From: Lachnospiraceae bacterium | GTDB taxonomy: Bacteria > Bacillota > Clostridia > Lachnospirales > Lachnospiraceae | NCBI GenBank assembly: GCA_017620375.1 | Contig: JAFZQN010000080.1 | Span: 8,130 to 72,129, forward strand | DNA: 64,000 nucleotides | Direction of reading: 5' to 3' | In this document: piece after piece, positions 1 to 64,000 of the stretch | Layout: every line of letters begins with the position of its first letter | How positions within the stretch are numbered: position 1 is the first letter of the stretch | Position numbers and translations under genes: made by a program | Notes under the pieces: generated by a model | Database searches by the model: none | What the model was told of the DNA's origin: nothing | What the model saw: only the letters and a program-made list of their open reading frames with translations

Positions 1-1463
1 AGTGTGGTCTGTATACCTTTGGGCAGGGACATGACCTTATCATATGCTCCGGAGAGCTTCAGTGCGTCGCATACCTTTTGTTCCTGTTGCTCTTTGGGGA
101 CGTTTTCTCCCATTATTACGTTATCAAGTACGGACATGGAAAACATTCTGTGGTCCTGGAATGCCGTGGCAAAAAGTGCACGGTATTTTTTTAGGTCATA
201 CTCACGGATATCCCTTCCGTTAAGTAAGATGGTACCTTCCGTTGGATCGTAGAACCTTAGTAGGAGCTTGATAAGTGTGGTCTTCCCCGCACCGTTATGT
301 CCGACTAAAGCATAGGTCTTTCCGCCTCTAAATTCCATATTAAGGTGGGAGAGTACTTCCTTATCTTTATAGGAAAAAGATACATCTCTGAATTCTATAG
401 ACTTGATGGTATTTCCGGGATCGGCACCTTCCATATCCTCCGGGATCTTTTCCTTATACTCGAGGAAGGTCCTTAAGTATTCGATAAAGAGTCCGTTTTT
501 AAAGAGGTTGGTCAATGAATCGGTAAATCCTATCAGAATCCAGGTGGTGGATACCATCATGCTCGTGATAACTGCCAGCTGCGACAGGCTCATGGTCTGG
601 CTGACCAGAGTTCTGTATGCACCGTATATCAGCAGACCTTCAAAGATAAAGGTGAAGGTGAACATGACGTAGAGCCAGTGGTTGATCATAGCCTTTTTGG
701 TATACTTCTGGGTAACATCGGAAAGGCCCTGTATAGATTCCCTGTAATGTTGTTTCATAAGGGAAAAGACATTTGTCAATCGCATTTCCTTAGCATATTC
801 GGGAAGGTACATAACACGGTTGATATAAGCTATCCGCCTGTTATAGGGCGCCATGTCCTTATTTCTTACGTAATCAAGCTTGCTGTTTTTCCTGTTGAAC
901 ACGAAATTACCGATGATCGGGAACAGGATGAACAAAACGGAGAGCTTATCTACCTGGAACATAAAGATAAATGCACATATGCTGGCGATAAATCCGAATA
1001 CGGTACCGAATACTACCTCGACAGTCTGGATCAGACGGTCATCCGCTTTTTCCATAGCCAGAGTGTATTTGTCGTAAAAGTCACTGTTTTCAAAGCATTC
1101 CAGTTCAACATTTCTGGATTTCTTAAAAAGCTTTGAGTACAGCCCTTTATTTACTACAGCCCGGCTTATGGGATACACTCTTCCGTTTAGGATACTGTCG
1201 TACAGCGACATACTGCTGAATACTATGACTACGATGATAATGAATGTCAGTATCCTTCCAAAGCTTTCGCCGGTCTCCAAAGAATTGATCACGTACCTCA
1301 TAAAGAATGCACTGTAGAACAGCCATTCAAAATACCCCAGAAAACGGGATACACCCTCATGTACAACCAGCTTGGGGCATAACCGCATTAGTAACCCGCA
1401 GGCAAAAAAGTTGTTTTTCAGGGCTCTGGTACGTTTGATCTTACTGCTTTTCTTTTCTTCCAC
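1..1463 (-). CDS. ABC transporter, fused membrane domain + ATP-binding domain (MdlB/MsbA-like exporter); the C-terminal end lies beyond the left window edge
   Basis: Absent from the ORF track because it is truncated by the edge. My minus-strand translation from GTG at 1463 (RBS GGAGG = complement of 1471-1475, 7-nt spacer) gives VEEKKSSKIKRTRALKNNFF..., then a long hydrophobic region, then the Walker A motif 'GKTYALVGHNGAGKTTLIKLL' (about 270-325). Confidence 0.85.
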   Translation of the reverse strand, partial: MEEKKSSKIKRTRALKNNFFACGLLMRLCPKLVVHEGVSRFLGYFEWLFYSAFFMRYVINSLETGESFGRILTFIIIVVIVFSSMSLYDSILNGRVYPISRAVVNKGLYSKLFKKSRNVELECFENSDFYDKYTLAMEKADDRLIQTVEVVFGTVFGFIASICAFIFMFQVDKLSVLFILFPIIGNFVFNRKNSKLDYVRNKDMAPYNRRIAYINRVMYLPEYAKEMRLTNVFSLMKQHYRESIQGLSDVTQKYTKKAMINHWLYVMFTFTFIFEGLLIYGAYRTLVSQTMSLSQLAVITSMMVSTTWILIGFTDSLTNLFKNGLFIEYLRTFLEYKEKIPEDMEGADPGNTIKSIEFRDVSFSYKDKEVLSHLNMEFRGGKTYALVGHNGAGKTTLIKLLLRFYDPTEGTILLNGRDIREYDLKKYRALFATAFQDHRMFSMSVLDNVIMGENVPKEQQEQKVCDALKLSGAYDKVMSLPKGIQTT

Positions 1464-1482
1464 ACTTTCACCTCCTTGATAC

Positions 1483-1575
1483 GTCATCACTGCTTCGCAG
1501 TGATGACAGTCGGTTCGCGCGACGCCTGGCGCGATCCATCAAAGAAAACTCGTAATGTAATGGAGAGTTTTCTTC
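1483..1575. repeat. GC-rich three-hairpin intergenic repeat, family A, copy 1
   Basis: Three hairpins: gtcatcactgc-ttc-gcagtgatgac; tcgcgc-gacgcctg-gcgcga; gaaaactc-...-gagttttc. The core 'tgacagtcggttcgcgcgacgcctggcgcgatc' recurs inverted at 8716-8747. Confidence 0.7.
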
Positions 1576-1608
1576 AATAAAAAACCACCTGCCGGTAGGA
1601 CAGGTGGT
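1576..1608 (-). terminator. Rho-independent terminator-like hairpin on the minus strand, inside the leader of the ABC exporter gene
   Basis: Minus strand reads accacctg-tcctaccgg-caggtggt followed by TTTTTTATT. Confidence 0.6.
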
Positions 1609-1654
1609 CATTATCATGAACCATATCAAACATACAAGGCATGTTTGACAGACC

Positions 1655-1762
1655 CTATCTCATCCGCGCTAAATCCCGATACACAAAAACACATCTATGA
1701 ATACGATATGACTTCATAGACTGATCACAAGTATATACGGTTGCAGCATACAGATTACGCAT
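1655..1762 (-). CDS. Candidate 35-aa leader/small peptide ORF (MRNLYAATVYTCDQSMKSYRIHRCVFVYRDLARMR)
   Basis: My own translation. ATG at 1762 is preceded by GGAAAGGAGGA, and the stop TAG is the complement of 1655-1657. The ORF is followed by the 1576-1608 terminator and then the ABC gene. No homology recognised. Confidence 0.2.
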   Translation of the reverse strand: MRNLYAATVYTCDQSMKSYRIHRCVFVYRDLARMR

Positions 1763-1924
1763 ATGGGTCCTCCTTTCCTTGGCAAATTGAAAAATATAGT
1801 ACGTAATATACTACTTTGAGGTATAAATGTCAACTACTTTTTAGAATATTGGGAAATTTTCCGAATAAAAACTTCTACTTGATTTTTCATTAACAAAGTA
1901 ATAAAATCACAAAGGTTTATTATT

Positions 1925-2887
1925 TTGAAAGGAATTAAAGACATGACCTGGGTATTACTGGTGCTCGCATACGGACTGATCAAGGGTATGCGGGAGGTAT
2001 TAAAGAAAAAAGCATTGGAAAAGAACACTACTTTGGAAGTGCTTTTTCTGTATACCCTTTTGTCATTCATCATAGTAATACCTGAAATACGGGGTGCCTT
2101 TAATGAAGAAGCTTCAACTCTTGTCGTTGTAGCGTTTAAATCTCTTGCGATATTCTTAGCCTGGATATTTAGTTTTAACTCCATCCGATATATCCCTATC
2201 AGTCTGTACGGTATCCTTGATCTTTCCAGAGTCCTTTTTGCTACACTATTTGGTGTTTTGATCATGAAAGAAACACTTGGAACCGGACAGCTTCTGGGTC
2301 TTTTTCTGGTAGCTCTTGGTTTATTGCTTCTAAAAGCCGAACCCCACAAAAAAGCAGAACACACAGATGACAAAAATATACCTGCCATCCATGTTTTCCT
2401 GTTGTTTTTATCCTGCATGCTCAATTCCGTATCGGGAATACTCGATAAAGTCCTGATGACATTTACTTCCATATCGGAAGGACATCTTCAGTTCTGGTAC
2501 ATGCTTTACTTAGTAATATATTATAGTATATATGTTGTAGCGGTTATTGTTATAAATAATAAAAAGAGTGAAAAACTTTCTTCTAATGACAATGCTCCCA
2601 TAGCTGTACATTCAGCCGAAAAAACACCGGTATTCAACTTAAAGTCAGCCCTTAAAAACTACTGGATATGGCTGCTTGCCATTCTTTTTGTTATTGCCGA
2701 CCGCTGCCTGTTTATAGCAAATGCGGATCCGGACAGCAAAGTTACCGTTATGACGCTTATTAAGCAGTCCTGCTGTTTTGTCACCATACTTGCCGGTAAG
2801 TTCATATTCCATGAGAAAAAGATCTTGCACAAGTTCATATGTGCATGCATAATTGTTGCCGGAATCATAGTATCTGTGCTGTTATAA
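1925..2887 (+). CDS. EamA/DMT-family membrane transporter
   Basis: 320-aa polytopic hydrophobic protein with two EamA-like halves. Confidence 0.6.
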   Translation: MKGIKDMTWVLLVLAYGLIKGMREVLKKKALEKNTTLEVLFLYTLLSFIIVIPEIRGAFNEEASTLVVVAFKSLAIFLAWIFSFNSIRYIPISLYGILDLSRVLFATLFGVLIMKETLGTGQLLGLFLVALGLLLLKAEPHKKAEHTDDKNIPAIHVFLLFLSCMLNSVSGILDKVLMTFTSISEGHLQFWYMLYLVIYYSIYVVAVIVINNKKSEKLSSNDNAPIAVHSAEKTPVFNLKSALKNYWIWLLAILFVIADRCLFIANADPDSKVTVMTLIKQSCCFVTILAGKFIFHEKKILHKFICACIIVAGIIVSVLL

Positions 2888-2983
2888 ACAATTCGTTTGC
2901 AGAGTATTATCGGATATGACATGGACAAACATGCAAGGGAATGGTATACTTTGTAAAGAGGAACGGTTGAAAGGAATACTATA

Positions 2984-3454
2984 ATGAATGACTTAGAGAT
3001 AATGCAGCTTGGAATAGAGGAAGCCGATAAAACAATGAGGATGAATATCGGAGGACCTTTTGGGGCAGTAGTGGTGAAGGACGGAGAGATAATATCTGTT
3101 GCAAGTAATCATGTACTAGCCAATAACGATCCGACAGCTCATGCAGAGGTTGAGGCTATAAGAGCGGCAGGAAAGAAATTAAACACCCATGACTTAAGCG
3201 GCTGTGAGATATATGCGACCGGATTTCCCTGTCCCATGTGCCTGTCAGCGATCATGTGGGCGAATATAAAGAGAGTATATGTCTGCGGTCTTCCGGAAGA
3301 TGCGGAAATAATAGGGTTTAGAGATGACTTTATATATAAATATATCCAGGATAAAATGCAGGATAAAGATGTATTACAGATCATTGAACTTGACCGAAAG
3401 CCGGCACAGGATCTGTATGCAGAGTATGCAGATCTGGATAAAGCGATATATTGA
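2984..3454 (+). CDS. guaD: Guanine deaminase (CDA-fold, GuaD-type)
   Basis: 156 aa with the zinc motifs 'DPTAHAEVEAIR' and 'PCPMCLSAIMW', plus 'GGPFGAVVVKDG' and 'DDFIYKYI', as in Bacillus GuaD. Sits beside the purine operon. Confidence 0.75.
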   Translation: MNDLEIMQLGIEEADKTMRMNIGGPFGAVVVKDGEIISVASNHVLANNDPTAHAEVEAIRAAGKKLNTHDLSGCEIYATGFPCPMCLSAIMWANIKRVYVCGLPEDAEIIGFRDDFIYKYIQDKMQDKDVLQIIELDRKPAQDLYAEYADLDKAIY

Positions 3455-3472
3455 TAACAATGATTTAAAAAG

Positions 3473-3500
3473 AACCCCGAACTGTAAAAAGTTCGGGGTT
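3473..3500. terminator. Bidirectional rho-independent terminator between convergent guaD and purL
   Basis: aaccccgaac-tgtaaaaa-gttcggggtt, flanked by A-run/T-run on both sides. Confidence 0.8.
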
Positions 3501-3517
3501 TTGATTATAGTGATAAA

Positions 3518-6500
3518 TTATGCAAAGTATTTAGCGGCAGCCTTGAACATATTGATCTCGTAGTTACCTGCTACGTTCTTGTACAGACCCTTATCGTAAC
3601 GCTCGCTGTGGCCCATCTTACCGAAGATCCTACCGTCGGGAGAGGTGATACCCTCGATAGCGAATGCTGAATTGTTCGGGTTGAAGAGGATGTCCGAAGT
3701 AGGTGTGCCTGTAAGGTCTACGTACTGGGTAGCGATCTGTCCGTTAGCGGCAAGCTTTCTGATCTGAGCTTCATCACAGAAGAAGCGGCCCTCACCATGT
3801 GAGATTGCTACATTATATACATCACCGATCTTGGTATCGGCAAGCCAAGGTGACTTTGTTGAACATACGCGGGTTCTTACTATCTTAGACTGGTGACGTC
3901 CGATGGTATTGAACGTAAGTGTTGCGCTGTTTTCATCGGTCTCGATGATGTGTCCGTAAGGCAGCAGGCCTGACTTTAATAATGCCTGGAAGCCGTTACA
4001 GATACCGCACATAAGTCCGTCGTTCTTGTAAAGTAAGTTCTCAACTGCCTCAGTAACCTTAGGATTACGAAGGAATGCGATGATGAACTTAGCTGATCCG
4101 TCAGGCTCGTCTCCGCCGGAGAAACCGCCGGGAAGGAAGATTGCCTGTGCATCCTTAGCTGCATTTGCAAAGTAGTTAACAGAATCGGTGATAGCGTCAG
4201 CTGTTAAGTTCTTGATAACGATGATCTCGGGATCAAAGCCGGCATCCCTTGAAGCCTTTGCGGAATCAAACTCGCAGTTTGTTCCGGGGAATGCAGGGAT
4301 AAGAATCTTAGGCTTAGCATTATTAAGTGCGGGGCCGTTATAGCTGATTCTTTCAACGTTCTCGTTGTAATCAAATTTCTCGTAAGCTTTCTTTTCTACA
4401 GAAGCTGTTTCCATAGGAAATACTTTCTCAAGCTTTCCGTTGTAAACCTTAAGCAGATCCACAAGCTCTAATTTCTCTGTGCCAAAGAAGATTGCTTCTT
4501 CTTCCTCTGTACGACCCAGGATCTTTGCATTTTCTGTGAGATCGGAAAGAAGACCCTTTCTCTCTAATGCATCACTTACTTCTATAATAAATGAACCATA
4601 ACTGTAGGAGAAGATATCGTCTTCTGTTACGGAGTCGGCGTATCTGAAGCCGATGCTGTTACCGAAGCACATCTTCATAACAGCTTCAGCTATACCGCCG
4701 ATACCGGGTGTGTACATAGCCTTGATACCGCTGAGCTGGTTGCATTTTTCAATGATAGCGAAGTTCTTCTTCATGGAATCCGGAGTAGGGATGCCATGCT
4801 TATCTCTCTCGGGCTCTAAAAGGTATACGTTGTTAAGTGCAGCCTTGAATTCGGGTGAGATGATGTTGCCGATCTTGGTGGTGGTAACTGCAAAGCTTAC
4901 AAGTGTGGGCGGAACATCAAGCTTTTCGAAGGAACCGCTCATGGAGTCTTTTCCGCCGATGGCAGCAGCTTCATAGTCAAGCTGAGCCTTTAATGCGCCA
5001 AGGAGTGCACATAAGGGCTTGCCCCAGCGCTTGCTTTCCTTCATGGGCTTCTCAAAGAACTCCTGGAAGGTTAAGTAGATGTCCTTATACTTAGCACCGG
5101 TAGCGATAAGCTTAGCGATCGACTCAGCTACTGCAAGGTAAGCTCCGTGATAAGGGGACTTTTCTGTAATGAAAGGATTGTAGCCCCATGACATAAGTGA
5201 ACAGGTATCGGTATGCTTCTTTTCAACGGAGATCTTCTGAACCATAGCCTGGATAGGTGTTATCTGGTTCTTTCCGCCGAAAGGCATAAGTACTGTGCCT
5301 GCACCGATGGTGGAGTCAAATCTTTCGGATAAGCCCTGCTTTGAGCAGACATTAAGGTCGCCGGCAAGGGTGTTATATTTTTCCTTGAAGCTTAACTTTG
5401 AAGGATCCGCAGTTAAGTCAACAGGTGTAATAGCGGGATTGGTAAGACTCTCCTTTGTATAGAGAGGATAGGTCTTTTCAAAATCTGCTGCAGAAGCTGT
5501 CTCAATATCGATATGCTTCTCTGCGCCGTTTGAATTAAGGAATTCTCTGGAGATATCAACGATGGTTGCATCATTCCAGTGCATTCTTAAGCGCTTCTCT
5601 TCGGTAACCACAGCTACCTTTGTAGCCTCAAGGTTCTCTTTTGCACAGAGCTCCATGAACTTATCCATATCTTCAGCGGCTACGACTACAGCCATACGCT
5701 CCTGGGATTCAGAAATGGCAAGCTCTGTTCCGTCAAGACCGTCATATTTCTTGGGTACTGCGTTAAGGTTGATATCAAGACCGTCTGCTAATTCTCCGAT
5801 AGCTACGGATACTCCGCCGGCACCGAAGTCATTACAACGCTTGATAAGACGGGATGCGGTTTCGTTTCTGAAAAGTCTCTGAAGCTTTCTTTCCTCGGGA
5901 GCATTACCCTTCTGAACCTCAGCACCGCAGGTGGTAAGGGACTCTAAAGTATGCTTCTTTGAAGAACCAGTAGCTCCGCCACAGCCGTCACGACCGGTAC
6001 GGCCGCCAAGCAGGATAACGATATCGCCGGGCTCGGGACACTCACGACGTACGCATCTTTCGGGAGCGGCTGCGATAACAGCACCGATCTCCATACGCTT
6101 TGCCTGATAGCCGTCATGGTAGAGCTCGTCTACGATACCTGTAGCCAGACCGATCTGGTTACCGTATGAGCTGTATCCTGCTGCCGCAGTATATGTAAGC
6201 TTTCTCTGGGGAAGTTTACCGGAAAGTGTCTCGCTGATAGGTCTTAAGGGGTTCGAAGCACCGGTCACACGCATAGCACCGTATACATAGGAACGACCCG
6301 AGAGCGGATCACGGATAGCACCGCCGATACATGTAGCGGCACCACCGAAAGGCTCTATCTCGGTAGGATGGTTATGTGTTTCATTCTTAAATAAAAGGAG
6401 CCATTTCTCGGTCTCGCCGTCTACATCAACGTCGATCTTAACTGTACATGCATTGATCTCATCGGACTCGTCAAGCTTTGAGAGCTTACCCTTAGCCTTT

Positions 6501-7336
6501 AAGTAACGGGCCCCGATGGTGGCGATATCCATCAGGTTGATGGGCTTTGTACGTCCGAGCTCCTTACGGATGTTTACGTAGTTTGTATATGCCTCCTGCA
6601 ATTCCTTATCCTCGAAACTTACGCTATCAATAGTGGTAAGGAATGTGGTATGGCGGCAGTGATCAGACCAGTAAGTATCGATCATTCTGATCTCAGTGAT
6701 GGTAGGATTTCTCTTTTCCTTTTTGAAATACTCCTGACAGAAAGCAATGTCATCAAGGTCCATTGCAAGCCCGAGTCTCTTTACCATAGCATCGAGACCG
6801 TCTCTGTCAAGATCTATAAAGCCGTCCATGGTTTCAACGGTGGTGGGGCATTCATATACAACCTTCAAGGTTTCAAATGTATCAAGCTTTGCTTCCCTAG
6901 CCTCTACGGGGTTGATAACGTGATGCTTGATAGCTGCGAATTCGTCGTCCGAGATGCTGCCCGTAAGTACATAAACTCTTGCGGTATGTATAGCGGGACG
7001 CTCCTGTTGGGAGATGATCTGAATACACTGTGCAGCTGAATCGGCACGCTGATCAAACTGTCCGGGAAGGTACTCTACCGCAAAAATACGGTCTGCGTTT
7101 GCCTTGATACCTGCAAAATCTTCCTCTGAGAAGATATCATCGAGCTGGGGCTCAGCAAATACTGTCTTACAGCTCTTGCCAAACAGTTCTTCGGAAAGAC
7201 CTTCTGCATCATAACGATTGAAAAGTCTTACCTTTTTAACACCCTTGATCTGAAGAAGTGCATCGATATCCGATTTAAGTGACTTTGCTTCAAGGTCAAG
7301 TCCTGTTTTCTTTTCTACATAAACTCTGTAAACCAT
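3518..7336 (-). CDS. purL: Phosphoribosylformylglycinamidine (FGAM) synthase, single-chain large type with C-terminal glutaminase domain
   Basis: 1272-aa ORF with an AIR-synthase-like repeat domain and a C-terminal type-1 glutamine amidotransferase ('GICNGFQAL', 'SHGEG'). Confidence 0.95.
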   Translation of the reverse strand: MVYRVYVEKKTGLDLEAKSLKSDIDALLQIKGVKKVRLFNRYDAEGLSEELFGKSCKTVFAEPQLDDIFSEEDFAGIKANADRIFAVEYLPGQFDQRADSAAQCIQIISQQERPAIHTARVYVLTGSISDDEFAAIKHHVINPVEAREAKLDTFETLKVVYECPTTVETMDGFIDLDRDGLDAMVKRLGLAMDLDDIAFCQEYFKKEKRNPTITEIRMIDTYWSDHCRHTTFLTTIDSVSFEDKELQEAYTNYVNIRKELGRTKPINLMDIATIGARYLKAKGKLSKLDESDEINACTVKIDVDVDGETEKWLLLFKNETHNHPTEIEPFGGAATCIGGAIRDPLSGRSYVYGAMRVTGASNPLRPISETLSGKLPQRKLTYTAAAGYSSYGNQIGLATGIVDELYHDGYQAKRMEIGAVIAAAPERCVRRECPEPGDIVILLGGRTGRDGCGGATGSSKKHTLESLTTCGAEVQKGNAPEERKLQRLFRNETASRLIKRCNDFGAGGVSVAIGELADGLDINLNAVPKKYDGLDGTELAISESQERMAVVVAAEDMDKFMELCAKENLEATKVAVVTEEKRLRMHWNDATIVDISREFLNSNGAEKHIDIETASAADFEKTYPLYTKESLTNPAITPVDLTADPSKLSFKEKYNTLAGDLNVCSKQGLSERFDSTIGAGTVLMPFGGKNQITPIQAMVQKISVEKKHTDTCSLMSWGYNPFITEKSPYHGAYLAVAESIAKLIATGAKYKDIYLTFQEFFEKPMKESKRWGKPLCALLGALKAQLDYEAAAIGGKDSMSGSFEKLDVPPTLVSFAVTTTKIGNIISPEFKAALNNVYLLEPERDKHGIPTPDSMKKNFAIIEKCNQLSGIKAMYTPGIGGIAEAVMKMCFGNSIGFRYADSVTEDDIFSYSYGSFIIEVSDALERKGLLSDLTENAKILGRTEEEEAIFFGTEKLELVDLLKVYNGKLEKVFPMETASVEKKAYEKFDYNENVERISYNGPALNNAKPKILIPAFPGTNCEFDSAKASRDAGFDPEIIVIKNLTADAITDSVNYFANAAKDAQAIFLPGGFSGGDEPDGSAKFIIAFLRNPKVTEAVENLLYKNDGLMCGICNGFQALLKSGLLPYGHIIETDENSATLTFNTIGRHQSKIVRTRVCSTKSPWLADTKIGDVYNVAISHGEGRFFCDEAQIRKLAANGQIATQYVDLTGTPTSDILFNPNNSAFAIEGITSPDGRIFGKMGHSERYDKGLYKNVAGNYEINMFKAAAKYFA

Positions 7337-7377
7337 GGTGTGCTCCTTATATGTTATTGTTCAGAAAAATATTGTTC

Positions 7378-8655
7378 TTATTTTAATGCCTTTAAAGCTC
7401 TTGCTCCGATATCGTTACGATAGAAGCCGCCGTCAAACTTGACTTTCTTTGTAAGAGCATATGCTTTATCAACTGCCTCTTTTAAGGTATCAGCAACTGC
7501 TGTTACACCAAGTACACGTCCGCCGTTGGAGAGGAGAGAACCGTCCTCCGCCTTCTTGGCACCGGCTACGTAAATATAGGAATCAGCGTCTGTCTCGGGA
7601 AGCTCCATAGGAAGCCCTTTTTCATATTTCTCGGGATAGCCCTTTGTAGCATATATAACGCAGCAGGCAGACTTGTCTGAGAACTTAACTTCTGTCTCGG
7701 CTAATTTTCCGTCAGCGGTAGCTACCATGATCTTAAAGAGATCGGACTCTAAAAGGGGAAGTACTACCTGTGTCTCGGGATCACCGAAACGGCAATTGTA
7801 TTCGATAACCTTCGGACCCTTGGGAGTGATCATCAGTCCGAAGTAGAGGCATCCCTTAAAGGTTCTGCCTTCAGCGTTCATAGCCTTGATGGTGGGAAGG
7901 AAGATCTTCTCCATACACTCTTTAGCTACGTCATCTGTATAGTAAGGATTGGGAGCAACAGTTCCCATACCGCCGGTATTTAAACCTTCATCGTTATCAT
8001 GTGCACGCTTGTGATCCATGGAAGAGATCATGGGGATCACAACATTGCCGTCGGTAAAGGAGAGTACCGTTACCTCGGGACCGGTCATAAACTCTTCGAT
8101 GACAACCTTGGCACCGCTGGCACCGAACTTGCCGCCGTCCATCATTTCTTTCACAGCTTCTATAGCTTCGTCCAAGGTCTCGGCGATGATAACACCCTTT
8201 CCGAGAGCAAGGCCGTCCGCCTTTATAACGATGGGCATATCCTGTGTCTTAAGATATTCTATAGCTTTTTCAGACTCGGTAAATACCTCATAAGCAGCAG
8301 TAGGGATGTTGTATTTCTTCATCAGATTCTTTGAAAAAATCTTGCTGCTCTCAATGATAGCGGCATTTTTCTTAGGACCGAAACATTTGAATCCGGCTTC
8401 GTTTAATGCATCTACAGTACCTATTGCCAGCGGATCGTCAGGTGCGACGATCACGAAGTCAGGCTTCTTTTCCTTGCAGAAATCAACTATTTTTGCGGTT
8501 TCCATAACACCGATGCTTACACATTCTGCATCTGCTGCGATCCCGCCGTTTCCGGGAAGACAATAAATCTTAGAAACCAGAGGACTTTTCTTAATAGCTT
8601 TGATGATGGCGTGCTCTCTGCCGCCTGAGCCGATAACGGCAACTGTCTGTGACAT
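7378..8655 (-). CDS. purD: Phosphoribosylamine--glycine ligase
   Basis: Sequence 'MSQTVAVIGSGGREHAIIKAI...'. I place the start at the ATG at 8655 (RBS AAGGAG, complement of 8663-8668), not the track start at 8772, which reads through a repeat element. Confidence 0.93.
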   Translation of the reverse strand: MSQTVAVIGSGGREHAIIKAIKKSPLVSKIYCLPGNGGIAADAECVSIGVMETAKIVDFCKEKKPDFVIVAPDDPLAIGTVDALNEAGFKCFGPKKNAAIIESSKIFSKNLMKKYNIPTAAYEVFTESEKAIEYLKTQDMPIVIKADGLALGKGVIIAETLDEAIEAVKEMMDGGKFGASGAKVVIEEFMTGPEVTVLSFTDGNVVIPMISSMDHKRAHDNDEGLNTGGMGTVAPNPYYTDDVAKECMEKIFLPTIKAMNAEGRTFKGCLYFGLMITPKGPKVIEYNCRFGDPETQVVLPLLESDLFKIMVATADGKLAETEVKFSDKSACCVIYATKGYPEKYEKGLPMELPETDADSYIYVAGAKKAEDGSLLSNGGRVLGVTAVADTLKEAVDKAYALTKKVKFDGGFYRNDIGARALKALK

Positions 8656-8679
8656 ATTTTTCTCCTTGTTATTATGATA

Positions 8680-8766
8680 GAAACCCTCCGCTTTGCTACG
8701 GGTTTCCTTTGAATGACCGCGCCAAGCGTCGCGCGGACCGACTGTCAAACGCCGCATAGCGGCATT
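8680..8766. repeat. GC-rich three-hairpin intergenic repeat, family A, copy 2 (inverted relative to copy 1)
   Basis: The reverse complement reads 'tgacagtcggtccgcgcgacgcttggcgcggtc', flanked by hairpins gccgc-tat-gcggc and gaaaccc-...-gggtttc. The outer stems differ from copy 1 but still pair. Confidence 0.7.
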
Positions 8767-8775
8767 CGACAATAT

Positions 8776-8850
8776 GTAACTCCATTTTGCTTCGCAAAAC
8801 GGAGCCGTAGCACCAGGACTCTTCCCACTTCGCTCCGCGAAGCGGGCCCC
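8776..8850. repeat. Additional GC-rich hairpin cluster adjoining family A copy 2
   Basis: Hairpins ctccattttgc-ttc-gcaaaacggag and cttcgc-tcc-gcgaag. GC-rich in an otherwise AT-rich spacer. Confidence 0.5.
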
Positions 8851-8859
8851 TCCTCATGC

Positions 8860-9120
8860 TCAACCGTGTAATCCTTTTGACTGACGTATCATATCTTCAA
8901 CTACTATGTCATATATTTCGCCGATGGAAGCGCAGTACTCTAAGAGCTTCCAGGGCTCATTTGTGTGGAAATGTACCTTTATCAGGTCTTCGTCACCTAC
9001 TGCAAGTAAGCAGTCACCTACTAAATTGGCGGTGATGTAATCGGTGATAACGTCCTCATCAAGGTCTTTTCCTTCGATAAGGAGCTGTGTGTCATAACGG
9101 AACTCGATTTCTTCTGCCAT
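8860..9120 (-). CDS. Small DAK2/FakA(YloV)-like domain protein, 86 aa (stand-alone fragment-sized)
   Basis: '...LLAVGDEDLIKVHFHTNEPWKLLEYCASIGEIYDIVVEDMIRQ' resembles an internal segment of YloV/FakA-type proteins. RBS AGGGGG precedes the ATG at 9120. Confidence 0.5.
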   Translation of the reverse strand: MAEEIEFRYDTQLLIEGKDLDEDVITDYITANLVGDCLLAVGDEDLIKVHFHTNEPWKLLEYCASIGEIYDIVVEDMIRQSKGLHG

Positions 9121-9134
9121 TTGAAATACCCCCT

Positions 9135-10571
9135 TTATACGTTTAATACGCTTTCAACCGGTGCTTCATAGATCCTGTCAAGTACGGGCTTTACAAAATC
9201 AGCCAGGAATTCTTCAACCTGGGAAACGGAACGTCCGGTATACTTTGCAGGATCGAGGTTAGAGCGGAGCTCTTCGTCACTTAACTTAAATGCAGGATCG
9301 GCTGCGATACGATCGATAAGGTCGCAAGCCTTTCCTTCAAGCTTAACACCTGCGGCAGCAGCATGAGAATGAACACGGAGTCTCTCATGAAGCTCCTGAC
9401 GGTCGCCGCCACGCTTAACGGATTCCATCATGATGTTTTCGGTAGCCATGTAAGGAAGCTTTTCCATAACTCTGCGGGTGATGACCTTATCATATACAAC
9501 AAGTCCTGAGGAGATGTTGATGTAGATGTTTAAGATCGCATCAACTGCGAGGAATGCTTCTGCTACACTGATCCTCTTGTTAGCGGAGTCATCCAGAGTT
9601 CTTTCAAACATCTGGGTAGCTGCGGTCATGGCGGGGTTAAGTGAATCTATAATGACGTAACGGGCAAGTGCATCGATACGTTCACTTCTCATAGGATTTC
9701 TCTTGTAAGGCATAGCCGATGAACCGATCTGGGTGCTCTCGAAAGGCTCTTCCATTTCTTCGAAGGACTGAAGGATACGGAGATCCTGAGTAAACTTATA
9801 TGCACTCTGTGCAAAGCCGGAGAGTACATTTAAGAAGAATGAGTCGAGCTTTCTTGAATATGTCTGTCCGGATACAGGCATGCATGCTTCAAATCCGAGA
9901 TCTGCTGCGATAAGAGCCTCAAGCTCTTTTACCTTAGCCTCATCATTCTCAAAAAGCTCCATGAAGCTTGCCTGTGTACCTGTGGTACCCTTTGATCCGA
10001 GAAGCTTAAGTCTACCCATCTGGAACTCAAGGTTTTCAACGTCCATAAGGAGTTCGTTGAGCCAGAGAGTAGCACGCTTTCCGACGGTGGTCAGCTGAGC
10101 GGGCTGAAGGTGGGTATATGCGAGGCAGGGAAGTGCTTTATACTTTTCAGCAAACTCGGAAAGGTTCTTTATAACCTGGCCGGCTTTCTTAAGAACGAGT
10201 TTTGAAGCCTCTCTTAAAACGATAACATCGGTATTGTCCGTTACATAGCAGGAGGTAGCTCCCAAGTGGATGATGGGCTCTGCCTTCGGGCACTGAAGTC
10301 CGTATGCGTAAACATGGCTCATAACATCATGACGTACAATCTTTTCTCTGGCTTTTGCTTCATCAAAGTTGATGTCGGTAGCATGAGCTTCAAGCTCGGC
10401 TATCTGCTCGTCAGTGATATTAAGTCCTAATTTCTGCTCAGATCTTGCAAGTGAGATCCAAAGCTTTCTCCATGTACGGAATTTAAATTCCTCGCTGAAA
10501 ATGTACTGCATATCGTCGCTGGCATAACGTGTTGAAAGCGGGGATATGTATTTTGTTCTGTCCTCTGACAT
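9135..10571 (-). CDS. purB: Adenylosuccinate lyase
   Basis: 478-aa fumarate-lyase superfamily protein ('GSSAMPYKRNP' signature). Confidence 0.93.
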   Translation of the reverse strand: MSEDRTKYISPLSTRYASDDMQYIFSEEFKFRTWRKLWISLARSEQKLGLNITDEQIAELEAHATDINFDEAKAREKIVRHDVMSHVYAYGLQCPKAEPIIHLGATSCYVTDNTDVIVLREASKLVLKKAGQVIKNLSEFAEKYKALPCLAYTHLQPAQLTTVGKRATLWLNELLMDVENLEFQMGRLKLLGSKGTTGTQASFMELFENDEAKVKELEALIAADLGFEACMPVSGQTYSRKLDSFFLNVLSGFAQSAYKFTQDLRILQSFEEMEEPFESTQIGSSAMPYKRNPMRSERIDALARYVIIDSLNPAMTAATQMFERTLDDSANKRISVAEAFLAVDAILNIYINISSGLVVYDKVITRRVMEKLPYMATENIMMESVKRGGDRQELHERLRVHSHAAAAGVKLEGKACDLIDRIAADPAFKLSDEELRSNLDPAKYTGRSVSQVEEFLADFVKPVLDRIYEAPVESVLNV

Positions 10572-10604
10572 ACGGCCTCCTAATTTGATATCTTGATTTT
10601 CTAT

Positions 10605-10657
10605 TTAAGGCTTCCCCTCAGAGGGGAAGCTGTCAGCGTAAGCTGACTGATGAGGTG
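10605..10657. repeat. GC-rich two-hairpin intergenic repeat, family B, copy 1
   Basis: cttcccctcagaggggaag, then tcagc-gtaa-gctga, then gatgaggtg, abutting the purN stop codon. An inverted copy lies at 52965-53017. Confidence 0.65.
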
Positions 10658-11263
10658 TTAAGCCTCGCTAAGTTTCTTTGCCACAATTTCGGCAGCCTGC
10701 GGAAGTATGATCCACTCGGCCTGTTCCATTACTCTTTTTTGTAAAACTTCCGGGGTATCACCGTCTAACACATCTACGGCCTTCTGAAGGATGATCTTGC
10801 CGCCGTCGGTCACTTCGTTTACGAAATGAACGGTAGCGCCGGTTACCTTTACTCCGTAGTTTAATACTGCTTCATGTACATGCAGCCCGTAGAATCCGTC
10901 TCCACAGAAGGAGGGGATAAGAGCGGGGTGTACATTTATGATCTTATCGGGATACTGCTTTACAAAGTCTGCCGAAAGCACCAGCATGAAGCCGGCCAGG
11001 ATTATCATCTGTATCCCGTTTTCATCCAGAGTCTTTTTAAGGTCTGCCTCAAAGGAGGGCTTGTCGGGATATTTCTTCCTTTCGACTACTACTGACTTGA
11101 TACCTGCTTTTGCAGCACGCTCTAAAGCAAACACTCCGGGTTTGCTGGCAACCACCAGGGCTATCTCACCGTGGGGTATCTTTCCTGCCTTTTCGGCATC
11201 TATAAGTGCCTGCAGGTTTGTTCCGCCACCGGAAACGAAAACTGCGATCTTGGTTTTATTCAT
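10658..11263 (-). CDS. purN: Phosphoribosylglycinamide formyltransferase
   Basis: 201 aa with 'IAVFVSGGGTNLQALID' and 'IINVHPALIP'. Confidence 0.93.
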   Translation of the reverse strand: MNKTKIAVFVSGGGTNLQALIDAEKAGKIPHGEIALVVASKPGVFALERAAKAGIKSVVVERKKYPDKPSFEADLKKTLDENGIQMIILAGFMLVLSADFVKQYPDKIINVHPALIPSFCGDGFYGLHVHEAVLNYGVKVTGATVHFVNEVTDGGKIILQKAVDVLDGDTPEVLQKRVMEQAEWIILPQAAEIVAKKLSEA

Positions 11264-11310
11264 GAGAGTTCCTTTCTTTTCAATCAGAGAACTTTCCCTC
11301 TGATTGAAAT

Positions 11311-12351
11311 TTATACCAACTCAACTCCATCGATACCCTCAACAAGTTCACCGATGACATATGCATCAACATCGTTAGCTTTAAGATTTGCGATAGCCTT
11401 GTCCACATCCTCGGGAGCTACGATAACGCTCATGCCTACACCCATGTTGTAGGTGTTGAACATATCATGCTCATCGATCTTACCTTCTTTTGCAAGGAGG
11501 TTGAAGATGGGAAGAACTCTTACGTCTGACTTCTTTATGCGAGCGCCCAAGCCCTTCTTTATGCTTCTCGGGATATTCTCATAGAAGCCGCCGCCTGTGA
11601 TATGGGAGATACCCTTAACCTTAACTTCGTCGATGAGCGCCAGGATGGGCTTTACATAGATCTTGGTAGGAGTAAGAAGTGTCTCGCCAAGACCCTTGCC
11701 GCCGAGCTCGGGGATCGGGATGGTAAGATTGGTATGCTCTATATTGAATACTTTTCTAACGAGTGAAAAACCATTTGAATGAACACCTGTTGAAGGAAGG
11801 GCGATAACTACGTCGCCTGCTTTCTGTGTTGAGGTGTCGATAACGTTTGCCTTATCAACGATACCTACAGAAAAGCCTGCAAGGTCATATTCTTCCTCGG
11901 GCATAAGTCCGGGATGCTCAGCAGTCTCGCCGCCGATAAGTGCACAGCCTGCCTGAACACAGCCTTCAGCCACACCGCCTACGATGGTAGCTATTTTCTC
12001 GGGGATGTTCTTGCCGCATGCGATATAGTCAAGGAAAAACATGGGACGTGCGCCGCAGCAGATGATGTCGTTTACACACATAGCTACGCAGTCAATACCT
12101 ACGGTATCATGCTTATCCATCAGGAATGCCAGCTTGATCTTTGTACCAACACCGTCGGTACCGCTGACGAGTACGGGCTCCTTCATACCGGCGATATTGG
12201 GAACAAAGAGTCCTCCGAAACCTCCGATATCAGGGGTGCTTTCAGATGTTTTGGTCCTGGCGATGCTGCTCTTCATGAGCTCCACTGCCTTGTAGCCTGC
12301 GGTGATGTCAACACCGGCTGCTTTGTAGCTTTCGCTGAAACTGTTGTTCAT
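11311..12351 (-). CDS. purM: Phosphoribosylformylglycinamidine cyclo-ligase (AIR synthetase)
   Basis: 346 aa with 'YKAAGVDI', 'GTDGVGTK' and 'GGETAEHPG'. Confidence 0.93.
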
Positions 12352-12421
12352 GGTTTTCCTCCGTTTGTAAGCTTTGGTTTATAGTATTTTATTGCATTTA
12401 CTTTGTATTTATAAAACACCA

Positions 12422-12454
12422 AGAAGTTGTCATGGTTAAACCATGGCAACTTCT
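12422..12454 (-). terminator. 14-bp stem hairpin enclosing the purE stop codon (weak intra-operon terminator or processing/stability element)
   Basis: agaagttgtcatgg-ttaaa-ccatggcaacttct. On the minus strand it is followed by TGGTGTTTTAT. Confidence 0.3.
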
Positions 12455-12921
12455 GTATTTGCCTGTAAAACTTTTTCTGAATTGGCCTTTCGTTCTTTAT
12501 CCAATTTATCTGCAAGGGTATCATCATTAAGCGATAAGATTTCTATAGCAAGCAGTGCTGCATTGCTCGAACCGTCTATACCAACGGTCGCAACCGGTAT
12601 GCCGGAAGGCATCTGTACCGTAGAAAGGAGAGCATCCATACCGCCTAAGGAAGATGCATTTACGGGTATGCCGATAACGGGTATGGTGGTATTGGCTGCA
12701 ATGGCTCCTGCCAAGTGTGCTGCCATTCCGGCAGCGGCTATGATAACTCCAAATCCGTTGGCTCTGGCGTTAACGGAGAAGTCTCTTGCCTCTACAGGCG
12801 TCCTGTGTGCTGAAAACACATGTATTTCATAAGGAACCTCAAATCTCTTTAAGATATCTACTGCCTTTTCGAGCTTGGGAAGATCGCTCTTGCTTCCCAT
12901 GATGATGCCTACTTTTTTCAT
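12436..12921 (-). CDS. purE: N5-carboxyaminoimidazole ribonucleotide mutase (class I PurE-like)
   Basis: 161 aa with 'IIMGSKSDL' and 'AGMAAHLAG'. Confidence 0.9.
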   Translation of the reverse strand: MKKVGIIMGSKSDLPKLEKAVDILKRFEVPYEIHVFSAHRTPVEARDFSVNARANGFGVIIAAAGMAAHLAGAIAANTTIPVIGIPVNASSLGGMDALLSTVQMPSGIPVATVGIDGSSNAALLAIEILSLNDDTLADKLDKERKANSEKVLQANTEVAMV

Positions 12922-12985
12922 TTTGAACCTCTTAATGCTTTTCTACCTATATAAATGTCGGTTGTCCTAAAAAAAGAACAAAATC

Positions 12986-13014
12986 ATTGTAGCATAGAGT
13001 TTGTGGCAAGTCAA
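12986..13014 (-). promoter_or_regulatory. Sigma-70-type promoter candidate for the pur operon
   Basis: Minus strand: TTGACT, 17-nt spacer, TACAAT, about 65 nt upstream of the purE ATG. Confidence 0.55.
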
Positions 13015-13106
13015 TATGGGTAAAATGACGAAAGAAAAAATATTTTTGCTTTATAATATAGTAACTTTTTTGTCCGGAAGGATTTTTGATAATCAAACAC
13101 CATATA

Positions 13107-13151
13107 TCAGTTTTAAAACTGACAGATCGTAAACTGGCAGTTTTAAAACTG
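13107..13151. promoter_or_regulatory. Two copies of a perfect palindrome CAGTTTTAAAACTG, 30 bp centre to centre (candidate operator pair)
   Basis: TCAGTTTTAAAACTGA at 13107-13122 and CAGTTTTAAAACTG at 13138-13151. Confidence 0.5.
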
Positions 13152-13251
13152 ATAAAAATGCTATTTGGTTAACTTCTCGGAGCGGGTTTATAAAAGAAGT
13201 AACGGGTATTAATAATCTGGGTCTGATATTGATAGAAGGGTTATGAGATCT

Positions 13252-13287
13252 TAAAAACAAAGAGCTACAGAATCACTGCAGCTCTTT
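13252..13287 (-). terminator. Rho-independent terminator downstream of precursor P1
   Basis: Minus strand: aaagagctgcag-tgatt-ctgtagctcttt followed by GTTTTTAA. A second weaker hairpin (aaaaccc/gggtttt) directly abuts the P1 stop. Confidence 0.65.
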
Positions 13288-13380
13288 GTATATCTTGATT
13301 TAATTACACGTTCTTCGATTATGCTGAGATCCCTAACCTGCTTAGGAAGCTCGACAAAACCCAAGTAGATAGTGGGGTTT

Positions 13381-13602
13381 TTAGAACCAAGGCCAAAACC
13401 ACCAACTCTTCTTTTTGTAATGGACCGTCTTCATACCAGTATATCCACCACATACATTTTTCGGTTGTTCTACTTCTTCATAACCGATAACCTCACCGGT
13501 AGAAGAAAGAATCTCCTTGGGTGTGGGAGGATTGTAAGGTATACATTCAGTTGCAGAAAATGTAAGAACCTCAACCTCTGGAGTTACATATGCCTTCTTC
13601 AT
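13381..13602 (-). CDS. Lasso-type precursor-like peptide P1 (73 aa) with Trp-rich C-terminus
   Basis: MKKAYVTPEVEVLTFSATECIPYNPPTPKE...HYKKKSWWFWPWF. I take the ATG at 13602 (RBS GGAGG, complement of 13611-13615) rather than the track's GTG at 13611. The leader has the YxxPxVxxL...T motif shared with P2-P5. Confidence 0.6.
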   Translation of the reverse strand: MKKAYVTPEVEVLTFSATECIPYNPPTPKEILSSTGEVIGYEEVEQPKNVCGGYTGMKTVHYKKKSWWFWPWF

Positions 13603-14365
13603 TTGTTTCACCTCCGTTCTTATTTAAAATGAATTTATTGTTAATTATAGTATTGTAAACTACTTGAGCCGCTTCTGGATCCATATTACATTCAAGTTTG
13701 TAAAAGGGAAGGCTTCCAACCAATTTAAGATATAAATTCATGACTAGAGCTTTTTGACTAGGATTTGTTGGTACATGAGTACGCTTCATTAACATGTCCA
13801 ACGATTCTTTAACTCCGAGCGGTTTAACTTGGTTTTCTGTAGCTCTTTCAAGTTTTACTATCGCTTTTAGTGGTGCAGCAATGTTGTTGCTAAGATGATG
13901 CTTTCCGTTCCATGGAGTACCATAGACTTTCATTTCATCAACACGGATCAGAGGCTTGTCGTCATTGATCATCTGAACTCTTGAACCGAATACTTCTCGC
14001 CAAAGTCTGGTGTGAGTACTTTTCCCGGTGCCGCTTTTGGCGGTAAAGATTATTCCTTTGCCATCTATGGCAAGCGCGGATCCGTGAAGCATTATTGCGT
14101 TATACTCGCTTAATTTGTCTGCAATTAGAATATGAATTGCATTGTTTTCTAGAAAACTTTTAGGATAAGCGACCTTTGGACTTCCTTCTGACTCATTTAA
14201 GACATCAAAATCCGCTTGAACACCAATAATGGTCTCTTCGTCAGGTTCAACCGAAAAAGCAGGTTTTTTTGAAGTATAATATCCTGTAAAAAATGTCTTA
14301 TTCTCTTCATACTTGCATTTGACATTTATAGGAATGCCGGCAAGTTCAATACTAAAATCTTCCAC
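13571..14365 (-). CDS. HPr-kinase-related P-loop kinase, divergent from the three PadeK-like paralogs
   Basis: 264 aa with 'MLHGSALAIDGKGIIFTAKSGTGKSTHTRLW'. GTG start with RBS AGGAG. Its 3' end overlaps the P1 start by 32 nt. Confidence 0.6.
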   Translation of the reverse strand: MEDFSIELAGIPINVKCKYEENKTFFTGYYTSKKPAFSVEPDEETIIGVQADFDVLNESEGSPKVAYPKSFLENNAIHILIADKLSEYNAIMLHGSALAIDGKGIIFTAKSGTGKSTHTRLWREVFGSRVQMINDDKPLIRVDEMKVYGTPWNGKHHLSNNIAAPLKAIVKLERATENQVKPLGVKESLDMLMKRTHVPTNPSQKALVMNLYLKLVGSLPFYKLECNMDPEAAQVVYNTIINNKFILNKNGGETNEEGICNSRG

Positions 14366-14453
14366 AGAAGCTCCTGATAACTAATTCTTTTGTATAAAAA
14401 CTCAAGTCGAAATAATATATCCCAAATGAATTAACGATTATTTTCATTAGTAT

Positions 14454-14481
14454 ATTATATTATCAACATGCATTTGTGCAA
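14454..14481 (-). promoter_or_regulatory. Promoter candidate for the kinase-P1 unit
   Basis: Minus strand: TTGCAC, 16-nt spacer, TATAAT. Confidence 0.4.
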
Positions 14482-14650
14482 GACTTCTAACAGAATTGTA
14501 ATAAATTTACCTATGAAACAATACTCAAAGTGATTAGGGATATGAAGATGACGAAGATCAAAGACGCCGGCTATATTCCCTTCTATATTAGGACAAGAGT
14601 TACAGACAGCCGACAAAAATGGTAGATTTTAACACAGTCTATGAGATAGT

Positions 14651-14701
14651 AAAGAATAAAGCCCCCAAAGCCCTTGTTATACAAGGATTTAGAGGGCTTT
14701 T
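14651..14701 (-). terminator. Terminator-like hairpin downstream of the module-1 cyclase
   Basis: Minus strand: aaagccct...ccttgt-ata-acaagg...gcttt, followed by a G/T-rich tail (gggggctttattcttt). Confidence 0.4.
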
Positions 14702-14816
14702 GACTTCAAAAATTGTCAAAAACAGGGTATTAAAAGTGATTGCAAGTATTTTGACAGAGTTATTAAGAAAGCGATCAGTTAAGGAGTAACCGAGAAAGAT
14801 CATTAATGAGAACTTT

Positions 14817-16727
14817 TTATAATGATAGGGAAATTTCTCTGGTTTTTTTGAGAGTCTGTTGTGCACTGATCAAGTTATTTAGGCAGTTAATGGTTCTTAT
14901 ATCTTGTATACTTTCTTCATAAGTTGGTTTTTCTTTATTGACAAAGTTTCTTAGTTTGTTAAAATCTATGTATTTACCCCAGGTTGCTTCATCAAGTTTG
15001 GAAACAACTGCATTCTTCATAGATAAGTACTTATCATACCAGTTTGGATCATTAGGAAGATTTTTTTTGCTGGTAGTTGACTTTTCAACTAATTTATATA
15101 ATGAAGGGGGCATAATATCCTTAAAAGCTTCACGAAAGATACTGCGATTTTGACCCGGCTTCAAAAATTGCTGCCTCGGAATGGATACGGCATAATCAAT
15201 TACACGATAATCCAGATATGGGATTAAATATCTTACATCACAAAATGCACCTTGTAGCGATACATTGTCTAATCGATTTCGACTTCCGCCGGTCAAAATA
15301 TACTTTTTTGTATCAATATTAAAGTATAGTTTTGAAGGGGCATCCTTTTTATGTTCTTGTGAAAAAACGTCATTAATTAATCCTTTTGCATTGATTGGGC
15401 AAGAAAAAGGGTTACGAAGACTTTTCTTCCCGCTGGCAATATTATTTCTGATGCTCTTTATCGTCCTTATAAGTCGGCGTGGCTGTCCGCTTAATCGCGC
15501 ATACATATATTTGAAATAATCAAAATATTCATGACTATGATACATTTCAAACGGATCAGCACGATGACTGACGCCTTCGTCACCGCCATGTCCTGTAAAG
15601 ATAGCTTTTATCCCATAATAGTTCATAAAAAGGCTTGTTTCGGTGATTTTGATCGTATTAATGTACGGCGGGGTAACAAAGTCATCTTCTGAGAGATTAT
15701 CGGTTGTTATTTCATTGCATATCTTATAATTATTTTGGAGAGGCATAGTCATATCAGGGATAAAATGCCTGTAATTACAAGTTATTTTTTCCTGATCGCA
15801 AATATCTTTTATTACTAATCTTTCATCATCGTCAGAGTATGGCAGATTATCAGGAGAATCTGACCACGAAAAGTAATAGCATTTTCTGCCAAGTTTATGA
15901 ATTAAAATGCTGATCACACCCGAATCAAGACCTCCGGATAGTTCAGCGCCTACATCTCCGGTAATCACATCCAGTCTCCGTTTTATGGAGTCGGTGATTA
16001 ATTCTTTAAGGTTATTCTTGTATTGAAGGTCGCTGTTAAACTTGATTTTTTTCTTACCTAATTCCCAGAATTTTATGGATGACTGATCAAATTTGCCATT
16101 ATTAAACTTTATCGTCAGACAGGTTCCTGGTTTGACACAAAAAATGTTAGAATATTCGGTATCCTCGAGGCCTAAAGTTTTGTATCCCATAATGCTTCTA
16201 AAAATCCATTGTTCATTAAGAGTTATATTTGCACGTTGAATACCGGTAAGACCTCTGATATCGGTGGAGAAAGCAATAAAATCATTCTCGATGCAATAGA
16301 ATAAGGGTCTAATCCCCATATGATCTCGGAATAGGGTAAGTTCTTTTTTTTCAGAATTATAGATGGCTCCTGAGAAATCTCCGTTAATATTTTTGAGTGC
16401 AGAGAGTCCTCTTGCGGTTATATAGGAAATTAATAATTGTTCATCAGATACAGTGGGAGGAACTGAACAATCTTCTAGCAGTTCAGATCTATTGTATATT
16501 AATGCATCAATGGCATATATCCGGCTATTGTTACTTATCACTGGTTCACTAGTATCAATGCTTTGATTGATTCTATCTTGACAGCAACCGATATAGTAAT
16601 CCTTTGATTGAATGATTTTATTATTGTATTTTCCATAAGGGAGATTCCAGGATTGCATCCCTTTTATCTCTTTATCGATTTCCATGGAAAAAGTGTACTT
16701 GTTTATCAGACCAAAAATGCTACTCAT
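14817..16727 (-). CDS. Asparagine-synthetase-like lasso cyclase (C protein), module 1
   Basis: 636 aa. The N-terminus 'MSSIFG' lacks the Cys2 glutaminase nucleophile of true AsnB. PP-loop 'AELSGGLDSGV'. Adjacent to precursor and kinase genes. Confidence 0.8.
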   Translation of the reverse strand: MSSIFGLINKYTFSMEIDKEIKGMQSWNLPYGKYNNKIIQSKDYYIGCCQDRINQSIDTSEPVISNNSRIYAIDALIYNRSELLEDCSVPPTVSDEQLLISYITARGLSALKNINGDFSGAIYNSEKKELTLFRDHMGIRPLFYCIENDFIAFSTDIRGLTGIQRANITLNEQWIFRSIMGYKTLGLEDTEYSNIFCVKPGTCLTIKFNNGKFDQSSIKFWELGKKKIKFNSDLQYKNNLKELITDSIKRRLDVITGDVGAELSGGLDSGVISILIHKLGRKCYYFSWSDSPDNLPYSDDDERLVIKDICDQEKITCNYRHFIPDMTMPLQNNYKICNEITTDNLSEDDFVTPPYINTIKITETSLFMNYYGIKAIFTGHGGDEGVSHRADPFEMYHSHEYFDYFKYMYARLSGQPRRLIRTIKSIRNNIASGKKSLRNPFSCPINAKGLINDVFSQEHKKDAPSKLYFNIDTKKYILTGGSRNRLDNVSLQGAFCDVRYLIPYLDYRVIDYAVSIPRQQFLKPGQNRSIFREAFKDIMPPSLYKLVEKSTTSKKNLPNDPNWYDKYLSMKNAVVSKLDEATWGKYIDFNKLRNFVNKEKPTYEESIQDIRTINCLNNLISAQQTLKKTREISLSL

Positions 16728-16762
16728 TATAAAACCTCATGTTATGGGGGAATAGTTAATAG

Positions 16763-16796
16763 TAAAAAAATAACCCTTGTCATAAATGACAAGGGT
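16763..16796 (-). terminator. Strong rho-independent terminator between precursor P2 and its cyclase
   Basis: Minus strand: acccttgtca-ttta-tgacaagggt followed by TATTTTTTT. Confidence 0.75.
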
Positions 16797-16812
16797 ATGA
16801 GCCGGAAAACAA

Positions 16813-17025
16813 TTATGATCTTGCACCTGTGGTTGCTTCTTCTTTACCATACTCGGTAGTAGCCTGCTGCTGATTCTGAGGAAGTGCACACTGCCATGTA
16901 GCTGCTTCCTGAACATAGCCATAAAGAGTACCATCGGACTTTATTTCCTGATAAACATTAAAATCACCATTAGCGGTCTCGCCAATGTTAAGAACTACAA
17001 CTTCTGCATTTTTCCAAGTCTTCAT
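16813..17025 (-). CDS. Lasso-type precursor-like peptide P2 (70 aa), C-terminal Ser
   Basis: MKTWKNAEVVVLNIGETANGDFNVYQE...EEATTGARS. RBS GGAGG 8 nt upstream. Leader motif WxxAxVxxL...T(-2). Confidence 0.65.
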   Translation of the reverse strand: MKTWKNAEVVVLNIGETANGDFNVYQEIKSDGTLYGYVQEAATWQCALPQNQQQATTEYGKEEATTGARS

Positions 17026-17083
17026 TATTTATTCCTCCAAAAATATAATAAAAATTCTATGCTTCACATAGTTTTCTTGTTTA

Positions 17084-17112
17084 ATAATACAGATTAATGA
17101 AATGGTTTTCAA
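17084..17112 (-). promoter_or_regulatory. Dedicated promoter candidate for precursor P2
   Basis: Minus strand: TTGAAA, 17-nt spacer, TATTAT. Confidence 0.5.
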
Positions 17113-17161
17113 GGTTTCTAACAAATATGATAGAAATTAATTATATAAATTAATAGGCCTG

Positions 17162-18067
17162 TTAAATCAAGGATAGAACCTTGTGATATATTTCGTCTAG
17201 TGTATCTTTGTTCTCGGGTCTTATAATAAGGTATATCTTAAATTTTGAGGCTGTTTTCATACACATATCAATAACTTCCTTTGAATTCTCCCATGACCCT
17301 TTAAGACGGTGTAAGAACAGATTATCCCGTATGGACATAAAACATTCGAATCCGCTTAACTTTCGTATAGTTAGTTCTTCTACAGGGGCCTTAATAATAT
17401 AAAAAAAAGAATTTGCTTTTTGAGGATTGTATTCGAAAATATCGTTAACAGGAACAAGATATTTGTCTTTATCTTCGTTTATGTAAATAAGATTTTTTTT
17501 ATCAAGTCCTCTTTTTTCAATCTCATTTGAACAAAGCTTTTGGAAAGGGAAAGCGGGATATACCAGACATTCATCATTGCTAAAGCGAATACCGGCTACA
17601 TCGTCTGCTAACAGTCTTAGTCTGGTTTCCAATAATTTTCCGGCAAGGGAAGACTTCCCTGCTCCAGGGGTACCCGAAATTAGAACAGCCCCTTCTTTTG
17701 TTGATACAGCACTGCAATGAATGGTTAATACGCCTCTTTGTAAGAGTGCGATGGAAAGACAAAACCCTGTAATCCATACAGAAATCGTATCATAATCGTA
17801 ACCTTCTTTTATTTTGACCCAAATTTCGTTGCCGTTTTGTATCAGATAGAACCCACCCCTGTTATAAAAAGCGGATTTATTAAGGCCTATTTCATATAAT
17901 TTTTCTACGGCATCATGTTCCGCCAAAAAACGGATAACATCAGTTTCAACATCTCTTTCTCTTACTGTTATCACATCTTGCACTGTATCTGAATCTCCTG
18001 CCGGAACGAGAAGATTCAATTCAAATTCAGACTCCAATATAATACCATAAATTTTATATCTGTGCAT
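17162..18067 (-). CDS. HPr-kinase-like P-loop kinase (PadeK-type lasso precursor kinase candidate), module 1
   Basis: 301 aa with 'YKIYG' N-terminus, 'IHCSAVSTKEGAVLISGTPGAGKSSLA' and 'YPAFPFQKLC'. Paralogous to 40987-41910 and 48586-49518. Confidence 0.75.
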   Translation of the reverse strand: MHRYKIYGIILESEFELNLLVPAGDSDTVQDVITVRERDVETDVIRFLAEHDAVEKLYEIGLNKSAFYNRGGFYLIQNGNEIWVKIKEGYDYDTISVWITGFCLSIALLQRGVLTIHCSAVSTKEGAVLISGTPGAGKSSLAGKLLETRLRLLADDVAGIRFSNDECLVYPAFPFQKLCSNEIEKRGLDKKNLIYINEDKDKYLVPVNDIFEYNPQKANSFFYIIKAPVEELTIRKLSGFECFMSIRDNLFLHRLKGSWENSKEVIDMCMKTASKFKIYLIIRPENKDTLDEIYHKVLSLI

Positions 18068-18182
18068 TTATAACTTTATCCTTTTTTATCTATTTTTCTT
18101 AAATTATAACTTTTTTGTTAAAAATACACAAGAGAAATATATTTTGTGGTATGCTGTTTCTCTGAATTTATTAAAAAAAGAA

Positions 18183-18212
18183 TTAGCATATGTGCTCAAG
18201 TTGTGGTATAAT
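18183..18212 (+). promoter_or_regulatory. Promoter candidate for the EPS operon (extended -10)
   Basis: TTAGCA, 18-nt spacer ending in TGG, then TATAAT. About 100 nt upstream of 18317. Confidence 0.4.
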
Positions 18213-18316
18213 AATAAATTGAAAAAGTATGAATTAAATTTTCGATATTATACCAAAAAAGATGGGAGAGCATACCGATTCATAACGGATTATTATGTCG
18301 GTAGCGTGTTGCGATC

Positions 18317-19705
18317 ATGAGGGGCAGTCACAGACATGCTAATATAAATATTGCGTATATGTGCTTTGATGTACTGTTTGGTATTTTGGCATATATTATC
18401 GCGTCGGCTATAGATAAGGGCAAGAGTTTTGCAAATATAGATTACCTATTGGTATGTACAAGCTCAGTATTACTTATCATTGTATTTAATAAAAACAAGA
18501 GACTTTATGATACGACCTTATTCTTTTATATAGACAGATGGCTTAGTTATTTGACCAGGTCATTTATTGCTGCGAATCTGGTTGTAACAATACTTGCTTT
18601 TTATGTTGGGCATTGTGGAGTAGAAACCAGGTTTTATGTTGTATTTCTTGTAACAGAGTATCTTCTGTTAATTACTAGTGCTTTTTTTACAAGATGGGTG
18701 CTCAGAAGAACAAGGATGTATGCTGTTAGGACACTGCTTGTAGGCACTAAGACAGATTACGAGAGAGTAATACGTTTCTTAAAGCACAATAGTATGAGTG
18801 CTGAGGTTATAGGATATATATCCGAGACAACAACATATCCTGAGGGAGATGATACACCGTTCCTCGGGACTATAGACGATCTTGAAGAAGTAGTCCATAA
18901 GAATTCCATAGATCAGGTATTCTTTATGCAGCACAGAAAAAACCCGGTAAACCTTGAGAAACATGTTGAGTTGTGTATGGAACTGGGTTTGGTGGCTCGT
19001 GTCTTGGTACACCCGTATCGTATAGGTCGTGCCCATTCTGTTATATGCAGTATAGGAACATATCCTGCCGTAACATATCATAACGTAGTGTTGAACGTGT
19101 ATGCAAAAGCGGCAAAGAGGATATTTGATGTTATATTCAGCATAGTCGGTATAATAGTGTTTGCAATACCGATGCTGATCACAGCTATCGCTATAAAGCT
19201 TGATTCAAAAGGCCCTGTTATATTTAAACAGACAAGAGTAGGGCTTAACGGCAGACATTTTAAGATGTTTAAATTCAGAAGTATGGTACAGGATGCCGAA
19301 GCAAAAAAGAAAGAGCTGATGGAAAAAAATAAAGTATCCGGCGGCTTGATGTTTAAAATGGATGATGACCCCAGGATCACTAAGGTAGGTAAATTTATAC
19401 GTAAGACATCGATAGATGAGTTGCCACAGTTCTTTAACGTTTTGTTCGGTACTATGAGTTTGGTAGGTACCCGTCCGCCCACAGTGGATGAGGTATCAAA
19501 GTATGATACAAGGCATTGGAGAAGGCTTTCAGTTAAGCCCGGTATAACCGGCATGTGGCAGACTAGCGGTAGAAGCGAGATAACGGATTTTGAAGAAGTA
19601 GTTGCTCTTGATAAGGAGTATATAGACAACTGGAGTATGTGGCTGGATATCAAGATCCTTTTCAAGACTGTAATTCAGGTATTTATGAGAAAGGGAGCAT
19701 GTTAA
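18317..19705 (+). CDS. Initiating polyprenyl-phosphate sugar phosphotransferase (WbaP/EpsL-type bacterial sugar transferase)
   Basis: 462 aa with N-terminal TM helices and the C-terminal motifs 'KRIFDVIFS...GPVIFKQTRVGLNGRHFKMFKFRSM...DELPQFFNVLFGTMSLVGTRPP'. Confidence 0.85.
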   Translation: MRGSHRHANINIAYMCFDVLFGILAYIIASAIDKGKSFANIDYLLVCTSSVLLIIVFNKNKRLYDTTLFFYIDRWLSYLTRSFIAANLVVTILAFYVGHCGVETRFYVVFLVTEYLLLITSAFFTRWVLRRTRMYAVRTLLVGTKTDYERVIRFLKHNSMSAEVIGYISETTTYPEGDDTPFLGTIDDLEEVVHKNSIDQVFFMQHRKNPVNLEKHVELCMELGLVARVLVHPYRIGRAHSVICSIGTYPAVTYHNVVLNVYAKAAKRIFDVIFSIVGIIVFAIPMLITAIAIKLDSKGPVIFKQTRVGLNGRHFKMFKFRSMVQDAEAKKKELMEKNKVSGGLMFKMDDDPRITKVGKFIRKTSIDELPQFFNVLFGTMSLVGTRPPTVDEVSKYDTRHWRRLSVKPGITGMWQTSGRSEITDFEEVVALDKEYIDNWSMWLDIKILFKTVIQVFMRKGAC

Positions 19706-19717
19706 AGCTATAATACA

Positions 19718-20701
19718 ATGATTTCTGTAGTGGTTCCTATATACAAAGTAGAAAGATTCTTAAACAAATCTATAGAAAGTTTGTTAAATCAGACATATAA
19801 GGATTTTGAATTAATCCTTGTAGATGATGGTTCGCCGGATAATTGTCCCCAAATATGTGATGACTGGGAGAAAAAAGAACCTAAGATAAAGGTTTTTCAC
19901 AAAAAAAATGAAGGTTTGTCTTCTGCTCGGAACAGCGGTATCGAACACGCAAGTGGAGAGTATATTATTTTCCCGGATCCCGACGATTGGGTGGAACCGG
20001 ATTATTTAGAAAGGTTGATAAACCTTAGAGAAGAATTTAAAGCGGATTTAAGCATTTGCGGTCATTATCATGGTACAAATATATATGATCCTGAAGCTGA
20101 ATTGATAGTTCTGACAATGGAGGAAGCACTCGAAAAACTGATGATGCCACACTCTTTCTGTGGGTATACATGGAATAAACTATATAACTTGGATATCATT
20201 AAAAGAAATCAGCTTCGATTTGATGTTGAATTAGGAATGGTTCAGGATTTACATTTTAATGTTCGGTATTTTCAGTATTGTGAGAAAATAGTTTATGATC
20301 CGGTTCCTTTATATCACCATACGATAGAAAATGGGGTAACATCGCGCAATACTCCGCTAACAACACGAAAAATAAGCGGATTATTAACTTATAAGAAAAT
20401 TGCAGACATGACTCACGGAAATTATCCGAATATTGAGCGAATATCTTACTGTTCTCTTTGTAAAATGTGTCTTGATTATGTTGATATATACTATAAAACC
20501 AAGATGAATTCAAAAGAAATACTTAATCTTTTACAGAGCAATTTTGTAAAATATAAAAAGTATTTTTATAATGGTAAAGCATTTTCTGTTAGATTTAAAC
20601 GTTTTTCAAGACTTATGGTAATACATCCACGATTATACTGGTATGCCCGCCGTTTTTATTGGCGCTTCTTGGTACCAAATAAAAAGAAAGACACAACATG
20701 A
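19718..20701 (+). CDS. Family 2 glycosyltransferase
   Basis: 'ISVVVPIYKVERFLNKSIESLLNQTYKDFELILVDDGSPD'. Confidence 0.85.
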   Translation: MISVVVPIYKVERFLNKSIESLLNQTYKDFELILVDDGSPDNCPQICDDWEKKEPKIKVFHKKNEGLSSARNSGIEHASGEYIIFPDPDDWVEPDYLERLINLREEFKADLSICGHYHGTNIYDPEAELIVLTMEEALEKLMMPHSFCGYTWNKLYNLDIIKRNQLRFDVELGMVQDLHFNVRYFQYCEKIVYDPVPLYHHTIENGVTSRNTPLTTRKISGLLTYKKIADMTHGNYPNIERISYCSLCKMCLDYVDIYYKTKMNSKEILNLLQSNFVKYKKYFYNGKAFSVRFKRFSRLMVIHPRLYWYARRFYWRFLVPNKKKDTT

Positions 20702-21822
20702 AGATAATTATATATAATAATCTCATCTATAGCGGAGGCGTGGAAAGACTTTTTCCGTTACTGGCAGAAAGTTTAAGACAGAGAGGACATGAGATTACGG
20801 TATTAGCCTCATCTGGAAGTAAGGAAGAGTTTGATACAGCGTTTTCTACAGAAATACGTTGTATTTGTACGGGATTGCCTTGTAAGAAGTTTGACAGCAA
20901 GTTAAAATCAGGATTATATTTTTTAAAAAGAAAGGCATACAAAATAATCCTACTTTTTAGAGGACTGATAAAAAAATATGATGTTGTAATTGCTTTTAAA
21001 GAAGGGCATGTTATAAAGAATGCATTAAAAATCAGAGCAAAGAGGAGATATGCCTGGATTCATGCGGATCTAACTATTTTCTGCAATACTTTAGGATTTA
21101 CAAAACCATTTTCAAGCATTGAAGATTTTAAAAAGTGTCTGGAAAAGTATGATAAAGTTGTATGTGTCTCTGAAACTACAAGAAGAAGTGTTATAGAGAT
21201 GGTCGGAGATACTGGGAATTTGTGTGTAAGATATAATCCTATAGATTGGCAAAGAATACGCACACAGGCACAGACAAAAGCGGAAATTACTAAAAATCAA
21301 AATTGTCCTTTAATTGTTTCTGTCGGAAGGCTTGATCCGATAAAAAATTATATGCTGCTATTAGAAGCTGGTAAAATCCTTTATGAAAAACAAGAGTTTG
21401 AAATGTGGATATTAGGGGAAGGACCCGAGAGAAATAAAATTGAGAAGTATATACAAGATAATAACTTGGAGTTTGTCAGGTTATTAGGCTTCCAACATAA
21501 TCCGTTTCCGATTTTAAAACAAGCAGATCTGTATGTAAGTACATCGCTTAGTGAGAGTTATGGACTTTCAGTTCAAGAAGCCTTAATTCTTGGAGTTCCT
21601 GTTATAGCAGTAAAGTGTCCCGGGATACTTGAAGCATGGGATCCCGGATTCGGAAAACTGATTGATAACTCCGCGGAAGAATTAGCAGATACCATATATC
21701 AGTTATTTAATAATACTGAGCAATTAGAGAGTTATCGCAAGACGATAGAAGATAAATATCCTTTAAAGCAGGTGTTTGAACAAAGGGTAGATGAAATATG
21801 TAGATTAATAGAAGAATTATAA
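20698..21822 (+). CDS. GT-B glycosyltransferase (GT4/Glycos_transf_1 type)
   Basis: 374 aa with C-terminal 'SLSESYGLSVQEALILGVPVIA'. Confidence 0.8.
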   Translation: MKIIIYNNLIYSGGVERLFPLLAESLRQRGHEITVLASSGSKEEFDTAFSTEIRCICTGLPCKKFDSKLKSGLYFLKRKAYKIILLFRGLIKKYDVVIAFKEGHVIKNALKIRAKRRYAWIHADLTIFCNTLGFTKPFSSIEDFKKCLEKYDKVVCVSETTRRSVIEMVGDTGNLCVRYNPIDWQRIRTQAQTKAEITKNQNCPLIVSVGRLDPIKNYMLLLEAGKILYEKQEFEMWILGEGPERNKIEKYIQDNNLEFVRLLGFQHNPFPILKQADLYVSTSLSESYGLSVQEALILGVPVIAVKCPGILEAWDPGFGKLIDNSAEELADTIYQLFNNTEQLESYRKTIEDKYPLKQVFEQRVDEICRLIEEL

Positions 21823-21857
21823 GAATAACGCAAATATAAGTATTCTTGGAGAGAAGT

Positions 21858-22862
21858 ATGTGGAAGCCTAGCGTGAGTGTCATTGTTCCGGTATACAATA
21901 CGGAGAAATATCTTAGGAAGTGTTTGGATTCTTTGGCAGATCAAACATTAAAAGATATTGAGATAATAATTATTGATGATGGGTCAACGGATTCATCTCC
22001 GGTGATCATTAAAGAATATACAGAGAAAGATTCGAAAAGATTTATAAGCCTGGCTCAGGAAAACAGCGGGCAAGCAGTTGCCAGAAACAAAGCCTTAAAA
22101 ATGTGTACCGGTGAGTATATCGGTTTTTTGGATTCTGATGATTTTGTTCGTACGGATATGTTTGAACGTATGTACAATGCGGCCGTGGCTGAAGATGCTG
22201 ATTATGTGGCATGCGGATATACAGATATAACCTATGATGAAGCTGGTAATGAGATAGAATTGGAGCATTATGTACACTCAAAACTTGCTTATAAGACTAA
22301 GGATATGTTTTTTGGAGCACTCGCTTCTCCGTTTCTTCATTTATATAAGAAAGAAGTGCTTATTGAATCCGGTGCGGATTTCCCGGAAGGGGTGGTTTAT
22401 GAGGATACGGCATTTTATCTGAATATTATACCTTATATTAAAAAGCTTGCAGTAATAGATGAACCGTTGGCGTACAGAGTAAGACGCAGTAATTCTACTA
22501 TGTCAACATTTAAAGCTGCTAAGGTAAGACAGATTTTTAAGGTACTTGATTATTCGCTGGATTATTATAAGAAAAAAGGGTTTTATGAAGAATATCAAAA
22601 AGAGATGGAGTATTTCTGTGTAAGAGTATTGCTCTGTAGCTCTATGCAACGCATCTGTAAAGTTGAAGACAGTAAAGAAAGAAAAGCTCTTCAAAATGAA
22701 ACTCTTGATTACCTTTATCGTAATTTCCCGAACAGAAAATCTAACAAATATTTTAAGGGCGGCTTTCAACATTTATATATGAAGACATTTAACAAATTGA
22801 CAGCGCCTTTTTATGCATGGTTGTTAAGAAAAAAAGCACGTAGGGAAAGAGAGTATATCTGA
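21858..22862 (+). CDS. Family 2 glycosyltransferase
   Basis: 'VSVIVPVYNTEKYLRKCLDSLADQTLKDIEIIIIDDGSTD'. I prefer the ATG at 21858 (RBS GGAGAG) over the track's TTG at 21846. Confidence 0.85.
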   Translation: MWKPSVSVIVPVYNTEKYLRKCLDSLADQTLKDIEIIIIDDGSTDSSPVIIKEYTEKDSKRFISLAQENSGQAVARNKALKMCTGEYIGFLDSDDFVRTDMFERMYNAAVAEDADYVACGYTDITYDEAGNEIELEHYVHSKLAYKTKDMFFGALASPFLHLYKKEVLIESGADFPEGVVYEDTAFYLNIIPYIKKLAVIDEPLAYRVRRSNSTMSTFKAAKVRQIFKVLDYSLDYYKKKGFYEEYQKEMEYFCVRVLLCSSMQRICKVEDSKERKALQNETLDYLYRNFPNRKSNKYFKGGFQHLYMKTFNKLTAPFYAWLLRKKARREREYI

Positions 22863-23806
22863 TGGATAATGTTAAAATCTCCGTAGTTATAGCATCATAT
22901 AATGGGGCAGATTATTTGGTTGAGCAACTGGAATCAATTCGTACCCAGACTTTACCTCCAGATGAACTTATCATATGCGATGATCGTTCAAAGGACAACA
23001 CGGTTGAGGTGGCTGAAGAATATATAAAGGAGCATAAACTTGAAGGTTCATGGCGGATAACAGTCAATGAACAAAATCTGGGATATGCGGATAATTTTGA
23101 TCATGCCGCTAAACAGGCAAAAGGAGAGCTTATATTCTTCTCTGATCAGGACGATGTCTGGAATTCTGACAAAATCGAGATCATGACTAAAATAATGGCA
23201 GAACATCCTGAGTGTAAAGTGCTCTGCACCGACTACGTGCCTTGGTATACCGGGGAAAATGCTCCCCAAGCTCCAAAGAGTGTCATGGACAGAATGCCGG
23301 ATAACGGGGTATTGGAAACAGTCAAATTGAAGAAAAAAAGTGTGTATATAGGAGCTCTTGGCTGCTGTATGTGCGTAAGACGAGAATTTTACACAGATAT
23401 CAGTTCTTATCGATTCTCTGGTTGGGCGCAGGACGACCGCATGTGGAAGATGGCACAGTGTGAACCCGGAGGATGTTTGATATTACACAGAAACCTTATA
23501 AAACACAGGATCCACGGAAACAATACTTCTACTTATGGGAAGTACCACACAGTGGAACGAAGGGTTAAACTATTCAGCGAAATGCTCGAAGCGGAAAAAC
23601 AGATGCTTAAATATCTTGAAGATAAAAAAGCAGAAAAAACAGATATTAAACTGATCATTAAGCATATACACATGATGGAAAAAAGAATAGACCTGATCAA
23701 GAACAGAAAACTGCTTAAGACAGTACCGTTAATCGGGTACATCTCGTATTATGAAAGAAAAAAGTCATACCTTGTAGAATTGTATATGGCAGTTAAAGGA
23801 AAGTAA
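22862..23806 (+). CDS. Family 2 glycosyltransferase
   Basis: 'ISVVIASYNGADYLVEQLESIRTQTLPPDELIICDDRSKD' and 'FSDQDDVW'. Confidence 0.8.
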   Translation: MDNVKISVVIASYNGADYLVEQLESIRTQTLPPDELIICDDRSKDNTVEVAEEYIKEHKLEGSWRITVNEQNLGYADNFDHAAKQAKGELIFFSDQDDVWNSDKIEIMTKIMAEHPECKVLCTDYVPWYTGENAPQAPKSVMDRMPDNGVLETVKLKKKSVYIGALGCCMCVRREFYTDISSYRFSGWAQDDRMWKMAQCEPGGCLILHRNLIKHRIHGNNTSTYGKYHTVERRVKLFSEMLEAEKQMLKYLEDKKAEKTDIKLIIKHIHMMEKRIDLIKNRKLLKTVPLIGYISYYERKKSYLVELYMAVKGK

Positions 23807-23835
23807 CATTTTATTAGTGTCGGGAGGTGATAAGT

Positions 23836-25968
23836 ATGAAGAACTACAAATATAAAAAAACAAATTTTTTTGTAATGATTCTTTTGAGTATCTTCTTAAT
23901 TATTTCCGGCGGTTTTTTTATAAATAAGTATGTTTTTTCAAGTGCCGAAGATGATTTAGCGGCTGTTGAAACAAATGTGAAGGATAATGGAACGGAGGTA
24001 TTACTCGAAAAGCAGGGAACGGAACCCATAGAGTATTCAAATACAGATGGTTTGAATACATATACGCCTGTTTCAGAAATCCCGATATCGGAGAATCCGG
24101 TATCTGAACCTATTATCACCGAGAATCCGGTATTCGACTCTGTTATTACTGAGAATCCGGTAAATGAAACTCCTGTAAACGATACATCAGTAATAGATAA
24201 GGCGCTGATTGATAATCACATATCAGAAGATCCGGAGTTAGAACCATCTGTAACGGGAATAACGGTATCGGACGCTCCTGTCGATAAATCGCCAGCAACT
24301 GAGGCTGTAAAGCAGGAAAAATTGATTGTTCAGACGGATGCGGATTACCATGTTATACCGGACAAATACAATACCGGATGTTCAGGTAAGCTTGAAAAAG
24401 TAACCGGCACCTTTTTTGCGGGCGAGATAGAACTCAGAGAAAGTGGCGGTAAGATAACATTTGATTTCTTTTATAGGAATAAAAATGCATCCGGTACATA
24501 TGTGATAGAAAACTACGACTTTTCTAATTTTGGGTTGGCATTTAACTCTGAAGGTAAAGTATCGGGAAAAAAAATAAATATTGTTTTTAATAATTGTAAG
24601 TTCAGTACGATCAACACTATGAGACCTAGTTCTGACGTATTTACTTATACGTTTAATGACTGTACTATAAGACAGTTTTTGGGATCCAATAGTACATTTA
24701 ACAGGTGTAAGTTTGGAGATTCGTACAGTGATTGTATAATTCCATTCAATAATATTATTGTAAATGATTGTTATTTTTCAAATCTTGCATCCAATGATCC
24801 TGCGGGAAATGGAAAACATTCAGATGGTACCCAGATATATGGATATTCGGACGCAATGGTTCAGAATGTTTTGTTTTCCAATTGCAGATTTGAAATCCCT
24901 GCGGTTAAAACCACTCAAAGCACAGCGGCGGTTAATGCATGTGTTACGTTAGGACTTGAGTACAATAATGCTAAAAATGTAAAAGTTGAGAACTGCATAT
25001 TAAATGGTGGTGGATATACAATATATGCGACAAAGAAATATGATCATTTATCTATGACGGAAGTATACTTTACAAATATCAAAGTGGGCGATGCAAAACT
25101 TTTTGGTAGCATTTATCCGTCTGTAGCTGAGAATGTTACATTTAAAAATGTAGCTGATCAGGATTCTCTTTATGTTTCTTCGGTTTGGTATGACGGGGGA
25201 AAAACCCATGTTATAGTCAGCAATGATACTTCAAAAGAACGTATATTGAGAGTGGTCACAGGAACAACATCAAAGGAATATACTATAAAAGCTTGCTTGG
25301 GCGGATCGGCACTCAGATATGATAATTTTGATATGTCGTTTGATGAATTTCCGTTTGATATAGATATAAGCATTGATGCAAAAAAAGACTATGTGCTTTG
25401 CTTTGATGTGACAGATGGGATTGAAAAACAGATAAGATATGTTTCTTTTGATAATAAACCAACGTATTATGCAGTTGATGAAAACACAGAACCGATATTA
25501 AACGGAGCTTCTGGGATGTACCTTACTGAAGGCAAATGTGGAAATGATATCACTTATACACTTGATAAGGAAGGGACGCTTAAAATAGAAGGCAAAGGTG
25601 CTATATTTGATTATGATAGTAAAAAACCGGCACCATGGTCGGAATATGCAACATCTGTTGTTAATGTAGAATTATCTGAAGGGATTACTCATATAGGTAC
25701 TCAGGCGTTTAGAAAAATGATAAACATTCAGAGCATAAAACTACCAAAGACTTTAACCAAGATTGGATCAAATGCTTTTATCGGATGTGGCGGATTAAAG
25801 TACCTCACTTTCTATTCGGGTGTAACAAATATTGGAAAGTATGCTTTTAACGGAACAAAGTTGATCAAGTGCAATTATTATGGCAGTGAAGATGAATGGA
25901 ATTCCATTACCATAGAGGCCAACAATAATCCATTACTTAACTGCGAAAGGATATATGAAAGTAATTAA
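23836..25968 (+). CDS. Membrane-anchored/secreted protein with an ENPV-repeat linker, a parallel beta-helix-like middle region and C-terminal BspA-type leucine-rich repeats
   Basis: N-terminal hydrophobic anchor. Repeated 'NC.F/DC.F' turns and 'HSDGTQIYG'. C-terminal 'ITHIGTQAF...LTKIGSNAF...VTNIGKYAF'. ATG at 23836 (RBS GGGAGG) preferred over the track's GTG at 23827. Confidence 0.55.
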   Translation: MKNYKYKKTNFFVMILLSIFLIISGGFFINKYVFSSAEDDLAAVETNVKDNGTEVLLEKQGTEPIEYSNTDGLNTYTPVSEIPISENPVSEPIITENPVFDSVITENPVNETPVNDTSVIDKALIDNHISEDPELEPSVTGITVSDAPVDKSPATEAVKQEKLIVQTDADYHVIPDKYNTGCSGKLEKVTGTFFAGEIELRESGGKITFDFFYRNKNASGTYVIENYDFSNFGLAFNSEGKVSGKKINIVFNNCKFSTINTMRPSSDVFTYTFNDCTIRQFLGSNSTFNRCKFGDSYSDCIIPFNNIIVNDCYFSNLASNDPAGNGKHSDGTQIYGYSDAMVQNVLFSNCRFEIPAVKTTQSTAAVNACVTLGLEYNNAKNVKVENCILNGGGYTIYATKKYDHLSMTEVYFTNIKVGDAKLFGSIYPSVAENVTFKNVADQDSLYVSSVWYDGGKTHVIVSNDTSKERILRVVTGTTSKEYTIKACLGGSALRYDNFDMSFDEFPFDIDISIDAKKDYVLCFDVTDGIEKQIRYVSFDNKPTYYAVDENTEPILNGASGMYLTEGKCGNDITYTLDKEGTLKIEGKGAIFDYDSKKPAPWSEYATSVVNVELSEGITHIGTQAFRKMINIQSIKLPKTLTKIGSNAFIGCGGLKYLTFYSGVTNIGKYAFNGTKLIKCNYYGSEDEWNSITIEANNNPLLNCERIYESN
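24091..24180 (+). repeat. Intragenic 3 x 30-bp tandem repeat (each unit begins gagaatccggta)
   Basis: Units start at 24091, 24121 and 24151 and encode ENPVSEPIIT / ENPVFDSVIT / ENPVNETPVN. Confidence 0.8.
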
Positions 25969-26049
25969 TTGTTGATTAATAAGATATTATATGTTAGTAT
26001 ATCATTCTTGGGGAATTTTAATAAAAATATAGATTAGGAGTATAGCCGG

Positions 26050-26814
26050 ATGAATATCGAAAAGATAAATTTATATGAAATTGAAAACCAGTTGTTATAT
26101 GCAGCTATCGACAAGATAACTGTTGAAATAATCAATAAACAAAAAAACGAGGGAGCACATGTTATTGCATTAACAGGTTGTTCTCCTCTGGCAGGAACCA
26201 CATCTACTGCGATCAGTATCGCTATAGCGATGGCAGCGTCATCTCGAAAAACCGTTTTGGTTGATTGTGACTTAAGAAAATCAGGCGAATATAAGAAATT
26301 AAATGATAGAATTCAAAAAGGGCTGGCTGATTATGTATCGGTGAAATCTGATATTGCTATGACCGCAGATGATCTGATTTATCCTACAAATGTTGATAAT
26401 CTGTTTTATATACCGGGAGGGAAAACAGACGAGAATGCCACTCGGGTATTATGTTCCGAAAAGGTGAATATATTGATAGAAGAGCTTAGAAATACTTATG
26501 AGTGTATCATTTTGGATTGCCCTTCTATAAGCGTAGTTCCGGATGCTCAGATCATATTTAAAAAGGTAGATGGAATAATTGTTGTGTCAGCGCTGGGAGA
26601 GACCAAACGTTCTCAGATAAAGGATTCCAGGCTGCTGATGGAGAATTATAAGGATAAGTATTACGGGATGATAGTCAATAAGATTCCTCGGGATATTTAT
26701 AAGAAGAATGTTAAAAATGCGGATTATTATTTGACAGATAAAAAAGGAAAGCAGAGATTTGCAAAGAACAAAGCATTTAAGAAGCGAAAAGTAGAAAATG
26801 ATGCAAATGATTAA
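26050..26814 (+). CDS. CpsD/CapB-like BY-kinase-family ATPase with degenerate Walker A
   Basis: 254 aa with 'VIALTGCSPLAGTTSTAISIAIAMA...VLVDCDLRK...ECIILDCPS'. The usual G-x-G-K-[ST] lysine is absent, and there is no C-terminal Tyr cluster. Confidence 0.6.
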   Translation: MNIEKINLYEIENQLLYAAIDKITVEIINKQKNEGAHVIALTGCSPLAGTTSTAISIAIAMAASSRKTVLVDCDLRKSGEYKKLNDRIQKGLADYVSVKSDIAMTADDLIYPTNVDNLFYIPGGKTDENATRVLCSEKVNILIEELRNTYECIILDCPSISVVPDAQIIFKKVDGIIVVSALGETKRSQIKDSRLLMENYKDKYYGMIVNKIPRDIYKKNVKNADYYLTDKKGKQRFAKNKAFKKRKVENDAND

Positions 26815-26857
26815 GATGATTATTCTGAAAGAATAAATTAAAAGAGAGGAAAAAACA

Positions 26858-27778
26858 ATGAAAAAAAGAATAAAAATCCTGTTAACCTTGCTTCTTACTT
26901 GCATGGTAATAATATTTGAGACAGTAGGTCCAGCTTGGGCAGCAGAAGATGGAACAGAAGATGGAACAGAATATGAGCCTTTTATTGTAGTTTCTTCCTA
27001 CAGAGTAACAGATGATATTATTACTCCGGGAAAAAAATTTGATCTGATAATAGAAGTAGAAAATACTGATACTAAAGTAGCTACCCGAGGTTCTATCGTT
27101 ACGATAAATTTTCCTGAAGGAATAAGCACTTCCTATGGATCTTCCAATCAGATGTACTTAAAATCTCTTAAGCCCGGTGAAAAAAGAGAAATTACTTTTG
27201 AACTGTATGCATCACCTTATTATTCACGTTCATCTGTTCCTTTTGGAATAAATATTTCTTCGGAATTAAGAACAAGCAGTGCTACTATTTATGCTCCTCT
27301 TCTTCTTGACTTAAGTGCCTTTAAGGTTGTTTCTCAAACTATTCCTGAAGAAGCCGGTATAGGAGAGAAAATAGCAGCCTCACTTTCTTTTAAATCTCTT
27401 ATGCAAGAGAAATTAAGTAATGTAGTTCTTTCGGTTTATGTAGATGATGATACGAAACCGGTAGCCACAGCGAATATAGGTAATATCTCTGCGGAGGCAT
27501 CAAAAACTCAAAATATCACCTTTTTTATAAATGAGAAAGGGCAGCATTCAGTTAGATTTGAGCTCTCTTATAGTTTTGCAGAAGGAGATTATTCCTCCGC
27601 TGAGTTGTATTCAGGAACAATACAGATAAATGATTCTGTTGATGATAATGAACTTTTGGCAAACAGCATTCAGGAAGAAAAATTGTCAGGGCAGGACAAA
27701 CTGATAATCGGGGGATGTTTAGGACTATCTTTGCTTTTGGGCATTGGAATAGTTTTGATAGTTAAAAAATATAACTAA
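26858..27778 (+). CDS. Secreted, C-terminally membrane-anchored protein of unknown function
   Basis: Signal peptide '...TVGPAWA' and C-terminal TM 'LIIGGCLGLSLLLGIGIVLIV-KKYN'. Confidence 0.4.
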   Translation: MKKRIKILLTLLLTCMVIIFETVGPAWAAEDGTEDGTEYEPFIVVSSYRVTDDIITPGKKFDLIIEVENTDTKVATRGSIVTINFPEGISTSYGSSNQMYLKSLKPGEKREITFELYASPYYSRSSVPFGINISSELRTSSATIYAPLLLDLSAFKVVSQTIPEEAGIGEKIAASLSFKSLMQEKLSNVVLSVYVDDDTKPVATANIGNISAEASKTQNITFFINEKGQHSVRFELSYSFAEGDYSSAELYSGTIQINDSVDDNELLANSIQEEKLSGQDKLIIGGCLGLSLLLGIGIVLIVKKYN

Positions 27779-27789
27779 GGAGACAGGCT

Positions 27790-28509
27790 ATGAATTCAGA
27801 AATCAAAGAGATGGAAATAACAGATTATAATATTCTCCGTAACATTGTTTCTGCATTATACAGAACATGGAAAATGAAGTGGATCATCGTTTTTGCCACT
27901 TTAATTGGAGGTTTGCTTGCGGTAGCCTTTGTTAAATATAAAGGGGATAAGTTTTCTTATTATTCTACAGCTGCTATTTATAGTGCAGTATATGGTTCTT
28001 ATTCTGAAACTGCAAGCGGTGTATCGCTTATGAATACCTATGCCAGTGTACTTGGTACCAGCCGTGTATGTGAGCGAGCTGCCGCTGAAATAGATGATTC
28101 GAGAGTTACCGCTAACTATCTTATGAATCTTGTTGCATCGGGAGCTGTTTCCCTGGGAGGAGCAAGTAGTGATTCAAAAAAATATGGATATCGAATAGTA
28201 ATACAGACTATGTTGGATATCCCGGATAATGTTGTAGAGATTACAAATGCCATGGCAGATGCATATGCTTCTGAAATTAATGACCTTTTAGGTGCCGACA
28301 ACCTGCAGGTTTTTGAGAAAGCCACAACTACAGGCAGGATAAAATCAGTATCTAATTATTTGATTGTAGCCATATTTGCCGGAGTGGCACTTTTCCTTTC
28401 CGCAGTTATTATTTTTATGAAAGAATTCTTTTCTTCTAAGGTATATATTGTATCGCAGTGTTCAAGTGATAAAAGTATGATTTTAGGTTTATTACCATAT
28501 ACAAAGTGA
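27790..28509 (+). CDS. Wzz/CpsC-like chain-length determinant protein
   Basis: 239 aa with two terminal TM helices flanking a soluble loop. Operon context. Confidence 0.55.
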   Translation: MNSEIKEMEITDYNILRNIVSALYRTWKMKWIIVFATLIGGLLAVAFVKYKGDKFSYYSTAAIYSAVYGSYSETASGVSLMNTYASVLGTSRVCERAAAEIDDSRVTANYLMNLVASGAVSLGGASSDSKKYGYRIVIQTMLDIPDNVVEITNAMADAYASEINDLLGADNLQVFEKATTTGRIKSVSNYLIVAIFAGVALFLSAVIIFMKEFFSSKVYIVSQCSSDKSMILGLLPYTK

Positions 28510-28520
28510 GGCTGTAAGTA

Positions 28521-28976
28521 ATGAAGTTGCTCTTTGCTGCTTCTTCAGGGGGACATTTTGAGCAAATAATGATGCTAAAGCCTCTTATGAAGAAGTATGA
28601 TAGTGTATTGCTCACCGAAAAGACTGATTACGGTATGGGCGATAATGGGGTTAGGACAATATATGTACCCCAGATAAATCGTAAAGGTATTTTATTTATC
28701 CCCAAATTGATATCAAATACTTTCAGGGCTATAAAGATATATCATAAGGAAAAACCGGACATAATGATAACGACAGGGGTACTTGCTATAGTACCTTTGG
28801 CACTTATCGTAAAACTTCATCGTAGAAAACTGGTATATATAGAGTCATTTGCCAAAGTTACGTCTAAAACTTTAAGCGGTAAACTGTTATATAAGTTTGC
28901 CGATCAGTTTTATGTTCAGTGGGAGTCCATGCTTAAGCTCTATCCGAAGGCTATATACAAAGGTGGTATATACTAA
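28521..28976 (+). CDS. Alg14-like membrane subunit of a split glycosyltransferase (PssD/Cps14F-like)
   Basis: 151 aa with 'LFAASSGGHFEQ', immediately followed by the Alg13-like partner. Confidence 0.65.
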   Translation: MKLLFAASSGGHFEQIMMLKPLMKKYDSVLLTEKTDYGMGDNGVRTIYVPQINRKGILFIPKLISNTFRAIKIYHKEKPDIMITTGVLAIVPLALIVKLHRRKLVYIESFAKVTSKTLSGKLLYKFADQFYVQWESMLKLYPKAIYKGGIY

Positions 28977-29464
28977 TGATTTTCGTTACAGTAGGTTCTC
29001 AAAAATTTCAGTTCAACAGACTTTTAAAAAAGATAGATGAACTGATAGATGAAGGTGTTATCACAGAAGAAGTGTTTGCTCAGACGGGTGCGAGTGACTA
29101 TATTCCCAAAAACTATTCTTATGAACCGTTTTTGGACAGGGAGACATTTGCTCAAAAGATATCTGAATGTGATAAGGTAATAACTCATGGTGGTACCGGA
29201 GTTATAATCGGTTCGGTAAAAAAAGGGAAAAAGGTGCTTGCTACACCAAGATATGCTAAGTACGGCGAGCACGTAGATGACCATCAGCTACAACTTTTAC
29301 AGCAGTTTGATGACTTAGGGATCATAATAGCTTGTTATGATCTGGATAAACTTGGAGATAAGTATAAAGAGCTTTGTACTGCGAAACTGAATCCTTATAC
29401 TTCAAATACCCATGAATTAATTGATTCTATCGAGGACTTTATAAAGAGTAACATTAAGGAGTAA
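28976..29464 (+). CDS. Alg13-like catalytic subunit (Glyco_tran_28 C-terminal type; PssE/Cps14G-like)
   Basis: 162 aa with 'MIFVTVGSQKFQFNRL' and 'ITHGGTGVIIG'. Its start overlaps the preceding stop. Confidence 0.65.
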   Translation: MIFVTVGSQKFQFNRLLKKIDELIDEGVITEEVFAQTGASDYIPKNYSYEPFLDRETFAQKISECDKVITHGGTGVIIGSVKKGKKVLATPRYAKYGEHVDDHQLQLLQQFDDLGIIIACYDLDKLGDKYKELCTAKLNPYTSNTHELIDSIEDFIKSNIKE

Positions 29465-29470
29465 AGTTTT

Positions 29471-30256
29471 ATGCCCGGTAAAGCAAGACGCGTTATCCGA
29501 AAATATTATGAGTATCTTACCACAAAGGTAAAATTGGTTTTTAGCCAGAAAAAGTTTAAAAGCGGAGACGTTACGCTGAAATATATATTGAAGAAGAACC
29601 CGGAGTCAAAGGATCTTGTGGTCGTTTTTTCTTCCTGTACCAGAAGAGGTATCAAGGCAAGATATAATTATATGCGTACTTTGGCAAAAGTAAATGCAAA
29701 CAAGCTTTTTATCCTGGATGATTTTGCGACAGATCACAGGGGATCATATTATCTTGGGTACGACCAGACTTATTCTGAGGAAAAAGCTACTATCGAGCTG
29801 ATAAATTATGTTAAAAAAAATCTGGAAATTGATAAACTTATATGTTGCGGATCCAGCAAGGGAGGGTATTCTTCCATAAATTTTGGACTGCAGTATGAGG
29901 ACAGTTATATAATAGCAGGCGGGCCGCAGTACTACCTTGGACAATACCTGGTTGCATCACAAAACACAGAGTGTTTGGAGCATATTGTCGGTAACATAAC
30001 TGATGAAAAAGTTAAAAAACTTGATACAAGGTTAAAAGAACGCATAGAAAGTAAAAAATGCGGAAATAAACAAAAGATATATATGCATTTTTCTGATAAA
30101 GAACATACATATTCGGAGCATATAAAAGATCTGCTAGAGTGTCTTAAAGAAAATGAATATAACGTGGAATGCGATATAGCTGATTATACAAATCATTCAG
30201 ATATCAGTTATTATTTTCCTGATTATCTGACAAATACGATAAAACAGATACTGTAA
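29471..30256 (+). CDS. Alpha/beta-hydrolase-fold protein (GxSxG), possible polysaccharide esterase/acyltransferase
   Basis: 'LICCGSSKGGYSSINFG' nucleophile elbow. Loosely Asp2-like. Confidence 0.35.
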   Translation: MPGKARRVIRKYYEYLTTKVKLVFSQKKFKSGDVTLKYILKKNPESKDLVVVFSSCTRRGIKARYNYMRTLAKVNANKLFILDDFATDHRGSYYLGYDQTYSEEKATIELINYVKKNLEIDKLICCGSSKGGYSSINFGLQYEDSYIIAGGPQYYLGQYLVASQNTECLEHIVGNITDEKVKKLDTRLKERIESKKCGNKQKIYMHFSDKEHTYSEHIKDLLECLKENEYNVECDIADYTNHSDISYYFPDYLTNTIKQIL

Positions 30257-30279
30257 AAATTTTTAAGGAGGGAAACGCT

Positions 30280-31665
30280 TTGGAAAACCAGGCAAAAGCA
30301 GTAAAGGTTGAAGAAATAAAAAAGCATTATGATGCCCTTCTTGATAAACCTGAATTACAAGGATTAAAGCTTCTATTTGGAATCAATATGTTCCTTCTGA
30401 TCGCCCTGATAGTTATGCCACAATATTTCGGTATACATTTAGGGTATGATATAACATGTTCTCGTTTTTCGAATATTCTTTTGATCATATATGCATTACT
30501 CCAGTATAGAGTATTGAATCTGTTTATTAAGAACTTCTTAAAATGTTCTATTACAATTCCTCTTATGATATATCTGTTTGTAACTATTTATACCATGATA
30601 TATCGTATTAATATCAATGCGTTTATGCTTGTTTTTTTTGAGCTGTTAACTATGTATATGCTCATTTTTGCTATCAGATATGTAATTGGGATCAGAAAAA
30701 CAATTAAAATAATCATTGGATGCTCATACTTCCTGGGAGTATATGGCTTTGTCGAATTTGTAGCCGGACACTCATTAATGCTTCAGTTTTTAAGTACTGT
30801 TCCTAATAATGTAAAGAATTGTTATAGATCCGGCTATTACAGAATAATGGGACCTTGTGGGCATCCCTTAGGATATGGACTATTATTAGTATTACTAATT
30901 GCTATCGCATGTTATGATTATAAGAAGGAAGAGATATTTCTATATAAACGACCATTTTTGTTGTTTATTCTGATAGCAAATGTTTTTTTGACAGGTTCAA
31001 GATCATCCCAGGGTATTGCGCTTGTAGAAGTATTTATAATAATGCTTTTGAGCAATAGGAAAAATTTTAAGAAAACCATTTTCTATTCTTTATTGCTTTT
31101 GGGAGGCATGGCTTTTTTCTTAGCATTAACTTATAAAACAAAAATTGGTAATTATCTTTTAATGCAGATTACGGTTTTGGTTGATCATGTATTAGGGACG
31201 GAGATTTCGGTTAATTTTGGGGCAGATATAACAACACTTCAAAACAGTGAAGGATATAGAGAGTATCTTCCATTGATCTTCAAATTGGACTGGTTGAATC
31301 CGCTTATCGGAAGAGGCGTTCAAAAAACATTTGGTGCTGAGGTTGTTGGATCTAATGGTGAGATAGTTTATATTGGCTCTGTTGATAATTACTACATAGT
31401 TCAATATATAAAATATGCTTATCCAGGTATGGTTAGTTATTTGATGTATATTGTTACGTGTATTATCACCATGGTCAGAAACGTCTTTAAAAACAGATCA
31501 GAGCTCACGAAAATATTACTGATCAGTTTTTGTTGTTATTACATTAATTTGTGGTGGGTAGATTCTATACAGACACTGAAATTTATATATTTATTTGTTG
31601 CTTTATTTTTTGCTGAAGCATTTTGGAAAAAAGACAGGGACAAGGCAGAAAAACAAATAAAATAG
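30280..31665 (+). CDS. Wzy-type polymerase / O-antigen-ligase-like polytopic membrane protein
   Basis: 461 aa with many TM helices. TTG start with RBS AAGGAGGG 7 nt upstream. Confidence 0.6.
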   Translation: MENQAKAVKVEEIKKHYDALLDKPELQGLKLLFGINMFLLIALIVMPQYFGIHLGYDITCSRFSNILLIIYALLQYRVLNLFIKNFLKCSITIPLMIYLFVTIYTMIYRININAFMLVFFELLTMYMLIFAIRYVIGIRKTIKIIIGCSYFLGVYGFVEFVAGHSLMLQFLSTVPNNVKNCYRSGYYRIMGPCGHPLGYGLLLVLLIAIACYDYKKEEIFLYKRPFLLFILIANVFLTGSRSSQGIALVEVFIIMLLSNRKNFKKTIFYSLLLLGGMAFFLALTYKTKIGNYLLMQITVLVDHVLGTEISVNFGADITTLQNSEGYREYLPLIFKLDWLNPLIGRGVQKTFGAEVVGSNGEIVYIGSVDNYYIVQYIKYAYPGMVSYLMYIVTCIITMVRNVFKNRSELTKILLISFCCYYINLWWVDSIQTLKFIYLFVALFFAEAFWKKDRDKAEKQIK

Positions 31666-31684
31666 ATTAAGAGGATTATACGGA

Positions 31685-32581
31685 ATGAGTGAATTGACAT
31701 TGAAGCAGACGACCAATGTTGAGGACATAAGGGGAATAAGTCCAGACAAAGGTAATAAAATACCTAAAATAATACATTATTGCTGGTTTGGTGGAAAGCC
31801 GTTACCTAAAGAATTAGAGGAATGTCTTAAAACATGGGATAAACTTAAAGATTATACTGTAATGAGATGGGATGAGACTAATTGCAGTTTTGATGAGAAT
31901 GAGTTTATCAAACAGGCCAATAAAGATAAACAATTATGTTTTATATGTGATTATTATCGTCTTAAAGCATTGTATGAGTATGGTGGAATATATTTTGATA
32001 CTGATGTAAAGGTGTACAAGAGTTTTGACCCGTTACTCCATCATAATGTTTTTTTGAATTTTAACTATGACTGTTGTGTAGGAACAGCTATTATTGCTGC
32101 TCAAAAAGGAGATTCTTTGATAAAGAGTCTGATAGATATGTATGATAATACAGTTATTTGTTCCCAAAATAAAAAAGGAAAGAACTTTTATTGGGAAGAT
32201 GGAAAACTATACACAAAAGGTTATTTTACAAATAATTATTATTTTACATATTATATTTTAAAACACTATCCGAATTTTAAACTGAATAATAAATATCAGG
32301 ATATGGGAGATTTTGTTATATATCCAAAAGAAAAATTTGAAATCGGTTCAATATTTGGAAAATATTATGCTATACATATTAATGCTGGTGCTTGGAGAAA
32401 AAAGTATAAAGGGTCTGGTGAAGATAATAAGATAAAAAACTTACTAAAAAAATTTCCCAGGTTGTATGATTATATACAAATAATAGTTAGGAAGCGCAGA
32501 TATAAAGTATTAAATAAAAAAATCCCATTTTATCAATACTCTCTGGCTCAAAAAAAAGGAATACAAATCCCGGAATTATAA
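31685..32581 (+). CDS. GT32-like glycosyltransferase (DXD-containing)
   Basis: 'IPKIIHYCWFGGKPLP' and 'GGIYFDTDV'. Confidence 0.65.
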   Translation: MSELTLKQTTNVEDIRGISPDKGNKIPKIIHYCWFGGKPLPKELEECLKTWDKLKDYTVMRWDETNCSFDENEFIKQANKDKQLCFICDYYRLKALYEYGGIYFDTDVKVYKSFDPLLHHNVFLNFNYDCCVGTAIIAAQKGDSLIKSLIDMYDNTVICSQNKKGKNFYWEDGKLYTKGYFTNNYYFTYYILKHYPNFKLNNKYQDMGDFVIYPKEKFEIGSIFGKYYAIHINAGAWRKKYKGSGEDNKIKNLLKKFPRLYDYIQIIVRKRRYKVLNKKIPFYQYSLAQKKGIQIPEL

Positions 32582-32619
32582 AGAAATTCGCAAAGGGATA
32601 TCAGAGTTGAGGTTTTATT

Positions 32620-33780
32620 ATGAAAATAGTATTACTTGGGTTAGAATTTGCCAATCCCAATCTGGGTTGTCAGGCTTTAGCATATTCTTTTATAGAGATA
32701 ATTGAAGAAGTTGCAAAGCGGAACAATATTGAATGTGAATACATGTCCGTAGTTTTTTACCAGTTTGACCCCATTAAATTATATGATTCAAATAGTAGAA
32801 TTACCAGTAAAAAAATAAACTATAAAAGCTTAAAGTTTTGGAGTAGCTTAAAGAAAGACTTTAAGAAGAGTGATCTGATCGTAGATTTTACAGGGGGAGA
32901 CAGTTTCTCTGATATCTATGGAAACAAAAGATTTCGTCTTGCAACTTTGGTAAAGTATTACGCTGTAAGATCTAAAACACCTTTGTTATTAGGACCGCAA
33001 ACATATGGGCCTTTCAAATCAAAACTAAATCAAAAGTTTGCCGGATATATAATAAAAAAGGCGAAATGGGTATTTGCAAGAGATTTAGCTTCTGAAAAAC
33101 TCGCAAAAGAGATATCCGGCAGAGACGTGGATGTAAGTGTAGATGTTGCTTTTAGTCTGCCTTATAAAAAAGCAGAACTTAAAAAGACAGATAAGATACG
33201 TGTTGGTATCAATGTGTCCGGATTCCTTTGGGAGGGAGGATATGCAAATATCAACAATCCCATTAAAGTTGAGTATAGAAAATACTGCCATCAACTGATA
33301 GAGTATCTAAATGCGCACGATAAATATCAGATTTATCTGATTCCACACGTCGGCACTACAAGTACAGAGGGTATCGAAAATGATCTTGCAGCTTGTTTGA
33401 GATTAAAAGAAGAGTATCCCGACACTATTGTTGTAAAAGATATAAAAACTCCAATGGATGCTAAGGGTATTATTTCTGCCATGGATATTTTTATCGGAGC
33501 GAGAATGCATGCTACGATAGCGGCAATTTCAACAGGCGTAGCAACTATTCCGTTTTCATATAGCAGGAAGTTTGAGGGATTGTTTAGTTTTCTTAATTAT
33601 CCGTATGTGGTTTCAGGGACAACAGATACTACTGAAAAAGCAATAAATACAACTGTTAAGTGGATAGAGAACATAGGGGAGGTTAAGCTTTCTGCTGAAA
33701 AAAGTCAAGAAATAATACAGACTAAGAAAAAAGAATTTTTAAATACAGTCTCAATAATACTAAATGAAATCTGCAAGTAA
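32620..33780 (+). CDS. Polysaccharide pyruvyl transferase (WcaK/CsaB family)
   Basis: 386 aa with 'GGDSFSDIYG' and 'IGARMHATIAA'. Confidence 0.7.
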   Translation: MKIVLLGLEFANPNLGCQALAYSFIEIIEEVAKRNNIECEYMSVVFYQFDPIKLYDSNSRITSKKINYKSLKFWSSLKKDFKKSDLIVDFTGGDSFSDIYGNKRFRLATLVKYYAVRSKTPLLLGPQTYGPFKSKLNQKFAGYIIKKAKWVFARDLASEKLAKEISGRDVDVSVDVAFSLPYKKAELKKTDKIRVGINVSGFLWEGGYANINNPIKVEYRKYCHQLIEYLNAHDKYQIYLIPHVGTTSTEGIENDLAACLRLKEEYPDTIVVKDIKTPMDAKGIISAMDIFIGARMHATIAAISTGVATIPFSYSRKFEGLFSFLNYPYVVSGTTDTTEKAINTTVKWIENIGEVKLSAEKSQEIIQTKKKEFLNTVSIILNEICK

Positions 33781-33811
33781 AGATAACGGGTATAAAAAGG
33801 AATGAGATATA

Positions 33812-34990
33812 ATGAATGTGACAAATGCAGTAGGTAAAATGTGTATAGGATGTGGATTATGTCATTCAGAATATGGGGTGGAGTTTAAACACAATGATAA
33901 AGGGTACTTAGTATTAAATGACACACTATCTTTAGAATGTCAGCGTTTTATTGAACAAGTTTGTCCTATTATGGGTGGGGCTTATACTGATAATTCTCAC
34001 AAAGATATTTGGGGAGAACGTATAGGTATTTATGAAGGTTTTTCAAATAATAGGGATATCAGAAAAAAAGCTTCCAGTGCCGGAATTGTAACAACTATAG
34101 GGCTCTATTTATTGGATAAAGGGTTGATAGATGGAGTTATCCATATAGGTGTTGACGAAAAAACAGTGTATAAAACTAAGACGATTGTCTCATATGACAA
34201 GAAAAACATAATTGAGAACTGCGGCTCAAGATATTGTATTTCTTCGCCATGGTATGATTTAAAAGAAATTATCGACCCCGAAAAGAAATATATGGCGGTT
34301 GGAAAGCCGTGTGATATTACTGCTTTGAAACATGCAAAAGAAAAATTTCATCTGTATGAAAACATAATTTATTTAGTTTCATTCTTCTGTGCGGGACTTC
34401 CCAGTGACAGTGCTAACAGAAATTTGTTACGAGAATTGGGTTGTAAAGAGGCAGATTGTACAGATCTTCGATATAGGGGAAATGGTTGGCCGGGATATAC
34501 TACGGCAACGGACAAAGAAGGAAAAAAGTATAAACTTGAATACAGTAAAGCCTGGGGAGGTATTTTGGGAAGAGATGTACATAAATTTTGTCGCCTTTGT
34601 ATAGACGGAATTGGACTAAACTCGGATATAGTATGTGGGGATTTATGGTATTTAGATAATGATAGCCCTGATTTTTCTGAACGAGAAGGTAGAAATATTA
34701 TTATTTCCAGAACGTATACAGGCGATGCTTTGTTAAAACAAATAACAGAAGATGGATACATAACATGTAGAGAATGGAACAATCTTGAAGATTTAAAAAA
34801 GATACAAAAGCACCAGTATACACGACGGGCTACGATGAAGGCAAAAATGCTTGCCAACAAGATTTTCTTTCGGACAGTACCTAATTATAATAAAAAAATG
34901 ATATCAGAATATTCTAAAATGATACCGTTTTCTGAAAGACGAAAAGTGTTTTTGGGGACTATAAAAAGAATTATCAGGAAAAAATATTAA
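33812..34990 (+). CDS. Coenzyme F420 hydrogenase/dehydrogenase beta-subunit-like Fe-S protein (FrhB family)
   Basis: 392 aa with an N-terminal 'CIGCGLCHS' cluster motif. This family is commonly paired with pyruvyl transferases in EPS loci. Confidence 0.6.
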   Translation: MNVTNAVGKMCIGCGLCHSEYGVEFKHNDKGYLVLNDTLSLECQRFIEQVCPIMGGAYTDNSHKDIWGERIGIYEGFSNNRDIRKKASSAGIVTTIGLYLLDKGLIDGVIHIGVDEKTVYKTKTIVSYDKKNIIENCGSRYCISSPWYDLKEIIDPEKKYMAVGKPCDITALKHAKEKFHLYENIIYLVSFFCAGLPSDSANRNLLRELGCKEADCTDLRYRGNGWPGYTTATDKEGKKYKLEYSKAWGGILGRDVHKFCRLCIDGIGLNSDIVCGDLWYLDNDSPDFSEREGRNIIISRTYTGDALLKQITEDGYITCREWNNLEDLKKIQKHQYTRRATMKAKMLANKIFFRTVPNYNKKMISEYSKMIPFSERRKVFLGTIKRIIRKKY

Positions 34991-35009
34991 ACAGGAAATA
35001 TTTGATACA

Positions 35010-36440
35010 ATGAATACGGAAAAAGCAAAAGGCCCGGGCAAAGTAGCAAAAGCCGGAGCGGGTTATGTTATTGGTAATTATTTACTTAAGGGTATCACCT
35101 TTTTGTCAGCCCCTATATTTACCAGACTTCTTACAACGGCTGATTTCGGTTTGTACAGTACATATACGGCTTATTGGTCTATTTTTTATATTATATTAGG
35201 CTTGGCCTTACATTCAAGTATAGCTACTGCAAAATATAAATATAGTGGAAAACTGGAGAGCTTTATTTCGTCAATAATACTATTGATGTTATTTAGCACT
35301 TGTGTATGGACTGTGCTTGGCAACCTTTTCTTTAAAGCGTTTGAAGAATGGTTTGGTTTTGACAGGGTTATTTTAAATTGTTTAATTTTGCACTCATTGG
35401 GAGATGCACTGATTCAGGTTTTCACAAGTTATGTGAGCTTGAATTATAGCGTGAAAACCTTTTTTAAGATGTCAGCATTTAATGCGATTTTTAATTTGCT
35501 GGGATCTATCGTTTTGATCATTACCGTATTTAGTGAGGAGCGTTATATTGGACGAATAATAGGCTCATTTATTCCTATGGGTACTATAGGGTTGTTTATT
35601 ATTATATATTTCTTTAGAAAGGCCCGACCCAAGTATAATGGAGAATATTGGAAATTTTCGCTTAAATATAGTCTTCCCATAATACCACACGGAATAGCCC
35701 AGGTCATTCTTGGAACATTTGATCGTATCATGATTAAAAATATGGTTAGTCCGGATGCAGCGGGATTATACAGTTTTGCATATACCGTTAGCACTTTGTT
35801 TACGGTGGCATCAGCATCTTTAGATAAAGTTTGGCGACCCTGGGGTTATGAAAAGATGCATGAAAAAGACTATGAGGCCATGAAGGATCGGGCAAATAAA
35901 TATGCATTTGGGATGGCTGTGTTCGCCGCAATGATAATTATGGTTTCGCCGGAAATAATAAAAGTACTGGGAGATAGAGACTATTGGGAATCAACATCCT
36001 GCGTGATTCCGGTTATTATAGGTGCATACTTTATTTTTCTGTACAGTTTACCGGCCTTGGTTGAATTTGTCCATGAAAAAACAGGATTTATTGCTATAGG
36101 TTCAGTAAGTGCTGCAGTCATAAATATTATTCTTAATTATATTTTTATTCCTATATTTGGTTATGTTGCTGCCGCATATACCACTATGATAACTTATGGG
36201 ATGTCTTGCATCTTTCATTATATTATCGCAGTTAAAGTTCAAGGATTTTCTATTTATGATACAAAAAAATTAATAATTATATCTTTAATGCTGGGATTAC
36301 TAGGGGGATGCGCCCTATTACTGGAGAACCAGTGGTATATCAGATGGTTGTTGGAAATTTTGCTTATTATAGGAGCCTATTTCTGGGCAGACCGTAATTT
36401 TGGTGTACGAGATTTTATTAGAAAAAAATTAAATCGATAA
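35010..36440 (+). CDS. Wzx-type oligosaccharide flippase (MOP superfamily)
   Basis: 476-aa polytopic protein. Confidence 0.7.
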   Translation: MNTEKAKGPGKVAKAGAGYVIGNYLLKGITFLSAPIFTRLLTTADFGLYSTYTAYWSIFYIILGLALHSSIATAKYKYSGKLESFISSIILLMLFSTCVWTVLGNLFFKAFEEWFGFDRVILNCLILHSLGDALIQVFTSYVSLNYSVKTFFKMSAFNAIFNLLGSIVLIITVFSEERYIGRIIGSFIPMGTIGLFIIIYFFRKARPKYNGEYWKFSLKYSLPIIPHGIAQVILGTFDRIMIKNMVSPDAAGLYSFAYTVSTLFTVASASLDKVWRPWGYEKMHEKDYEAMKDRANKYAFGMAVFAAMIIMVSPEIIKVLGDRDYWESTSCVIPVIIGAYFIFLYSLPALVEFVHEKTGFIAIGSVSAAVINIILNYIFIPIFGYVAAAYTTMITYGMSCIFHYIIAVKVQGFSIYDTKKLIIISLMLGLLGGCALLLENQWYIRWLLEILLIIGAYFWADRNFGVRDFIRKKLNR

Positions 36441-36476
36441 TTTATAGATAGAGGGTTACATTAAGGGGATAGGTTG

Positions 36477-37433
36477 ATGAAGGAAAAAATAAGTGTTGTT
36501 GTAGCTGCATACAATGTGGAAAAGTATTTGAAACAGTGCATTGATAGTATATTGGCTCAGACTTACCCTGCTTTTGAGATAATATTAATAGATGATGGTT
36601 CTGTTGATAGTACAGGAAAGATCTGTGATCAATATGCTTCAGATAATCCGCAGATAAAAGTAATCCATCAGAAAAATCAAGGTGTATCTGCAGCTAGAAA
36701 TGCAGGCATTGAGTATGCTCAAGGAGACTACATTTCAGTTATAGATAGTGACGATTATTTAAAAACTGATATGTATGAAAAGTTAATAAAGGGTATTGTT
36801 CAAAATGATGCAGATATTATAGTTTGTAATTATGACAAGGTATCTGAAGATGGAAAAACTATTATAATGGATGATAAATACGCTCGTGATGAGTGCGTTT
36901 CTTCTAGGGAAGCATTACGATGGTTTGAGCGTGAACATTCATGGACATATACTTTTCCATGGAATAAGTTGTACAAACGAGAGCTTTTTAAAGACACAAA
37001 ATATCCTGTTGGAAAAAAATTTGAAGATGATTTTATCATCCATAGACTTTTTATGAACAGCAATAAGATTGCATCTATAAGCGATTCTTTGTATTGTTAC
37101 AGAGATAATCCGACCAGCATTATGAGAACGCTAAAATATAAAATGGATAGGATTGACGATTTTGATGCAGTCTATGACAGATATTGTATATATGTTAATA
37201 AAGGTTATTCAGAATTATATAGGGGAACAATAGAAAGAGCAAAATATACTCTGCAATATGTCAATAAGTTTGATGTGTCAACGGAAGAAGATAAAAAGCG
37301 TATAGACAATATGATCAACTGCTTTAAGCAAATGGTAAAGAGTGCCGGAAAAAATGCAGGATTGCTAAATAAGATTATTGCACTTTCACCGAGGACATAT
37401 TATAGGATCAGAGGATTAATTAAAAGAAGATAA
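36477..37433 (+). CDS. Family 2 glycosyltransferase
   Basis: 'ISVVVAAYNVEKYLKQCIDSILAQTYPAFEIILIDDGSVD'. ATG at 36477 preferred over the track's TTG at 36474. Confidence 0.85.
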   Translation: MKEKISVVVAAYNVEKYLKQCIDSILAQTYPAFEIILIDDGSVDSTGKICDQYASDNPQIKVIHQKNQGVSAARNAGIEYAQGDYISVIDSDDYLKTDMYEKLIKGIVQNDADIIVCNYDKVSEDGKTIIMDDKYARDECVSSREALRWFEREHSWTYTFPWNKLYKRELFKDTKYPVGKKFEDDFIIHRLFMNSNKIASISDSLYCYRDNPTSIMRTLKYKMDRIDDFDAVYDRYCIYVNKGYSELYRGTIERAKYTLQYVNKFDVSTEEDKKRIDNMINCFKQMVKSAGKNAGLLNKIIALSPRTYYRIRGLIKRR

Positions 37434-37445
37434 TGGTGGGGGATT

Positions 37446-38618
37446 ATGACGACTATACAGAATTATTTGGCTGAACTTGTTCTTGCTCAACTAAATGGCA
37501 GGAAACCGGTAAATATTCCTGAAAACATAACTACTGATGAAATAATCGACATTGCCGGACGTAATCATATGATTTATCCTCTTTTAGGTGCGTTGATAAA
37601 GACGGATAATGTTCCTGAGGAGAAGGTAAACGATCTGCGCTTTAAAATTCAGAATAGTATATTAATGACATTGGCACAGGTAACTGAACTAAATATACTT
37701 GTAACCGCCCTTGAAAATGCCGGGATCAAGAACCAGCCCATGAAAGGGTCATGCATGAAGTTTATGTATCCATCTCCTGAACTACGAGAAATGAGTGATA
37801 TTGATATCCTTATAGCCGGAGAACAGATGGATGCTGCAGGTAAGGTTATGCTTGAACTGGGATACACCCTTGCGCAGTCGATCAAGCATCATGATATTTA
37901 TATGAAAAAACCGTTTATGGTTGTTGAAATACATCGTGCAATGTACGATAAGACAGTTGACGGTAATCAGTTTGATTATTTTAAGAGTTTTGAAAAGGCT
38001 GTTTTACGAGAAGGAAAAAAGTATACATATGACTTTAATAAAGAAGATTTTTATGTATATATGATCGCACACATGGCAAAACATTTTTATGCTATGGGGT
38101 GTGGTATACGTAATCTTTTAGATGTATATATTTATTTAGAAAAATATGGAAAGGAATTAGATCGTTCTTATCTTGATAGAGAATTAAAAAAATGCGGCAT
38201 TTATGATTTCGCGGTTAATGTAGAGGAACTGGCTTATATCTGGCTCGGTGGAAAAAAGGGCAGTCAATTCTATGATGACCTGTTTCAATATATGGTTGAC
38301 TGCGGTATATATGGTAAAGACGAGAATGGAATATGGCATAAATTTGCAGAAGAAAAGCTTGATGGTAAAGAGGTTACACGAGGAAAGCTTAAAAAATGGT
38401 ACTATTTTCCGCCGCTTTTTTATATGGCAGAGTACTATCCGTGGCTTGAAAAGTTTCCTTTCCTGCTCCCTGTAGCATGGTGTATTCGTGCATTTCGAGG
38501 TATATTTATGAAGAAGGGTATACAAAAAAGAGAAATGTTGAATGTGATAGATGGAGATAAGGCGAAAACATACCAAAATATTTATAAACAGATGAAACTA
38601 AAGTTTAAACATAAATAA
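37446..38618 (+). CDS. Nucleotidyltransferase-fold protein (NTP_transf_5 type) typical of Firmicutes lasso clusters
   Basis: 390 aa with 'MKGSCMKFMYPSPELREMSDIDILI'. Starts 12 nt after the GT2 stop. Confidence 0.7.
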   Translation: MTTIQNYLAELVLAQLNGRKPVNIPENITTDEIIDIAGRNHMIYPLLGALIKTDNVPEEKVNDLRFKIQNSILMTLAQVTELNILVTALENAGIKNQPMKGSCMKFMYPSPELREMSDIDILIAGEQMDAAGKVMLELGYTLAQSIKHHDIYMKKPFMVVEIHRAMYDKTVDGNQFDYFKSFEKAVLREGKKYTYDFNKEDFYVYMIAHMAKHFYAMGCGIRNLLDVYIYLEKYGKELDRSYLDRELKKCGIYDFAVNVEELAYIWLGGKKGSQFYDDLFQYMVDCGIYGKDENGIWHKFAEEKLDGKEVTRGKLKKWYYFPPLFYMAEYYPWLEKFPFLLPVAWCIRAFRGIFMKKGIQKREMLNVIDGDKAKTYQNIYKQMKLKFKHK

Positions 38619-38632
38619 GGGATTTACAGAGA

Positions 38633-39121
38633 ATGGCTAACGAATCAGATAATACTGAAGCAAAAAAAGGTTTTTGGTATAATTGTATATTAGCAAGAGG
38701 ATTCAGGTTTATAAAGTATAACAAAGCCAAGAAGCTTACTGCGCGTGCGATTTTTCTTTCAGCGTATTACAGACTATGCATATTGTTGGTAAAACCCAAG
38801 AAACTTCATAAACGATGGGGTGTGGAAGGTGAAGAGACAAGTATGGATGATGTAATGCCCTGGCAGTACAGATATTCTTACTGGGTTTCCTATGCAGTTG
38901 ATAAGGTGTGTTCAAGGACAGCCTGGGAGAGTAAATGTCTTGTGCGTGCTCTTACTGCCCAGCATCTGTTAAAAAAGAAAGGAATTCCTTCCACTATGTA
39001 CCTTGGGTGTAAAATGGAAGAAGGAAAGATGGTAGCCCATGCTTGGCTTAGGGTAGGAAAATATTATGTTACCGGGGGAAATGGAGAAGGGTATTCTATT
39101 GTTGACCGGTTCCGTACATAA
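38633..39121 (+). CDS. Lasso peptide leader peptidase B2 (transglutaminase-like Cys protease)
   Basis: 162 aa with 'WESKCLVRALTAQHLL' (Cys) and 'VAHAWLRVG' (His). Confidence 0.8.
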   Translation: MANESDNTEAKKGFWYNCILARGFRFIKYNKAKKLTARAIFLSAYYRLCILLVKPKKLHKRWGVEGEETSMDDVMPWQYRYSYWVSYAVDKVCSRTAWESKCLVRALTAQHLLKKKGIPSTMYLGCKMEEGKMVAHAWLRVGKYYVTGGNGEGYSIVDRFRT

Positions 39122-39148
39122 TTAATTTGATAGTTATGAGGTATTGAA

Positions 39149-40957
39149 ATGTCTGCTATATGGGGAGTTGTTGATTTTAACGGAAAAGCCATAGGAAATG
39201 ATATAAAAGAAAAAATGAAAGAGAGTTTTTCCGAATGTAAGATTGATAAGGTGCAAGATATACATAAGGATAATTATTATCTGGCAACAGGTATCCAGAA
39301 TATTGTAGAAGAGGCTCAATTGGAACAGTTTCCCTATACATATATTGATGGCAAAGTGATGGTAGCGGATGCTATAATAGACAATCGTACCGAAATGCTT
39401 ACGGAGTTTAAACTTAAAAATGAACTAAGTTTGAAAGAAATAGATGGAAGTATACTATATGAGTCAGTTGCTGGAAACTTAAGACAATCATTGGAAAAAC
39501 TATGTGGGGCATTTGCATTTGTAGAATATGATGAAAATGAGAAGACGATTTATGTAGCAAATGATGTTGTTGGAACCAGATCCATATATTATTCCTTTTG
39601 TAACGGACGCTTCGTTTTTTCTTCACTTATAAAAACAATCCTTCCCTTTATGCCGACTGTAGAAGTGGAAGAAAAATGGCTCTCACAGTTTATCGACAAT
39701 GACAACTTGTTAATAGTAGACAGTCCTTCGGCCACTCCATATAAAGAAATATATCGTTTAGAGCCCGGAGAATTGCTAATTATAAAAAAAGCAGGGGTAG
39801 AGCATATAGCTTATTGGGATCCGCGGAAAAAAGTTAAGAATTTAAAACTGAAAACCGATGAAGGATATAAAGCTCTTGTTTTGGATACTTTTAAAAAATG
39901 TGTAGAATCAGTTATTCGTACTCCGGGAGAAATTGGAATACTTTTAAGTGGAGGGTTGGATTCTAACGCAGTAGCAGCATATGCTGCACCGTTTTTAAAA
40001 AAAGCCGGAAAAAGACTTTTATCGTATACTTCTGTTCCAAATGATAAGATTGAACCAATTCCCAAGCGATCATATTACGTAAGCAATGAGAGGATTTATA
40101 TAGAAAAATTAAGAGAATACCATTCAAATCTGGAACCACACTTTATTGACGTCTCAAAGATAGATGTAATGAAGGACTTTGAGATAGTTTCCGAAATGAT
40201 TGAATCGCCAGTAAAAACAGTTGTAAATATGTCTTGGATATATGAATTGGTAAAACAGGCAGAATCGGATGGCTGTAAGATCCTTTTGGGAGGTCAATAC
40301 GGTAATATAACGATATCCTACGGATTTCTATATAACCTTTTTGCCACATATAAATATTCTGGTAGATTTATAAAACTGATAAAAGCTGTTAACACATATG
40401 GAAAAAAATATAAAAGAAACAGAAAAAGAGTGCTGAAATATGCATTACAAATAGAGAAAGTGCATTCCTTAAAAAAAGGAAGAACAAAGATGTATGACAA
40501 GGAGGCATTACGTCAAACCGGAGAGACGGAAATGCATGAATCCTTGGCATCAGGTCTGATATTCAGAGATCCCACCAGGGACCGAAGGCTTATTGAACTA
40601 GTGCTTTCTCTTCCTATCAAATGTTTTGTTGATGCTGAAACTGACCGAAGAATGGTTAGAGTATATATGAAAGATATAATTCCGGATATTATATGCTCCG
40701 ACCAATTTCATCGTGGATCTCAAGGGACTTCAGGATTTGATCAGATAAGAAATGACTGGGAAACAATAAAAAGTGATCTTATCCGGAAATATGGTCTTGC
40801 TTCCGGGAAAAAGTATCTGTCAAAAATGAATCTTTGTGAATGGATCGAGAAGATAGACGAAAAAGATAAATCTAATGAATTTAATTTGATGAAGGCTATT
40901 TATCTGGGTTATTTGTGCCAGTATCTTGAAAAAATGAATTCAACTGAAAAGAAGTAA
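39149..40957 (+). CDS. Asparagine-synthetase-like lasso cyclase (C protein), module 2
   Basis: 602 aa with 'MSAIWGV' (no Cys2) and PP-loop 'LLSGGLDSNA'. Confidence 0.85.
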   Translation: MSAIWGVVDFNGKAIGNDIKEKMKESFSECKIDKVQDIHKDNYYLATGIQNIVEEAQLEQFPYTYIDGKVMVADAIIDNRTEMLTEFKLKNELSLKEIDGSILYESVAGNLRQSLEKLCGAFAFVEYDENEKTIYVANDVVGTRSIYYSFCNGRFVFSSLIKTILPFMPTVEVEEKWLSQFIDNDNLLIVDSPSATPYKEIYRLEPGELLIIKKAGVEHIAYWDPRKKVKNLKLKTDEGYKALVLDTFKKCVESVIRTPGEIGILLSGGLDSNAVAAYAAPFLKKAGKRLLSYTSVPNDKIEPIPKRSYYVSNERIYIEKLREYHSNLEPHFIDVSKIDVMKDFEIVSEMIESPVKTVVNMSWIYELVKQAESDGCKILLGGQYGNITISYGFLYNLFATYKYSGRFIKLIKAVNTYGKKYKRNRKRVLKYALQIEKVHSLKKGRTKMYDKEALRQTGETEMHESLASGLIFRDPTRDRRLIELVLSLPIKCFVDAETDRRMVRVYMKDIIPDIICSDQFHRGSQGTSGFDQIRNDWETIKSDLIRKYGLASGKKYLSKMNLCEWIEKIDEKDKSNEFNLMKAIYLGYLCQYLEKMNSTEKK

Positions 40958-40986
40958 ACGGGGGAAGTTGCTCGCGGAGAGAATAG

Positions 40987-41910
40987 ATGAAAAAATATCG
41001 TTATAAAATATATGGTCTTATAGTTGAATCTGAATTGGAAATAGCACAAGCAACATCACTTTCAGTTGATAGGAAATCTTTAGAAAATGATGTTGAAATA
41101 GTATTTGGTGAAATACCCGAAAGATTAAGAAAAGCAGGAGAAGAAGGGTATGGATCATGGATCAACGGGTTTAAGGCTGCATGGTTTAATACGAAAGGTA
41201 CGGCACAATACCTTATTACCGGAGGAAATAAGATCGTAGTCCGTCCTTATCCTGATCCGGATGAAAAGTTGATGGTCTCAATGATACTCAGCGCAGGAAT
41301 GTCATTGATCCTTCTTCAAAGAAATGAGCCTGTTTTTCATGGAAGCGTTATAGAAAAAGAAGGATATGCATATATAATATCAGGTACCAGTGGAGCCGGA
41401 AAATCAACAGTAACTATGGAACTGTTAAAAGACAATGCTTGGCTGTTTATGGCTGATGATACCGTGCGATTGTCATTGGATAATGGGAAAATTCATTGTT
41501 ATCCAACATATCCACAACAAAAAGTATGTCGTGATCTGGCCTGCCGCATGGGGCTTGACTTAAGCGATATGATTTATATCGATGAGGGAAGAGATAAATT
41601 TGCATACAAAAGAACGGACAGATATTATGATCATACTGCAGAGCTGAAGAGTATATATATAATTAACAAAAGTAAAAATGTCTGTGAAGTAAAATATGAG
41701 AAATTACAGGGAATGGATTATGTTCATGCGTTTATAAATAACTTGTACCTTTCGGATAATTATAAACGAGATACGGGAGTTCCGAATGAATTTATGAAAC
41801 TGATAAATCTATTATTTCATCAGGCAGATATTTATCTTATTACTCGCCCTGAAGAAGGGGATACCGTAAAAAATGTTGTAGATACAATAAGATTCTTACA
41901 AAGTTGTTAG
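40987..41910 (+). CDS. HPr-kinase-like kinase (PadeK-type), module 2
   Basis: 307 aa with 'YKIYG', 'FHGSVIEKEGYAYIISGTSGAGKSTVT' and 'YPTYPQQKVC'. Confidence 0.8.
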   Translation: MKKYRYKIYGLIVESELEIAQATSLSVDRKSLENDVEIVFGEIPERLRKAGEEGYGSWINGFKAAWFNTKGTAQYLITGGNKIVVRPYPDPDEKLMVSMILSAGMSLILLQRNEPVFHGSVIEKEGYAYIISGTSGAGKSTVTMELLKDNAWLFMADDTVRLSLDNGKIHCYPTYPQQKVCRDLACRMGLDLSDMIYIDEGRDKFAYKRTDRYYDHTAELKSIYIINKSKNVCEVKYEKLQGMDYVHAFINNLYLSDNYKRDTGVPNEFMKLINLLFHQADIYLITRPEEGDTVKNVVDTIRFLQSC

Positions 41911-41915
41911 AAAGA

Positions 41916-41944
41916 TTTACTTTTTTTAATCAACGGTGTATTAT
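41916..41944 (+). promoter_or_regulatory. Promoter candidate in front of the tandem precursors
   Basis: TTTACT, 17-nt spacer, TATTAT. Confidence 0.3.
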
Positions 41945-41997
41945 TACAGCGATAGTTAAGGAATTACATTAACAGATTAATTAAGGAGGAAAAAAAA

Positions 41998-42183
41998 ATG
42001 AAGACATGGACAAGTCCTGTAGTAGAAGAACTTGATGTTAAGGTTACTGAGTATGATCCCAATGGTGGTACTAGACCCGATGCATTTCTTAAAGATGAGC
42101 ATACAGGAGAAATAACAAAGTACTTATATGGACCTTCTGCAGGAGATGCAGGTGATCCTACAATTGTTGGTACAGAGGCATAA
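41998..42183 (+). CDS. Lasso-type precursor peptide P3 (61 aa)
   Basis: MKTWTSPVVEELDVKVTEYDPNGGTRPDAFLKDEH...IVGTEA. RBS AAGGAGG. Confidence 0.75.
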   Translation: MKTWTSPVVEELDVKVTEYDPNGGTRPDAFLKDEHTGEITKYLYGPSAGDAGDPTIVGTEA

Positions 42184-42205
42184 TTTTATTTTTTGGAGGT
42201 CAAGT

Positions 42206-42394
42206 ATGAAGAAGTGGGAAAACCCTGAGATGGTTAAACTTAACATTAATATGACAGCATATGGTGATGATACAAGTAAGGAGCCTGATTGGACTATTTA
42301 TTCAATCGGCGGAGATAAGATTCTTGATCAGACATTTGGACCTTCAGGATCAGAACATCCTGCAGATGCTGTTGTTAAACAGACACAGCCTTAA
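42206..42394 (+). CDS. Lasso-type precursor peptide P4 (62 aa)
   Basis: MKKWENPEMVKLNINMTAYGDDTSKEPDW...VVKQTQP. This is an internal ATG of the 88-aa track ORF, with RBS GGAGG 5 nt upstream. Confidence 0.75.
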   Translation: MKKWENPEMVKLNINMTAYGDDTSKEPDWTIYSIGGDKILDQTFGPSGSEHPADAVVKQTQP

Positions 42395-42412
42395 TATGGT
42401 ATATATTTAAAG

Positions 42413-42452
42413 GAAAAGAATCCGAAGTTTTTACTTCGGATTTTCTTTTGTT
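42413..42452 (+). terminator. Rho-independent terminator after the precursors and before B1/exporter
   Basis: gaaaagaatccgaagt-tttt-acttcggattttcttt followed by TGTTT. Confidence 0.75.
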
Positions 42453-42517
42453 TGCATTTATACTTTATATATGATAAAATAACCTAGAATATGTATTAAT
42501 ATTTTGGGAGGTTTACG

Positions 42518-42781
42518 ATGGACAAAGATACAAAAATAGTATTAAAAAAGAAACTTAATGTTACAGATCTTGCCGGTGAGAAGGTAATGGTAGATTTTGA
42601 TAGTGGTAAGTATTTCCTTATTAAGGGTGTCGGAAACGATATATGGGAGATGATCCAGAATGAAATTACCCCCAACGAGATAATAGACAAACTGCTTTCT
42701 GAGTACGATGTAAACAGGGAGGAATGTGAGAAGTCTGTTATGGAATTCCTTAAGAAAATGGAAGGCTATAATTTTATTTAA
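42518..42781 (+). CDS. PqqD-family leader-recognition protein (lasso B1 / RRE)
   Basis: 87 aa with 'VTDLAGEKVMVDFDSGKYFLIKGVGNDIWEMI...EECEKSVMEFLKKM'. Confidence 0.8.
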   Translation: MDKDTKIVLKKKLNVTDLAGEKVMVDFDSGKYFLIKGVGNDIWEMIQNEITPNEIIDKLLSEYDVNREECEKSVMEFLKKMEGYNFI

Positions 42782-42793
42782 CTGGTATAAAAA

Positions 42794-44473
42794 ATGGGAA
42801 AACTGAAAGAAGCATGGAAAGACAGGGATAACCAATATAAATATGCTAAATGGCTGATGAAGTATTCTAAGCCATATATGGGTCGTATTACACTTATGAT
42901 GGCGTTTAGCATTATTTCAACGGTGGTCTCTCTATGGATGGTGCAGATATCCAAAAATATTATAGATAATGCTACCGGTGGCAATAAGTTTGTCACTCTG
43001 CTTATTGTATATTTTTGTTTAATGATCGCTATGCAAGTAGTGGGTATAGTATCTACACTATTATCAGCGATACTTAGTGAGAAATTCTCATTTGGTATTA
43101 GGAAGCAGATATATGATAAGATTATCAGATCGCATTGGATGGATGTAAAGAGGTATCATACGGGCGATCTTATGACCAGGCTTACCAGCGATGCAGGAGC
43201 TATAGCAGATGGTATCATTGGAACAATACCCAATATCATAATCTTGTTTGTAGAACTGTTGATGGTGTTTGTTACATTATTTATTTATTCACCGTTACTT
43301 GCAGTATTTGCAATGCTTGTTGCACCTGTTGCGGCTTTGGTATCCTTCTTCCTGGGAAAGAAGCTGAAAAAGCTGCAAATAAAGGTTCAGGAATCGGAAT
43401 CTAATTATCGCTCATTCCTTCAGGAAAGTTTGGCAAATCTTCTCGTGGTAAAATCATTTGCAAATGAGGACTATTCTGTTGACAGGCTTACTACTCTTAG
43501 AGAAGAACGTTTCAAATGGGTCTTTAAAAAGACCAAGATGAGTATAGCCAGTAGTACTGTGATGTCTATGACATTTCAGCTGGGATATATTGTAGCCTTT
43601 GCCTATGGAGCATGGCAGATTTCTACCGGACAGATCACATATGGTACCATGACGGTGTTTCTTACTTTGGTAAACAGGGTACAAAGTCCGATAATCGGTT
43701 TGGCGCAACAGATTCCGAGAGTAGTATCGGTACTAGCTTCAGCGGGACGAGTTATAGAGTTACAGAATATTCCCGTAGAGGAACGTTTACCGGAAGTAGT
43801 GACCTCTGACAAGATCGGTGTGGATATAGAAAATCTTACTTTTGGATATACAGATGAGATCGTACTTGATAATGTGTCCTTAAATATCAAGCCGGGTGAA
43901 TTTGTTGCAATTATCGGTGAATCCGGCATAGGAAAAACTACTTTGCTGCGTATTATTATGTCTTTCATGGGTAATTATACAGGAAAAGTGGACTTCTTTG
44001 ATGAGAATGGGTTAACGGACCCTGCAAATGCCAATACAAGAAGATTTATATCGTATGTACCTCAGGGTAATACCTTATTCAGCGGTACAGTCAGAGAAAA
44101 CATACGCATGGGTAAACTTGATGCTACGGATGAAGAAATGTGGGATGCATTGAAGCTTTCCGCAGGATATGACTTTGTCAAGGAGTTACCTAACGGTCTT
44201 TATACTGTCATAGGTGAGAGAGGACATGGTATCTCGGAAGGTCAGGCACAGCGTATAGCTATAGCGAGAGCTTTTGTACGAAAAGCTCCGCTGCTTATCC
44301 TGGATGAAGCTACATCTGCTCTTGATGAGAATACTGAGAAGGAAGTAATAAAAGGTCTTCAGCAGCTTGAGCCGCGTCCGACCTGTATAGTTGTTACTCA
44401 TAGAAAGAGTATACTTACTTATTGTGACCGAGAGATCAAGATTGAGAACAAAAACATGGAAGAGATACAGTAA
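42794..44473 (+). CDS. ABC exporter, fused TMD-NBD (McjD-like lasso export/immunity candidate)
   Basis: 559 aa with Walker A 'GESGIGKTTL', signature 'ISEGQAQRIAIARA' and Walker B 'LLILDEATS'. No C39 peptidase domain. Confidence 0.85.
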   Translation: MGKLKEAWKDRDNQYKYAKWLMKYSKPYMGRITLMMAFSIISTVVSLWMVQISKNIIDNATGGNKFVTLLIVYFCLMIAMQVVGIVSTLLSAILSEKFSFGIRKQIYDKIIRSHWMDVKRYHTGDLMTRLTSDAGAIADGIIGTIPNIIILFVELLMVFVTLFIYSPLLAVFAMLVAPVAALVSFFLGKKLKKLQIKVQESESNYRSFLQESLANLLVVKSFANEDYSVDRLTTLREERFKWVFKKTKMSIASSTVMSMTFQLGYIVAFAYGAWQISTGQITYGTMTVFLTLVNRVQSPIIGLAQQIPRVVSVLASAGRVIELQNIPVEERLPEVVTSDKIGVDIENLTFGYTDEIVLDNVSLNIKPGEFVAIIGESGIGKTTLLRIIMSFMGNYTGKVDFFDENGLTDPANANTRRFISYVPQGNTLFSGTVRENIRMGKLDATDEEMWDALKLSAGYDFVKELPNGLYTVIGERGHGISEGQAQRIAIARAFVRKAPLLILDEATSALDENTEKEVIKGLQQLEPRPTCIVVTHRKSILTYCDREIKIENKNMEEIQ

Positions 44474-45320
44474 ATGTAGTGCCTTGACCTAAAGTACTTT
44501 CGGCATTTATAGTTCCTCCGTGCCGTTCCACTATAGCGCGTGCGATGGAAAGACCGAGACCGCTGCCGGAGGTTTCTCCGGGGGTACGGGCATTTGAAAC
44601 AGTATATGTTCTGGTAAATATATGGGGTAGTGCTTCGGGCGCTATCCCATTTCCATTATCAGATACGGATATTATAAGTTGTGCGCTGGAAGGTGAAAAA
44701 ACACTAGGATTCTCTACGTTATTCTTAGAACTAGGTTTATAGATATGAGCACTAAGTCGAATGTAGGTTGCCTTTTCTCCGGCATATTTAGCTGCGTTTG
44801 TAAGTAAATTATCAAGGACGCGTACGATTTTCTGTGGTTCGATATTTATAACGCAGTTTAAATCTGCAGGGACGTCCAGTAGCATGTCAAACCGGTCATA
44901 TCGGGAATCTATGATAGCATCATAGTAGTATTCTTCCAGAAATGTACAGGCATCAACAGATTGAATCTTTAATGGACGGGCTTCATCTTCGACATTGAAA
45001 AGATAATACATATCGTTGATGAGTTCCTCTAAAGAGGATGTACGTCTGTCAATAAGCGAAAAAAGTTTCCTGCTTTCATCAATGGAAAGATTATCGGAGG
45101 TCAATGCCAAATCTATTGCACTGCGGATGGCAGTGATCGGAGCTCTTAAGTCATGAGAGATATTGGCAAGCATCATTTCTCTTTCTTTCTGGAGAGTCCG
45201 GAGCCTGGAATGAGCCTCTAACAATTCACTTGTCAATTCTTCTACGGATTTTGTTTCAAGGTTTGGTGATTGGAAAGCTTTGCTCATTTTTCGTATCATG
45301 CCGCAGACATGCTTACACAT
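44436..45320 (-). CDS. Histidine kinase core (DHp + HATPase) without recognisable sensor or TM region
   Basis: 294 aa with H-box 'ISHDLRAPITAI', 'DNGNGI' and 'GSGLGLSIA'. No RBS at the ATG at 45320. The 3' end overlaps the convergent exporter gene by 38 nt. Confidence 0.65.
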   Translation of the reverse strand: MCKHVCGMIRKMSKAFQSPNLETKSVEELTSELLEAHSRLRTLQKEREMMLANISHDLRAPITAIRSAIDLALTSDNLSIDESRKLFSLIDRRTSSLEELINDMYYLFNVEDEARPLKIQSVDACTFLEEYYYDAIIDSRYDRFDMLLDVPADLNCVINIEPQKIVRVLDNLLTNAAKYAGEKATYIRLSAHIYKPSSKNNVENPSVFSPSSAQLIISVSDNGNGIAPEALPHIFTRTYTVSNARTPGETSGSGLGLSIARAIVERHGGTINAESTLGQGTTFTVSLPCFCSQS

Positions 45321-45402
45321 CGGGGTCGTGCCTGGAGCGACACCGATGGAAGTTTGAAAATGTAACTCTCAAACTTTATCTCCTAAGAAAAAACAGTATG
45401 GC

Positions 45403-46095
45403 TCACTTTACTATGAATTTATACCCTTTTGACCAAACAGTTTCGACCATGTTATATAGGGTATAATCAATATTCATTTTTTTGCGGAGCCTACTTACAT
45501 TTACCATTATCGTACGTCTGTCAAGTTCGCTGTATGTTCCGAATAGAGACTTACCAAGTTCTTCGAAGGTGATGGTCTGGTTCGGATGAGAGCAGAAATA
45601 CATTAGAATATCATAATCGCGATTGGTGAGTTCCAAGTCTTTATCCATATAAAAAGCCTTATGAAGAGCCATGTCAATCTTGAGATCGCCGAAAACAAGA
45701 GTGTTTTGGTCGGTTTTTGGGGCGGTGAGCATACCTGCGCGCCTTAATTGAGCGTCTATGCGGGCTTTAAGCTCTTTTAGGCTAAAGGGTTTAATGATAT
45801 AATCGTCGCCACCGGTTACAAGTCCTTTTATTTTGTCATCTTCGGATACTTTACCTGTGAGGAATATGATAGGGATGGCGGAAAATTGTCTGATCCTGCT
45901 ACATAGTTCATATCCATCCATGCCGGGCATCATAACATCAAGGACTATAAGGTCCGGATGTTTGGCCTTTGCGATATTAAGACCCAGTAGGGGATTTGAA
46001 GCGGTATAAACTTTAAAATCCTGCGAAACAAGGTATTTTTTGTTCATCTCCAAAACTGCAGCATCATCATCAATCAGTAAAAGTGTGGCAGCCAT
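45403..46095 (-). CDS. OmpR/PhoB-family response regulator
   Basis: 230 aa with 'LLLIDDD', 'DLIVLDVMMPGMDG' and a C-terminal winged helix. Confidence 0.88.
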   Translation of the reverse strand: MAATLLLIDDDAAVLEMNKKYLVSQDFKVYTASNPLLGLNIAKAKHPDLIVLDVMMPGMDGYELCSRIRQFSAIPIIFLTGKVSEDDKIKGLVTGGDDYIIKPFSLKELKARIDAQLRRAGMLTAPKTDQNTLVFGDLKIDMALHKAFYMDKDLELTNRDYDILMYFCSHPNQTITFEELGKSLFGTYSELDRRTIMVNVSRLRKKMNIDYTLYNMVETVWSKGYKFIVK

Positions 46096-46239
46096 ATGGT
46101 CCCCCTTTTGTATAGACTATAGGAAAAGTAACTTAAGTATTTCTAATTATAACATACAAGGTATTCAATCGCAAATGCTATTTCGTAGCAAATTGGCAAA
46201 AACTGTACAGATTTGCTTATAATTGAATTATATGGAAAT

Positions 46240-46286
46240 AAAAGACAAAAACAGGTGATCCATGCTTTATGACACGTATCACCTGT
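46240..46286 (-). terminator. Rho-independent terminator downstream of precursor P5
   Basis: Minus strand: acaggtgat-...-atcacctgt followed by TTTTGTCTTTT. Confidence 0.65.
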
Positions 46287-46322
46287 CTGCGATCAATTAT
46301 TTTTCTTAAGAAACAACTTATA

Positions 46323-46535
46323 TTATTGTTCTCCCCATCCGCCTGTCCAAAAAGGATTATTCTCTTTAACTTCTTTTTCTGATTTACCATTTCCTTCCCA
46401 ATAGGGGTTATGGCATCTTCCGAGGTCTTCATCATATTCTTCATAACTTTCTTCGTTAGTATCTACCCAATAAATACCATTTGTTGTATCTTTAACATTG
46501 ATCTCATCTAAAACAGGTTTCTTCCACTCTTTCAT
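46323..46535 (-). CDS. Lasso-type precursor-like peptide P5 (70 aa)
   Basis: MKEWKKPVLDEINVKDTTNGIYWVDTNEE...FWTGGWGEQ. RBS GGAG 9 nt upstream. Confidence 0.65.
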   Translation of the reverse strand: MKEWKKPVLDEINVKDTTNGIYWVDTNEESYEEYDEDLGRCHNPYWEGNGKSEKEVKENNPFWTGGWGEQ

Positions 46536-46624
46536 TTAGATACACTCCAATCTTTATCATATTTTAAAAACTATTTAAAGTTTATCACAGGCATATAAAA
46601 AAGAAAAGAATTATAACAAAAATG

Positions 46625-48574
46625 TTACCTTTTGCAGGTCTGATATAAGATGCAATTATATATCGCAATCACGTATTTTAAGAAACTTCGTTGTCTTTTG
46701 TCATTAAAATCCATGTTTTTCAGGTAATCCGGAATCAATTTAAGGTTAATTGATTTTGCTAAGTTTTTTGGAACATCTTTAAAGGTTTCCGATAATAACG
46801 GACAAAGCGCTCCCCAATCTCTTTGTATGCGGTTGACATAGTCGGTATTTAAGTAAGCATGCTGCTGCCGGTTTTCCAGTATTGAAGGAGGCAATAAATT
46901 GCGAAAACCATGGCGGGTGAGCCATCTTGTTTCTCCGTTAAAAGCAAAATAGGAATAAGGTAACCTCTTGCAAAAATCGATGATCCTGATATCTTTTGTC
47001 GGATCGCGCAATATCATATTGTGAGCAAGCCCCATTTTTGTCTCGAACGCACCCAGATACATAAGCAGAGCTTTACTTTGCAGATATTCCGGATAAAATA
47101 CATGATCTATGAACTGCCTGCTCAACGTCCGTTTATCAACGGTAAACCGCTTTTCTAACTGATAGTTTTCAAGGATATAAGGTAATAAAAACGGATTCTG
47201 AGGTACAAACGAGGATGGATCAAAGCTTGCCGGAGCATAGTTTGAAAACATTGAAAGACATTTCCTGAGAGCCTTTTCAGGTTCAATAGTCTGATGTTGG
47301 CAATATTTATCCAGATAGGAAATGAGATGTTCCAGGTCTTTAGCCATATATAAGTCATATAATATATGATGTAATTCTCCAAAGGAGACGGTGGAATTAC
47401 CGAAGATTCCATTAAGTATGATGCGACAGTTTTTCTTCCCCGCTTCTTTACAGATTTCAAGGTGGTTGGGAATAGCACCGCTTTTATATGGCATTTCGAG
47501 AATAATCAGGCATTCTGATACGTCTTCAAAGCAGTTTTTTCCTTGATTTGACAAAAATTCGGGTTTGATATTCGGGTACATGTTACACAAGTCCAGGACG
47601 GGTTGTGACTCATCGAAAAGGACATTCGTATCATGCACCGTAGTTGTTTTTAATGCAGGATGAGGCGTGAAAGTAAAGGAATACAGATTCTTCCCGTACC
47701 CGGCAAGGTTTTGACTTGCAAGTATAGCGATACCGGAGGAATCCAGACCGCTGCTTAATGCAATCCCGACTTCTCCGGTGGTATTAACAGCATCACTTAT
47801 ACAAGTACGATAGAGCTCCATAAACATGTCAGAACAAAGTTCGGGATCTTCCGGCATTTTGGAATTAACATCAATATTATTGTATTCTTTTGCACAAGTT
47901 GTATCCCCGGAAAAATATTTTATTGTTCCTGGAGGCATCATATATATGTTCTTATAGGGCGTCTCTTGCGGAACAATATAGATCAGGGACGGATCTGACA
48001 AAAGAAAGTCTTTGAAATAATCCTCGTTGTATTCTGTTTTGTAATCTGTTTCCGATTCCAGAAAAAGCCTGATTGGGTTTAAAAGGGTTGAAAATACTAT
48101 TACATCAGGAGTCTGGGTATAATACAGACAACGGGCACTTACAGGGTCACTGATCAGAGACAATCTGCTTGTAGTTTTATCAAAGATGGCTATGCTATAG
48201 AGTCCTGTGAAATGGGAGAAAGCTTCTTCGCCCAAAGTTAGATATGCTCTGTACATCAGTTCATCATCAGAGATCTTTTTTAGATCGTTAACGGAATCTG
48301 AAGTGTTCAGAAGACTGTATATTTCGTCACGGTTATCCAGCAGGCAGTCGGCGGCGAAGATAAGATGCTTATCTGTATCCCGGATGGGAGAGAGGGGAGA
48401 AGGGGATTCTGTAATATGTTGAATGCCACAGCCCACATAGATGTCTTTTGAGAGAAAATGAGCGTAACTGTCAACCTTACAGCTATTACTGTAAGCATTT
48501 AAAAAGATTTCATGTATGCGGTCTGTAAGATGGATCTTGTTATTCTTGGGTATAACTCCCCAAATAGCTGACAT
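46625..48574 (-). CDS. Asparagine-synthetase-like lasso cyclase (C protein), module 3
   Basis: 649 aa with 'MSAIWGV' (no Cys2) and PP-loop variant 'ALSSGLDSSG'. RBS AAGGAG. Confidence 0.8.
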   Translation of the reverse strand: MSAIWGVIPKNNKIHLTDRIHEIFLNAYSNSCKVDSYAHFLSKDIYVGCGIQHITESPSPLSPIRDTDKHLIFAADCLLDNRDEIYSLLNTSDSVNDLKKISDDELMYRAYLTLGEEAFSHFTGLYSIAIFDKTTSRLSLISDPVSARCLYYTQTPDVIVFSTLLNPIRLFLESETDYKTEYNEDYFKDFLLSDPSLIYIVPQETPYKNIYMMPPGTIKYFSGDTTCAKEYNNIDVNSKMPEDPELCSDMFMELYRTCISDAVNTTGEVGIALSSGLDSSGIAILASQNLAGYGKNLYSFTFTPHPALKTTTVHDTNVLFDESQPVLDLCNMYPNIKPEFLSNQGKNCFEDVSECLIILEMPYKSGAIPNHLEICKEAGKKNCRIILNGIFGNSTVSFGELHHILYDLYMAKDLEHLISYLDKYCQHQTIEPEKALRKCLSMFSNYAPASFDPSSFVPQNPFLLPYILENYQLEKRFTVDKRTLSRQFIDHVFYPEYLQSKALLMYLGAFETKMGLAHNMILRDPTKDIRIIDFCKRLPYSYFAFNGETRWLTRHGFRNLLPPSILENRQQHAYLNTDYVNRIQRDWGALCPLLSETFKDVPKNLAKSINLKLIPDYLKNMDFNDKRQRSFLKYVIAIYNCILYQTCKR

Positions 48575-48585
48575 TGAATGACTCC

Positions 48586-49518
48586 TTAACTTTCATTGAC
48601 GATTTTTTCAATCAGTTCCGCTATCCCTTCAGTGGAATCTGAGTTGTTTCTTCTTACAATCTGGTACATAGGACAAAGAGAAGAAAAACGAAGCGTGGGT
48701 TCAGCCAGTTCTTTTTCATGCAGATTTTCTATCAGGCAGGCATGCAGAAAAAGAGCTTGTTTACATGCTTCCCATGTGGTGATACCCTGTAGTTTACACC
48801 ATGCAAATGCCGGAGGGGTTTGAAGATGGTCACCATCTATTGGGAGTGTATAGGATACTGCCAGATGGATCATGGCATGGACCGGTGCCTCTTTTTCATA
48901 AAAAGAAGGTGCCGGGACCAGATATTTATCTTTCTTTTCATTAATATATTCTAAGTTGTTCTTATCAAGTTTTTGAGATTCTATCACATTTCGGCAGAGC
49001 TTTTGGTAAGGAAATGCAGGATAGGCCATAGGGCGATCGGGGTGAAAAGGATCGACCACGGTCATATCGTCGGACATGAGTCTGAATCCTTTTTTTAACA
49101 GCGCGTTTGTGATAGTGGATTTACCGCTCCCGCTTGGACCTCCGATCAAAACGGCACGCCCGCCCTTTGTGATACAGGAACAGTGAAAGGCCAGTTGTTT
49201 ACGTTGCAAGAACAGCATGGCCATTCCGAATCCCAGGATATAGGAAACAAGAGATTTGGAATATGGATGCGGTTTGGGCTGATATATTATTTTCTTGCCG
49301 TTTAAGATCAATAAATTGCAACCGTCGTTTGAAAGGAAACCGATATCGGAAGAATAATGATAGGATTTACCGGGCATTTGATCATAGGGTGCAGGCATGC
49401 TGCCCAGCATAACATATATGGCCTGATCCTCAGCACAATCCGTTGGTTCTGTTTTTTGTAATATCGGCATTGCGAGGTCTGATATTACAGACTGCCCGTA
49501 TATCTTATAATAATACAT
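48586..49518 (-). CDS. HPr-kinase-like kinase (PadeK-type), module 3
   Basis: 310 aa with 'YKIYG', 'FHCSCITKGGRAVLIGGPSGSGKSTIT' and 'YPAFPYQKLC'. Confidence 0.78.
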   Translation of the reverse strand: MYYYKIYGQSVISDLAMPILQKTEPTDCAEDQAIYVMLGSMPAPYDQMPGKSYHYSSDIGFLSNDGCNLLILNGKKIIYQPKPHPYSKSLVSYILGFGMAMLFLQRKQLAFHCSCITKGGRAVLIGGPSGSGKSTITNALLKKGFRLMSDDMTVVDPFHPDRPMAYPAFPYQKLCRNVIESQKLDKNNLEYINEKKDKYLVPAPSFYEKEAPVHAMIHLAVSYTLPIDGDHLQTPPAFAWCKLQGITTWEACKQALFLHACLIENLHEKELAEPTLRFSSLCPMYQIVRRNNSDSTEGIAELIEKIVNES

Positions 49519-49676
49519 CGGTTTTCCTCATCTTTCTGAAACGTTACGGGATAATTATACCATATATTTTCGCATATAGAAAGGAAAAAGATGCTTATAT
49601 TTTGCGTTGCGAATTGGCAAGGATAGTGGTATAGTAATATGGTATCGTACTAAAGTAAGGAAACCAGGGGACTATC

Positions 49677-51206
49677 ATGAAAATAGAACGTACGAAAAAC
49701 GCTACACGAAATATAATGTTCAACGGAATGTCGCAGATGATGAATATGCTCGTTCCGTTTATTATGCGTTCCATAATACTGAATTTCCTGGGAATGGAAT
49801 ATTTGGGACTGGGAGGATTGTTCAGATCGATACTTTCTATCCTGAATCTTGCTGAGCTTGGTGTAGGCAGTGCCATGGTGTTCAGTATGTATAAGCCGAT
49901 AGCAGAGGATGATACGGAAACTATCTGTGCATTGATGAAGCTGTACAGAAAGTTTTATCGTTTAATCGGTCTGTTTATCCTTAGCGTGGGTATGGTACTG
50001 ACACCTTTCCTTTCCAAACTTATCAATGGAGAGGTTACAGCGGATGTAAATCTGTATGTGCTGTATTTTATGAATCTGGGAAGTACGGTACTTTCATACT
50101 GGCTTTTTGCATATAAAAACTGCTTGTTAAGTGCACATCAACGTGGAGATATTGCCAGTAAAGTGACAATGATAGTGCATTTTACGGAATATCTTTTGAA
50201 AATACTCGTGCTGATATTGTTTAGAAATTATTATGTATATCTGGCTATTCAGATACTGTCACAGATAGCAAATAATGTTTTTGTGGCATTAAGGGTAAAC
50301 AAACTTTATCCTCATTATTCCCCCAGAGGAGAGCTACCAAAAGAAAAAGTACGCAGTATAGCAACCCGTGTCAGGGACCTGTTTACATCCAACTTTTCTT
50401 ATGTAATATCGAATTCTGCGGATACATTGGTCATTTCGTCGTTTTTGGGAATAGTTGTACTTGCCGTATATCAGAATTACTTTTTCATTATAACTTCTCT
50501 TAAAACCATGATAGAGGTAATAGTAGGAGCCTGTATAGCAGGTATCGGCAATAGCTTGGTTACGGAAAGTGCAGAGAAAAATTACAAAGACTTCAAGAAG
50601 ATGACTATCCTGTTCGGATGGCTTATGAGTGTAGCCGGCTCGATGCTGCTCTGTATGTATCAGCCATTTATGCATATCTGGATGGGTGAAGAAAATATGC
50701 TGGAGTTCGGATATGTTATCTGCTTTGTTATTTATTTCTATTCTATAGGAATGAATAAGCTGACCAGTATGTTTAAGGATGCGGCCGGAATATGGAAGAT
50801 AGATAAATGGAGACCATTAACAGCAGCATTTGTCAATCTTGCTCTGAATCTGGCCACGGTTAATTGGATCGGACTGTACGGAGTATTGTTATCCACGGTT
50901 ATTTCAATTGTGTTCATACAGATTCCGTGGATATTTCACAATCTTTTTAAGGTCGTATTTCCTCATGAACACCTGTGGGAATACGTGCGAATGTTTAGCG
51001 GTATAGTGGTAATAGAGATTATATGCTGTGTGGTATCTTGGTTTGCCTGCTCATTTATCCATTTGGGAGTTTGGCCAACACTTATCATAAATGCGGGGAT
51101 AAGTTTTGTAATACCTAATATCATATTCTTCGCCATATTTGGAAGAAACAGTATGTTTAAAGAGTCAGTAGCACAGATAAAAAGGGTAGTATTAAGGAGA
51201 AAATAA
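49677..51206 (+). CDS. MOP-superfamily polysaccharide flippase (Wzx/SpoVB/MurJ-like)
   Basis: 509-aa polytopic membrane protein. Confidence 0.65.
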   Translation: MKIERTKNATRNIMFNGMSQMMNMLVPFIMRSIILNFLGMEYLGLGGLFRSILSILNLAELGVGSAMVFSMYKPIAEDDTETICALMKLYRKFYRLIGLFILSVGMVLTPFLSKLINGEVTADVNLYVLYFMNLGSTVLSYWLFAYKNCLLSAHQRGDIASKVTMIVHFTEYLLKILVLILFRNYYVYLAIQILSQIANNVFVALRVNKLYPHYSPRGELPKEKVRSIATRVRDLFTSNFSYVISNSADTLVISSFLGIVVLAVYQNYFFIITSLKTMIEVIVGACIAGIGNSLVTESAEKNYKDFKKMTILFGWLMSVAGSMLLCMYQPFMHIWMGEENMLEFGYVICFVIYFYSIGMNKLTSMFKDAAGIWKIDKWRPLTAAFVNLALNLATVNWIGLYGVLLSTVISIVFIQIPWIFHNLFKVVFPHEHLWEYVRMFSGIVVIEIICCVVSWFACSFIHLGVWPTLIINAGISFVIPNIIFFAIFGRNSMFKESVAQIKRVVLRRK

Positions 51207-51848
51207 TTGAGCGGATTATACTTAAATGTAATGTATTTTTGTGGAAAATATGATTTTGATGCAGAATGGGATTTTGCTTGGCGACATATAGGCGGCATGA
51301 TGAATTCGCATTTTTATGATGTGATAACATATGCAAGTGCTTTGACGGCCTGCGTGGTTATGTTTTTTATCAAAAAGCATATCAAGTATAAATGGGTTAA
51401 TATATTAATGGCATCATTTATGTCTTTTGGGATTTATGGTATTTGTGCTATATATTCTTACAGATTGAGAATGAACAGTATATGGTCCTTTATTGCCTTT
51501 GTAGCTCCCATGGCTTATCTCACGATCATCGGGCTACTCCGAAGAGAGTGGATATACCGTGTTATAGTATATAGTTCTGCACTGTTTATCGCCACATATA
51601 ATTACATATATTGCATTATAAATGAGGACCATCATAAGATGTGTTATTCATTGAAATTATTTATTCTTGCTTTCGGTATAGGTGGTTATGTAAAAAATAT
51701 TGTTGCGGATGTAAAAAGAAAGAAGAGTGCAGCAAATATAGTAACGACAAATAGTACACCGGAAAACACAACAGAAATTGTTGTTGAAGTTACTCCCAAA
51801 AATGAAAAATCCGGAGAAGCAGATACCTCTCCGGAACAAGAATCATAA
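51207..51848 (+). CDS. Polytopic membrane protein of unknown function with a charged C-terminal tail
   Basis: 213-aa ORF with a TTG start 6 nt after AAGGAGA. A later ATG start is possible. Confidence 0.4.
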   Translation: MSGLYLNVMYFCGKYDFDAEWDFAWRHIGGMMNSHFYDVITYASALTACVVMFFIKKHIKYKWVNILMASFMSFGIYGICAIYSYRLRMNSIWSFIAFVAPMAYLTIIGLLRREWIYRVIVYSSALFIATYNYIYCIINEDHHKMCYSLKLFILAFGIGGYVKNIVADVKRKKSAANIVTTNSTPENTTEIVVEVTPKNEKSGEADTSPEQES

Positions 51849-51853
51849 TTTAA

Positions 51854-52939
51854 TTATTTAACTAACTTCCCGAACAGCCTGGAGAAAAATCCTTTGGGCT
51901 GTTCTTTTATTTCTTCTTCGGCTTTAGGCTGTTCCTGTTTGAATTGCTCATATTCCGCATCGAGGTTAAAGTCGTCGGCGGTAAAGCCTTCGCCGTAAGC
52001 GGGAGTGGAGTTCTCTAACGCATCCTGCTCTTCAGGAGAGAGCCTGTCAAATTCTTCCTGAGTCATCATGCCCTGCTTAGCTACGGGCTTATTACCGTGG
52101 TTACCTGACTTTTTGCCCTTTTTATGAGAACGTTTTGTGGTAAATACGACACCGGGGTTTTCGCCGGGACGGTTTACACGTATTACGGGTTCGGGAGCTT
52201 TGGGCGGTGCGGGGTATTCGTCCTCATATGTCTCGGAATCTGAGGAATTGCTGCCTGTACTTGCGGAAGCACCGGCCTTTTTATTATTACCGGCATTTCC
52301 AGACTTAGTATTTTTTCCGGATGCAGAAGCATTCCCTGTTTTTACTGCCTCAGCAGTTTTGCTGTCAGAAGCACCTGCATTATCTGCATCGTCACCTGTT
52401 TCTACTTCTTTACCTTCCTCTATCTCCCTTAATCTTTCTTCTTCTTTTTCCGCTTCTCGTTCGGCACGTACATCCTCGAGTACTTTTAAGTAGTTTTCGC
52501 TGTCGTTTAATTCCGCTAAGCTTTCCTTAAGCTGTGCACGGTTTTCCTTTAACGCTTCCTGCTTCTCATCCATAGCTGCAAGGAATTCCAAGTACTGTGT
52601 ACGGATACTCTGTGTAGTGGTATCGATAAGAGCTGCAAGCTCGTCGATGGCTGAGTCGGTAAATGTAAGTGAAGCTGCCTGTACGTCTTCAGCGCCTTTT
52701 TTAGCTTCGGCTATGATCTCGGAAGCCTGACGTTCTGTCTCTAAGCGGGCCTTTTCCTTTGCACGTGTCGTAGCCTCATATTTGTCAAGTACCTCATATA
52801 TGGCTTCGTTCAGCTGCTCGAGCAAAGTGAACATCTCGGTTTTGGAAAGTACCACAAGATCGGGTGAATTCTGGTAGGCTTCACTCTTGGCAAATAAAAT
52901 ATGGATTTTTTTGACGATTTCTTCAACACGTGTAGGCAT
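51854..52939 (-). CDS. Coiled-coil protein with a low-complexity Gly/Ala/Ser/Asn- and Lys-rich C-terminal half
   Basis: 361 aa with heptad-like charged N-half. RBS AGGAG. Confidence 0.45.
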   Translation of the reverse strand: MPTRVEEIVKKIHILFAKSEAYQNSPDLVVLSKTEMFTLLEQLNEAIYEVLDKYEATTRAKEKARLETERQASEIIAEAKKGAEDVQAASLTFTDSAIDELAALIDTTTQSIRTQYLEFLAAMDEKQEALKENRAQLKESLAELNDSENYLKVLEDVRAEREAEKEEERLREIEEGKEVETGDDADNAGASDSKTAEAVKTGNASASGKNTKSGNAGNNKKAGASASTGSNSSDSETYEDEYPAPPKAPEPVIRVNRPGENPGVVFTTKRSHKKGKKSGNHGNKPVAKQGMMTQEEFDRLSPEEQDALENSTPAYGEGFTADDFNLDAEYEQFKQEQPKAEEEIKEQPKGFFSRLFGKLVK

Positions 52940-52964
52940 GTGAGTCTCCTAAAAATGTAATATG

Positions 52965-53017
52965 CCACCTCATCCGGCACTTCGTGCCACCTTCCCCTCG
53001 AGGGGAAGGCTAAGGTG
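52965..53017. repeat. GC-rich two-hairpin intergenic repeat, family B, copy 2
   Basis: cacctcatc, then ggcac-ttc-gtgcc, then ccttcccctcgaggggaagg, then ctaaggtg, abutting the stop codon of the response regulator gene. Confidence 0.65.
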
Positions 53018-53707
53018 TTAGATTTTAAACCTGTACCCTGCGCCCCAGATGGTCTCGATGTACTGAGGGTTAGAGGTACTGATCTCTATCTTTTCCCTGA
53101 TCTTCTTGATATGTACGGTTACCGTAGCAATATCACCTATGAGGTCTGCATCCCATATCTCTGCAAAGAGTTCTTCTTTGGAGAATACTCTGTTGGGATG
53201 CTCTGCGAGGAAGGTAAGAAGATCGAACTCCTTAGTGGTAAATTGTTTTTCCTCATCGTTAACATATACCCTTCTGGCAGTTTTGTCAATACGCAATCCT
53301 CTGATCTCGATGATCTCGTTGGGAGTTCTGGGTGCACCGACCAGTCTTTCATAACGGGCGAGATGTGCCTTTACACGTGCTACAAGCTCGCTGGGGCTGA
53401 AGGGTTTTGTCATATAGTCATCGGCGCCTAACCCTAAGCCGCGTATCTTATCGATGTCGTCCTTTTTGGCAGATACAATGATTATGGGCAGATTCTTATG
53501 CTCACGGATATTTTTACATATCTCAAATCCGTCCATGCCGGGAAGCATAAGGTCCAGTATCATGAGGCTGAAATCCTCTTCAAGGGCACGCTTTAATCCC
53601 TTTTCGCCGGTGTTTTCTATTGCTACTTCAAAATCGGAAAGTTCTAAGTAATCCTTTTCAAGCTCTGCAATCTCATTTTCGTCTTCAATGATCAGTATTT
53701 TTTCCAT
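53018..53707 (-). CDS. OmpR/PhoB-family response regulator
   Basis: 229 aa with 'ILIIEDE' and 'LMILDLMLPGMDG'. Confidence 0.9.
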   Translation of the reverse strand: MEKILIIEDENEIAELEKDYLELSDFEVAIENTGEKGLKRALEEDFSLMILDLMLPGMDGFEICKNIREHKNLPIIIVSAKKDDIDKIRGLGLGADDYMTKPFSPSELVARVKAHLARYERLVGAPRTPNEIIEIRGLRIDKTARRVYVNDEEKQFTTKEFDLLTFLAEHPNRVFSKEELFAEIWDADLIGDIATVTVHIKKIREKIEISTSNPQYIETIWGAGYRFKI

Positions 53708-53732
53708 ATATATAGTCCTTTCTTTACTTTTA

Positions 53733-54920
53733 TCAGGGTTTTATCTTAGCGGCCACATCCAGGATCTTCCAAGGTTTCTTTCGGATCCCTGTATCCTCTA
53801 TCTCTCCGAGCTCCAGCGAAGCATTGGGAGAGCCTTCTTTAAGAAGTGTAAAGGAGATGGAAGTACCTTTTCCCGGAAAACTTTTTGCGGATATGGTTCC
53901 GTTGTGGTCTTCGATGATCTTTTTGGTAATGGCGAGTCCGAGTCCCGTACCGCCCTTTTTGGAGTTACGGGATGAGTCTGCTCTGTAAAAACGGTCGAAG
54001 ATGAACGGGATATCCTTTTCGTCTATACCGCTTCCGTTGTCCTGAACACTTATCTTTACGCTGTCTCCGATATCCTCGGCAAGTATTACGATGGAACCTT
54101 CTTCCTTATCCATGTACTTTACGGAGTTGCCTATGAGGTTGTTCATGACACGGCGCAGCTGCTCTAAGTCAGCTATGATACACTGGTCGGGCTTAAGTTT
54201 GCTTATATAATCAAGCGTAACATTTTTTACCTCGGTATCCAGTGACATTTCCTCAACGCAGTCATTAAAGAAATTATCAGCATTGATGATCTTGAAATTA
54301 TAAGGAACGATATTGGTATCGATCTTGGAGAAGAAGGAGAGCTCGTCTACCAGAACTGCCATATCGGCAGCCTTTGTATATATGGTCCTTAAGTACTTCT
54401 TCTGTTTTTCCGGAGTATCGGCAACACCGTCAAGTATTCCCTCCGTATATCCCTTTATAGCGGTAAGGGGGGTTTTAAGGTCGTGGGAAATGTTGCTTAT
54501 AAGTTCTATGGTATCCTGTTCATATTGCAGTCGTGTATCAATCTGTTTTTTCAGCTGAACACGCATCTCCTCAAAGTCCTCGCACAGCTGCTCAAGCTCG
54601 TCGGTAGATTCGGGCTCGGTAGGCAGGGTAAAGTCAAGATCTCCGTCCTTTATCCTGTTGGTGGCTATAGTCAGAAGGTTAAGCGGTCTGATGATGCTTC
54701 GGTACAGCCATATGATAAGGACAAGGTCGGTTACGATGATGATCATGACAAGAGTTGTAAGTGCCTGTATGATCGAAACCTGTACCATGCCATCCGGCAT
54801 TCCGCCGAAATGCTGTTCGTCAATTAACTGTCTGGTAACAAAAGTCAATGCGGCGAACATGACGATCGGGAGTATGAGCAAAAGCAGGAACGTAACTATC
54901 AGTCGTTTTTTTAAGCTCAA
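53733..54920 (-). CDS. Sensor histidine kinase (2 TM, short outer loop, HAMP, HisKA, HATPase)
   Basis: 395 aa with 'ISHDLKTPLTAI', 'DNGSGI' and 'GTGLGLAI'. TTG start with RBS GAGGTG. Confidence 0.85.
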   Translation of the reverse strand: MSLKKRLIVTFLLLLILPIVMFAALTFVTRQLIDEQHFGGMPDGMVQVSIIQALTTLVMIIIVTDLVLIIWLYRSIIRPLNLLTIATNRIKDGDLDFTLPTEPESTDELEQLCEDFEEMRVQLKKQIDTRLQYEQDTIELISNISHDLKTPLTAIKGYTEGILDGVADTPEKQKKYLRTIYTKAADMAVLVDELSFFSKIDTNIVPYNFKIINADNFFNDCVEEMSLDTEVKNVTLDYISKLKPDQCIIADLEQLRRVMNNLIGNSVKYMDKEEGSIVILAEDIGDSVKISVQDNGSGIDEKDIPFIFDRFYRADSSRNSKKGGTGLGLAITKKIIEDHNGTISAKSFPGKGTSISFTLLKEGSPNASLELGEIEDTGIRKKPWKILDVAAKIKP

Positions 54921-54962
54921 ATTATCACCTCGAAAGTAATCATTATCATGATTATACTATTC

Positions 54963-55005
54963 AAAAAAAAAGTACGCAATACAGAAATGATCGTTTATGC
55001 GTACT
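54963..55005 (-). terminator. Rho-independent terminator after yaaT
   Basis: Minus strand: agtacgc-(21-nt loop)-gcgtact followed by TTTTTTTT. Confidence 0.55.
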
Positions 55006-55057
55006 TTTAATATTCTTTTAATGGTTTATACAGAGCTTTTTTAGTTTAAAAGGAAGA

Positions 55058-55972
55058 TCAGTCATCCAGGTGGCTTCCGGCTTCCTTCTTTTCAAGAGCT
55101 TCCAAAGCTCTCAGCTCTCTCATTTCATCGGGAGTAGCAGTCTTTTCGTGATGCTTGCGGGCCTTAAATATCAGATCTTCAGCCTTATAATCTTTTGCTT
55201 CCCTGTCGCCGTTGGCATCGGTAAAGATGATCTTTACTATCTGTTTTAAAACGCTTACACTGTGTACTTCACCCTCTAAGCCGTCTCTGGTGGTCACATG
55301 GTCACCTACGTTTGGAAGATTGGAGTTAAGATACTCATAGGCTTCTTCTTCATTATTTAAACAGCACATAAGTCTGCCGCAGGTACCGGATATCTTGGCA
55401 GGGTTAAGAGAAAGATTCTGTTCCTTTGCCATCTTTATGGAAACGGGGCAGAAGTCTGAAAGATAAGTGGAGCAGCAGAGCGGACGTCCGCATATGCCTA
55501 AGCCGCCTAAAGCCTTGGTCTCGTCTCTTACACCGATCTGACGGAGCTCTATACGGGTCCTGAATACTGCAGCCAGGTCCTTTACAAGCTCTCTAAAGTC
55601 GATCCTGCCGTCAGCGGTGAAGTAGAAGAGTACCTTGTTGTTGTCGAAGGTGTATTCACACTCTATAAGCTTCATTTCTAAGCCGCGGTTGGCAATCTTT
55701 TCAAGACAGATATTAAAAGCTTCCTTCTCTTTTACACGGTTAGCTTCATTGGTTGCGATATCCTCGGGAGTGGCCTTACGGATAACGGGCTTTAAGGGTT
55801 GTACTACCTTATCGTCCTCTACTTCCCTCGGGTCAAGCACTACTGTACCGAACTCGATACCGCGTGCTGTCTCTACTATAACATAATCATCCTTGTGGAA
55901 ATCAAGCCCTATCGGGTCAAAATAATATATCTTTCCGACTCGTCTGAATCGTACTCCTATAACTTTGATCAT
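55058..55972 (-). CDS. yaaT: PSP1-domain protein (stage 0 sporulation protein YaaT/RicT family)
   Basis: 304 aa with 'VIGVRFRRVGKIYYFDP' and the Cys-rich 'GICGRPLCCSTYL...CGRLMCCL'. Confidence 0.85.
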   Translation of the reverse strand: MIKVIGVRFRRVGKIYYFDPIGLDFHKDDYVIVETARGIEFGTVVLDPREVEDDKVVQPLKPVIRKATPEDIATNEANRVKEKEAFNICLEKIANRGLEMKLIECEYTFDNNKVLFYFTADGRIDFRELVKDLAAVFRTRIELRQIGVRDETKALGGLGICGRPLCCSTYLSDFCPVSIKMAKEQNLSLNPAKISGTCGRLMCCLNNEEEAYEYLNSNLPNVGDHVTTRDGLEGEVHSVSVLKQIVKIIFTDANGDREAKDYKAEDLIFKARKHHEKTATPDEMRELRALEALEKKEAGSHLDD

Positions 55973-56069
55973 TTGTCAGTCCTCATGTTTCTTTTTTTAC
56001 ATCGCAGACCATTATATAAAAAATATAACAATTCGTCAAATAAAAAAACTTTATTACTTTGGCGGGGAT

Positions 56070-57062
56070 TTAGTGATCCCTCATATTAAGGAAGAGCAGC
56101 TGCATAGCCGTATCAAAATTGACATTGGCATTTAAACGGTCCTGCAGGGTATAGAACGCGTCAAGTATCCTGCCCAAAGATTCGAAGCCGTACCTTGATG
56201 CCTGGCGTTTTATGGTCATGAGCTCATCTAAAAAGACCAGACGGTTTGCATCCTGAGTAGCCTTAAACATAAGGATATCCCTGAACCAGAGATGCATAAG
56301 ATCTATGTAGGTGTTGATATCCGTCTTTTTTGTTGAAAGATCGGCTACTGCATCCGTTATCGCATCTATGGTGATGGAATCGATAGAACGCATCAGATCG
56401 AGTACTTCGTTCTTTATCTGCTCAAATTCACTGTTTTTGGTAAACTTTAATGCCTGCCCAAGACTTCCGCCGGAAAATGATGCACAGAGTTTGGCAAAAT
56501 AATCAGGAAGCTTCTCATGCGTCATCAGATAATCGGTGATCAGTTTACTAGGCAGGGGTTTAAACTGCAGGGTGATACATCTCGAAAGAATGGTCTGCAG
56601 GAAAGCACCCGTATTGGTGGTGATAAGTATTATGACGGCATAAGCCGGAGGTTCTTCGAGGGTCTTAAGCAGTGCATTCTGTGCCTGCTCGGTCATACGC
56701 TCAGCCTCATCCATTATATATACCTTGAAGGGAGCGCTGAAGGGTTTGATAGCTATATCGTCTATCAGGGTATTTCTTATATCGTCGACACCTATGCGTG
56801 ATTTCTCGTGAGTAATGTAAATGATATCGGGATGGTTGTGTGATGCAGCCTGCATACACGCCATGCACATACCGCACGGTTTTGCGACATCATCCGCTCC
56901 CTGACAGCAAAGAGCTGCAGCAAAAGCCTCGGCCACGGTCTTGCGTCCGCTGCCGGTCTCGCCGTTAAAGATATAGGCATGCGACGGCTTACCTGAAGCT
57001 ATCGCAGCTTTCAGGTGCTGTTTTATGCTTTCATGTCCTAAGATATCATTAAACCCCAACAT
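56070..57062 (-). CDS. holB: DNA polymerase III subunit delta-prime
   Basis: 330 aa with 'HAYIFNGETGSGRKT' and 'CGMCMACMQ'. Conserved yaaR-holB-yaaT synteny. Confidence 0.85.
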   Translation of the reverse strand: MLGFNDILGHESIKQHLKAAIASGKPSHAYIFNGETGSGRKTVAEAFAAALCCQGADDVAKPCGMCMACMQAASHNHPDIIYITHEKSRIGVDDIRNTLIDDIAIKPFSAPFKVYIMDEAERMTEQAQNALLKTLEEPPAYAVIILITTNTGAFLQTILSRCITLQFKPLPSKLITDYLMTHEKLPDYFAKLCASFSGGSLGQALKFTKNSEFEQIKNEVLDLMRSIDSITIDAITDAVADLSTKKTDINTYIDLMHLWFRDILMFKATQDANRLVFLDELMTIKRQASRYGFESLGRILDAFYTLQDRLNANVNFDTAMQLLFLNMRDH

Positions 57063-57107
57063 AGTATCATCCCTCCCCCAAATTAGGTATGAATTCCGTT
57101 AAGTCAG

Positions 57108-57548
57108 TTAAGTCAGTATATCTAACAGAAGGCCTCTGATCTCATCTATACTGTTCATGATCATGAGAGCATCCTGTTCGTCTTTTATAAGTTCTTCTGC
57201 CAAGGCGTCGAGTTTTTCGTCCACAAGCCGTATCATGCCGTATACTCTGTGGCGTCCTCGGCGGTCTAAGAAGTTTTCTCTTGAAAACTTATGTGAACGG
57301 TTTACGATCTCGTTCATGAAGTCCTTGATAAGGCTTCTGTACTTACGCATGTCCGTGATATCACGGCGTTTTTTTATCTTTTCGCCCTGTCCGGTGATCT
57401 CATCAAGCAGACCTGACAGCTTTTCCGCAAGAGCAGCTTCTCCGATGCTGCTTATAAGAGTAAACTTAAAATTCCCGTCAGTCTGTGCAGGTGCTTTTAC
57501 CTGGTCCGGCTGCTGTATCTGCTGTATCTGGTTTATTTTTAAGTCCAT
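57108..57548 (-). CDS. YaaR (DUF327)-family protein
   Basis: 146 aa, in the synteny position upstream of holB. Confidence 0.6.
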
Positions 57549-57572
57549 AACCTGTCACCTGCCTCCTTTGTT

Positions 57573-59213
57573 TTATAGATCGTTTATTATTTCGTTTGTG
57601 GTTTCCTCGAGGTCTACATTCAGGTAGCGTTTATTTATCCCGAGTTCTTCTAGCTTGTCGTCGGAAAAATCTTCTTCATCCGCAAGGAATCTTCTGCAAA
57701 GCTCCGCATATTTCGGTGAATGCTGCTTTCTTTCGCGTTCGACGGCGCGGGAAAGGCGCAGACCTGTCTCTACTTCTATATATATCGGCAAAACTCTGTC
57801 TTTTCCAAAGTATTTTTGGAGATTCTTATAACCTTCGGGAGTCATGATGAGAAGATAATCGTTTTCATAAAGGTCGATCTGACCGTCATCCGCGGTAAAA
57901 TAATACCAGTCGCCATGTATGGTGTGATAGCATCTGTATTCTATGACCTTGTCCTCGTCCCGCATCTTCTCAAATCCGGGTACGGTTACAAAATGATACT
58001 CCACGCCGTCGGTTTCACCATCCCTTATCGGGCGGGTGGTGTAGGAGACTATGGTCTTAAACCTGTCACCGGTCTTTTCAAGGATTTTCTTATATATAGT
58101 ATCCTTACCCGAGGAACTTTTCCCCATTATGCAATATATTTTCCCTTTTATTAACTCTTTAAGTGCTTTTATGAGCACATTGGCTGCTTTTTCGTGCTCC
58201 GATTCTAACGGATGGTAATTGGCTCCGTAGCCTGCTTTCGGATCCTGCTCCGGAAGATGGACGGTAGTAATGCGGCAGTCCCCGGTACTTTCCGAGTAGG
58301 TTTTTACCGCATCGCATATGGTGGGGTAGAGTCTGTCGCCCATCAGACCGAAAGCGCAGACGATATATGCTTTTTCATTGTACTTTCTTACAGTCTTAAG
58401 GAACTTTATATATTCCGAAGCGTACCAGGCCTGTTTTTCCTTATCGTCCTGGCAGTAGCTGTCATCATTGGTGCCTAAGTTAAGCACTACGATGTCGGGT
58501 ACATATTTTGTAAAGTCCCATTTGATATCCTGGGACTTGGGTATCCCCTCCAGTTTATCATAGCTAAGTCCCATGGATTCATAAAAATCAGGGATGAGCT
58601 GGTCAGCATGTCTTTCCGCCGGATCGGGGGTATATCCCGAGATGATACCGTATCCGCTGATGGAGAACATGCTGTGGTCCGCGTCTAGAGCTTTGGCAGT
58701 CTTGTATGCAAAGGCTCTTGTTACATTCTCCGTACCTGTCTTAAAGTCATGTAAAGGATCCGGATCTTCTACACCGTAACCGCAGGTGATGGAGTCGCCG
58801 ATAAACTCGATCTTTAAAGACTTATCGGGGGTGGGCTTTACGGTATCACCTTCCGATACCTCCAAAGGTTTGATACCTACCAGTGACATGGCGCATTCGG
58901 AAAGCTTAAGTACGCGTATGACAGAACTTTCTCTACCCGGCAGGATAGCATCTCCCATATGAACGGTAAGCTCTTGTTGGTTAAGCAGGAAATCCTTAAT
59001 TATCATCCCATCCACGTATATGGCGATACGGGCATAGTTGACATCATTGTTTTCTGATGCTGCTGCCTCTCCGCCTATGAACGTGATATCAAAGGCCTTT
59101 CCCGTATATTCAAACTCTATGCCTGAGCCCGAAAGTGACAGGAGCAGGGTATCATCAAAAAGCATCGATCTTCCGATCAGTTTAACATTTTTATCTGTCA
59201 GTTCTATCCTCAT
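57573..59213 (-). CDS. Fusion protein: CE2-like N-terminal domain + SGNH/GDSL esterase + C-terminal guanylate-kinase-like domain
   Basis: 'EFIGDSITCGYG' (SGNH block I), then 'IMGKSSSGKDTIY...VSYTTRPIRDGETDGVEYHFV' (Gmk-like). Start uncertain: ATG at 59213 or the track start at 59240. Confidence 0.6.
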   Translation of the reverse strand: MRIELTDKNVKLIGRSMLFDDTLLLSLSGSGIEFEYTGKAFDITFIGGEAAASENNDVNYARIAIYVDGMIIKDFLLNQQELTVHMGDAILPGRESSVIRVLKLSECAMSLVGIKPLEVSEGDTVKPTPDKSLKIEFIGDSITCGYGVEDPDPLHDFKTGTENVTRAFAYKTAKALDADHSMFSISGYGIISGYTPDPAERHADQLIPDFYESMGLSYDKLEGIPKSQDIKWDFTKYVPDIVVLNLGTNDDSYCQDDKEKQAWYASEYIKFLKTVRKYNEKAYIVCAFGLMGDRLYPTICDAVKTYSESTGDCRITTVHLPEQDPKAGYGANYHPLESEHEKAANVLIKALKELIKGKIYCIMGKSSSGKDTIYKKILEKTGDRFKTIVSYTTRPIRDGETDGVEYHFVTVPGFEKMRDEDKVIEYRCYHTIHGDWYYFTADDGQIDLYENDYLLIMTPEGYKNLQKYFGKDRVLPIYIEVETGLRLSRAVERERKQHSPKYAELCRRFLADEEDFSDDKLEELGINKRYLNVDLEETTNEIINDL

Positions 59214-59400
59214 AATCCACCGCCGCATAATTACAAACATTCTTCTGATTATATCTTATCATAAAAGGGGTGGTATTACAACAAAATTAAAAACTTACCG
59301 ATGTGCGTAAAAAGTAGTTGATTGAAAGACAAAAAAATGATATTTTTAAAAAAGTTAAAGATTTTTCTGAAGGAATAGATCGGTCACAGGAGATACAGGT

Positions 59401-60666
59401 ATGTCAGACGTTTTTATCAGTCACAGCTCGAAAGACAAGGAAATAGCCGACAAAGTTGTACAGTACTTTGAGGACAAAGGACTAAGCTGCTGGATATCAT
59501 CAAGGGATATAGTCCCCGGTGCTGAATGGGCAGCCGCCATAAGTACTGCGATCACAGCTTCAAAGGTTTTTTTGCTCATATATACGGAAAACAGTGCGGC
59601 CTCCGAGCAGGTAGTCAGGGAAGTCAGTCTTGCGGAGCACAAAAAAGGTGTTTATGTAGTGCCGTATAAGACCGATGAGACACCGCTCAAGGGTTCGTTT
59701 GAATACTACCTTTCGGCTTCCCATTTCATATATGCCGATTATTCACAAAATGAATATAAGCTTGAAGAACTGTATGATTTCGTAGCGGGCATAGTCGGAA
59801 AGAATATCAGGAATATAACAAACAATACATATATAGATAATGTCGAAAACCTGAACATTAAAGCTTCAGGGAATCTGTCGGAAGGGGTATCTAAAAAACT
59901 ACCGTTGTACATAGGTGTGGTAGCGGCCATAGTAGCGGTTATAGTGATACTTATCCTGTTGTTAAACCACGGAAATGAAGATGAGCCTAAGGGTGATAAA
60001 CTCACCCAGACCCCGCCGGCTACAGAAGCGGTTACACCCACCACGGATGTAAGCGAGCCTACAGCTACACCGGATCCTACCGTATCCCCCGAACCCTCTT
60101 CCTCTGACAAAAAGCCGGTATCATATGAAGGCAGTGAAACTCAGGTCGCTTTAATGACTTATATCAATACCTACGGCAACCATTTTGAAAATGATAAGGG
60201 AGAATATTATTCGATAAAGCATTCGTACGGGCCCGTGACAATCACCAGGAACGGGGAAGAAAGGACCATAGAAAACTCGAGGATATACCTTACTTCAAGA
60301 TATGAGACTTCGGCAGAACCGGATACGCCGCTGGAGCTCGGGGTATATAACGGAGACCTTCTTCTAAACGTATGGCTGTACTATAATATCAAAACCAAAG
60401 GTTATGAGCTGGATGCATACGAGGATGAAGAAAAAGGCAGAAGTAAAGGTGTTATAAAGGTTAAACTTAACGATAGCTTTACCGGAAAGATCGCGGAAGA
60501 AGATATTTATGAATATAATGGATCCGGTTGGTTCGAAAAGGATGAGTTTATCGCTAACGTGGAGGATCTTTTAACGGTACTTCTTAAAGGTCTGGAAACC
60601 GATTTAGAGGACATGGATAATGAGGTATCGTTAGATACTCTCGGACTCGGCAATATAATAAAATGA
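59401..60666 (+). CDS. TIR-domain protein: N-terminal TIR, single TM, Pro/Thr-rich linker, unknown outer domain
   Basis: 421 aa with 'DVFISHSSKDKEIADKV...SCWISSRDIVPGAEW...SAASEQVVREVSLAE', TM 'LPLYIGVVAAIVAVIVILILLL' and linker 'TQTPPATEAVTPTTDVSEPTATPDPTVSPEP'. Confidence 0.8.
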   Translation: MSDVFISHSSKDKEIADKVVQYFEDKGLSCWISSRDIVPGAEWAAAISTAITASKVFLLIYTENSAASEQVVREVSLAEHKKGVYVVPYKTDETPLKGSFEYYLSASHFIYADYSQNEYKLEELYDFVAGIVGKNIRNITNNTYIDNVENLNIKASGNLSEGVSKKLPLYIGVVAAIVAVIVILILLLNHGNEDEPKGDKLTQTPPATEAVTPTTDVSEPTATPDPTVSPEPSSSDKKPVSYEGSETQVALMTYINTYGNHFENDKGEYYSIKHSYGPVTITRNGEERTIENSRIYLTSRYETSAEPDTPLELGVYNGDLLLNVWLYYNIKTKGYELDAYEDEEKGRSKGVIKVKLNDSFTGKIAEEDIYEYNGSGWFEKDEFIANVEDLLTVLLKGLETDLEDMDNEVSLDTLGLGNIIK

Positions 60667-60676
60667 CGCAGAAACG

Positions 60677-60706
60677 GCCCTTCCCGTAGTGGGGAGGGCT
60701 TTTCCT
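60677..60706 (+). terminator. Rho-independent terminator between the two TIR genes
   Basis: gcccttccc-gtagt-ggggagggc followed by TTTTC. Confidence 0.6.
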
Positions 60707-60720
60707 GTTCGAGAAAAAAA

Positions 60721-60749
60721 TTGACGAAAAATCGTTATGATGTTAAAAT
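60721..60749 (+). promoter_or_regulatory. Promoter candidate for the second TIR gene
   Basis: TTGACG, 17-nt spacer, TAAAAT. Confidence 0.5.
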
Positions 60750-60788
60750 AAAAAGTTGATGGAAAATCGTTTCACAGGAGACAGGAAA

Positions 60789-62687
60789 ATGGCAGACGTT
60801 TTTATCAGCCACAGTTCTAAGGATAAGGAGATAGCTGAAAAAGTACTTAACTACTTTGAGGAAAGAGGCCTTAGCTGTTGGATAGCTCCGAGGGATATAG
60901 TACCCGGGACGGAGTGGGCAGCGGCCATAAATGCAGCTATTACCGCGTCAAAAGTATTTTTGATCATATATACTGCAAACAGTGCAGGATCAAGCCAGGT
61001 TTCAAGGGAGATCAGTCTCGCCGAAACAAAACCCGGTGTTTTTGTCGTGCCTTATAAGACGGATGATACACCTCTTGTTGGTTCTTTTGAGTATTATCTG
61101 GTAGGATCCCATTTTATCTCGGCTGATTATGCGAAAAAAGATTATAAACTGGAAGAACTGTATACCCATGTGACCGATATAGTGGGAGGCGCCGAGCCGC
61201 AGCCTGAATGGAATCCTCCTGTTAAAGAAGAGATGCCGGTTAAGGTATCGGAACCTATTATTACTACAGTAGAGACCGGTGACGGATCGAAACAGAACCC
61301 GGAATATGACAGGACCAAGCTTCCACTGATAATAGGTATAGCAGCTGCCGCAGTCGTAGTGATCGTGATAGTCCTTATCATCGTGCTGGGACCTCGGAGT
61401 GAGGATGAAGACGGATCCGAAGGTAATCTGACCGCGGAAAATCCCACATCTGTTGAAACTGAACCGACCGGCACAGATATAGTTACACCGACCATAACTC
61501 CGGACGAACAGACACCTACACCGGTTGAAATAACACCTACGCCGGATGATCCCACTCCCACAGACATCCCGACAGAGGTGCCCTTAGAACAGAAAGAGAT
61601 AAAAGACCTTAATATACAGTTTTTGTCCCATGACTGTACCGGTGATTACAAAGGATATGTTAACGGATCGGGAGAGCCTGAAGGAGAAGGAACTTTTATC
61701 GGTTCGTTTTATGTGGATTATTCGGAAGTCCGTATGACTTATGTCGGTCTGTTTGAAAACGGTATCGCAAACGGCAAAGGTGTATCGACAGAGACTTTTG
61801 TGGACGGATATGTAAGAGAATACGAGGGTGATTTTGTTAACGGTGTATTTGAAGGAGAAGGCACTGAGAGAAGTACTTCGGTAGCCGGTGACAGGATCGA
61901 ATATATAGGTGAGTTTAAGGACGGAAAATATAACGGTAAAGGTATTAAGACCTGTAACAATAAAACGGATAATATTGTAAAACAGGTATATGACGGAACC
62001 TGGGAAGACGGAGTGTTCAAGGGAGAGAACAATACTTATACCCTCACATACTGGGACGGAAAAACGGAAATAACAGAAGGAAAGTTCGACGGAGATCTGA
62101 TCTCGGGGACTAAGACCGTATATGATGCAGACGGGAATATGATCCTGCACGAAAACTTCAAAGAGAAGAACGCCAAGGAAGTATTGTATGAATACTTAAA
62201 AGAACATGGAACCTATTATCCGGACGAAGCCTGTTATTATATAGAAAACACGTATTATGAGTTGTCCTCAAAGATACTTGATACGGAAGTAACAGTATAT
62301 GATACTAAGGTCCGGCTCAATGTTTCCTCGTCTGAAGGCAGTAAATATCCTTTAAAGTTTTATATATTTAATGATCAGCTTAATATGAAGATCCTGATAT
62401 ATTATGACAACACCGAGGAAGAGTATTATATTGAGGCTTCGGAACGGGGATATGACGGAACATATAATGTTGTCATAATGGGATCATTAAAAGACTACCT
62501 CAACGGACCGGTTGATGTCCTGTTTAATATCCCCTCTGAGCGATACAGCAGGGATGAGGTTGCGGAATATACAGGTCTTATGGTTGATCTATTGTATTGG
62601 AAGCTCACAGAGATGTTAGAAGTGATGGACAATGATGTGACACTTGGAACATTGGGACTTGGTTACTGGGAAGATTTCCAAGATTAA
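60789..62687 (+). CDS. TIR-domain protein paralog: TIR, single TM, Pro/Thr-rich linker, MORN-like repeats, then the C-terminal domain shared with the first paralog
   Basis: 'DVFISHSSKDKEIAEKV...SCWIAPRDIVPGTEW...SAGSSQVSREISLAE'. MORN-like 'YVGLFENGIANGKG...YEGDFVNGVFEGEG...YIGEFKDGKYNGKG'. I take the ATG at 60789, with the same 'cacaggaga.acagg' leader as the first paralog. Confidence 0.8.
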   Translation: MADVFISHSSKDKEIAEKVLNYFEERGLSCWIAPRDIVPGTEWAAAINAAITASKVFLIIYTANSAGSSQVSREISLAETKPGVFVVPYKTDDTPLVGSFEYYLVGSHFISADYAKKDYKLEELYTHVTDIVGGAEPQPEWNPPVKEEMPVKVSEPIITTVETGDGSKQNPEYDRTKLPLIIGIAAAAVVVIVIVLIIVLGPRSEDEDGSEGNLTAENPTSVETEPTGTDIVTPTITPDEQTPTPVEITPTPDDPTPTDIPTEVPLEQKEIKDLNIQFLSHDCTGDYKGYVNGSGEPEGEGTFIGSFYVDYSEVRMTYVGLFENGIANGKGVSTETFVDGYVREYEGDFVNGVFEGEGTERSTSVAGDRIEYIGEFKDGKYNGKGIKTCNNKTDNIVKQVYDGTWEDGVFKGENNTYTLTYWDGKTEITEGKFDGDLISGTKTVYDADGNMILHENFKEKNAKEVLYEYLKEHGTYYPDEACYYIENTYYELSSKILDTEVTVYDTKVRLNVSSSEGSKYPLKFYIFNDQLNMKILIYYDNTEEEYYIEASERGYDGTYNVVIMGSLKDYLNGPVDVLFNIPSERYSRDEVAEYTGLMVDLLYWKLTEMLEVMDNDVTLGTLGLGYWEDFQD

Positions 62688-62704
62688 TAGGGAAGCGGGA
62701 GATT

Positions 62705-64000
62705 ATGAATAAAAAACGCGTAATACAGATAATAGTATCGATAGTGGCATTTTATCTTATACTTATGCTGCTGCTTTTTGCAGTGGAGTCGATCCCGAAG
62801 GATAATCCCAGCAGCATAGACAGTCTTGGGGACGCTGCATGGTATGTGCTTGCCACACTTACGACCGTCGGCTACGGAGATGTTACGCCCGTATCCTTCC
62901 CGGGTAAGGTGATCGGTGCGATCATGATGATATCCAGTGCAGGAGTACTTACATTCCTGCTCGGTCTGGTATTTACCGTACTTTTCGGAAGGCTGCTCCC
63001 GACATTTACTCTGTGGAGATATCGGAAAAAGGACTGGTATGTATTCTCATCGGTCGATGAGAGGAGTCAGCTTTTGGCAGAAGGGCTCTCTAAGGATGAT
63101 CCGAATGCCGCGTACATATTCTGCGGGAGCGAAGAGAACCTTTCCCAGGAGCATTATCCTGCCATGAAATACCATGTGATAACCGATACTCCCATGGAAG
63201 TGGTGATTAAAAAACAGGATCCTGCCGGAAAATGCTTTCTTTTCTTAGTAACGGAAAACAAGTGGGAAAACTATAATATAGGAAACAGTCTTCTTAACAA
63301 GATGAACAGGGAGAACCTCAAGGTCTACTGCGAAGCGGATCATACACCTGATCGTATGTCACATGCGCTTACTGTATTTAATAAGCCGGACTGTATCGCC
63401 AGAAAATACTGGAACGACAATCCTTTAAATATGGGTGAATCCGGTATAATCCTGATAGGTGACGGCAAGATTGCTCAAAAGCTCCTTGAAAGAGGCCTGC
63501 TCATAAATGTATTTCCTCCCGAGCAGACAATAGAATACCATGTATTCGGTGACTGGGATAATTTCAGGCATGATCACTACGAGCTGGAAAATATCGTAGG
63601 CATAAACGGACTTCTTCCGGATGATGACGGGATATTCTTTGAGAGTAAACCGTGGAATGCATCGGCTGAGCTTCTAAGAAGCGCATCACGTATCATAATA
63701 TGTGCGGATGACGAGGATAAAAATATATCGGTAGTGGAAGAACTTAAGGCGTTTTTCCCGACGAAGGCACGTATAGATGTATATACCGATGGGACGGATG
63801 AGTCCTTCAGGAGCTTTGGCGGGGATACGGGCATATTTACGAGAGAGATCGTTATGCATGAAAAGCTTAACCGTGTGGCGAGGATGCTTAACGAGATATA
63901 CCGTACAAAAACAGGGAGCGGACCTGCTTGGAACGAGCTTTCCGAGTTTAAGAGACAGTCCAATATAGCTGCTGCGGACCATATGCTGACAAAGATCAGG
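62705..64000 (+). CDS. K+ channel (TVGYGD filter) fused to a Rossmann-like (RCK/TrkA-N-like) region and a C-terminal RyR-like region; 3' end beyond the window
   Basis: Not in the ORF track (edge-truncated). My translation from the ATG at 62705 gives MNKKRVIQIIVSIVAFYLILMLLLFAVE...AAWYVLATLTTVGYGDVTP...IILIGDGKIAQKLLERG...WNELSEFKRQSNIAAADHMLTKIR, open for all 432 codons. Confidence 0.75.
   Translation, partial: MNKKRVIQIIVSIVAFYLILMLLLFAVESIPKDNPSSIDSLGDAAWYVLATLTTVGYGDVTPVSFPGKVIGAIMMISSAGVLTFLLGLVFTVLFGRLLPTFTLWRYRKKDWYVFSSVDERSQLLAEGLSKDDPNAAYIFCGSEENLSQEHYPAMKYHVITDTPMEVVIKKQDPAGKCFLFLVTENKWENYNIGNSLLNKMNRENLKVYCEADHTPDRMSHALTVFNKPDCIARKYWNDNPLNMGESGIILIGDGKIAQKLLERGLLINVFPPEQTIEYHVFGDWDNFRHDHYELENIVGINGLLPDDDGIFFESKPWNASAELLRSASRIIICADDEDKNISVVEELKAFFPTKARIDVYTDGTDESFRSFGGDTGIFTREIVMHEKLNRVARMLNEIYRTKTGSGPAWNELSEFKRQSNIAAADHMLTKIR

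Follow-up and report, generated by a model that had tools for sequence, protein, structure and literature searches.

The locus raises the question of how three lasso-type cyclases, each encoded beside a kinase and at least one precursor peptide, can be served by a single set of leader-processing and export genes. The window analyzed here, 64 kb of the chromosome of a rumen Lachnospiraceae bacterium, is best explained as a composite leader-sharing RiPP supercluster around a capsule/exopolysaccharide (EPS) locus. It contains one complete paeninodin/pseudomycoidin-type operon (module 2, N-B2-C2-K2-P3-P4-B1-D), two satellite sets (module 1, K1-P2-C1, and module 3, K3-C3-P5) that each contribute a macrolactam synthetase, a Ser kinase, and one precursor but nothing more, and one non-lasso dyad (K1b and P1).

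Gene content of the window

Using Pfam and NCBIfam HMMs, we identified three lasso-cyclase-like homologs of asparagine synthetase, three PadeK-like kinases, and one each of an NTP_transf_5 protein, B2, PqqD-type B1, and ABC exporter. Domain models matched the cyclases, kinases, nucleotidyltransferase, B2, and B1, and all genes of the original prediction lie where it had drawn them. Neither tblastn nor iterated HMMs found any B1 or B2 in the 64 kb besides the copies of module 2, so within the window modules 1 and 3 indeed lack their own.

Module 2, on the plus strand, has the full paeninodin-type gene set proposed for it. The PsmN-type nucleotidyltransferase N (37446..38618; NTP_transf_5, E 1.7e-46) is followed by the transglutaminase-like leader peptidase B2 (38633..39121; Transglut_core3/lasso_biosyn_B2), the lasso cyclase C2 (39149..40957; Asn_synthase and GATase_7, best NCBIfam match NF033535, E 2e-58), and the PadeK-like kinase K2 (40987..41910; Hpr_kinase_C/HprK_rel_A). 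Next come two W-type precursors, both matched by the leader HMM: the 61-amino-acid P3 (41998..42183; ...KVTEY/DPNGGTRPDAF..., the slash marking the predicted junction), annotated as a gene in public assemblies, and the 62-amino-acid P4 (42206..42394; ...NMTAY/GDDTSKEPD...), whose start is most likely the ATG at 42206 and which has a 12-bp hairpin on its 3' side (42417-42444). B1 (42518..42781; PqqD/lasso_PqqD_Bac) is a paeninodin-type RiPP recognition element (RRE) that matches PDB 9x90_B ("lasso peptide biosynthesis PqqD family chaperone") with an E value of 3e-13, and the MsbA-like ABC exporter D (42794..44473; ABC_membrane and ABC_tran) completes the operon. A sensor-less histidine kinase (294 amino acids) and an OmpR-type response regulator, coded on the minus strand at 44436..46095, are conserved companions of this cluster family (51 tblastn hits for the kinase and 43 for the regulator among about 81 kinase-anchored loci).

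Both satellites are on the minus strand. Module 1 codes for the cyclase C1 (14817..16727; Asn_synthase and GATase_7, best NCBIfam match NF033535, E 5e-49), the 70-amino-acid W-type precursor P2 (16813..17025; MKTWKNAEVVVLNIGETAN/GDFNVYQE...GARS) with a 10-bp hairpin and T-run directly 3' of it (16773..16796, an attenuator or terminator), and the PadeK-like HprK-family kinase K1 (17162..18067; Hpr_kinase_C/HprK_rel_A), placed divergently beside the EPS priming transferase gene and with orthologs of 69% identity in L067 and L100. Module 3 codes for the 70-amino-acid W-type precursor P5 (46323..46535; ...KDTTN/GIYWVDTNEE...DEDLGRCHNPYWEGNG...NNPFWTGGWGEQ) with a terminator-like hairpin on its 3' side (46251-46286), the cyclase C3 (46625..48574; Asn_synthase and GATase_7, NF033535 E 1e-43), and the PadeK-like kinase K3 (48586..49518; Hpr_kinase_C/HprK_rel_A), whose counterpart in the Lachnospiraceae MAG RUI091 is 94% identical.

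Modules 1 and 2 are kept apart by about 19 kb of polysaccharide genes, a Wzx/Wzy-type locus on the plus strand (18317..37433; Bac_transf, four GT2, GT4, BspA-LRR, AAA_31, Wzz, Alg14/13, Wzy, pyruvyl transferase, and Wzx) that ends only 12 nt before N. EPS genes are recurrently associated with the loci of relatives.

Leaders, cores, and their enzymes

A leader HMM run over the window returned exactly five precursors, all of them preceded by Shine-Dalgarno sites. Five precursors had been predicted, and the leader-bearing small open reading frames stand at that number; the lasso-type ones are P2 to P5. The 73-amino-acid P1 (13381..13602, minus strand; MKKAYVTPEVEVLTFSATEC) was rejected as a lasso precursor because its leader is of the Y type and it offers no ring acceptor, having neither Gly nor a fixed Asp/Glu at positions 7 to 9, which leaves four lasso-type precursors for three cyclases. 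It most likely starts at the ATG at 13602, with GGAGG 8 nt upstream, and carries an ILSSTGEV motif as well as two Cys residues; its C-terminus is rich in Trp and Phe.

The four remaining precursors share the W-type leader consensus M-K-x-W-x-x-P/A-x4-L/I-x-h-x-x-T, and their cores are unrelated, which bears out the conserved leaders and divergent cores described originally. Leader identity among the window precursors ranges from 32 to 58%. P2 and P4 share 58% and P5 and P3 share 47%, against 37% for P3 and P4, which are co-operonic and must therefore already share B1/B2; the satellite leaders are thus as near to a module 2 leader as the module 2 leaders are to each other. The cores have 42 to 51 residues and characterized lasso peptides 15 to 30 (PMC6993621), which makes threading uncertain.

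All three cyclases have the reported motifs, MS[AS]I[WF]G without Cys2 and LS[GS]GLDS. With pairwise identities of only 23 to 27%, they fall into three old clades, each with its own conserved core family. The precursors of the C1 clade carry T-x-x-G-x6-E in 26 of 27 cases and a C-terminal Ser in 22 of 27, the cores of the C2 clade follow T-x-Y/[DS]PxGGxxxD...GPSSGNSG, and the C3 clade is specific for the P5 core family, which is conserved in L005, L008, L012, and L089. For P2, which ends in Ser, we infer a ring between Gly1 and Glu8 in the T(-3) register or between Asn1 and Glu9 in the T(-2) register.

Four HPr-kinase-like kinases had been counted, of which K1, K2, and K3 are PadeK-like and the fourth (13571-14365) belongs to the ScmC family PF27840. 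YKIYG and YP.[FY]P.QK.C occur in all three PadeK-like proteins, but the third motif listed for them, G.SG.GKS, does not hold for K1, since its P-loop is GTPGAGKS. Nor does each core have a private cyclase and kinase: C2 and K2 are common to P3 and P4, and P1 is without a cyclase. Core specificity of the kinases is not strict, as in a close strain an ortholog of K1 (69% amino acid identity) adjoins a cyclase that shares only 22% identity with C1. The known target of PadeK-type kinases is a C-terminal Ser, which P3, P4, and P5 do not have; this, like the core lengths, counts against the proposed lasso maturation.

Proposed leader processing by B1 and B2

The best-supported reading, in which we have moderate confidence, is that the satellites use the B1 and B2 of module 2 in trans. 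The single PqqD-type RRE B1 would bind all four W-type precursors and the single B2 would cut each of them at an equivalent site, three residues beyond the conserved Thr. A co-evolved cyclase would then close each freed core (C1 that of P2 between Gly1 and Glu8, C2 the xPx..PD cores of P3/P4, and C3 that of P5). The HprK-like kinases would phosphorylate Ser, at the C-terminus in P2 and probably within an internal GPS/GNGxS in P3 to P5, and the nucleotidyltransferase and the ABC pump would finish and export the products.

Besides the single B1 and B2 set against three cyclases in core-specific clades, and the satellite leader identities, the paeninodin type assigned to B1 and the comparison with 48 nonredundant related loci, each of at least 15 kb, argue for sharing. 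Two cyclases are present in 12 of the 48, and more than one B1 or B2 in none. In the metagenome contigs L092-L096 and L104, K-C-A and C-K-A sets accompany a single D-B1-B2-N set. Characterized clusters have one cyclase. The multi-cyclase arrangement is not a one-off: it is seen again in other Lachnospiraceae genomes and in metagenomes from the gut, and Waltera hominis CLA-AA-H183 (locus L010) is an example of an isolate that has it. Counting against sharing, PsmB1/PsmB2 did not cleave a foreign precursor whose leader matched at 14 of 19 residues (PMC6993621), so leader-peptidase pairs can be narrow, and the leaders here are only 32 to 58% identical. The leaders also group by core family, not by genome, and so give no indication that those of one genome have adapted together to one RRE.

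Triads of this kind were found in related genomes, and ten of the 48 loci have one with no B1/B2 within 10 kb (including the P5-type triads L008 and L012). Moreover, pseudomycoidin, whose cluster is of the paeninodin type and includes K and N, forms from psmCAD alone in both Escherichia coli and Bacillus subtilis, even from a leaderless core (PMC6993621; Zyubko 2019), so the satellites might not need B1/B2 at all. They could then be autonomous, with cyclases that require only the free core, housekeeping proteases removing the leader, and the B1/B2 of module 2 irrelevant to modules 1 and 3, which we regard as rather unlikely. All 11 precursors of the orphan triads keep the full W/FxxP/A...T motif, including the Thr, which is difficult to account for unless something recognizes the leader, and when pseudomycoidin was made without B1/B2, removal of the leader limited the yield (PMC6993621). 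Triads of the C1 clade are found within ordinary complete clusters as well (for example L048, N-B2-B1-D-K-A-C), and, given long enough context, C3-like triads adjoin a full set (the window, L089, and L092-L096).

A close strain (L089 and L100, on one 231-kb contig) is syntenic for modules 2 and 3, with an identical P3, and has the module 1 precursor and cyclase swapped relative to the window, again without B2. Within the sequence recovered, B2 is absent from all six variants of this slot (the window, L067, L082, L083, L084, and L100), which is likewise consistent with sharing. The slots of L067, L083, and L100 do contain their own PqqD beside a ScmC::radical-SAM unit, Bacillota RREs are argued to have evolved leader discrimination (PMC13381572), and the window covers only 64 kb of the genome, which leaves room for another B1/B2 outside it. 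That this is an ordinary multi-cluster genome, with dedicated B1/B2 for modules 1 and 3 elsewhere on the chromosome and an incidental adjacency to module 2, nevertheless seems to us quite improbable. The radical-SAM-linked PqqD bears only a remote relationship to RREs of the paeninodin type (E 0.011 versus 3e-13) and accompanies Y-type leaders; apart from it, no second B1/B2 was found in the 44 kb recovered from the close strain, just as none was found in the window, and none of the 12 multi-cyclase loci has two of either.

The module 1 slot is mosaic among close strains, in L084 it includes a transposase, and K1b and P1 are without the PqqD, radical-SAM, or SpI partners of their relatives. 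The satellites may therefore be decaying or silent cassettes that make no product and were left behind when the hypervariable borders of the EPS locus recombined, but this is very improbable. Their open reading frames are all intact, with Shine-Dalgarno sites and hairpins, the catalytic PP-loop and P-loop motifs are retained, and the precursors are conserved across genomes (about 80% identity for P2 in L083, besides the P5 family). Between strains the P5 leader is identical and its core varies, as is usual for active RiPP genes.

Relation to known systems

Paeninodin, from Paenibacillus dendritiformis (Zhu 2016, as described in PMC8498205), and pseudomycoidin, from Bacillus pseudomycoides (Zyubko 2019, PMC6993621), belong to the phosphorylated or phospho-glycosylated class II lasso peptides. 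Module 2 has their gene set (C, HprK-like K, A, split B1/B2, NTP_transf_5 N, and ABC D), WxxP leader, conserved Thr near the junction, and xG...PD ring region, and P2 ends in Ser like known kinase substrates. The differences are three cyclases and three kinases per B1/B2/N/D set instead of one cyclase, longer cores, P3 to P5 without the C-terminal Ser, a Thr at -3 (if the rings have 8 to 9 residues), and a host from the Clostridia rather than the Bacilli. Caulosegnin-type clusters, as summarized in PMC8498205 (Hegemann 2013), also serve several different precursors with one B machinery, but with a single cyclase for all, unlike the very divergent cyclase per core family seen here.

In silico lasso clusters of rumen Butyrivibrio, Lachnospira, and Lachnospiraceae (Sabino 2020, PMC7533575; Hungate1000 survey 2026, PMC13289728) share the niche, the leader type (MKxWNxPxxxELNINETAxG), long cores (21 to 44 amino acids), and neighboring kinase, nucleotidyltransferase, GT2/EpsH, and two-component genes. 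Those surveys scored gene presence or absence per genome, leaving multiple cyclases per B1/B2, orphan triads, and cyclase-core clades unreported. We found no published description of the multi-cyclase arrangement, which is the new element relative to the literature found, whereas capsule-locus embedding and W/Y leader discrimination were already published in 2026 (PMC13381572).

K1b (13571..14365, minus strand), proposed as the divergent kinase of module 1, was rejected as a lasso kinase: it has weak Hpr_kinase_C/ScmC matches and belongs to the separate ScmC/LppK-like P-loop family PF27840, as annotated for its 5,498 homologs, mostly of about 245 amino acids. K1b and P1 form a separate unit of a ScmC/LppK-type kinase and a Y-leader peptide, not a lasso module, and P1 is a candidate substrate of K1b. 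In ScmC-PqqD-radical SAM/SPASM cassettes (TIGR04249 SynChlorMet ScmC; PF27840), relatives of K1b are fused or adjacent to a radical-SAM enzyme, with PqqD and a Y-leader precursor in which the ILSSTGE motif recurs; K1b is 61% identical to the N-domain of the fusion in L067, and a conserved P1-like family lies downstream of ScmC genes in L082, L083, and L084. The window, like L082, has only the ScmC-type protein and the peptide.

Linear polyphosphorylated peptide (LPP) clusters co-localize with paeninodin-like clusters in the capsule loci of Bacilli (Popov et al. 2026, PMC13381572), and the window resembles them in having lasso genes inside a polysaccharide locus and a second peptide type with a related Y-type leader next to W-type precursors. 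K1b is nearer to an LppK-like kinase than to the PadeK-like ones; the ScmC HMM gives the former 49.6 bits and the latter 9 to 24. Unlike LPP clusters, the window contains neither a SpI-like peptidase nor a second RRE, P1 has lasso-type leader spacing and no Ser at core position 3, and a single RRE apparently has four or five precursors to handle, against two RREs that separate the two pathways there (PMC13381572). A Sarcina ScmC homolog is followed by PqqD and a SpI-like peptidase, as in LPP clusters.

Cyclases, kinases and the module 2 machinery

ORF listing, translation and Pfam/NCBIfam scans recovered every gene listed in the original prediction. The three Asn-synthetase-like enzymes, C1 (14817-16727, minus strand), C2 (39149-40957, plus strand) and C3 (46625-48574, minus strand), have the lasso isopeptide cyclase model NF033535 as their top NCBIfam match (E values of 5e-49, 2e-58 and 1e-43, respectively), which outranks asn_synth_AEB in each case, with both models scoring under their curated cut-offs. 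As had been predicted, all three begin with MS[AS]I[WF]G, without Cys2, and keep the PP-loop LS[GS]GLDS. They lack the marks of glutamine-dependent AsnB enzymes: residue 2 is Ser in all of them, and they score 89 to 124 bits on the TIGR01536 and NF006949 models against a cut-off of 267. An origin as recent tandem duplicates was ruled out by their mutual identity of 23 to 27%.

The three PadeK-like kinases, K1 (17162-18067, minus strand), K2 (40987-41910, plus strand) and K3 (48586-49518, minus strand), belong to the HprK family and measure about 300 to 310 aa. They share the expected YKIYG and YP.[FY]P.QK.C motifs, while the proposed G.SG.GKS pattern is inexact, the P-loop of K1 being GTPGAGKS. 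Module 2 also codes for the NTP_transf_5 nucleotidyltransferase (NTase, 37446-38618), the leader peptidase B2 (Transglut_core3, 38633-39121), the PqqD-type RRE B1 (42518-42781) and an ABC exporter (42794-44473). It is the only module with the B2 and the RRE of a split-B paeninodin-type cluster, both being missing from modules 1 and 3. B1 reaches 79.4 bits on NF033536 (cut-off of 80) and matches PDB 9x90_B (E value of 3e-13), which points to a paeninodin-type RRE. No second B1 or B2 was found within the 64-kb window by tblastn and iterated HMMs at E values up to 10, so that one B1/B2/NTase/exporter set accompanies three cyclases there, in agreement with the prediction. That further B1/B2 copies are hidden elsewhere in the genome, beyond the 64 kb searched, we consider quite unlikely.

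A 509-aa membrane protein (49677-51206) was considered as a private exporter for module 3 and rejected, as its homologues (28 to 33% identity) are generic flippase-like genes in other loci, and they do not accompany other triads (cyclase, kinase and precursor) of the C3 clade. An Rfam scan of the window gave zero matches.

Precursors and the module 1 dyad

A leader HMM recovered exactly the five small ORFs predicted in the window, P1 to P5, all of them preceded by a Shine-Dalgarno site, whose positions place the start of P1 at ATG 13602 and that of P4 at ATG 42206. P3, P4 and P5 are also annotated by public gene callers, and hairpins lie 3' of P2, P4 and P5; such hairpins are common downstream of RiPP precursor genes. 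The leaders of P2 to P5 carry the Bacillota W-type motif, M-K-x-W-x-x-P/A-x4-L/I-x-h-x-x-T. These four have the [W/Y]xxP leader, the Thr near the junction and, if cleavage falls at Thr+3, the Asp or Glu at position 7 to 9 of lasso precursors, a combination absent from P1. With a cut three residues past the Thr, the predicted rings have 8 or 9 residues (P2 G1-E8, P3 D1-D9, P4 G1-D9 and P5 G1-E9). The register with Thr at -2, as in pseudomycoidin with its ring A1-D9 (PMC6993621), would give rings of 9 to 10 residues in P2 to P5. The cores of 42 to 51 residues are mutually unrelated (16 to 26% identity) and about twice the length of any characterised lasso peptide. Paeninodin-type phosphorylation involves an HprK-like kinase and a C-terminal Ser on the precursor. 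Such a kinase is there in each of the three modules; the last residue is Ser in P2 alone, and it is A, P and Q, respectively, in P3, P4 and P5.

Leader identity is 58% between P2 and P4, 47% between P5 and P3 and 37% between P3 and P4. The satellite leaders, those of the K1-P2-C1 and K3-C3-P5 triads, are thus no further from a module 2 leader than P3 is from P4, and these two must already share B1 and B2. Homogenisation of leaders within the genome, as a mark of a shared RRE, was not seen, as the leaders group by core family. Caution is called for by PsmB1/B2, which did not accept a foreign precursor although 14 of its 19 leader residues were identical (PMC6993621).

P1 and the fourth kinase proved to be of another kind. 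K1b (13571-14365) is no PadeK paralogue, so that the four HPr-kinase-like kinases of the prediction become three of PadeK type and one of ScmC type. Its 5,498 homologues are nearly all of about 245 aa and annotated as PF27840 (ScmC), and a ScmC-family HMM gives it 419 bits, against 49.6 for an LppK-like kinase (L074) and 9 to 24 for the PadeK-like kinases. P1, in turn, has a Y-type (YxxP) leader, lacks Gly at either of the first two core positions and has no fixed acidic residue at 7 to 9, which leaves four lasso-type precursors where five had been claimed. Module 1 therefore consists of the lasso-type triad K1-P2-C1 and a dyad of ScmC and P1. The P1 family, always coded 3' of a ScmC gene, has the consensus MKK[TA]YVTPE.E.L.F.ET.C...K[ED]ILSSTGEV...C...KK followed by a W/F-rich tail, and its ILSSTGE motif could be a phosphosite.

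In our genome set, the closest relative of K1b is the N-terminal half (61% identity) of a 618-aa ScmC::radical-SAM/SPASM fusion in L067, after which come genes for a P1-like peptide and a PqqD. The radical-SAM half, present in L067, L083, L087 and L100, has no match in the window. Reading K1b as a degraded fusion gene was nonetheless rejected as the sole explanation, as ScmC proteins usually stand alone, at about 245 aa, and ScmC with a peptide and without the radical-SAM enzyme also occurs in L082. There, the module 1 slot (the region from the EPS priming transferase to purE) reads K-A-C-A-ScmC-A, A being a precursor; in L083, it reads K-A-C-ScmC-A-ScmC::rSAM-A-PqqD, and in L084 a transposase replaces the radical-SAM unit. 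More distant relatives sit in a ScmC-PqqD-rSAM-peptide-PqqD cassette (L087) and, in Sarcina (L086), in a ScmC-PqqD-SpI-like peptidase unit, which is the core of the LPP family published in 2026 (PMC13381572).

The window lacks what usually accompanies such a dyad, either a PqqD with a radical-SAM enzyme or an SpI-like peptidase: the SpI-like proteins of L074 and L086, used as tblastn queries, revealed no SpI/SipW-like peptidase LppS there, and the sole PqqD is of paeninodin type, with no Y-specific RRE beside the kinase. Where LPP precursors have a YxxP...FET leader and a phospho-Ser3 in the core, P1 has YVTP and, more closely spaced, F-S-A-T, and its core position 3 is not Ser. P1 is probably not a good client of B1, because paeninodin-type RREs disfavour Y-type leaders (the Kd is <1 uM with the cognate leader, rises to about 40 uM in a W-to-Y mutant and is 1.5 mM with LppA; Popov et al., PMC13381572). 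A literature search on ScmC found nothing relevant.

Units with ScmC fused or adjacent to a radical-SAM/SPASM enzyme (L067 13764-15620, L083 9580-11436, L100 12786-14642 and L087 7001-9483) have Y-leader substrates with a ...DVGRGRGRGGGCDGVPYHRNxRTFSSGRNSGC or Gly/Asn-rich core and a dedicated PqqD next to them. They represent an uncharacterised RiPP family whose leader spacing is that of the local precursors. The 450-bp gap between C1 and K1b (14366-14816) contains no leader-type ORF. At this site relatives have one more precursor, rich in Pro (L067 13397, L082 7550 and L100 12435), which the window may have lost.

Cyclase clades in related loci

A scan with a kinase alignment, using one genome per species, gave 77 loci, almost all from Lachnospiraceae, which we annotated with iterated HMMs for cyclase, kinase, B1, B2, NTase and exporter, together with the leader HMM. 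In a neighbour-joining tree of 71 cyclases, C1, C2 and C3 fall in three separate clades, each with its own conserved core family. Precursors of the C1 clade have T-x-x-G-x6-E in 26 of 27 cases and a C-terminal Ser in 22 of 27; C2-clade cores read T-x-Y|[DS]PxGGxxxDG...GPSSGNSG, and C3-clade cores YWVDTNEE...DEDLGxCHNPYWxGNG...NNPxWxGGWG. Two cyclases occur in 12 of the 48 non-redundant loci of at least 15 kb, the pair being merely 22 to 28% identical in 11 of these 12, while none of the 48 has more than one B1 or B2. Ten loci contain orphan triads, with no B1 or B2 within 10 kb, and the leader motif is retained in every one of their 11 precursors. A metagenome scan queried with the C3-clade alignment added contigs (L092-L096 and L104) that combine K-C-A and C-K-A triads with one exporter-B1-B2-NTase set. 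Triads of the C1 clade are also found within ordinary complete clusters (L048). The layout is a recurrent Lachnospiraceae architecture, not a one-off.

The best-supported reading, which we hold to be reasonably probable, is a chassis-and-satellite system in which B1 and B2 are common to the W-type precursors and the cyclases are specific to their clades. The single paeninodin-type RRE, B1, and likewise the single B2 would serve every W-type precursor, each core would be closed by its clade-specific cyclase, and the HprK-like kinases, NTase and exporter would complete the products. The main rival is that the satellites are autonomous and do not need B1 and B2, as pseudomycoidin was made in surrogate hosts without B1/B2 and even without its leader (PMC6993621); the retention of the leader in all orphan triads speaks against this, and we regard it as unlikely. 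Silent relic cassettes are very improbable, given the intact ORFs and motifs and the conserved orthologues of the satellites.

The chassis-and-satellite reading does not extend to a strictly private kinase for each core. Strict co-inheritance of kinase and cyclase is only partly true (Mantel r of 0.55, with 0 of 999 permutations as high, and a Spearman coefficient of 0.14), and an orthologue of K1 adjoins a non-orthologous cyclase. The original prediction as a whole thus keeps its inventory and its proposed sharing of B1/B2, now with comparative support, and loses its five lasso precursors, four like kinases and strictly private kinases.

Bacilli have provided characterised lasso clusters with a kinase and NTase, those of paeninodin and pseudomycoidin (PMC8498205, PMC6993621), and in silico catalogues cover clusters from rumen Butyrivibrio and Lachnospira that have the leader type seen here and long cores, together with GT2/EpsH and two-component genes (PMC7533575, PMC13289728). 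Our search, with most subscription journals outside it, found no paper on several cyclases per B1/B2 set, orphan triads or cyclase-core clades. If one RRE/peptidase pair does feed several very divergent cyclases, the recognition of leaders and the closure of rings would be natural modules that can be separated and exchanged, a testable prediction and directly useful for lasso-peptide engineering. In that case, of the "incomplete" lasso clusters that antiSMASH, BAGEL or RODEO call in Firmicutes of the gut and rumen, many may be working satellites, not junk. It would also contrast with the recent report that Bacillota RREs evolved to separate neighbouring pathways (PMC13381572).

A widespread human-gut cluster type (L110-L134) has an extra kinase-precursor pair and no second cyclase. 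Its contigs L110, L116-L128 and L134 read N-B2-C-K-A-B1-D (N being the NTase and D the exporter), with one more kinase and, in convergent orientation, a further precursor (MKHWTQPELMELKVSETACGWFPWYPGHPGGGGHHPGHHPGGGDC...FLS; for example, L119 15030-16190), which may yield a linear phosphorylated peptide on a lasso chassis. Precursors with CxCQGG[TM]SPC...H (L016 13315-13638, L047 3430-3711 and L049 3398-3683, all on the plus strand, L021 7623 and L028 7599) adjoin ORFs matching both kinase and NTase HMMs, apparent K::N fusions, with no adjacent cyclase.

Capsule locus and genomic setting

The window is chromosomal DNA of a rumen or gut Lachnospiraceae; the nearest species representative is the MAG RUI091, with a K3 94% identical, and the same sequence was found in ruminant metagenome assemblies. 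All modules lie in a low-GC stretch (about 13 to 52 kb), flanked on the left by purine genes from purL to purE, ending at 12921, and on the right by a second two-component system, PSP1 and holB. Between modules 1 and 2 sits a 19-kb Wzx/Wzy polysaccharide locus (18317-37433; Bac_transf, GT2/GT4, Wzz, Wzy, pyruvyl transferase and Wzx), 12 nt away from the NTase gene, and between modules 2 and 3, a sensor-less histidine kinase and an OmpR-type regulator (44436-46095).

Homologues of the histidine kinase and regulator gave 51 and 43 tblastn hits, respectively, among about 81 kinase-anchored loci, and about 35 loci have EPS genes no more than 10 kb away. Synteny of RiPP genes, sensor-less two-component pair and Bac_transf recurs in L010, L019-L021, L024, L025, L028, L039, L041, L047, L049, L052, L065 and L067, which suggests regulatory or functional coupling of the peptides to capsule synthesis. 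Capsule-locus embedding of such peptide genes, with a co-located second Y-leader RiPP family, was noted for Bacilli in 2026 (PMC13381572). The doubled core length and the consistent ties to capsule loci and two-component systems suggest an unexplored physiological role.

A close strain (L089 and L100, on one 231-kb contig) has modules 2 and 3 in synteny with the window, with nucleotide identities of 96 and 88%, respectively. P3 and P4 do not differ between the two strains, and P5 (46323-46535; L089 12040-12249) has an identical leader and a core whose C-terminal half differs at many positions, suggesting uneven and possibly diversifying evolution of satellite cores. Beside a K1 orthologue (69% aa identity), the module 1 slot of the close strain contains a cyclase only 22% identical to C1, different precursors, a PqqD and a ScmC::rSAM fusion. 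As K1 and module 2 are kept while the slot cyclase and precursors differ, precursor-plus-cyclase cassettes are exchanged, with the kinase and the module 2 chassis staying in place. B2 was seen in none of the six module 1 slot variants, within the sequence recovered.

We tentatively propose a plug-in RiPP platform, in which a resident, capsule-tied chassis (W-leader RRE, B2 peptidase, NTase, exporter and the conserved sensor-less two-component system) would serve interchangeable precursor-plus-cyclase cassettes that strains exchange at the margins of the EPS locus. Strains would thereby gain specific cocktails of unusually long, 42- to 51-aa phospho-lasso peptides with an envelope- or capsule-linked role, not one of classical antibiosis.

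The histidine kinase, 294 aa long, contains a HisKA and a HATPase domain and lacks both transmembrane and sensor domains; its gene overlaps that of the convergent ABC exporter by 38 bp at their 3' ends (44436-44473). Inside the polysaccharide locus lies a 713-aa BspA-type leucine-rich-repeat protein (23827-25968), with homologues near RiPP genes in L024, L055, L058, L063 and L067. Nearer the right end of the window, we found an unusual 555-aa fusion of CE2/GDSL esterase domains and a guanylate-kinase domain (57573-59240) and two adjacent TIR-domain proteins (59401-60666 and 60756-62687), of which the latter also has MORN repeats. The TIR pair may be a defence locus with no relation to the RiPP genes.

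Follow-up and report, generated by a model that had tools for sequence, protein, structure and literature searches.

The closest described systems are the paeninodin (pade) and pseudomycoidin (psm) clusters of Paenibacillus and Bacillus, kinase-associated clusters with a split B1/B2 that include pba of P. alginolyticus (Popov et al. 2026). According to PMC6993621, such clusters comprise an HprK-like kinase, a precursor, an Asn-synthase-like cyclase and a PqqD-type B1, together with a transglutaminase-like B2, an NTP_transf_5 protein and an MsbA-like exporter. The same paper reports that PsmK phosphorylates and PsmN glycosylates the terminal Ser, PsmN being the enzyme tied to glycosylation of phospho-pseudomycoidin. 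The paeninodin B1 hands the leader to B2 (PMC5067487). Capsule loci with embedded paeninodin-like clusters have been described, in which the RREs tell W from Y leaders and the paeninodin-type RREs favour W (PMC13381572). Precursors of this kind have already been predicted in rumen bacteria: Sabino et al. 2020 described in-silico lasso precursors of rumen Lachnospiraceae (Butyrivibrio, Lachnospira, Eubacterium cellulosolvens and YSD2013) with the same leader type and predicted cores of 21-44 aa. That paper (PMC7533575) takes Gly+1 and a Thr at -3 as given, and its peptides are predictions only. The literature search found no experimental paper on any member of the long-core clade.

The window, i.e., the whole 64-kb stretch of DNA analysed here, from an uncultured gut/rumen Lachnospiraceae bacterium, carries a composite locus around an EPS operon in a low-GC stretch at ~13-52 kb (Table 1). 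The preferred reading, held with a probability of about 0.7, is a composite kinase-associated split-B lasso locus in which the cassettes share B1 and B2 and P1 stands separate. All of the pade/psm gene types listed above recur, as do the WxxPx[L/V] leader with a Thr 13 residues after the Trp, a spacing that the initial annotation had given correctly, and the embedding in a polysaccharide locus seen for paeninodin-like clusters (PMC13381572). Unlike pade and psm, which have one of each gene, the window has three cyclases, three HprK-like kinases and four W-type precursors per B1/B2/D, and its cluster is split by the 19-kb EPS operon. Its predicted W-type cores are 42-52 aa as opposed to about 21-23 aa, and the P3/P4 family has an Asp at Thr+11 rather than at Thr+10. 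A C-terminal Ser, as in paeninodin, is seen in the P2 family but not in P3, P4 or P5.

Table 1. Features of the composite locus (positions within the window).
Feature	Position	Strand	Description
Hairpin + U-run, 3' of P1	13253..13289	-	Intrinsic-terminator-like; -21.8 kcal/mol, z -6.7
P1	13602..13381	-	73 aa; Y-type leader, MKKAYVTPEVEVLTFSATE then C...; ScmC/radical-SAM-associated family; leader HMM E 7e-7
K'	13571..14365	-	ScmC-type HprK-like P-loop protein; GTG start
C1	14817..16727	-	Lasso-cyclase-like Asn-synthase homologue, cassette 1
Hairpin + U-run, P2/C1 gap	16773..16796	-	Attenuator/terminator; -15.1 kcal/mol, z -5.5
P2	17025..16813	-	70 aa; W-type, TANG subfamily; Glu at Thr+10; C-terminal Ser
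K1	17162..18067	-	HprK-like kinase, cassette 1
EPS/capsule operon	18317..37433	+	Continues unbroken into lasso genes
N	37446..38618	+	NTP_transf_5 nucleotidyltransferase, PsmN-like; PF14907, 1.7e-46
B2	38633..39121	+	Transglutaminase-like lasso leader peptidase; NF033537 71 bits, cutoff 33
C2	39149..40957	+	Lasso-cyclase-like enzyme, main cluster
K2	40987..41910	+	HprK-like kinase, main cluster
P3	41998..42183	+	61 aa; W-type; core family T[AE]Y-x8-D...[YF]GPS
P4	42206..42394	+	62 aa; W-type; core family as in P3
Hairpin + U-run, P4/B1 gap	42414..42449	+	Attenuator/terminator; -16.2 kcal/mol, z -4.2
B1	42518..42781	+	PqqD-type RRE (PF05402); NF033536 79.4 bits, cutoff 80
D	42794..44473	+	MsbA-like ABC exporter
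Two-component system	44436..46095	-	Response regulator 45403-46095; cytoplasmic histidine kinase 44436-45320
Hairpin + U-run, 3' of P5	46248..46288	-	-20.7 kcal/mol, z -4.4
P5	46535..46323	-	70 aa; W-type; C-terminal module DLGxCxNPYWxGNGxS...NP[FY]WxGGWG
C3	46625..48574	-	Lasso-cyclase-like enzyme, cassette 3
K3	48586..49518	-	HprK-like kinase, cassette 3

The precursors of Sabino et al. share with those of the window the leader consensus MKxW[NT]xPxxxELxIxxTAx, several lasA genes per genome and long predicted cores; the E. cellulosolvens LD2006 precursor resembles P4 and that of Butyrivibrio FC2001 resembles P5. Their loci likewise combine an HPr kinase, a nucleotidyltransferase, a WalK/WalR-like two-component system and glycosyltransferases. 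In the sections read and in term searches of the paper (PMC7533575), no mention was found of several cyclases sharing one B1/B2, of cassette presence or absence, or of a Y-leader/ScmC/radical-SAM neighbour.

The coordinates and translations of the five small ORFs proposed as precursors agree letter for letter with the sequence, and each has the good ribosome binding site claimed for it, a GGAG/GGAGG Shine–Dalgarno sequence 6-10 nt 5' of the ATG. All five carry the motif [WY]xx[PA]x[VLM]xx[LI]x4T, and the two Thr of P1 do lie 9 and 13 residues after its Tyr. When a Met 1-6 residues before it is required, the motif occurs five times in the six-frame translation of the window, against a mean of 0.14 and a maximum of 1 in 50 shuffles. 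A leader HMM of 19 positions, trained on 55 external family members only and on no window sequence, was run on the 1762 stop-to-stop segments of the window. It retrieved P1-P5 at E = 1e-10 to 1e-6; the next-best segment reached only E = 0.75, and no sixth precursor was missed. The public MAG annotation (Lachnospiraceae bacterium) calls P1-P5 as genes (MBO4921445/448/472/473/478), in every case as “hypothetical protein”, and their reading frames are intact in diverged alleles and orthologues. At the level of sequence, P1-P5 are confirmed as real precursor peptide genes. The statement that each lies beside a cyclase or kinase gene applies to P1, P2, P3 and P5, whose neighbours are kinase-like or cyclase genes, and fails for P4, which has P3 on one side and the B1 gene on the other and is one gene removed from K2.

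The EPS operon encodes a Bac_transf priming transferase, GT2/GT4 transferases, Wzz, Wzy and a flippase, as well as a pyruvyl transferase, Alg13/14-like proteins and a BspA-LRR protein. Only 12 nt separate it from N, the first gene of the main cluster, N-B2-C2-K2-P3-P4-B1-D, which is complete. The same EPS-to-lasso fusion is found in the orthologous locus L031, with the order EPS-N-B2-C2-K2-A-A-B1-D and enzymes 67-87% identical to those of the window. Within the window there is exactly one PqqD gene, as originally noted, making B1 the single RRE; B2 is the single leader peptidase and D the single exporter. The closest solved structure to B1 is the paeninodin-type RRE 9x90 (9x90_B, E 3e-13), as opposed to E 0.13 only for the LPP-type RRE 9x8z. 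The accessory cassettes K1-P2-C1 and K3-C3-P5 lie one at each end of the locus. The three cyclases are only 21-27% identical among themselves; all have the lasso cyclase family NF033535 as best NCBIfam match, with scores below the curated cutoffs, and keep an intact SGGLDS motif. Pairwise identity among K1-K3 is 32-34%.

The cores downstream of the leader Thr had been described as completely divergent. Pairwise alignment of the cores indeed gives nothing significant. A core-only profile of a subfamily from outside the window, however, matches the cores of P3 (27 bits, E 4e-7) and P4 (18 bits, E 2e-4); these two are homologous, and the five are not all unrelated. Each of the five cores is conserved across genera inside its own family. 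The P2 relatives P0002, P0035 and L115 A68 keep GK[DE]EATTG[SA]RS, and the TANG subfamily almost always has a C-terminal Ser. Orthologues of P3 and P4 in L031 are 61% and 40% identical, respectively. The C-terminal module of P5 is conserved across genera, with alleles or orthologues in L001, L021 and L025-L027. The sole match for P3, P5 and P4 is NCBIfam NF033524, the paeninodin family lasso peptide, at 26.2, 20.9 and 18.3 bits, all below the curated cutoff of 27. Taken together, the sequence data support P2-P5 as predicted paeninodin-type (kinase-associated, split-B) lasso precursors.

The placement of the Thr at -2 is not secure. Among independent W-type relatives, an Asp at Thr+11 is conserved in 44/63 and 25/41, while Thr+3 is mainly Gly/Ser/Ala; the Bacillus homologue of paeninodin has its Asp at Thr+10. 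The position of this Asp implies either a Thr at -3 or a ring of 10 residues, so that for most P3/P4 relatives either the Thr(-2) rule or the rule of a 7-9-residue ring fails. The predicted leader/core boundary of these precursors is therefore uncertain. A strongly conserved acidic residue, placed as a ring acceptor would be, keeps a fixed distance to the leader Thr in the P2 and P3/P4 families. In the P5 family no acceptor residue keeps a constant spacing to the Thr, and under neither boundary do the Agathobacter relatives have one at positions 7-9.

According to the preferred reading, B1 would bind the common WxxPx[VLM]xx[LI]...T leader of P2-P5 and pass these precursors on, in trans, to B2. 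A diverged cyclase and an HprK-like kinase, separate for every core family, would then close the ring and phosphorylate the peptide, in the case of P2 probably at the conserved C-terminal Ser, by analogy with paeninodin and pseudomycoidin. N may add further glycosylation to the product and D would export it. Alike leaders and separate core families would follow from one shared reader of the leader and separate writers of the cores. In this scheme one docking protein would serve three separate ring-closing enzymes.

The cassettes are conserved units, with each cyclase type paired with its own core family. The K3-C3-(P5-like) unit is found in L021, L025, L026 and L027, and an A-C1 unit with a TANG...E...Ser precursor upstream of the C1 orthologue in L029, L050 and L115. 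Cassette 3 varies among near-identical strains, being absent from L002, L004 and L005. All 80 B1-centred metagenome loci have exactly one B1, and a full-length locus commonly combines one B2 with 1-2 cyclases, 2 kinases and 2-3 precursors whose cores differ. Several cassettes around a single B1 are a frequent arrangement in this clade.

It could be that the three cassettes are independent neighbours, with 1 and 3 using a B1/B2 elsewhere or needing no leader peptidase. The B1/B2 counts cover 64 kb of the genome only, and the cyclase alone makes pseudomycoidin from a leaderless core (PMC6993621). An Agathobacter MAG (L026) has an orphan K-C-A cassette with no B1/B2/D and only housekeeping genes within 10 kb; because such a cassette exists, the sharing of B1 and B2 is proposed rather than proven. 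Such independence is nonetheless quite unlikely: the P2 and P5 leaders fit the family profile as well as those of P3 and P4, a match difficult to account for if nothing reads them, and B1-centred loci regularly have two cyclases and two kinases, yet one B1 and one B2 within 20 kb. A further possibility concerns the products, some or all of which may be unthreaded, as long linear or branched-cyclic peptides that are mainly phosphorylated or glycosylated and maybe capsule-linked, similar to LPPs or to unthreaded pseudomycoidin. The predicted core lengths, 42-54 aa, are well above the 33 aa of the longest known lasso peptide (PMC13352647), and the tails are long, conserved, and hydrophilic or aromatic. 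Each cassette has a kinase, in addition to the nucleotidyltransferase, and kinase-plus-precursor pairs without an extra cyclase occur in L071, L092 and L104. The lack of a fixed acceptor position in the P5 family and the conserved EPS fusion point the same way. Without PsmK and PsmN, the pseudomycoidin produced is unthreaded (PMC6993621), and LPPs also have a kinase, an NTP transferase, an RRE and an exporter and occupy loci of this same type (PMC13381572). This reading is rather unlikely, as it has to contend with a lasso-cyclase homologue in every cassette of the window, its SGGLDS intact, with the fixed acidic residue of P2 and P3/P4, and with the absence of an SpI-type peptidase, the LPP hallmark, from the ORFs scanned. 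We infer a lasso topology for the products of P2-P5.

The initial annotation took all five ORFs, including P1, as lasso precursors with unrelated cores and a Thr at -2, read by one PqqD protein. Of its leader assignment (YxxP...T(-2), recognised by a PqqD-like RRE), the part concerning P2-P5 stands as paeninodin-type, while P1 belongs to another family. The wider reading is distinctly improbable, even though P1-P5 all match the leader HMM, P1 keeps YxxPxVxxL with a Thr at +13, and PbaB1 still binds a W-to-Y leader variant with a lower affinity of about 40 uM (PMC13381572). The relative P0033 also joins a W-type leader to a P1-like core beside a K1-like kinase. Against it stand the homology of the P3 and P4 cores and the Asp at Thr+11, which conflicts with a simple Thr(-2) boundary and a 7-9 ring. 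P1 has no Asp/Glu at core positions 7-9, whichever boundary is used, and the distance between the Cys and the conserved Glu varies within its family (9, 11 or 12 residues). P1 as a canonical lasso precursor is rejected on its Y-type leader, its TEC junction, this lack of D/E, its ScmC-type partner and its synteny.

K', whose gene overlaps the P1 start by 32 nt, shares 71-78% identity with the ScmC proteins that accompany P1-like ORFs in L013, L014 and L115 but only 15-20% with K1-K3; its family has 5495 homologues. The P1 relatives P0018, P0045 and L115 A70/A72 conserve TEC, ILSSTGEV and an aromatic C-terminus. The K'-P1 pair occurs without any cyclase in L014 and L015, as an independent two-gene module. 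In the syntenic L115, L117 and L013 it is followed by a ScmC-radical SAM/SPASM fusion, a second Y-leader precursor and a separate second PqqD, none of which is present in the window. Judging by this synteny, P1 and K' are the surviving part of a different, undescribed Y-leader/ScmC/radical-SAM/PqqD system. With its maturase and RRE absent from the window, P1 probably survives as an orphan, or gives a linear peptide that may be phosphorylated.

The LPPs (lpp clusters; Popov et al. 2026, PMC13381572) resemble P1/K' in their YxxPxV leader, HprK-like partner, highly variable C-termini and location at a capsule locus beside a paeninodin-like lasso cluster; in either case the question arises of how RREs separate W from Y leaders. 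The leader spacing differs (YxxPxVLxHQxIxFETxxS in LPPs vs YxxPxVExLxFxET[AE]C in the P1 type), the SpI-type peptidase and LppB that define LPP clusters are not present here, and P1-type loci, unlike LPP clusters, have the ScmC-radical SAM/SPASM fusion and PqqD. A second point of comparison is SynChlorMet (SCM), with the families ScmC (TIGR04249, PF27840), the PqqD-like ScmD (TIGR04248) and the radical SAM/SPASM proteins ScmE/F; no paper on an SCM cassette was found in the literature search. K' and its relatives match PF27840 ScmC; L013 and L115 encode a fusion of the ScmC domain with a radical SAM/SPASM enzyme, after which comes a PqqD-like protein. Because the TIGR SCM equivalog scores are far below the cutoffs (20 bits, cutoff 125), the K'-type system is classed by these profiles as a distant SCM relative and not as a member.

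Every precursor unit is followed by a stable hairpin with a U-run. K3-C3-P5 adjoins the response regulator and histidine kinase genes, and such genes recur beside B1 loci and K3-C3-A cassettes elsewhere.

Five small precursor ORFs, P1 to P5, lie in the window at the positions and with the translations given in the initial annotation, and each is preceded by the good ribosome-binding site claimed for it (GGAG or GGAGG). The leader [W/Y]xxPx[L/V/I] is present in all five, with a Trp in P2-P5 and a Tyr in P1, and is predicted to be bound by a discrete PqqD-type RRE. In the six-frame translation, the common motif with a Thr at +13 and a Met shortly before it was counted five times, against a shuffle mean of 0.14. 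A leader-only HMM, built from 55 family members from elsewhere and none of window origin, recovered P1-P5 at E 1e-10 to 1e-6 among the 1762 stop-to-stop segments of the window, the next best segment standing at E 0.75. By both the shuffle count and the external HMM, the motif is not frequent among random small ORFs, and the HMM gave no sixth precursor among the same segments. The public annotation of the MAG lists all five as called genes, each a “hypothetical protein” of Lachnospiraceae bacterium, and copies that are identical or nearly so are present in contigs from rumen and gut metagenomes. The P5 alleles of the window (46323-46535) and of locus L001 (14249-14458) are the same over residues 1-31. 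Their 11 substitutions, mostly charge changes (E/K to Q/L/H), are confined to the C-terminal half; the lengths differ by one residue, with the reading frame intact. That the ORFs are spurious is rejected by the motif statistics, the ribosome-binding sites, the terminators and the frames kept in diverged orthologues. Pfam gave no meaningful match for the five peptides, and a word-indexed homologue search with P1 returned P1 itself only.

Features of the locus in window coordinates, with the folding energy of the hairpin that follows the gene
Feature	Position	Strand	Size or assignment	Hairpin (kcal/mol)
P1	13602..13381	-	73 aa	-21.8
K'	13571-14365	-	divergent ScmC-type P-loop protein	
C1	14817-16727	-	Asn-synthase-like; NCBIfam best match lasso cyclase	
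P2	17025..16813	-	70 aa	-15.1
K1	17162-18067	-	HprK-like	
EPS (exopolysaccharide) operon	18317-37433	+	19 kb	
N (NTP_transf_5)	37446-38618	+		
B2	38633-39121	+	NF033537, 71 bits vs cutoff 33	
C2	39149-40957	+		
K2	40987-41910	+		
P3	41998..42183	+	61 aa	
P4	42206..42394	+	62 aa	-16.2
B1/PqqD	42518-42781	+		
D	42794-44473	+	MsbA-like exporter	
Histidine kinase	44436-45320	-	cytoplasmic	
Response regulator	45403-46095	-		
P5	46535..46323	-	70 aa	-20.7
C3	46625-48574	-		
K3	48586-49518	-		

The gene map, based on Pfam and NCBIfam, contains a single B1 (PqqD-type RRE), a single B2 (transglutaminase-like leader peptidase) and a single exporter D, together with three lasso-cyclase-like Asn-synthase homologues (C1-C3), three HprK-like kinases (K1-K3), the ScmC-type protein K' and the five precursors. 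The left arm reads K1, P2, C1, a 450-nt gap, K', P1 and purE on the minus strand. The EPS operon, NTP_transf_5, B2, C2, K2, P3, P4, B1 and D follow each other on the plus strand, with gaps of only 12-29 nt from the EPS operon through NTP_transf_5-B2-C2-K2. The right arm, again on the minus strand, consists of K3, C3, P5, the response regulator and the histidine kinase. The cyclases share only 21-27% pairwise identity, with the SGGLDS ATP-binding motif intact in all three; pairwise identity among K1-K3 is 32-34%, and between these and K' only 15-20%. A stable hairpin and U-run follow each precursor unit (z between -4.2 and -6.7), and those of P2 and P4 sit between the precursor and the enzyme genes downstream. 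This is the usual attenuator layout of RiPP operons.

The sole NCBIfam match among the peptides was NF033524 (lasso_PadeA_fam, the paeninodin family of lasso peptides), which scored 26.2, 20.9 and 18.3 bits for P3, P5 and P4, all below the curated cutoff of 27; P1 and P2 gave no match at E <= 1. B1 matched PF05402 (62 bits) and fell just short of the NF033536 cutoff (79.4 against 80 bits); C1-C3 matched PF00733, with NF033535 as the best NCBIfam match. The Hpr_kinase_C/HprK_rel_A matches of K1-K3 are weak but consistent, and D carries ABC_membrane and ABC_tran domains. The gene set of a kinase-associated split-B (pade/psm type) cluster is complete, with B1, B2, cyclase, HprK-like kinase and ABC exporter co-located. 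The closest solved relative of B1 is 9x90_B (E 3e-13), the RRE 9x8z of the linear polyphosphorylated peptide (LPP) type reaching only E 0.13. The former structure is the paeninodin-type RRE PbaB1 with its WxxPxL leader, as reported by Popov et al. (PMC13381572). PDB sequence searches returned generic asparagine synthetases only for C2, a spurious repeat protein for B2 and nothing for K'.

According to an in silico study of the rumen, Butyrivibrio, Lachnospira, E. cellulosolvens and Lachnospiraceae strains encode this leader ahead of cores predicted at 21-44 aa, in clusters that also hold HPr kinase, nucleotidyltransferase, WalK/WalR-like regulators and glycosyltransferases (PMC7533575). Paeninodin-like clusters have also been found inside capsule loci, with the leader Trp near-invariant (PMC13381572). 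Given the NF033524 matches, the structure match of B1 and these in silico and capsule-locus precedents, P2-P5 belong to a system of known kind. The reading of the ORFs as lasso precursors stands for these four of the five peptides; it fails or is unproven on P1, on the “unrelated” cores and on the position of the leader Thr. The system is an unusually elaborate variant, for which close in silico precedents exist and no product is known; no experimental characterisation of the long-core clade was found in the literature.

When 1.84 billion representative proteins were searched with a profile built on P1-P5, 59 matches at E < 1e-3 were obtained. About 55 of these are small ORFs of 31-110 aa, and relatives of every window peptide are included. 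The top-scoring long proteins, P0001 (3743 aa) and P0006 (1256 aa), were discarded as artefacts in which many identical repeats of ~10 bits each are summed. One relative, P0007 (110 aa, a single called ORF), holds two tandem leader-like motifs, MKEWSNPQIVSLDVSQT... and ...MRKQWISPEIAAIDIRET..., and represents either two precursors fused into one or two neighbouring genes joined by read-through.

The part after the leader Thr, the core, had been described as unrelated among the five peptides, and direct pairwise comparison against shuffles indeed found no significant pair. A core-only HMM of 21 outside members of the T[AE]Y-x8-D-G-x-Y...T[YF]GPS subfamily nonetheless matched the cores of both P3 (27 bits, E 4e-7) and P4 (18 bits, E 2e-4), with no match in P1, P2 or P5. 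P3 and P4 are homologous by this family profile, so there are four core families rather than five, each conserved across genera. Counted from Thr+2, the cores measure 43, 44, 52, 52 and 54 aa, or one residue less with a start at Thr+3. Pandonodin, at 33 aa, is the longest lasso peptide characterised (PMC13352647), and the predicted cores of P1-P5 lie outside the characterised lasso range of about 13-33 aa. In paeninodin and pseudomycoidin the phosphorylation site is the C-terminal Ser (PMC6993621). P2 alone ends in Ser, as almost all members of its TANG subfamily do; the last residues of P3, P4, P5 and P1 are A, P, Q and F. The conserved internal GPS of P3 and P4 and the GNGxS of P5 are only candidate phosphorylation sites.

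The boundary between leader and core is where the canonical rules appear to bend. The initial annotation placed the leader Thr at -2. This position agrees with the numbering of PbaA, in which Trp is at -15 and a Trp-to-Thr spacing of 13 therefore puts the Thr at -2. The paeninodin ring joins the N-terminal Ala to an inner Asp (PMC6993621), and a Bacillus homologue of paeninodin has its Asp at Thr+10, as given in the rumen study (PMC7533575). Under Thr(-2), P2 offers N1-E9, P4 Y1-E8 (not conserved in relatives) and P5 N1-D7, and P3 has D10 only, with no acceptor at 7-9. Under Thr(-3), the pairs become G1-E8 in P2, D1-D9 in P3, G1-D9 in P4 and G1-E9 in P5; P1 lacks an acceptor under both boundaries. 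In two independent sets of W-type members, most have an Asp at Thr+11 (44/63 and 25/41), and the placement at -2 is not secure. Thr+3 is Gly, Ser or Ala in 48/63 members of the first set and Gly, Asn, Ser or Ala in 39/41 of the second, and Thr+2 is variable in both (Y, N, Q, H, C and others in the first). For the P3/P4 family, an Asp at Thr+11 therefore means either Thr(-3) with a 9-residue ring, usually with Gly, Ser or Ala at position 1, or a 10-residue ring. Of the two, Thr(-3) is favoured. In the P5 family the acceptor stands at no constant distance, and the Agathobacter relatives, the L026 precursor included, have no Asp/Glu at core positions 7-9 under either boundary. Since no constant acceptor is found, the product of cassette 3 (K3-C3-P5) may not be a lasso peptide at all.

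P1 had been taken as a fifth lasso precursor, and it does share the leader spacing and sits beside lasso genes. Its leader is of the Tyr type, its TEC junction and ILSSTGEV motif are conserved, its C-terminus is aromatic, and no Asp/Glu occupies core positions 7-9; its relatives hold a conserved Glu 9, 11 or 12 residues from the Cys. Its neighbour K' matches Pfam PF27840 (ScmC) and reaches only 20 bits against the TIGR04249 cutoff of 125. Loci L115 and L117 are syntenic with the left arm of the window. Their order is Bac_transf, K1 (85% identical), a P2 orthologue (81%), C1 (82%), K' (71%) and a P1 orthologue (48%), followed by a 618-aa ScmC-radical SAM/SPASM fusion, a third Y-leader ORF, a separate 88-aa PqqD, DUF4956-VTC-CotH and then purE (99%). 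Compared with L115, the window lacks about 6.3 kb, from the fusion gene to CotH, and a transposase is found there in L116. The module of K', Y-leader, ScmC-radical SAM and PqqD occupies 8001-12059 in L115 and recurs in L013 (576-4306); next to K'-P1 in the window there is neither a radical SAM gene nor a second PqqD, both of which L115 and L013 have. L014 and L015 carry only K' and a P1-like ORF beside Bac_transf, with no cyclase. From the syntenic loci, the L013 module and the cyclase-free pairs, P1 is therefore the precursor of a neighbouring Y-leader/ScmC/radical-SAM/PqqD system, of which the window keeps K' and P1 but neither the maturase nor the RRE, and not a canonical lasso precursor.

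LPP clusters have been reported beside paeninodin clusters, with RREs separating Y from W leaders (PMC13381572), which parallels the position of P1 next to lasso genes. An LPP assignment of P1 was rejected because the island ORFs scanned include no signal-peptidase family, the SpI-type (SipW-like) peptidase being, with the LppB RRE, an LPP hallmark, and because the P1 leader differs in spacing from the LPP consensus YxxPxVLxHQxIxFETxxS. The SynChlorMet cassette (ScmC/ScmD/ScmE/ScmF) is also distinct: K' falls far below the ScmC equivalog cutoff, and the window has no adjacent ScmD (PqqD-like) or ScmE/F (radical SAM/SPASM) genes. The Y-leader precursors follow the consensus YxxPxVExLxFxET[AE]C...ILSSTGEV, with a second such precursor in the full module. 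No literature was found on the SynChlorMet cassette or on a RiPP with HprK, radical SAM and PqqD, and the Y-leader system is possibly an undescribed RiPP-like class. In the relative P0033 (L016 216-1680), a P1-like core (TEC-IPYCPP..., with the aromatic end FWWLWWF) stands behind a W-type leader, and the next gene encodes a K1-like kinase (55% identical). This chimera implies at least one recombination of leader and core and suggests exchange between the two systems.

Three parts of the locus behave as units that each pair a cyclase type with a core family. The K3-C3-(P5-like) unit recurs in L021, L025, L026 and L027 with cyclases 39-94% identical to C3; the C-terminal module DLGxCxNPYWxGNGxS...NP[FY]WxGGWG is kept in all four and the N-terminal part of the core varies. 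The C1 unit recurs as A-C1 (A, precursor gene) with TANG...E...C-terminal-Ser precursors in L029, L050 and L115. The main cluster recurs as EPS-N-B2-C2-K2-A-A-B1-D in L031, from another species, with enzymes 67-87% and precursors 61% and 40% identical, so both the tandem of precursors and the EPS fusion are of old origin. The otherwise 97%-identical strains L002, L004 and L005 lack cassette 3. The borders of this indel, at about 46194 and 49598 (L002 site 13990-14190), both carry the 14-bp motif TTGCRAATTGGCAA. Its copies lie at 46186-46199 and 49607-49620, upstream of K3 and of the response-regulator gene, the right-border copy being palindromic. The motif may be an operator or a recombination site, and its count is not significant (4 matches vs 1.6 expected). 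Cobalamin, VanZ and enolase genes surround a lone K-C-A cassette in an Agathobacter MAG (L026 9054-12172), and neither B1, B2 nor D lies within 10 kb of it.

A B1-centred scan of metagenome contigs gave 80 loci with a single B1 in every one. Full-length B1 loci commonly have one B2, 1-2 cyclases, two kinases and 2-3 leader-positive ORFs with different cores, often with response-regulator/histidine-kinase and Bac_transf genes within 10 kb. As these loci share it, the layout of one reader and several writers is typical of the clade, and the window is an especially rich example. A scan of genome contigs with the three-cyclase alignment found only 7 loci, all C1- or C3-like, and missed the window's own species. 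Human-gut loci L071, L092 and L104 (about 11950-13140) carry a second kinase and precursor with no second cyclase; the precursor core is His/Pro/Gly-rich with a terminal Ser (TACGWFPWYPGHPGGGGHHPGHHPGGGDC...EEFLS). A further core family, TAH-NWTG[IL]YRDGGYIGDGEISGHL[ST]W...LS, accompanies C3-like cyclases (34-36% identical) in L013 (164-376), L024 (12024-12233), L041, L044 and L049, the L013 member having a long (PN)n repeat tail.

By analogy with paeninodin and pseudomycoidin, B1 would bind the W-type leader and hand it to B2 (PMC5067487). The cognate cyclase would then close the ring, the cognate kinase would phosphorylate a Ser, and D would export the product; the NTP_transf_5 enzyme could add a sugar to the phosphate, as in pseudomycoidin-type work (PMC6993621). 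A common reader would account for the common leader, and separate cyclase/kinase pairs for the separate core families. Co-regulation with capsule synthesis is a speculative reading of the adjacent two-component genes, the 14-bp motif upstream of K3 and of the response-regulator gene, and the EPS fusion.

These elements can be joined into one tentative picture, to which a probability of roughly three in ten is given. A hub of one RRE, peptidase, exporter and nucleotidyltransferase set, co-transcribed with the capsule operon, would serve interchangeable cyclase-kinase-precursor cassettes that strains gain and lose. The products would be phospho-, perhaps glyco-lasso peptides of 42-52 residues, the largest known, and would break a canonical rule through a Thr at -3 or a 10-residue ring. 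Their biology would be linked to the capsule and not to antibiosis. The adjacent remnant would represent an undescribed Y-leader/ScmC/radical-SAM class of RiPP with a look-alike leader and its own RRE.

If the products are as the genes suggest, the lasso peptides of this gut and rumen Lachnospiraceae clade exceed every characterised one in length by about 50%. The most valuable leads are the anomaly of boundary and ring, the design of hub and cassettes, the great length of the cores and the undescribed Y-leader/ScmC/radical-SAM neighbour. The fixed Thr-to-Asp spacing of 11 would test directly which of two rules bends, Thr(-2) or a ring of 7-9 residues, and one leader reader with several diverged cyclase/kinase writers would be a template for combinatorial lasso engineering. 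The conserved fusion to capsule operons and to a two-component system would hint at a function on the cell surface or in signalling and not at antibiosis; neither paeninodin nor pseudomycoidin shows antibacterial activity (PMC6993621). The widespread ScmC-type family of K' consists of proteins of about 245 aa, and gut Clostridia hold 5495 homologues at E <= 1e-10, none of them named. It pairs with Y-leader peptides and, at some of the loci, also with a radical-SAM fusion and a PqqD of its own. Beside lasso clusters, this pairing would possibly be an undescribed RiPP class and a second natural case of discrimination between W and Y leaders.

The G+C content is 31-37% at about 13-52 kb against 42-47% in the flanks, which suggests that the low-G+C EPS-plus-RiPP region is a surface-polysaccharide island that varies or is exchanged horizontally. 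The Rfam search gave no RNA family in the whole window, hence no riboswitch before purE or the clusters. The block (13000-52000) borders the pur operon (3518-12921, minus strand), and the 460-nt leader region preceding purE (12921-13380) has no Rfam match and no purine riboswitch. In the middle of the EPS operon (23827-25968) lies a gene for a 713-aa protein that combines leucine-rich repeats of the BspA type with a Pro-rich region resembling extensin.

What the first reader, a model, noticed from the sequence alone, without database searches (positions are those of the whole stretch)
13381..14365. P1 has a cationic Trp-rich C-terminus and is paired with a divergent HPr-kinase-related protein whose gene overlaps it
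P1 ends ...VHYKKKSWWFWPWF: 4 Trp and 2 Phe in the last 8 residues, preceded by KKK. This looks like a membrane-active, Trp-rich antimicrobial-peptide tail.

It is encoded 3' of a 264-aa P-loop protein (LHGSALAIDGKGIIFTAKSGTGKST). That protein is only distantly related to the three PadeK-like kinases, and its stop lies 32 nt inside the P1 ORF.

The pair has its own promoter candidate (14454-14481) and terminator. It may be a distinct sub-system that borrows the module-1 cyclase.
Basis: partly seen in the sequence, partly recalled or inferred. Interest (0 to 1): 0.7.

Follow-up and report, generated by a model that had tools for sequence, protein, structure and literature searches.

The report
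Kinase plus Trp-tailed peptide precursor pair
This is a rumen-Clostridia version of the recently described "linear polyphosphorylated peptide" natural-product systems: an LppK-type peptide kinase and its precursor peptide, whose tryptophan-rich tail is conserved in relatives, sitting beside lasso-peptide genes but without its own recognition protein or leader peptidase.

Summary
P1 is 73 aa from ATG 13602 and ends KKKSWWFWPWF. The 264-aa P-loop gene (13571-14365) overlaps it by 32 nt.

The 264-aa protein belongs to Pfam PF27840 (ScmC). This is the family of LppK, the kinase of the LPP RiPPs (Popov et al. 2026). It matches an LppK orthologue better than a paeninodin-type kinase. It keeps every family-invariant residue and is under strong purifying selection (dN/dS about 0.1).

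P1 has a YxxP leader. The neighbouring lasso precursors have W-type leaders, the same split reported for LPP versus paeninodin systems.

About ten P1 orthologues each follow an orthologous kinase. All end in divergent but Trp/Phe/Gly/Pro-rich tails, so the tail is a selected feature.

[quoted passage not shown] Here and in close relatives only kinase plus precursor remain, embedded among lasso and exopolysaccharide genes.

The overlap comes from a lineage-specific stop-codon loss. Use of the lasso cyclase is not supported. Antimicrobial activity is untested.

Verdict: a new variant of a known but barely characterised kind. Moderate interest.

The parts
13571..14365 (-). LppK-type (PF27840 'ScmC') HprK/PEPCK-fold peptide kinase gene, 264 aa. 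P-loop SGTGKST at residues 111-117, NDD at 134-136. Residues 246-264 are a lineage-specific disordered extension.
   Evidence: all family-invariant residues kept. (pLDDT 89.5 overall, below 50 for residues 246-264). (PEPCK and HprK/P folds). (closest to LppK). (dN/dS 0.09-0.14).
13381..13602 (-). P1, a 73-aa RiPP precursor (LppA-like); stop codon at 13381-13383.
   Evidence: Called as a gene in 4 metagenome assemblies. Orthologues lie downstream of orthologous kinases.
13549..13602 (-). Conserved leader MKKAYVTPEVEVLTFSAT. It contains the YxxP RRE-type motif (Y5-P8, nt 13579-13590) and an F..T element resembling the F-E-T cleavage motif of LppA.
   Evidence: Motif definitions come from PMC13381572.
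13492..13512 (-). Invariant ILSSTGE motif (residues 31-37). S34 is the inferred phospho-acceptor. It is the counterpart of the Ser conserved at Y+19 in Clostridial precursors and of phospho-Ser3 (Y+18) of LppA.
   Evidence: I31 L32 S33 S34 G36 E37 invariant in 8 sequences. (Ser at Y+19 in 26 of 33). (LppA Ser3). The acceptor role is inferred, not shown.
13384..13416 (-). Cationic, Trp-rich C-terminal tail KKKSWWFWPWF (residues 63-73).
   Evidence: Aromatic composition is conserved across orthologues. It is rare among background ORFs.
13571..13602 (-). 32-nt overlap of the kinase 3' end with the P1 5' end. It is derived: the ancestral TAA is now AAA and the spacer is shortened.
   Evidence: Relatives have non-overlapping genes.
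13609..13615 (-). Shine-Dalgarno GGAGGTG for P1, conserved in orthologues.
   Evidence: invariant GGAGGT columns.
14371..14375 (-). Shine-Dalgarno AGGAG, 5 nt upstream of the GTG start of the kinase.
14437..14466 (-). Promoter-like site (TTGATA-18-AATAAT) in the 451-nt gap between the cyclase and the kinase. Weak evidence only.
   Evidence: hits are not enriched over shuffles.
13356..13381 (-). Hairpin immediately after the P1 stop codon. It lacks a U-tract beyond the stem and is a weak terminator candidate.
   Evidence: z = -1.6. Not called by the terminator scan.
14817..18067 (-). Adjacent lasso-type module, given as context and not part of the pair. It comprises a PadeK-like kinase (17162-18067), a W-leader precursor ending in Ser (16813-17025) and an AsnB-like cyclase (14817-16727).
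42518..42781 (+). The only PqqD/RRE in the window. It is of lasso (paeninodin B1) type, belongs to the complete lasso BGC at 37446-44473, and is not an LppB-type RRE.
   Evidence: NF033536, 79.4 bits. (PbaB1 1.2e-17 versus LppB 3.4e-6)..

Best explanation
The pair is a reduced, Clostridial variant of an LPP-type (linear polyphosphorylated peptide) RiPP module.

Shown:
- The 264-aa protein is an intact member of the LppK/ScmC kinase family and is under purifying selection.
- P1 is its cognate precursor. It has a conserved YxxP-type leader, an invariant ILSSTGE motif and a rapidly evolving core that always ends in a Trp/Phe-rich tail.

Inferred:
- The kinase uses ATP to phosphorylate a conserved Ser of P1, most likely S34 in ILSSTGE and possibly repeatedly, as LppK does on Ser3 of LppA.
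- The leader is then removed by an SpI-like peptidase presented by a Y-specific PqqD-type RRE.
- Both of these are normal partners of this kinase family, but neither is encoded in this window. They must be supplied from elsewhere in the genome or be dispensable.
- Export could use an MsbA-like ABC transporter such as the one at 42794-44473.
- The product would be a linear peptide with an anionic, phosphorylated N-terminal part and a cationic, Trp-rich C-terminal tail. Such a tail is suited to inserting into membrane interfaces.

Its biological role is unknown, as it is for LPPs in general. Candidates are an antimicrobial or an envelope- or exopolysaccharide-associated role.
For: Family membership of the kinase:
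- The window protein and its 5498 homologues carry PF27840.
- The lpp locus of Paenibacillus frigoriresistens has an LppS 97% identical to the characterised P. alginolyticus enzyme.
- Its LppK orthologue starts MELFHTQIGE, as in the paper's cloning primer, and also carries PF27840. It is 261 aa.
- hhalign of the family profile gives 98.7% probability, E 2.5e-16, against LppK. Against the paeninodin-type kinase it gives 95.6%, E 1.2e-8.
- The paper's own table lists TIGR04249 (ScmC) among the HprK-kinase hits of LPP BGCs.

Intact enzyme:
- All 43 family-invariant positions are present.
- The AF2 model is confident and has a PEPCK/HprK fold.
- dN/dS is 0.09-0.14 against four orthologues.

Family context:
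- In 80 species-level loci, PqqD was present in 69, SpI-like peptidase in 57, both in 53, ABC transporter in 41 and a radical SAM enzyme in 25.
- This is the LppK/LppB/LppS/LppD architecture.
- The SpI-like proteins match LppS at about 1e-7.

Precursor:
- P1 has YxxP, while the lasso precursors in the window have WxxP or WxxA. This is the discrimination rule reported for LPP versus paeninodin.
- The conserved Ser lies at Y+19 in Clostridial precursors, against Y+18 for phospho-Ser3 of LppA.

Genomic setting:
- The locus sits beside paeninodin-like lasso genes and exopolysaccharide genes, as reported for LPPs.

Pair conserved without partners:
- L015, L016, L017, L019, L102 and the window all show it.
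Against: - No LppB-type RRE and no SpI-like peptidase are encoded in the 64-kb window.
- The only PqqD is of the W-leader lasso type. By the published rule it should bind a Y leader poorly.
- Identity to LppK is only 23%, over the P-loop and C-terminal domains.
- LppK lacks several residues that are invariant in the Clostridial family (H118, W122/R123, the GTPWNGKH motif). The chemistry could therefore differ.
- A profile of Bacilli LPP leaders does not significantly match P1 (E >= 0.6).
- The spacing from YxxP to F..T is 3 residues shorter, and P1 has Cys at +2 rather than Ser at +3 after that Thr.
- Some relatives fuse this kinase domain to a radical SAM enzyme. Phosphorylation may therefore not be its only or ancestral role.
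- No expression or mass-spectrometry data exist.
Confidence: 0.7

Rival explanations
1. Decaying remnant. The pair is what is left of a radical-SAM RiPP cluster such as that in relative L005. That cluster has a kinase-rSAM fusion, a second precursor and PqqD. After a deletion next to purE the pair no longer makes a product.
For: - In L005, L103 and L104 the syntenic locus carries a 618-aa ScmC-rSAM fusion, a second precursor and PqqD between the P1 homologue and purE.
- The window lacks all of these.
- The kinase has lost its normal stop codon.
Against: - Kinase dN/dS is 0.09-0.14 and all invariant residues are kept.
- The P1 leader, the ILSSTGE motif, the RBS and the aromatic tail are conserved in at least six lineages that also lack rSAM, PqqD and SpI at the locus.
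- In L005 the P1-type pair coexists with the rSAM unit as a separate duplicate rather than being part of it.
- There are no pseudogene fragments between P1 and purE.
Confidence: 0.1
2. Hybrid lasso substrate. P1 is cleaved and cyclised by the neighbouring lasso machinery (B1, B2 and the AsnB-like cyclase), and the 264-aa kinase acts as a tailoring enzyme.
For: - In this clade the pair is always flanked by one or two AsnB-like cyclases and a PadeK-like kinase.
- P1-type leaders carry a conserved T-x-C, which resembles the Thr(-2) and Cys1 of some lasso precursors.
- A full set of B1, B2 and D genes exists at 37446-44473.
Against: - Counting from that Cys, Asp/Glu falls at variable positions (3, 4, 6, 9, 10, 11, 12). 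There is no consistent residue at 7-9 across orthologues (sequences).
- The lasso precursors of the same loci, by contrast, nearly all have Gly1 and Glu8.
- P1 has YxxP and the window's RRE is of the W type.
- Each cyclase already has its own precursor gene.
- Family-wide, only 1 of 80 kinase loci has an AsnB-like gene.
Confidence: 0.08
3. The 264-aa protein is not a Ser kinase on P1. Instead it catalyses a different ATP-dependent step, for example activating a carboxylate or nucleotidylating the peptide. Alternatively it acts as a scaffold or regulator, or as an immunity factor for an essentially unmodified Trp-rich bacteriocin.
For: - The Clostridial family has its own invariant motifs that are absent from LppK.
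- Many family precursors have short acidic cores with no Ser or Thr beyond the junction motif.
- The domain is fused to radical SAM enzymes in some genomes (P0188, 616 aa).
- The best structural matches are PEPCK, which is not a protein kinase.
Against: - The P-loop plus the downstream DD motif is the HprK/P catalytic arrangement.
- The one characterised member of PF27840 (LppK) is a peptide Ser kinase.
- A Ser at a fixed distance from the RRE-binding Tyr is the most conserved precursor residue after Y, P and E.
Confidence: 0.12

Closest known systems
LPP (linear polyphosphorylated peptide) BGCs of Bacilli: LppA/K/B/S/D/N (Popov et al., Nat Commun 2026, PMC13381572)
   Same: - The kinase is in the same Pfam family (PF27840) and of the same size as LppK.
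- The precursor has a YxxP-type leader followed by an F..T element and a hypervariable core.
- The locus is co-localised with paeninodin-like lasso BGCs (W-type leaders) inside an exopolysaccharide locus.
- Family-wide in Clostridia, the partners are the same: a discrete PqqD RRE, an archaeal-type signal peptidase and an ABC exporter.
   Different: - Identity to LppK is only 23%, and the Clostridial family has its own invariant motifs.
- The leader is 3 residues shorter between YxxP and F..T, and it is not detected by a Bacilli LPP-leader profile.
- There is no Ser at +3. The conserved Ser sits in ILSSTGE after a clade-specific insertion.
- There is no LppB, LppS or dedicated LppN/LppD at this locus.
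- The Trp-rich C-terminal tail is specific to this clade.
- Some relatives add radical SAM enzymes, including kinase-rSAM fusions.
Paeninodin-type phosphorylated lasso peptides (PadeK/ThcoK HprK-like kinases)
   Same: - An HprK-fold kinase acts on a RiPP precursor.
- Such systems are present in the same window: three kinases, three cyclases, one B1, one B2 and one D.
   Different: - The 264-aa protein matches PbaK only weakly (2.8e-6, against 1e-21 or better for the three roughly 300-aa kinases).
- P1 has a Y leader rather than a W leader, no C-terminal Ser and no ring-forming Asp/Glu at positions 7-9.
SynChlorMet cassette protein ScmC (TIGR04249) with ScmE/F radical SAM-SPASM enzymes
   Same: - Same superfamily, and the Pfam family name comes from it.
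- Some relatives pair the kinase with PqqD and radical SAM/SPASM enzymes.
   Different: - The score is 20 bits against a cutoff of 125, so it is not an equivalog.
- There is no radical SAM gene in the window.
- The function of ScmC itself is unknown.
Trp/Pro-rich cationic antimicrobial peptides (indolicidin, tritrpticin). Resemblance recalled from general knowledge, not tested.
   Same: A short cationic stretch followed by W/F/P-rich sequence with WPW-like motifs.
   Different: - There is no homology.
- Here the motif is the C-terminal 11 residues of a roughly 37-55-aa bacterial RiPP core whose remainder is acidic and probably phosphorylated.
- Activity is untested.

Membership tests
LPP RiPP family (Popov et al. 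2026) | LppK-type HprK-like kinase | tested here: met
   - PF27840 is found on both the window protein and the LppK orthologue.
- hhalign gives 98.7%, E 2.5e-16, against LppK, versus 95.6%, E 1.2e-8, against the paeninodin kinase.
- phmmer gives 4.7e-9 versus 2.8e-6.
- The relationship is distant (23% identity).
LPP RiPP family (Popov et al. 2026) | Discrete Y-specific RRE (LppB) in the cluster | tested here: not met
   The only PqqD in the 64 kb (42518-42781) is of lasso B1 type: PbaB1 1.2e-17 versus LppB 3.4e-6, and NF033536 at 79.4 bits. The rest of the genome was not available.
LPP RiPP family (Popov et al. 2026) | Archaeal-type signal peptidase I leader peptidase (LppS) | tested here: not met
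   No window ORF matches LppS or the Clostridial SpI-like proteins. It is present in 57 of 80 loci of the wider kinase family.
LPP RiPP family (Popov et al. 2026) | Precursor leader motif YxxPxVLxHQxIxFETxxS | tested here: inconclusive
   - YxxPxV and an F..T element are present.
- The spacing is 3 residues shorter and Ser(+3) is replaced by Cys(+2).
- An HMM of 13 Bacilli LPP leaders gives E >= 0.6 and aligns only MKKxYxxPxV.
- A conserved Ser exists at a similar distance from Tyr in the Clostridial consensus.
LPP RiPP family (Popov et al. 2026) | MsbA-like exporter and NTP transferase in the cluster | tested here: inconclusive
   Both exist in the window (42794-44473 and 37446-38618), but inside the complete lasso BGC 23-29 kb away. 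Family-wide, ABC is present in 41 of 80 loci and NTP_transf_5 in only 8 of 80.
LPP RiPP family (Popov et al. 2026) | Co-localisation with a paeninodin-like lasso BGC within a polysaccharide locus | tested here: met
   The lasso module at 14817-18067 is directly adjacent, and Bac_transf and glycosyltransferase genes start at 18317.
LPP RiPP family (Popov et al. 2026) | Kinase-dependent (poly)phosphorylation of a core Ser | not testable with these tools
   This needs co-expression and mass spectrometry. The candidate site S34 is inferred from conservation.
Paeninodin-like lasso peptide precursor | W-type leader, Thr(-2), small residue 1, Asp/Glu at core position 7-9, C-terminal Ser for phosphorylation | tested here: not met
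   P1 has YxxP, has no consistent acidic residue at 7-9 in any register across orthologues, and ends in Phe/Trp.
SynChlorMet cassette ScmC (TIGR04249 equivalog) | Score above the curated cutoff, and neighbouring ScmE/ScmF radical SAM-SPASM enzymes | tested here: not met
   The score is 20.0 bits against a cutoff of 125. No CxxxCxxC radical SAM ORF occurs in the window.
HPr kinase/phosphorylase (TIGR00679 / PF07475) | Score above the cutoff; bifunctional HprK/P with N-terminal domain | tested here: not met
   Scores are 21.8 bits against a cutoff of 240, and 17.4 against 33.3. Only the fold and the P-loop/DD core are shared.
Curated Trp-rich or other peptide families in NCBIfam/Pfam (for example the amphi-Trp domain of the HPr-rel-A system, recalled from memory) | Profile match of P1 | tested here: not met
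   P1 matched no NCBIfam or Pfam model at E <= 0.1.

The most novel reading that the evidence does not exclude
The P1 clade may be a new sub-class of LPP-like peptides. In it, a minimal kinase-plus-precursor pair, with no dedicated RRE or leader peptidase, would make an amphiphile with a (poly)phospho-Ser head and a Trp-rich, interface-seeking tail. This product would act at the cell envelope. It could be a membrane-anchored polyanionic peptide linked to the surrounding exopolysaccharide and lasso genes, or a phosphorylation-masked Trp-rich antimicrobial. More broadly, the Clostridial PF27840 family has at least 1709 clusters at 50% identity with E <= 1e-30. It would then be a large, hypervariable RiPP class whose chemistry differs from that of Bacilli LPPs, given its own invariant motifs, its rSAM fusions and its acidic Ser-free cores.
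Probability: 0.15. Interest if true: 0.75.

Novelty: new variant of a known kind. Interest (0 to 1): 0.5.

Why it matters
LPPs were described only in 2026. Their final structures and biological roles are still unknown, and they were studied only in Bacilli.

This locus ties a very large, uncharacterised kinase family of rumen and gut Clostridia to that biology. The family has thousands of sequence clusters, all labelled 'hypothetical protein'.

The locus also shows a stripped-down form (kinase plus precursor only) that evolution has kept. And it offers a precursor whose conserved Trp-rich tail gives a concrete, testable functional handle: membrane binding or antimicrobial activity, with and without phosphorylation.

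Finally, it provides a natural test of the published Y-versus-W leader discrimination rule. One Y-leader precursor coexists here with four W-leader lasso precursors and a single W-type RRE.

Tried and rejected
- A homology search with P1 alone found only itself. Orthologues had to be recovered from the neighbourhoods of kinase homologues and from a pattern scan of metagenomes.
- A sequence search of the PDB with the family profile gave nothing meaningful. Only the fold search was informative.
- A literature search for 'ScmC' and 'SynChlorMet' returned only unrelated acronyms. 'HPr kinase + RiPP + radical SAM' returned one general genome-mining paper, which I did not follow up.
- My first working idea was a radical-SAM (sacti- or ranthipeptide-like) system, prompted by L005 and L012. 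I downgraded it when 55 of 80 family loci proved to have no radical SAM gene.
- I considered the kinase-like protein as a lasso-cyclase analogue (carboxylate activation, N-terminal Gly plus Asp/Glu at 7-9). No consistent ring register appeared in the cores.
- I searched for remnants of rSAM, PqqD, DUF4956, VTC and CotH genes between P1 and purE. There were none.
- A Bacilli LPP-leader HMM did not detect P1.
- The promoter and terminator scan was not above background.
Full report
**What is in the sequence.** On the minus strand, between purE (12436-12921) and an exopolysaccharide gene block (from 18317), the window carries the following genes:
- a 301-aa HprK-like kinase (17162-18067);
- a 70-aa peptide gene (16813-17025);
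- a 636-aa AsnB-like lasso cyclase (14817-16727);
- after a 451-nt gap, the 264-aa P-loop gene (13571-14365);
- P1 (13381-13602).

P1 most likely starts at ATG 13602, which has GGAGGTG six nt upstream. That makes it 73 aa, ending KKKSWWFWPWF. The kinase ORF ends 32 nt inside P1. The same arrangement is found in four independent metagenome contigs, so it is not an assembly artefact. The source is a ruminant-gut Lachnospiraceae MAG.

**The 264-aa protein.**
- Curated HMMs give only sub-threshold hits to HprK, HprK-related kinase A/B and ScmC.
- A database search found 5498 homologues at 90% clustering, nearly all about 245 aa and carrying Pfam PF27840 'ScmC'.
- A full profile search found 1709 clusters at 50% identity with E <= 1e-30, and 6909 with E <= 1e-10.
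- The window protein keeps all 43 invariant columns of a 26-sequence alignment, including HGS, SGTGKSTH, LWRE, NDDKP, GTPWNGKH and CNM.
- AlphaFold2 gives a confident model (pLDDT 89.5) except for residues 246-264.
- Foldseek finds only PEPCK (E 3e-7) and HprK/P (E 1e-5) folds. No solved close relative exists.
- Against four orthologues, dN/dS is 0.09-0.14.
- It is therefore an intact, selected enzyme of the PEPCK/HprK phosphotransferase superfamily.

**P1 and its relatives.**
- P1 alone finds no homologues.
- However, the genes downstream of orthologous kinases encode clear P1 orthologues.
- They share MKKxYVTPEVEILxFxETxC, a variable insert, and the invariant ILSS[TN]GE.
- They then diverge almost completely, yet every one ends in a W/F/G/P-rich tail. 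Examples are ...HKKVSGWGWWPWLRWW, ...GFKGWFGGWFGWFGW, ...SYRGPFGWFHWSW, ...SKKKYYFIPFWPFW, ...SSHGWWFWCWWPW, ...KKKLIYVWPLGWISWPW, ...SSGWGFGGWWPWW and ...CCYGWGGWIYK.
- Background six-frame ORFs almost never end like this.
- The aromatic tail is therefore a selected property of this clade. The KKK is frequent but not universal.

**The overlap.**
- In relatives the kinase stops 48-87 nt before P1.
- The DNA alignment shows the ancestral TAA is AAA in the window and part of the spacer is deleted. The P1 RBS and start are invariant.
- The resulting 19-aa extension is predicted to be disordered.
- The overlap is thus a recent accident, not a conserved coupling device.
- Promoter-like and terminator-like signals are no stronger than in shuffled sequence.

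**The family context.**
- I examined 80 species-level loci, almost all from rumen or gut Clostridia.
[quoted passage not shown] An AsnB-like cyclase appears in only 1.
- Next to these genes lie precursors with a conserved leader and hypervariable cores (acidic, Cys-rich or Gly-rich).
- The leader consensus is Y-x-K-P-E-M-E-h-h-E-[FL]-x-x-[ED]-[DN]-h-I-x-T-S. The Ser at Y+19 is present in 26 of 33.
- Some relatives of the window locus (L005, L103, L104, L020) add a kinase-radical SAM fusion, a second precursor and PqqD.
- The window has none of these, and no remnants of them.
- The window-type minimal pair recurs in L015, L016, L017, L019 and L102, always among lasso-type genes.

**Link to a known system.**
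- Popov et al. (Nat Commun 2026, PMC13381572) describe 'linear polyphosphorylated peptides' (LPPs) in Bacilli.
- The BGCs encode LppA, the HprK-like kinase LppK, the discrete RRE LppB, the SipW-like peptidase LppS, the exporter LppD and the NTP transferase LppN.
- The LppA leader is YxxPxVLxHQxIxFETxxS. It is cleaved after Thr(-1), and Ser3 is polyphosphorylated.
- These BGCs are often adjacent to paeninodin-like lasso BGCs inside capsule loci. Tyr-versus-Trp in the leader decides which RRE binds.
- The final products and their functions are unknown.
- I retrieved the orthologous locus from P. frigoriresistens, whose LppS is 97% identical.
- Its LppK carries PF27840 and is 261 aa. Its N-terminus matches the paper's primer.
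- The family profile matches it with 98.7% probability (E 2.5e-16), better than the paeninodin-type kinase of the same locus (95.6%, E 1.2e-8).
- Conversely, the window's three roughly 300-aa kinases match the paeninodin kinase at 1e-21 to 6e-25. The window's only PqqD matches lasso B1 (1e-17) far better than LppB (3e-6).
- The window also holds a complete lasso BGC at 37446-44473 (N, B2, C, K, two precursors, B1, D) and a third cyclase/kinase/precursor set at 46323-49518.
- All four precursors of these lasso-type modules have W-type leaders. P1 alone has YxxP.

**Interpretation.**
- The pair is an LPP-like module of a Clostridial lineage: an LppK-type kinase and its precursor.
- By analogy, the kinase phosphorylates a conserved Ser. 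I propose S34 of ILSSTGE. It corresponds to the Ser at Y+19 of the Clostridial consensus, which lies at nearly the same distance from the RRE-binding Tyr as phospho-Ser3 of LppA (Y+18). P1-type leaders carry a 4-10-residue insertion before it.
- Leader removal would normally need an SpI-like peptidase and a Y-type RRE. Neither is in the window, so they are either elsewhere in the genome or dispensable in this clade. That is the main open point.

Differences from the published family are substantial:
- 23% identity to LppK, with Clostridia-specific invariant motifs;
- a leader that a Bacilli LPP profile does not detect;
- no Ser at +3;
- rare NTP transferase (8 of 80 loci);
- frequent radical SAM partners.

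I therefore file it as a new variant of a known kind rather than a plain member.

**Rivals.**
- A dead remnant is unlikely, given purifying selection and the recurrence of the minimal pair.
- Use of the neighbouring lasso cyclase is not supported. There is no consistent Asp/Glu at 7-9, the leader type is wrong and the C-terminus is wrong.
- A chemistry other than Ser phosphorylation cannot be excluded.
- The antimicrobial reading of the tail rests only on compositional resemblance to indolicidin-type peptides, recalled from general knowledge. It is untested.

Noticed in passing
window 37446-44473 (+): A complete paeninodin-like lasso BGC. It comprises NTP_transf_5-like (37446-38618), B2 transglutaminase-like peptidase (38633-39121), cyclase (39149-40957), PadeK-like kinase (40987-41910), two WxxP precursors (41998-42183 and about 42195-42394), B1 PqqD (42518-42781) and an ABC exporter (42794-44473).
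   Followed up: partly
window 46323-49518 (-) and 14817-18067 (-): Two further kinase + cyclase + precursor sets with no B1, B2 or exporter of their own. Three cyclases and three PadeK-like kinases appear to share one B1/B2/D set.
   Followed up: partly
window 16813-17025 (-); L005, L015-L017 class I peptides: - The lasso-type precursors of this clade are long (59-85 aa).
- They have the leader MKxWxNAEVxELxIxETA[NG] (WxxA rather than WxxP in module A).
- The core nearly always has Gly1 and Glu8.
- All end in Ser, the expected acceptor for the PadeK-like kinase.
   Followed up: partly
L005 9580-11436; also L103, L104-L106; P0188 (616 aa): The LppK/ScmC-like domain is fused to the N-terminus of a radical SAM/SPASM enzyme. 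It is followed by a precursor with the same leader and by PqqD. This is a Rosetta-stone link between this kinase family and radical SAM peptide maturation.
   Followed up: partly
L012 10280-10483, L020 9915-10154, L021, L046, L103 8514-8744: Precursors associated with radical SAM enzymes share a strongly conserved core, GDVGRGRGRGGGCDGVPYHRNxRTFSSGRNSGC, across distant Clostridia. The other cores of the family are hypervariable.
   Followed up: no
16-20 of loci L019-L098, e.g. L037 9005-10351: A second, unrelated roughly 448-aa radical SAM family (CNARCVYC motif) accompanies the kinase/PqqD/SpI triad. Its neighbouring precursors are usually Cys-rich.
   Followed up: no
window 44436-46095 (-): A two-component system (294-aa histidine kinase and 230-aa response regulator) lies between two lasso modules. 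It is a possible regulator of the peptide clusters.
   Followed up: no
L016 3486-6715; L005 12127-15345: A DUF4956/VTC/CotH gene trio (polyphosphate-related VTC domain and CotH kinase) lies beside the P1-type locus in relatives. It is absent from the window.
   Followed up: no
window 13543-13545 and 13444-13446 (Cys20, Cys53 of P1): Two Cys are conserved in position class across most P1-type peptides: one right after the F..T element and one in the variable core. If the leader is cut at F..T, this would allow a disulfide-closed loop.
   Followed up: no
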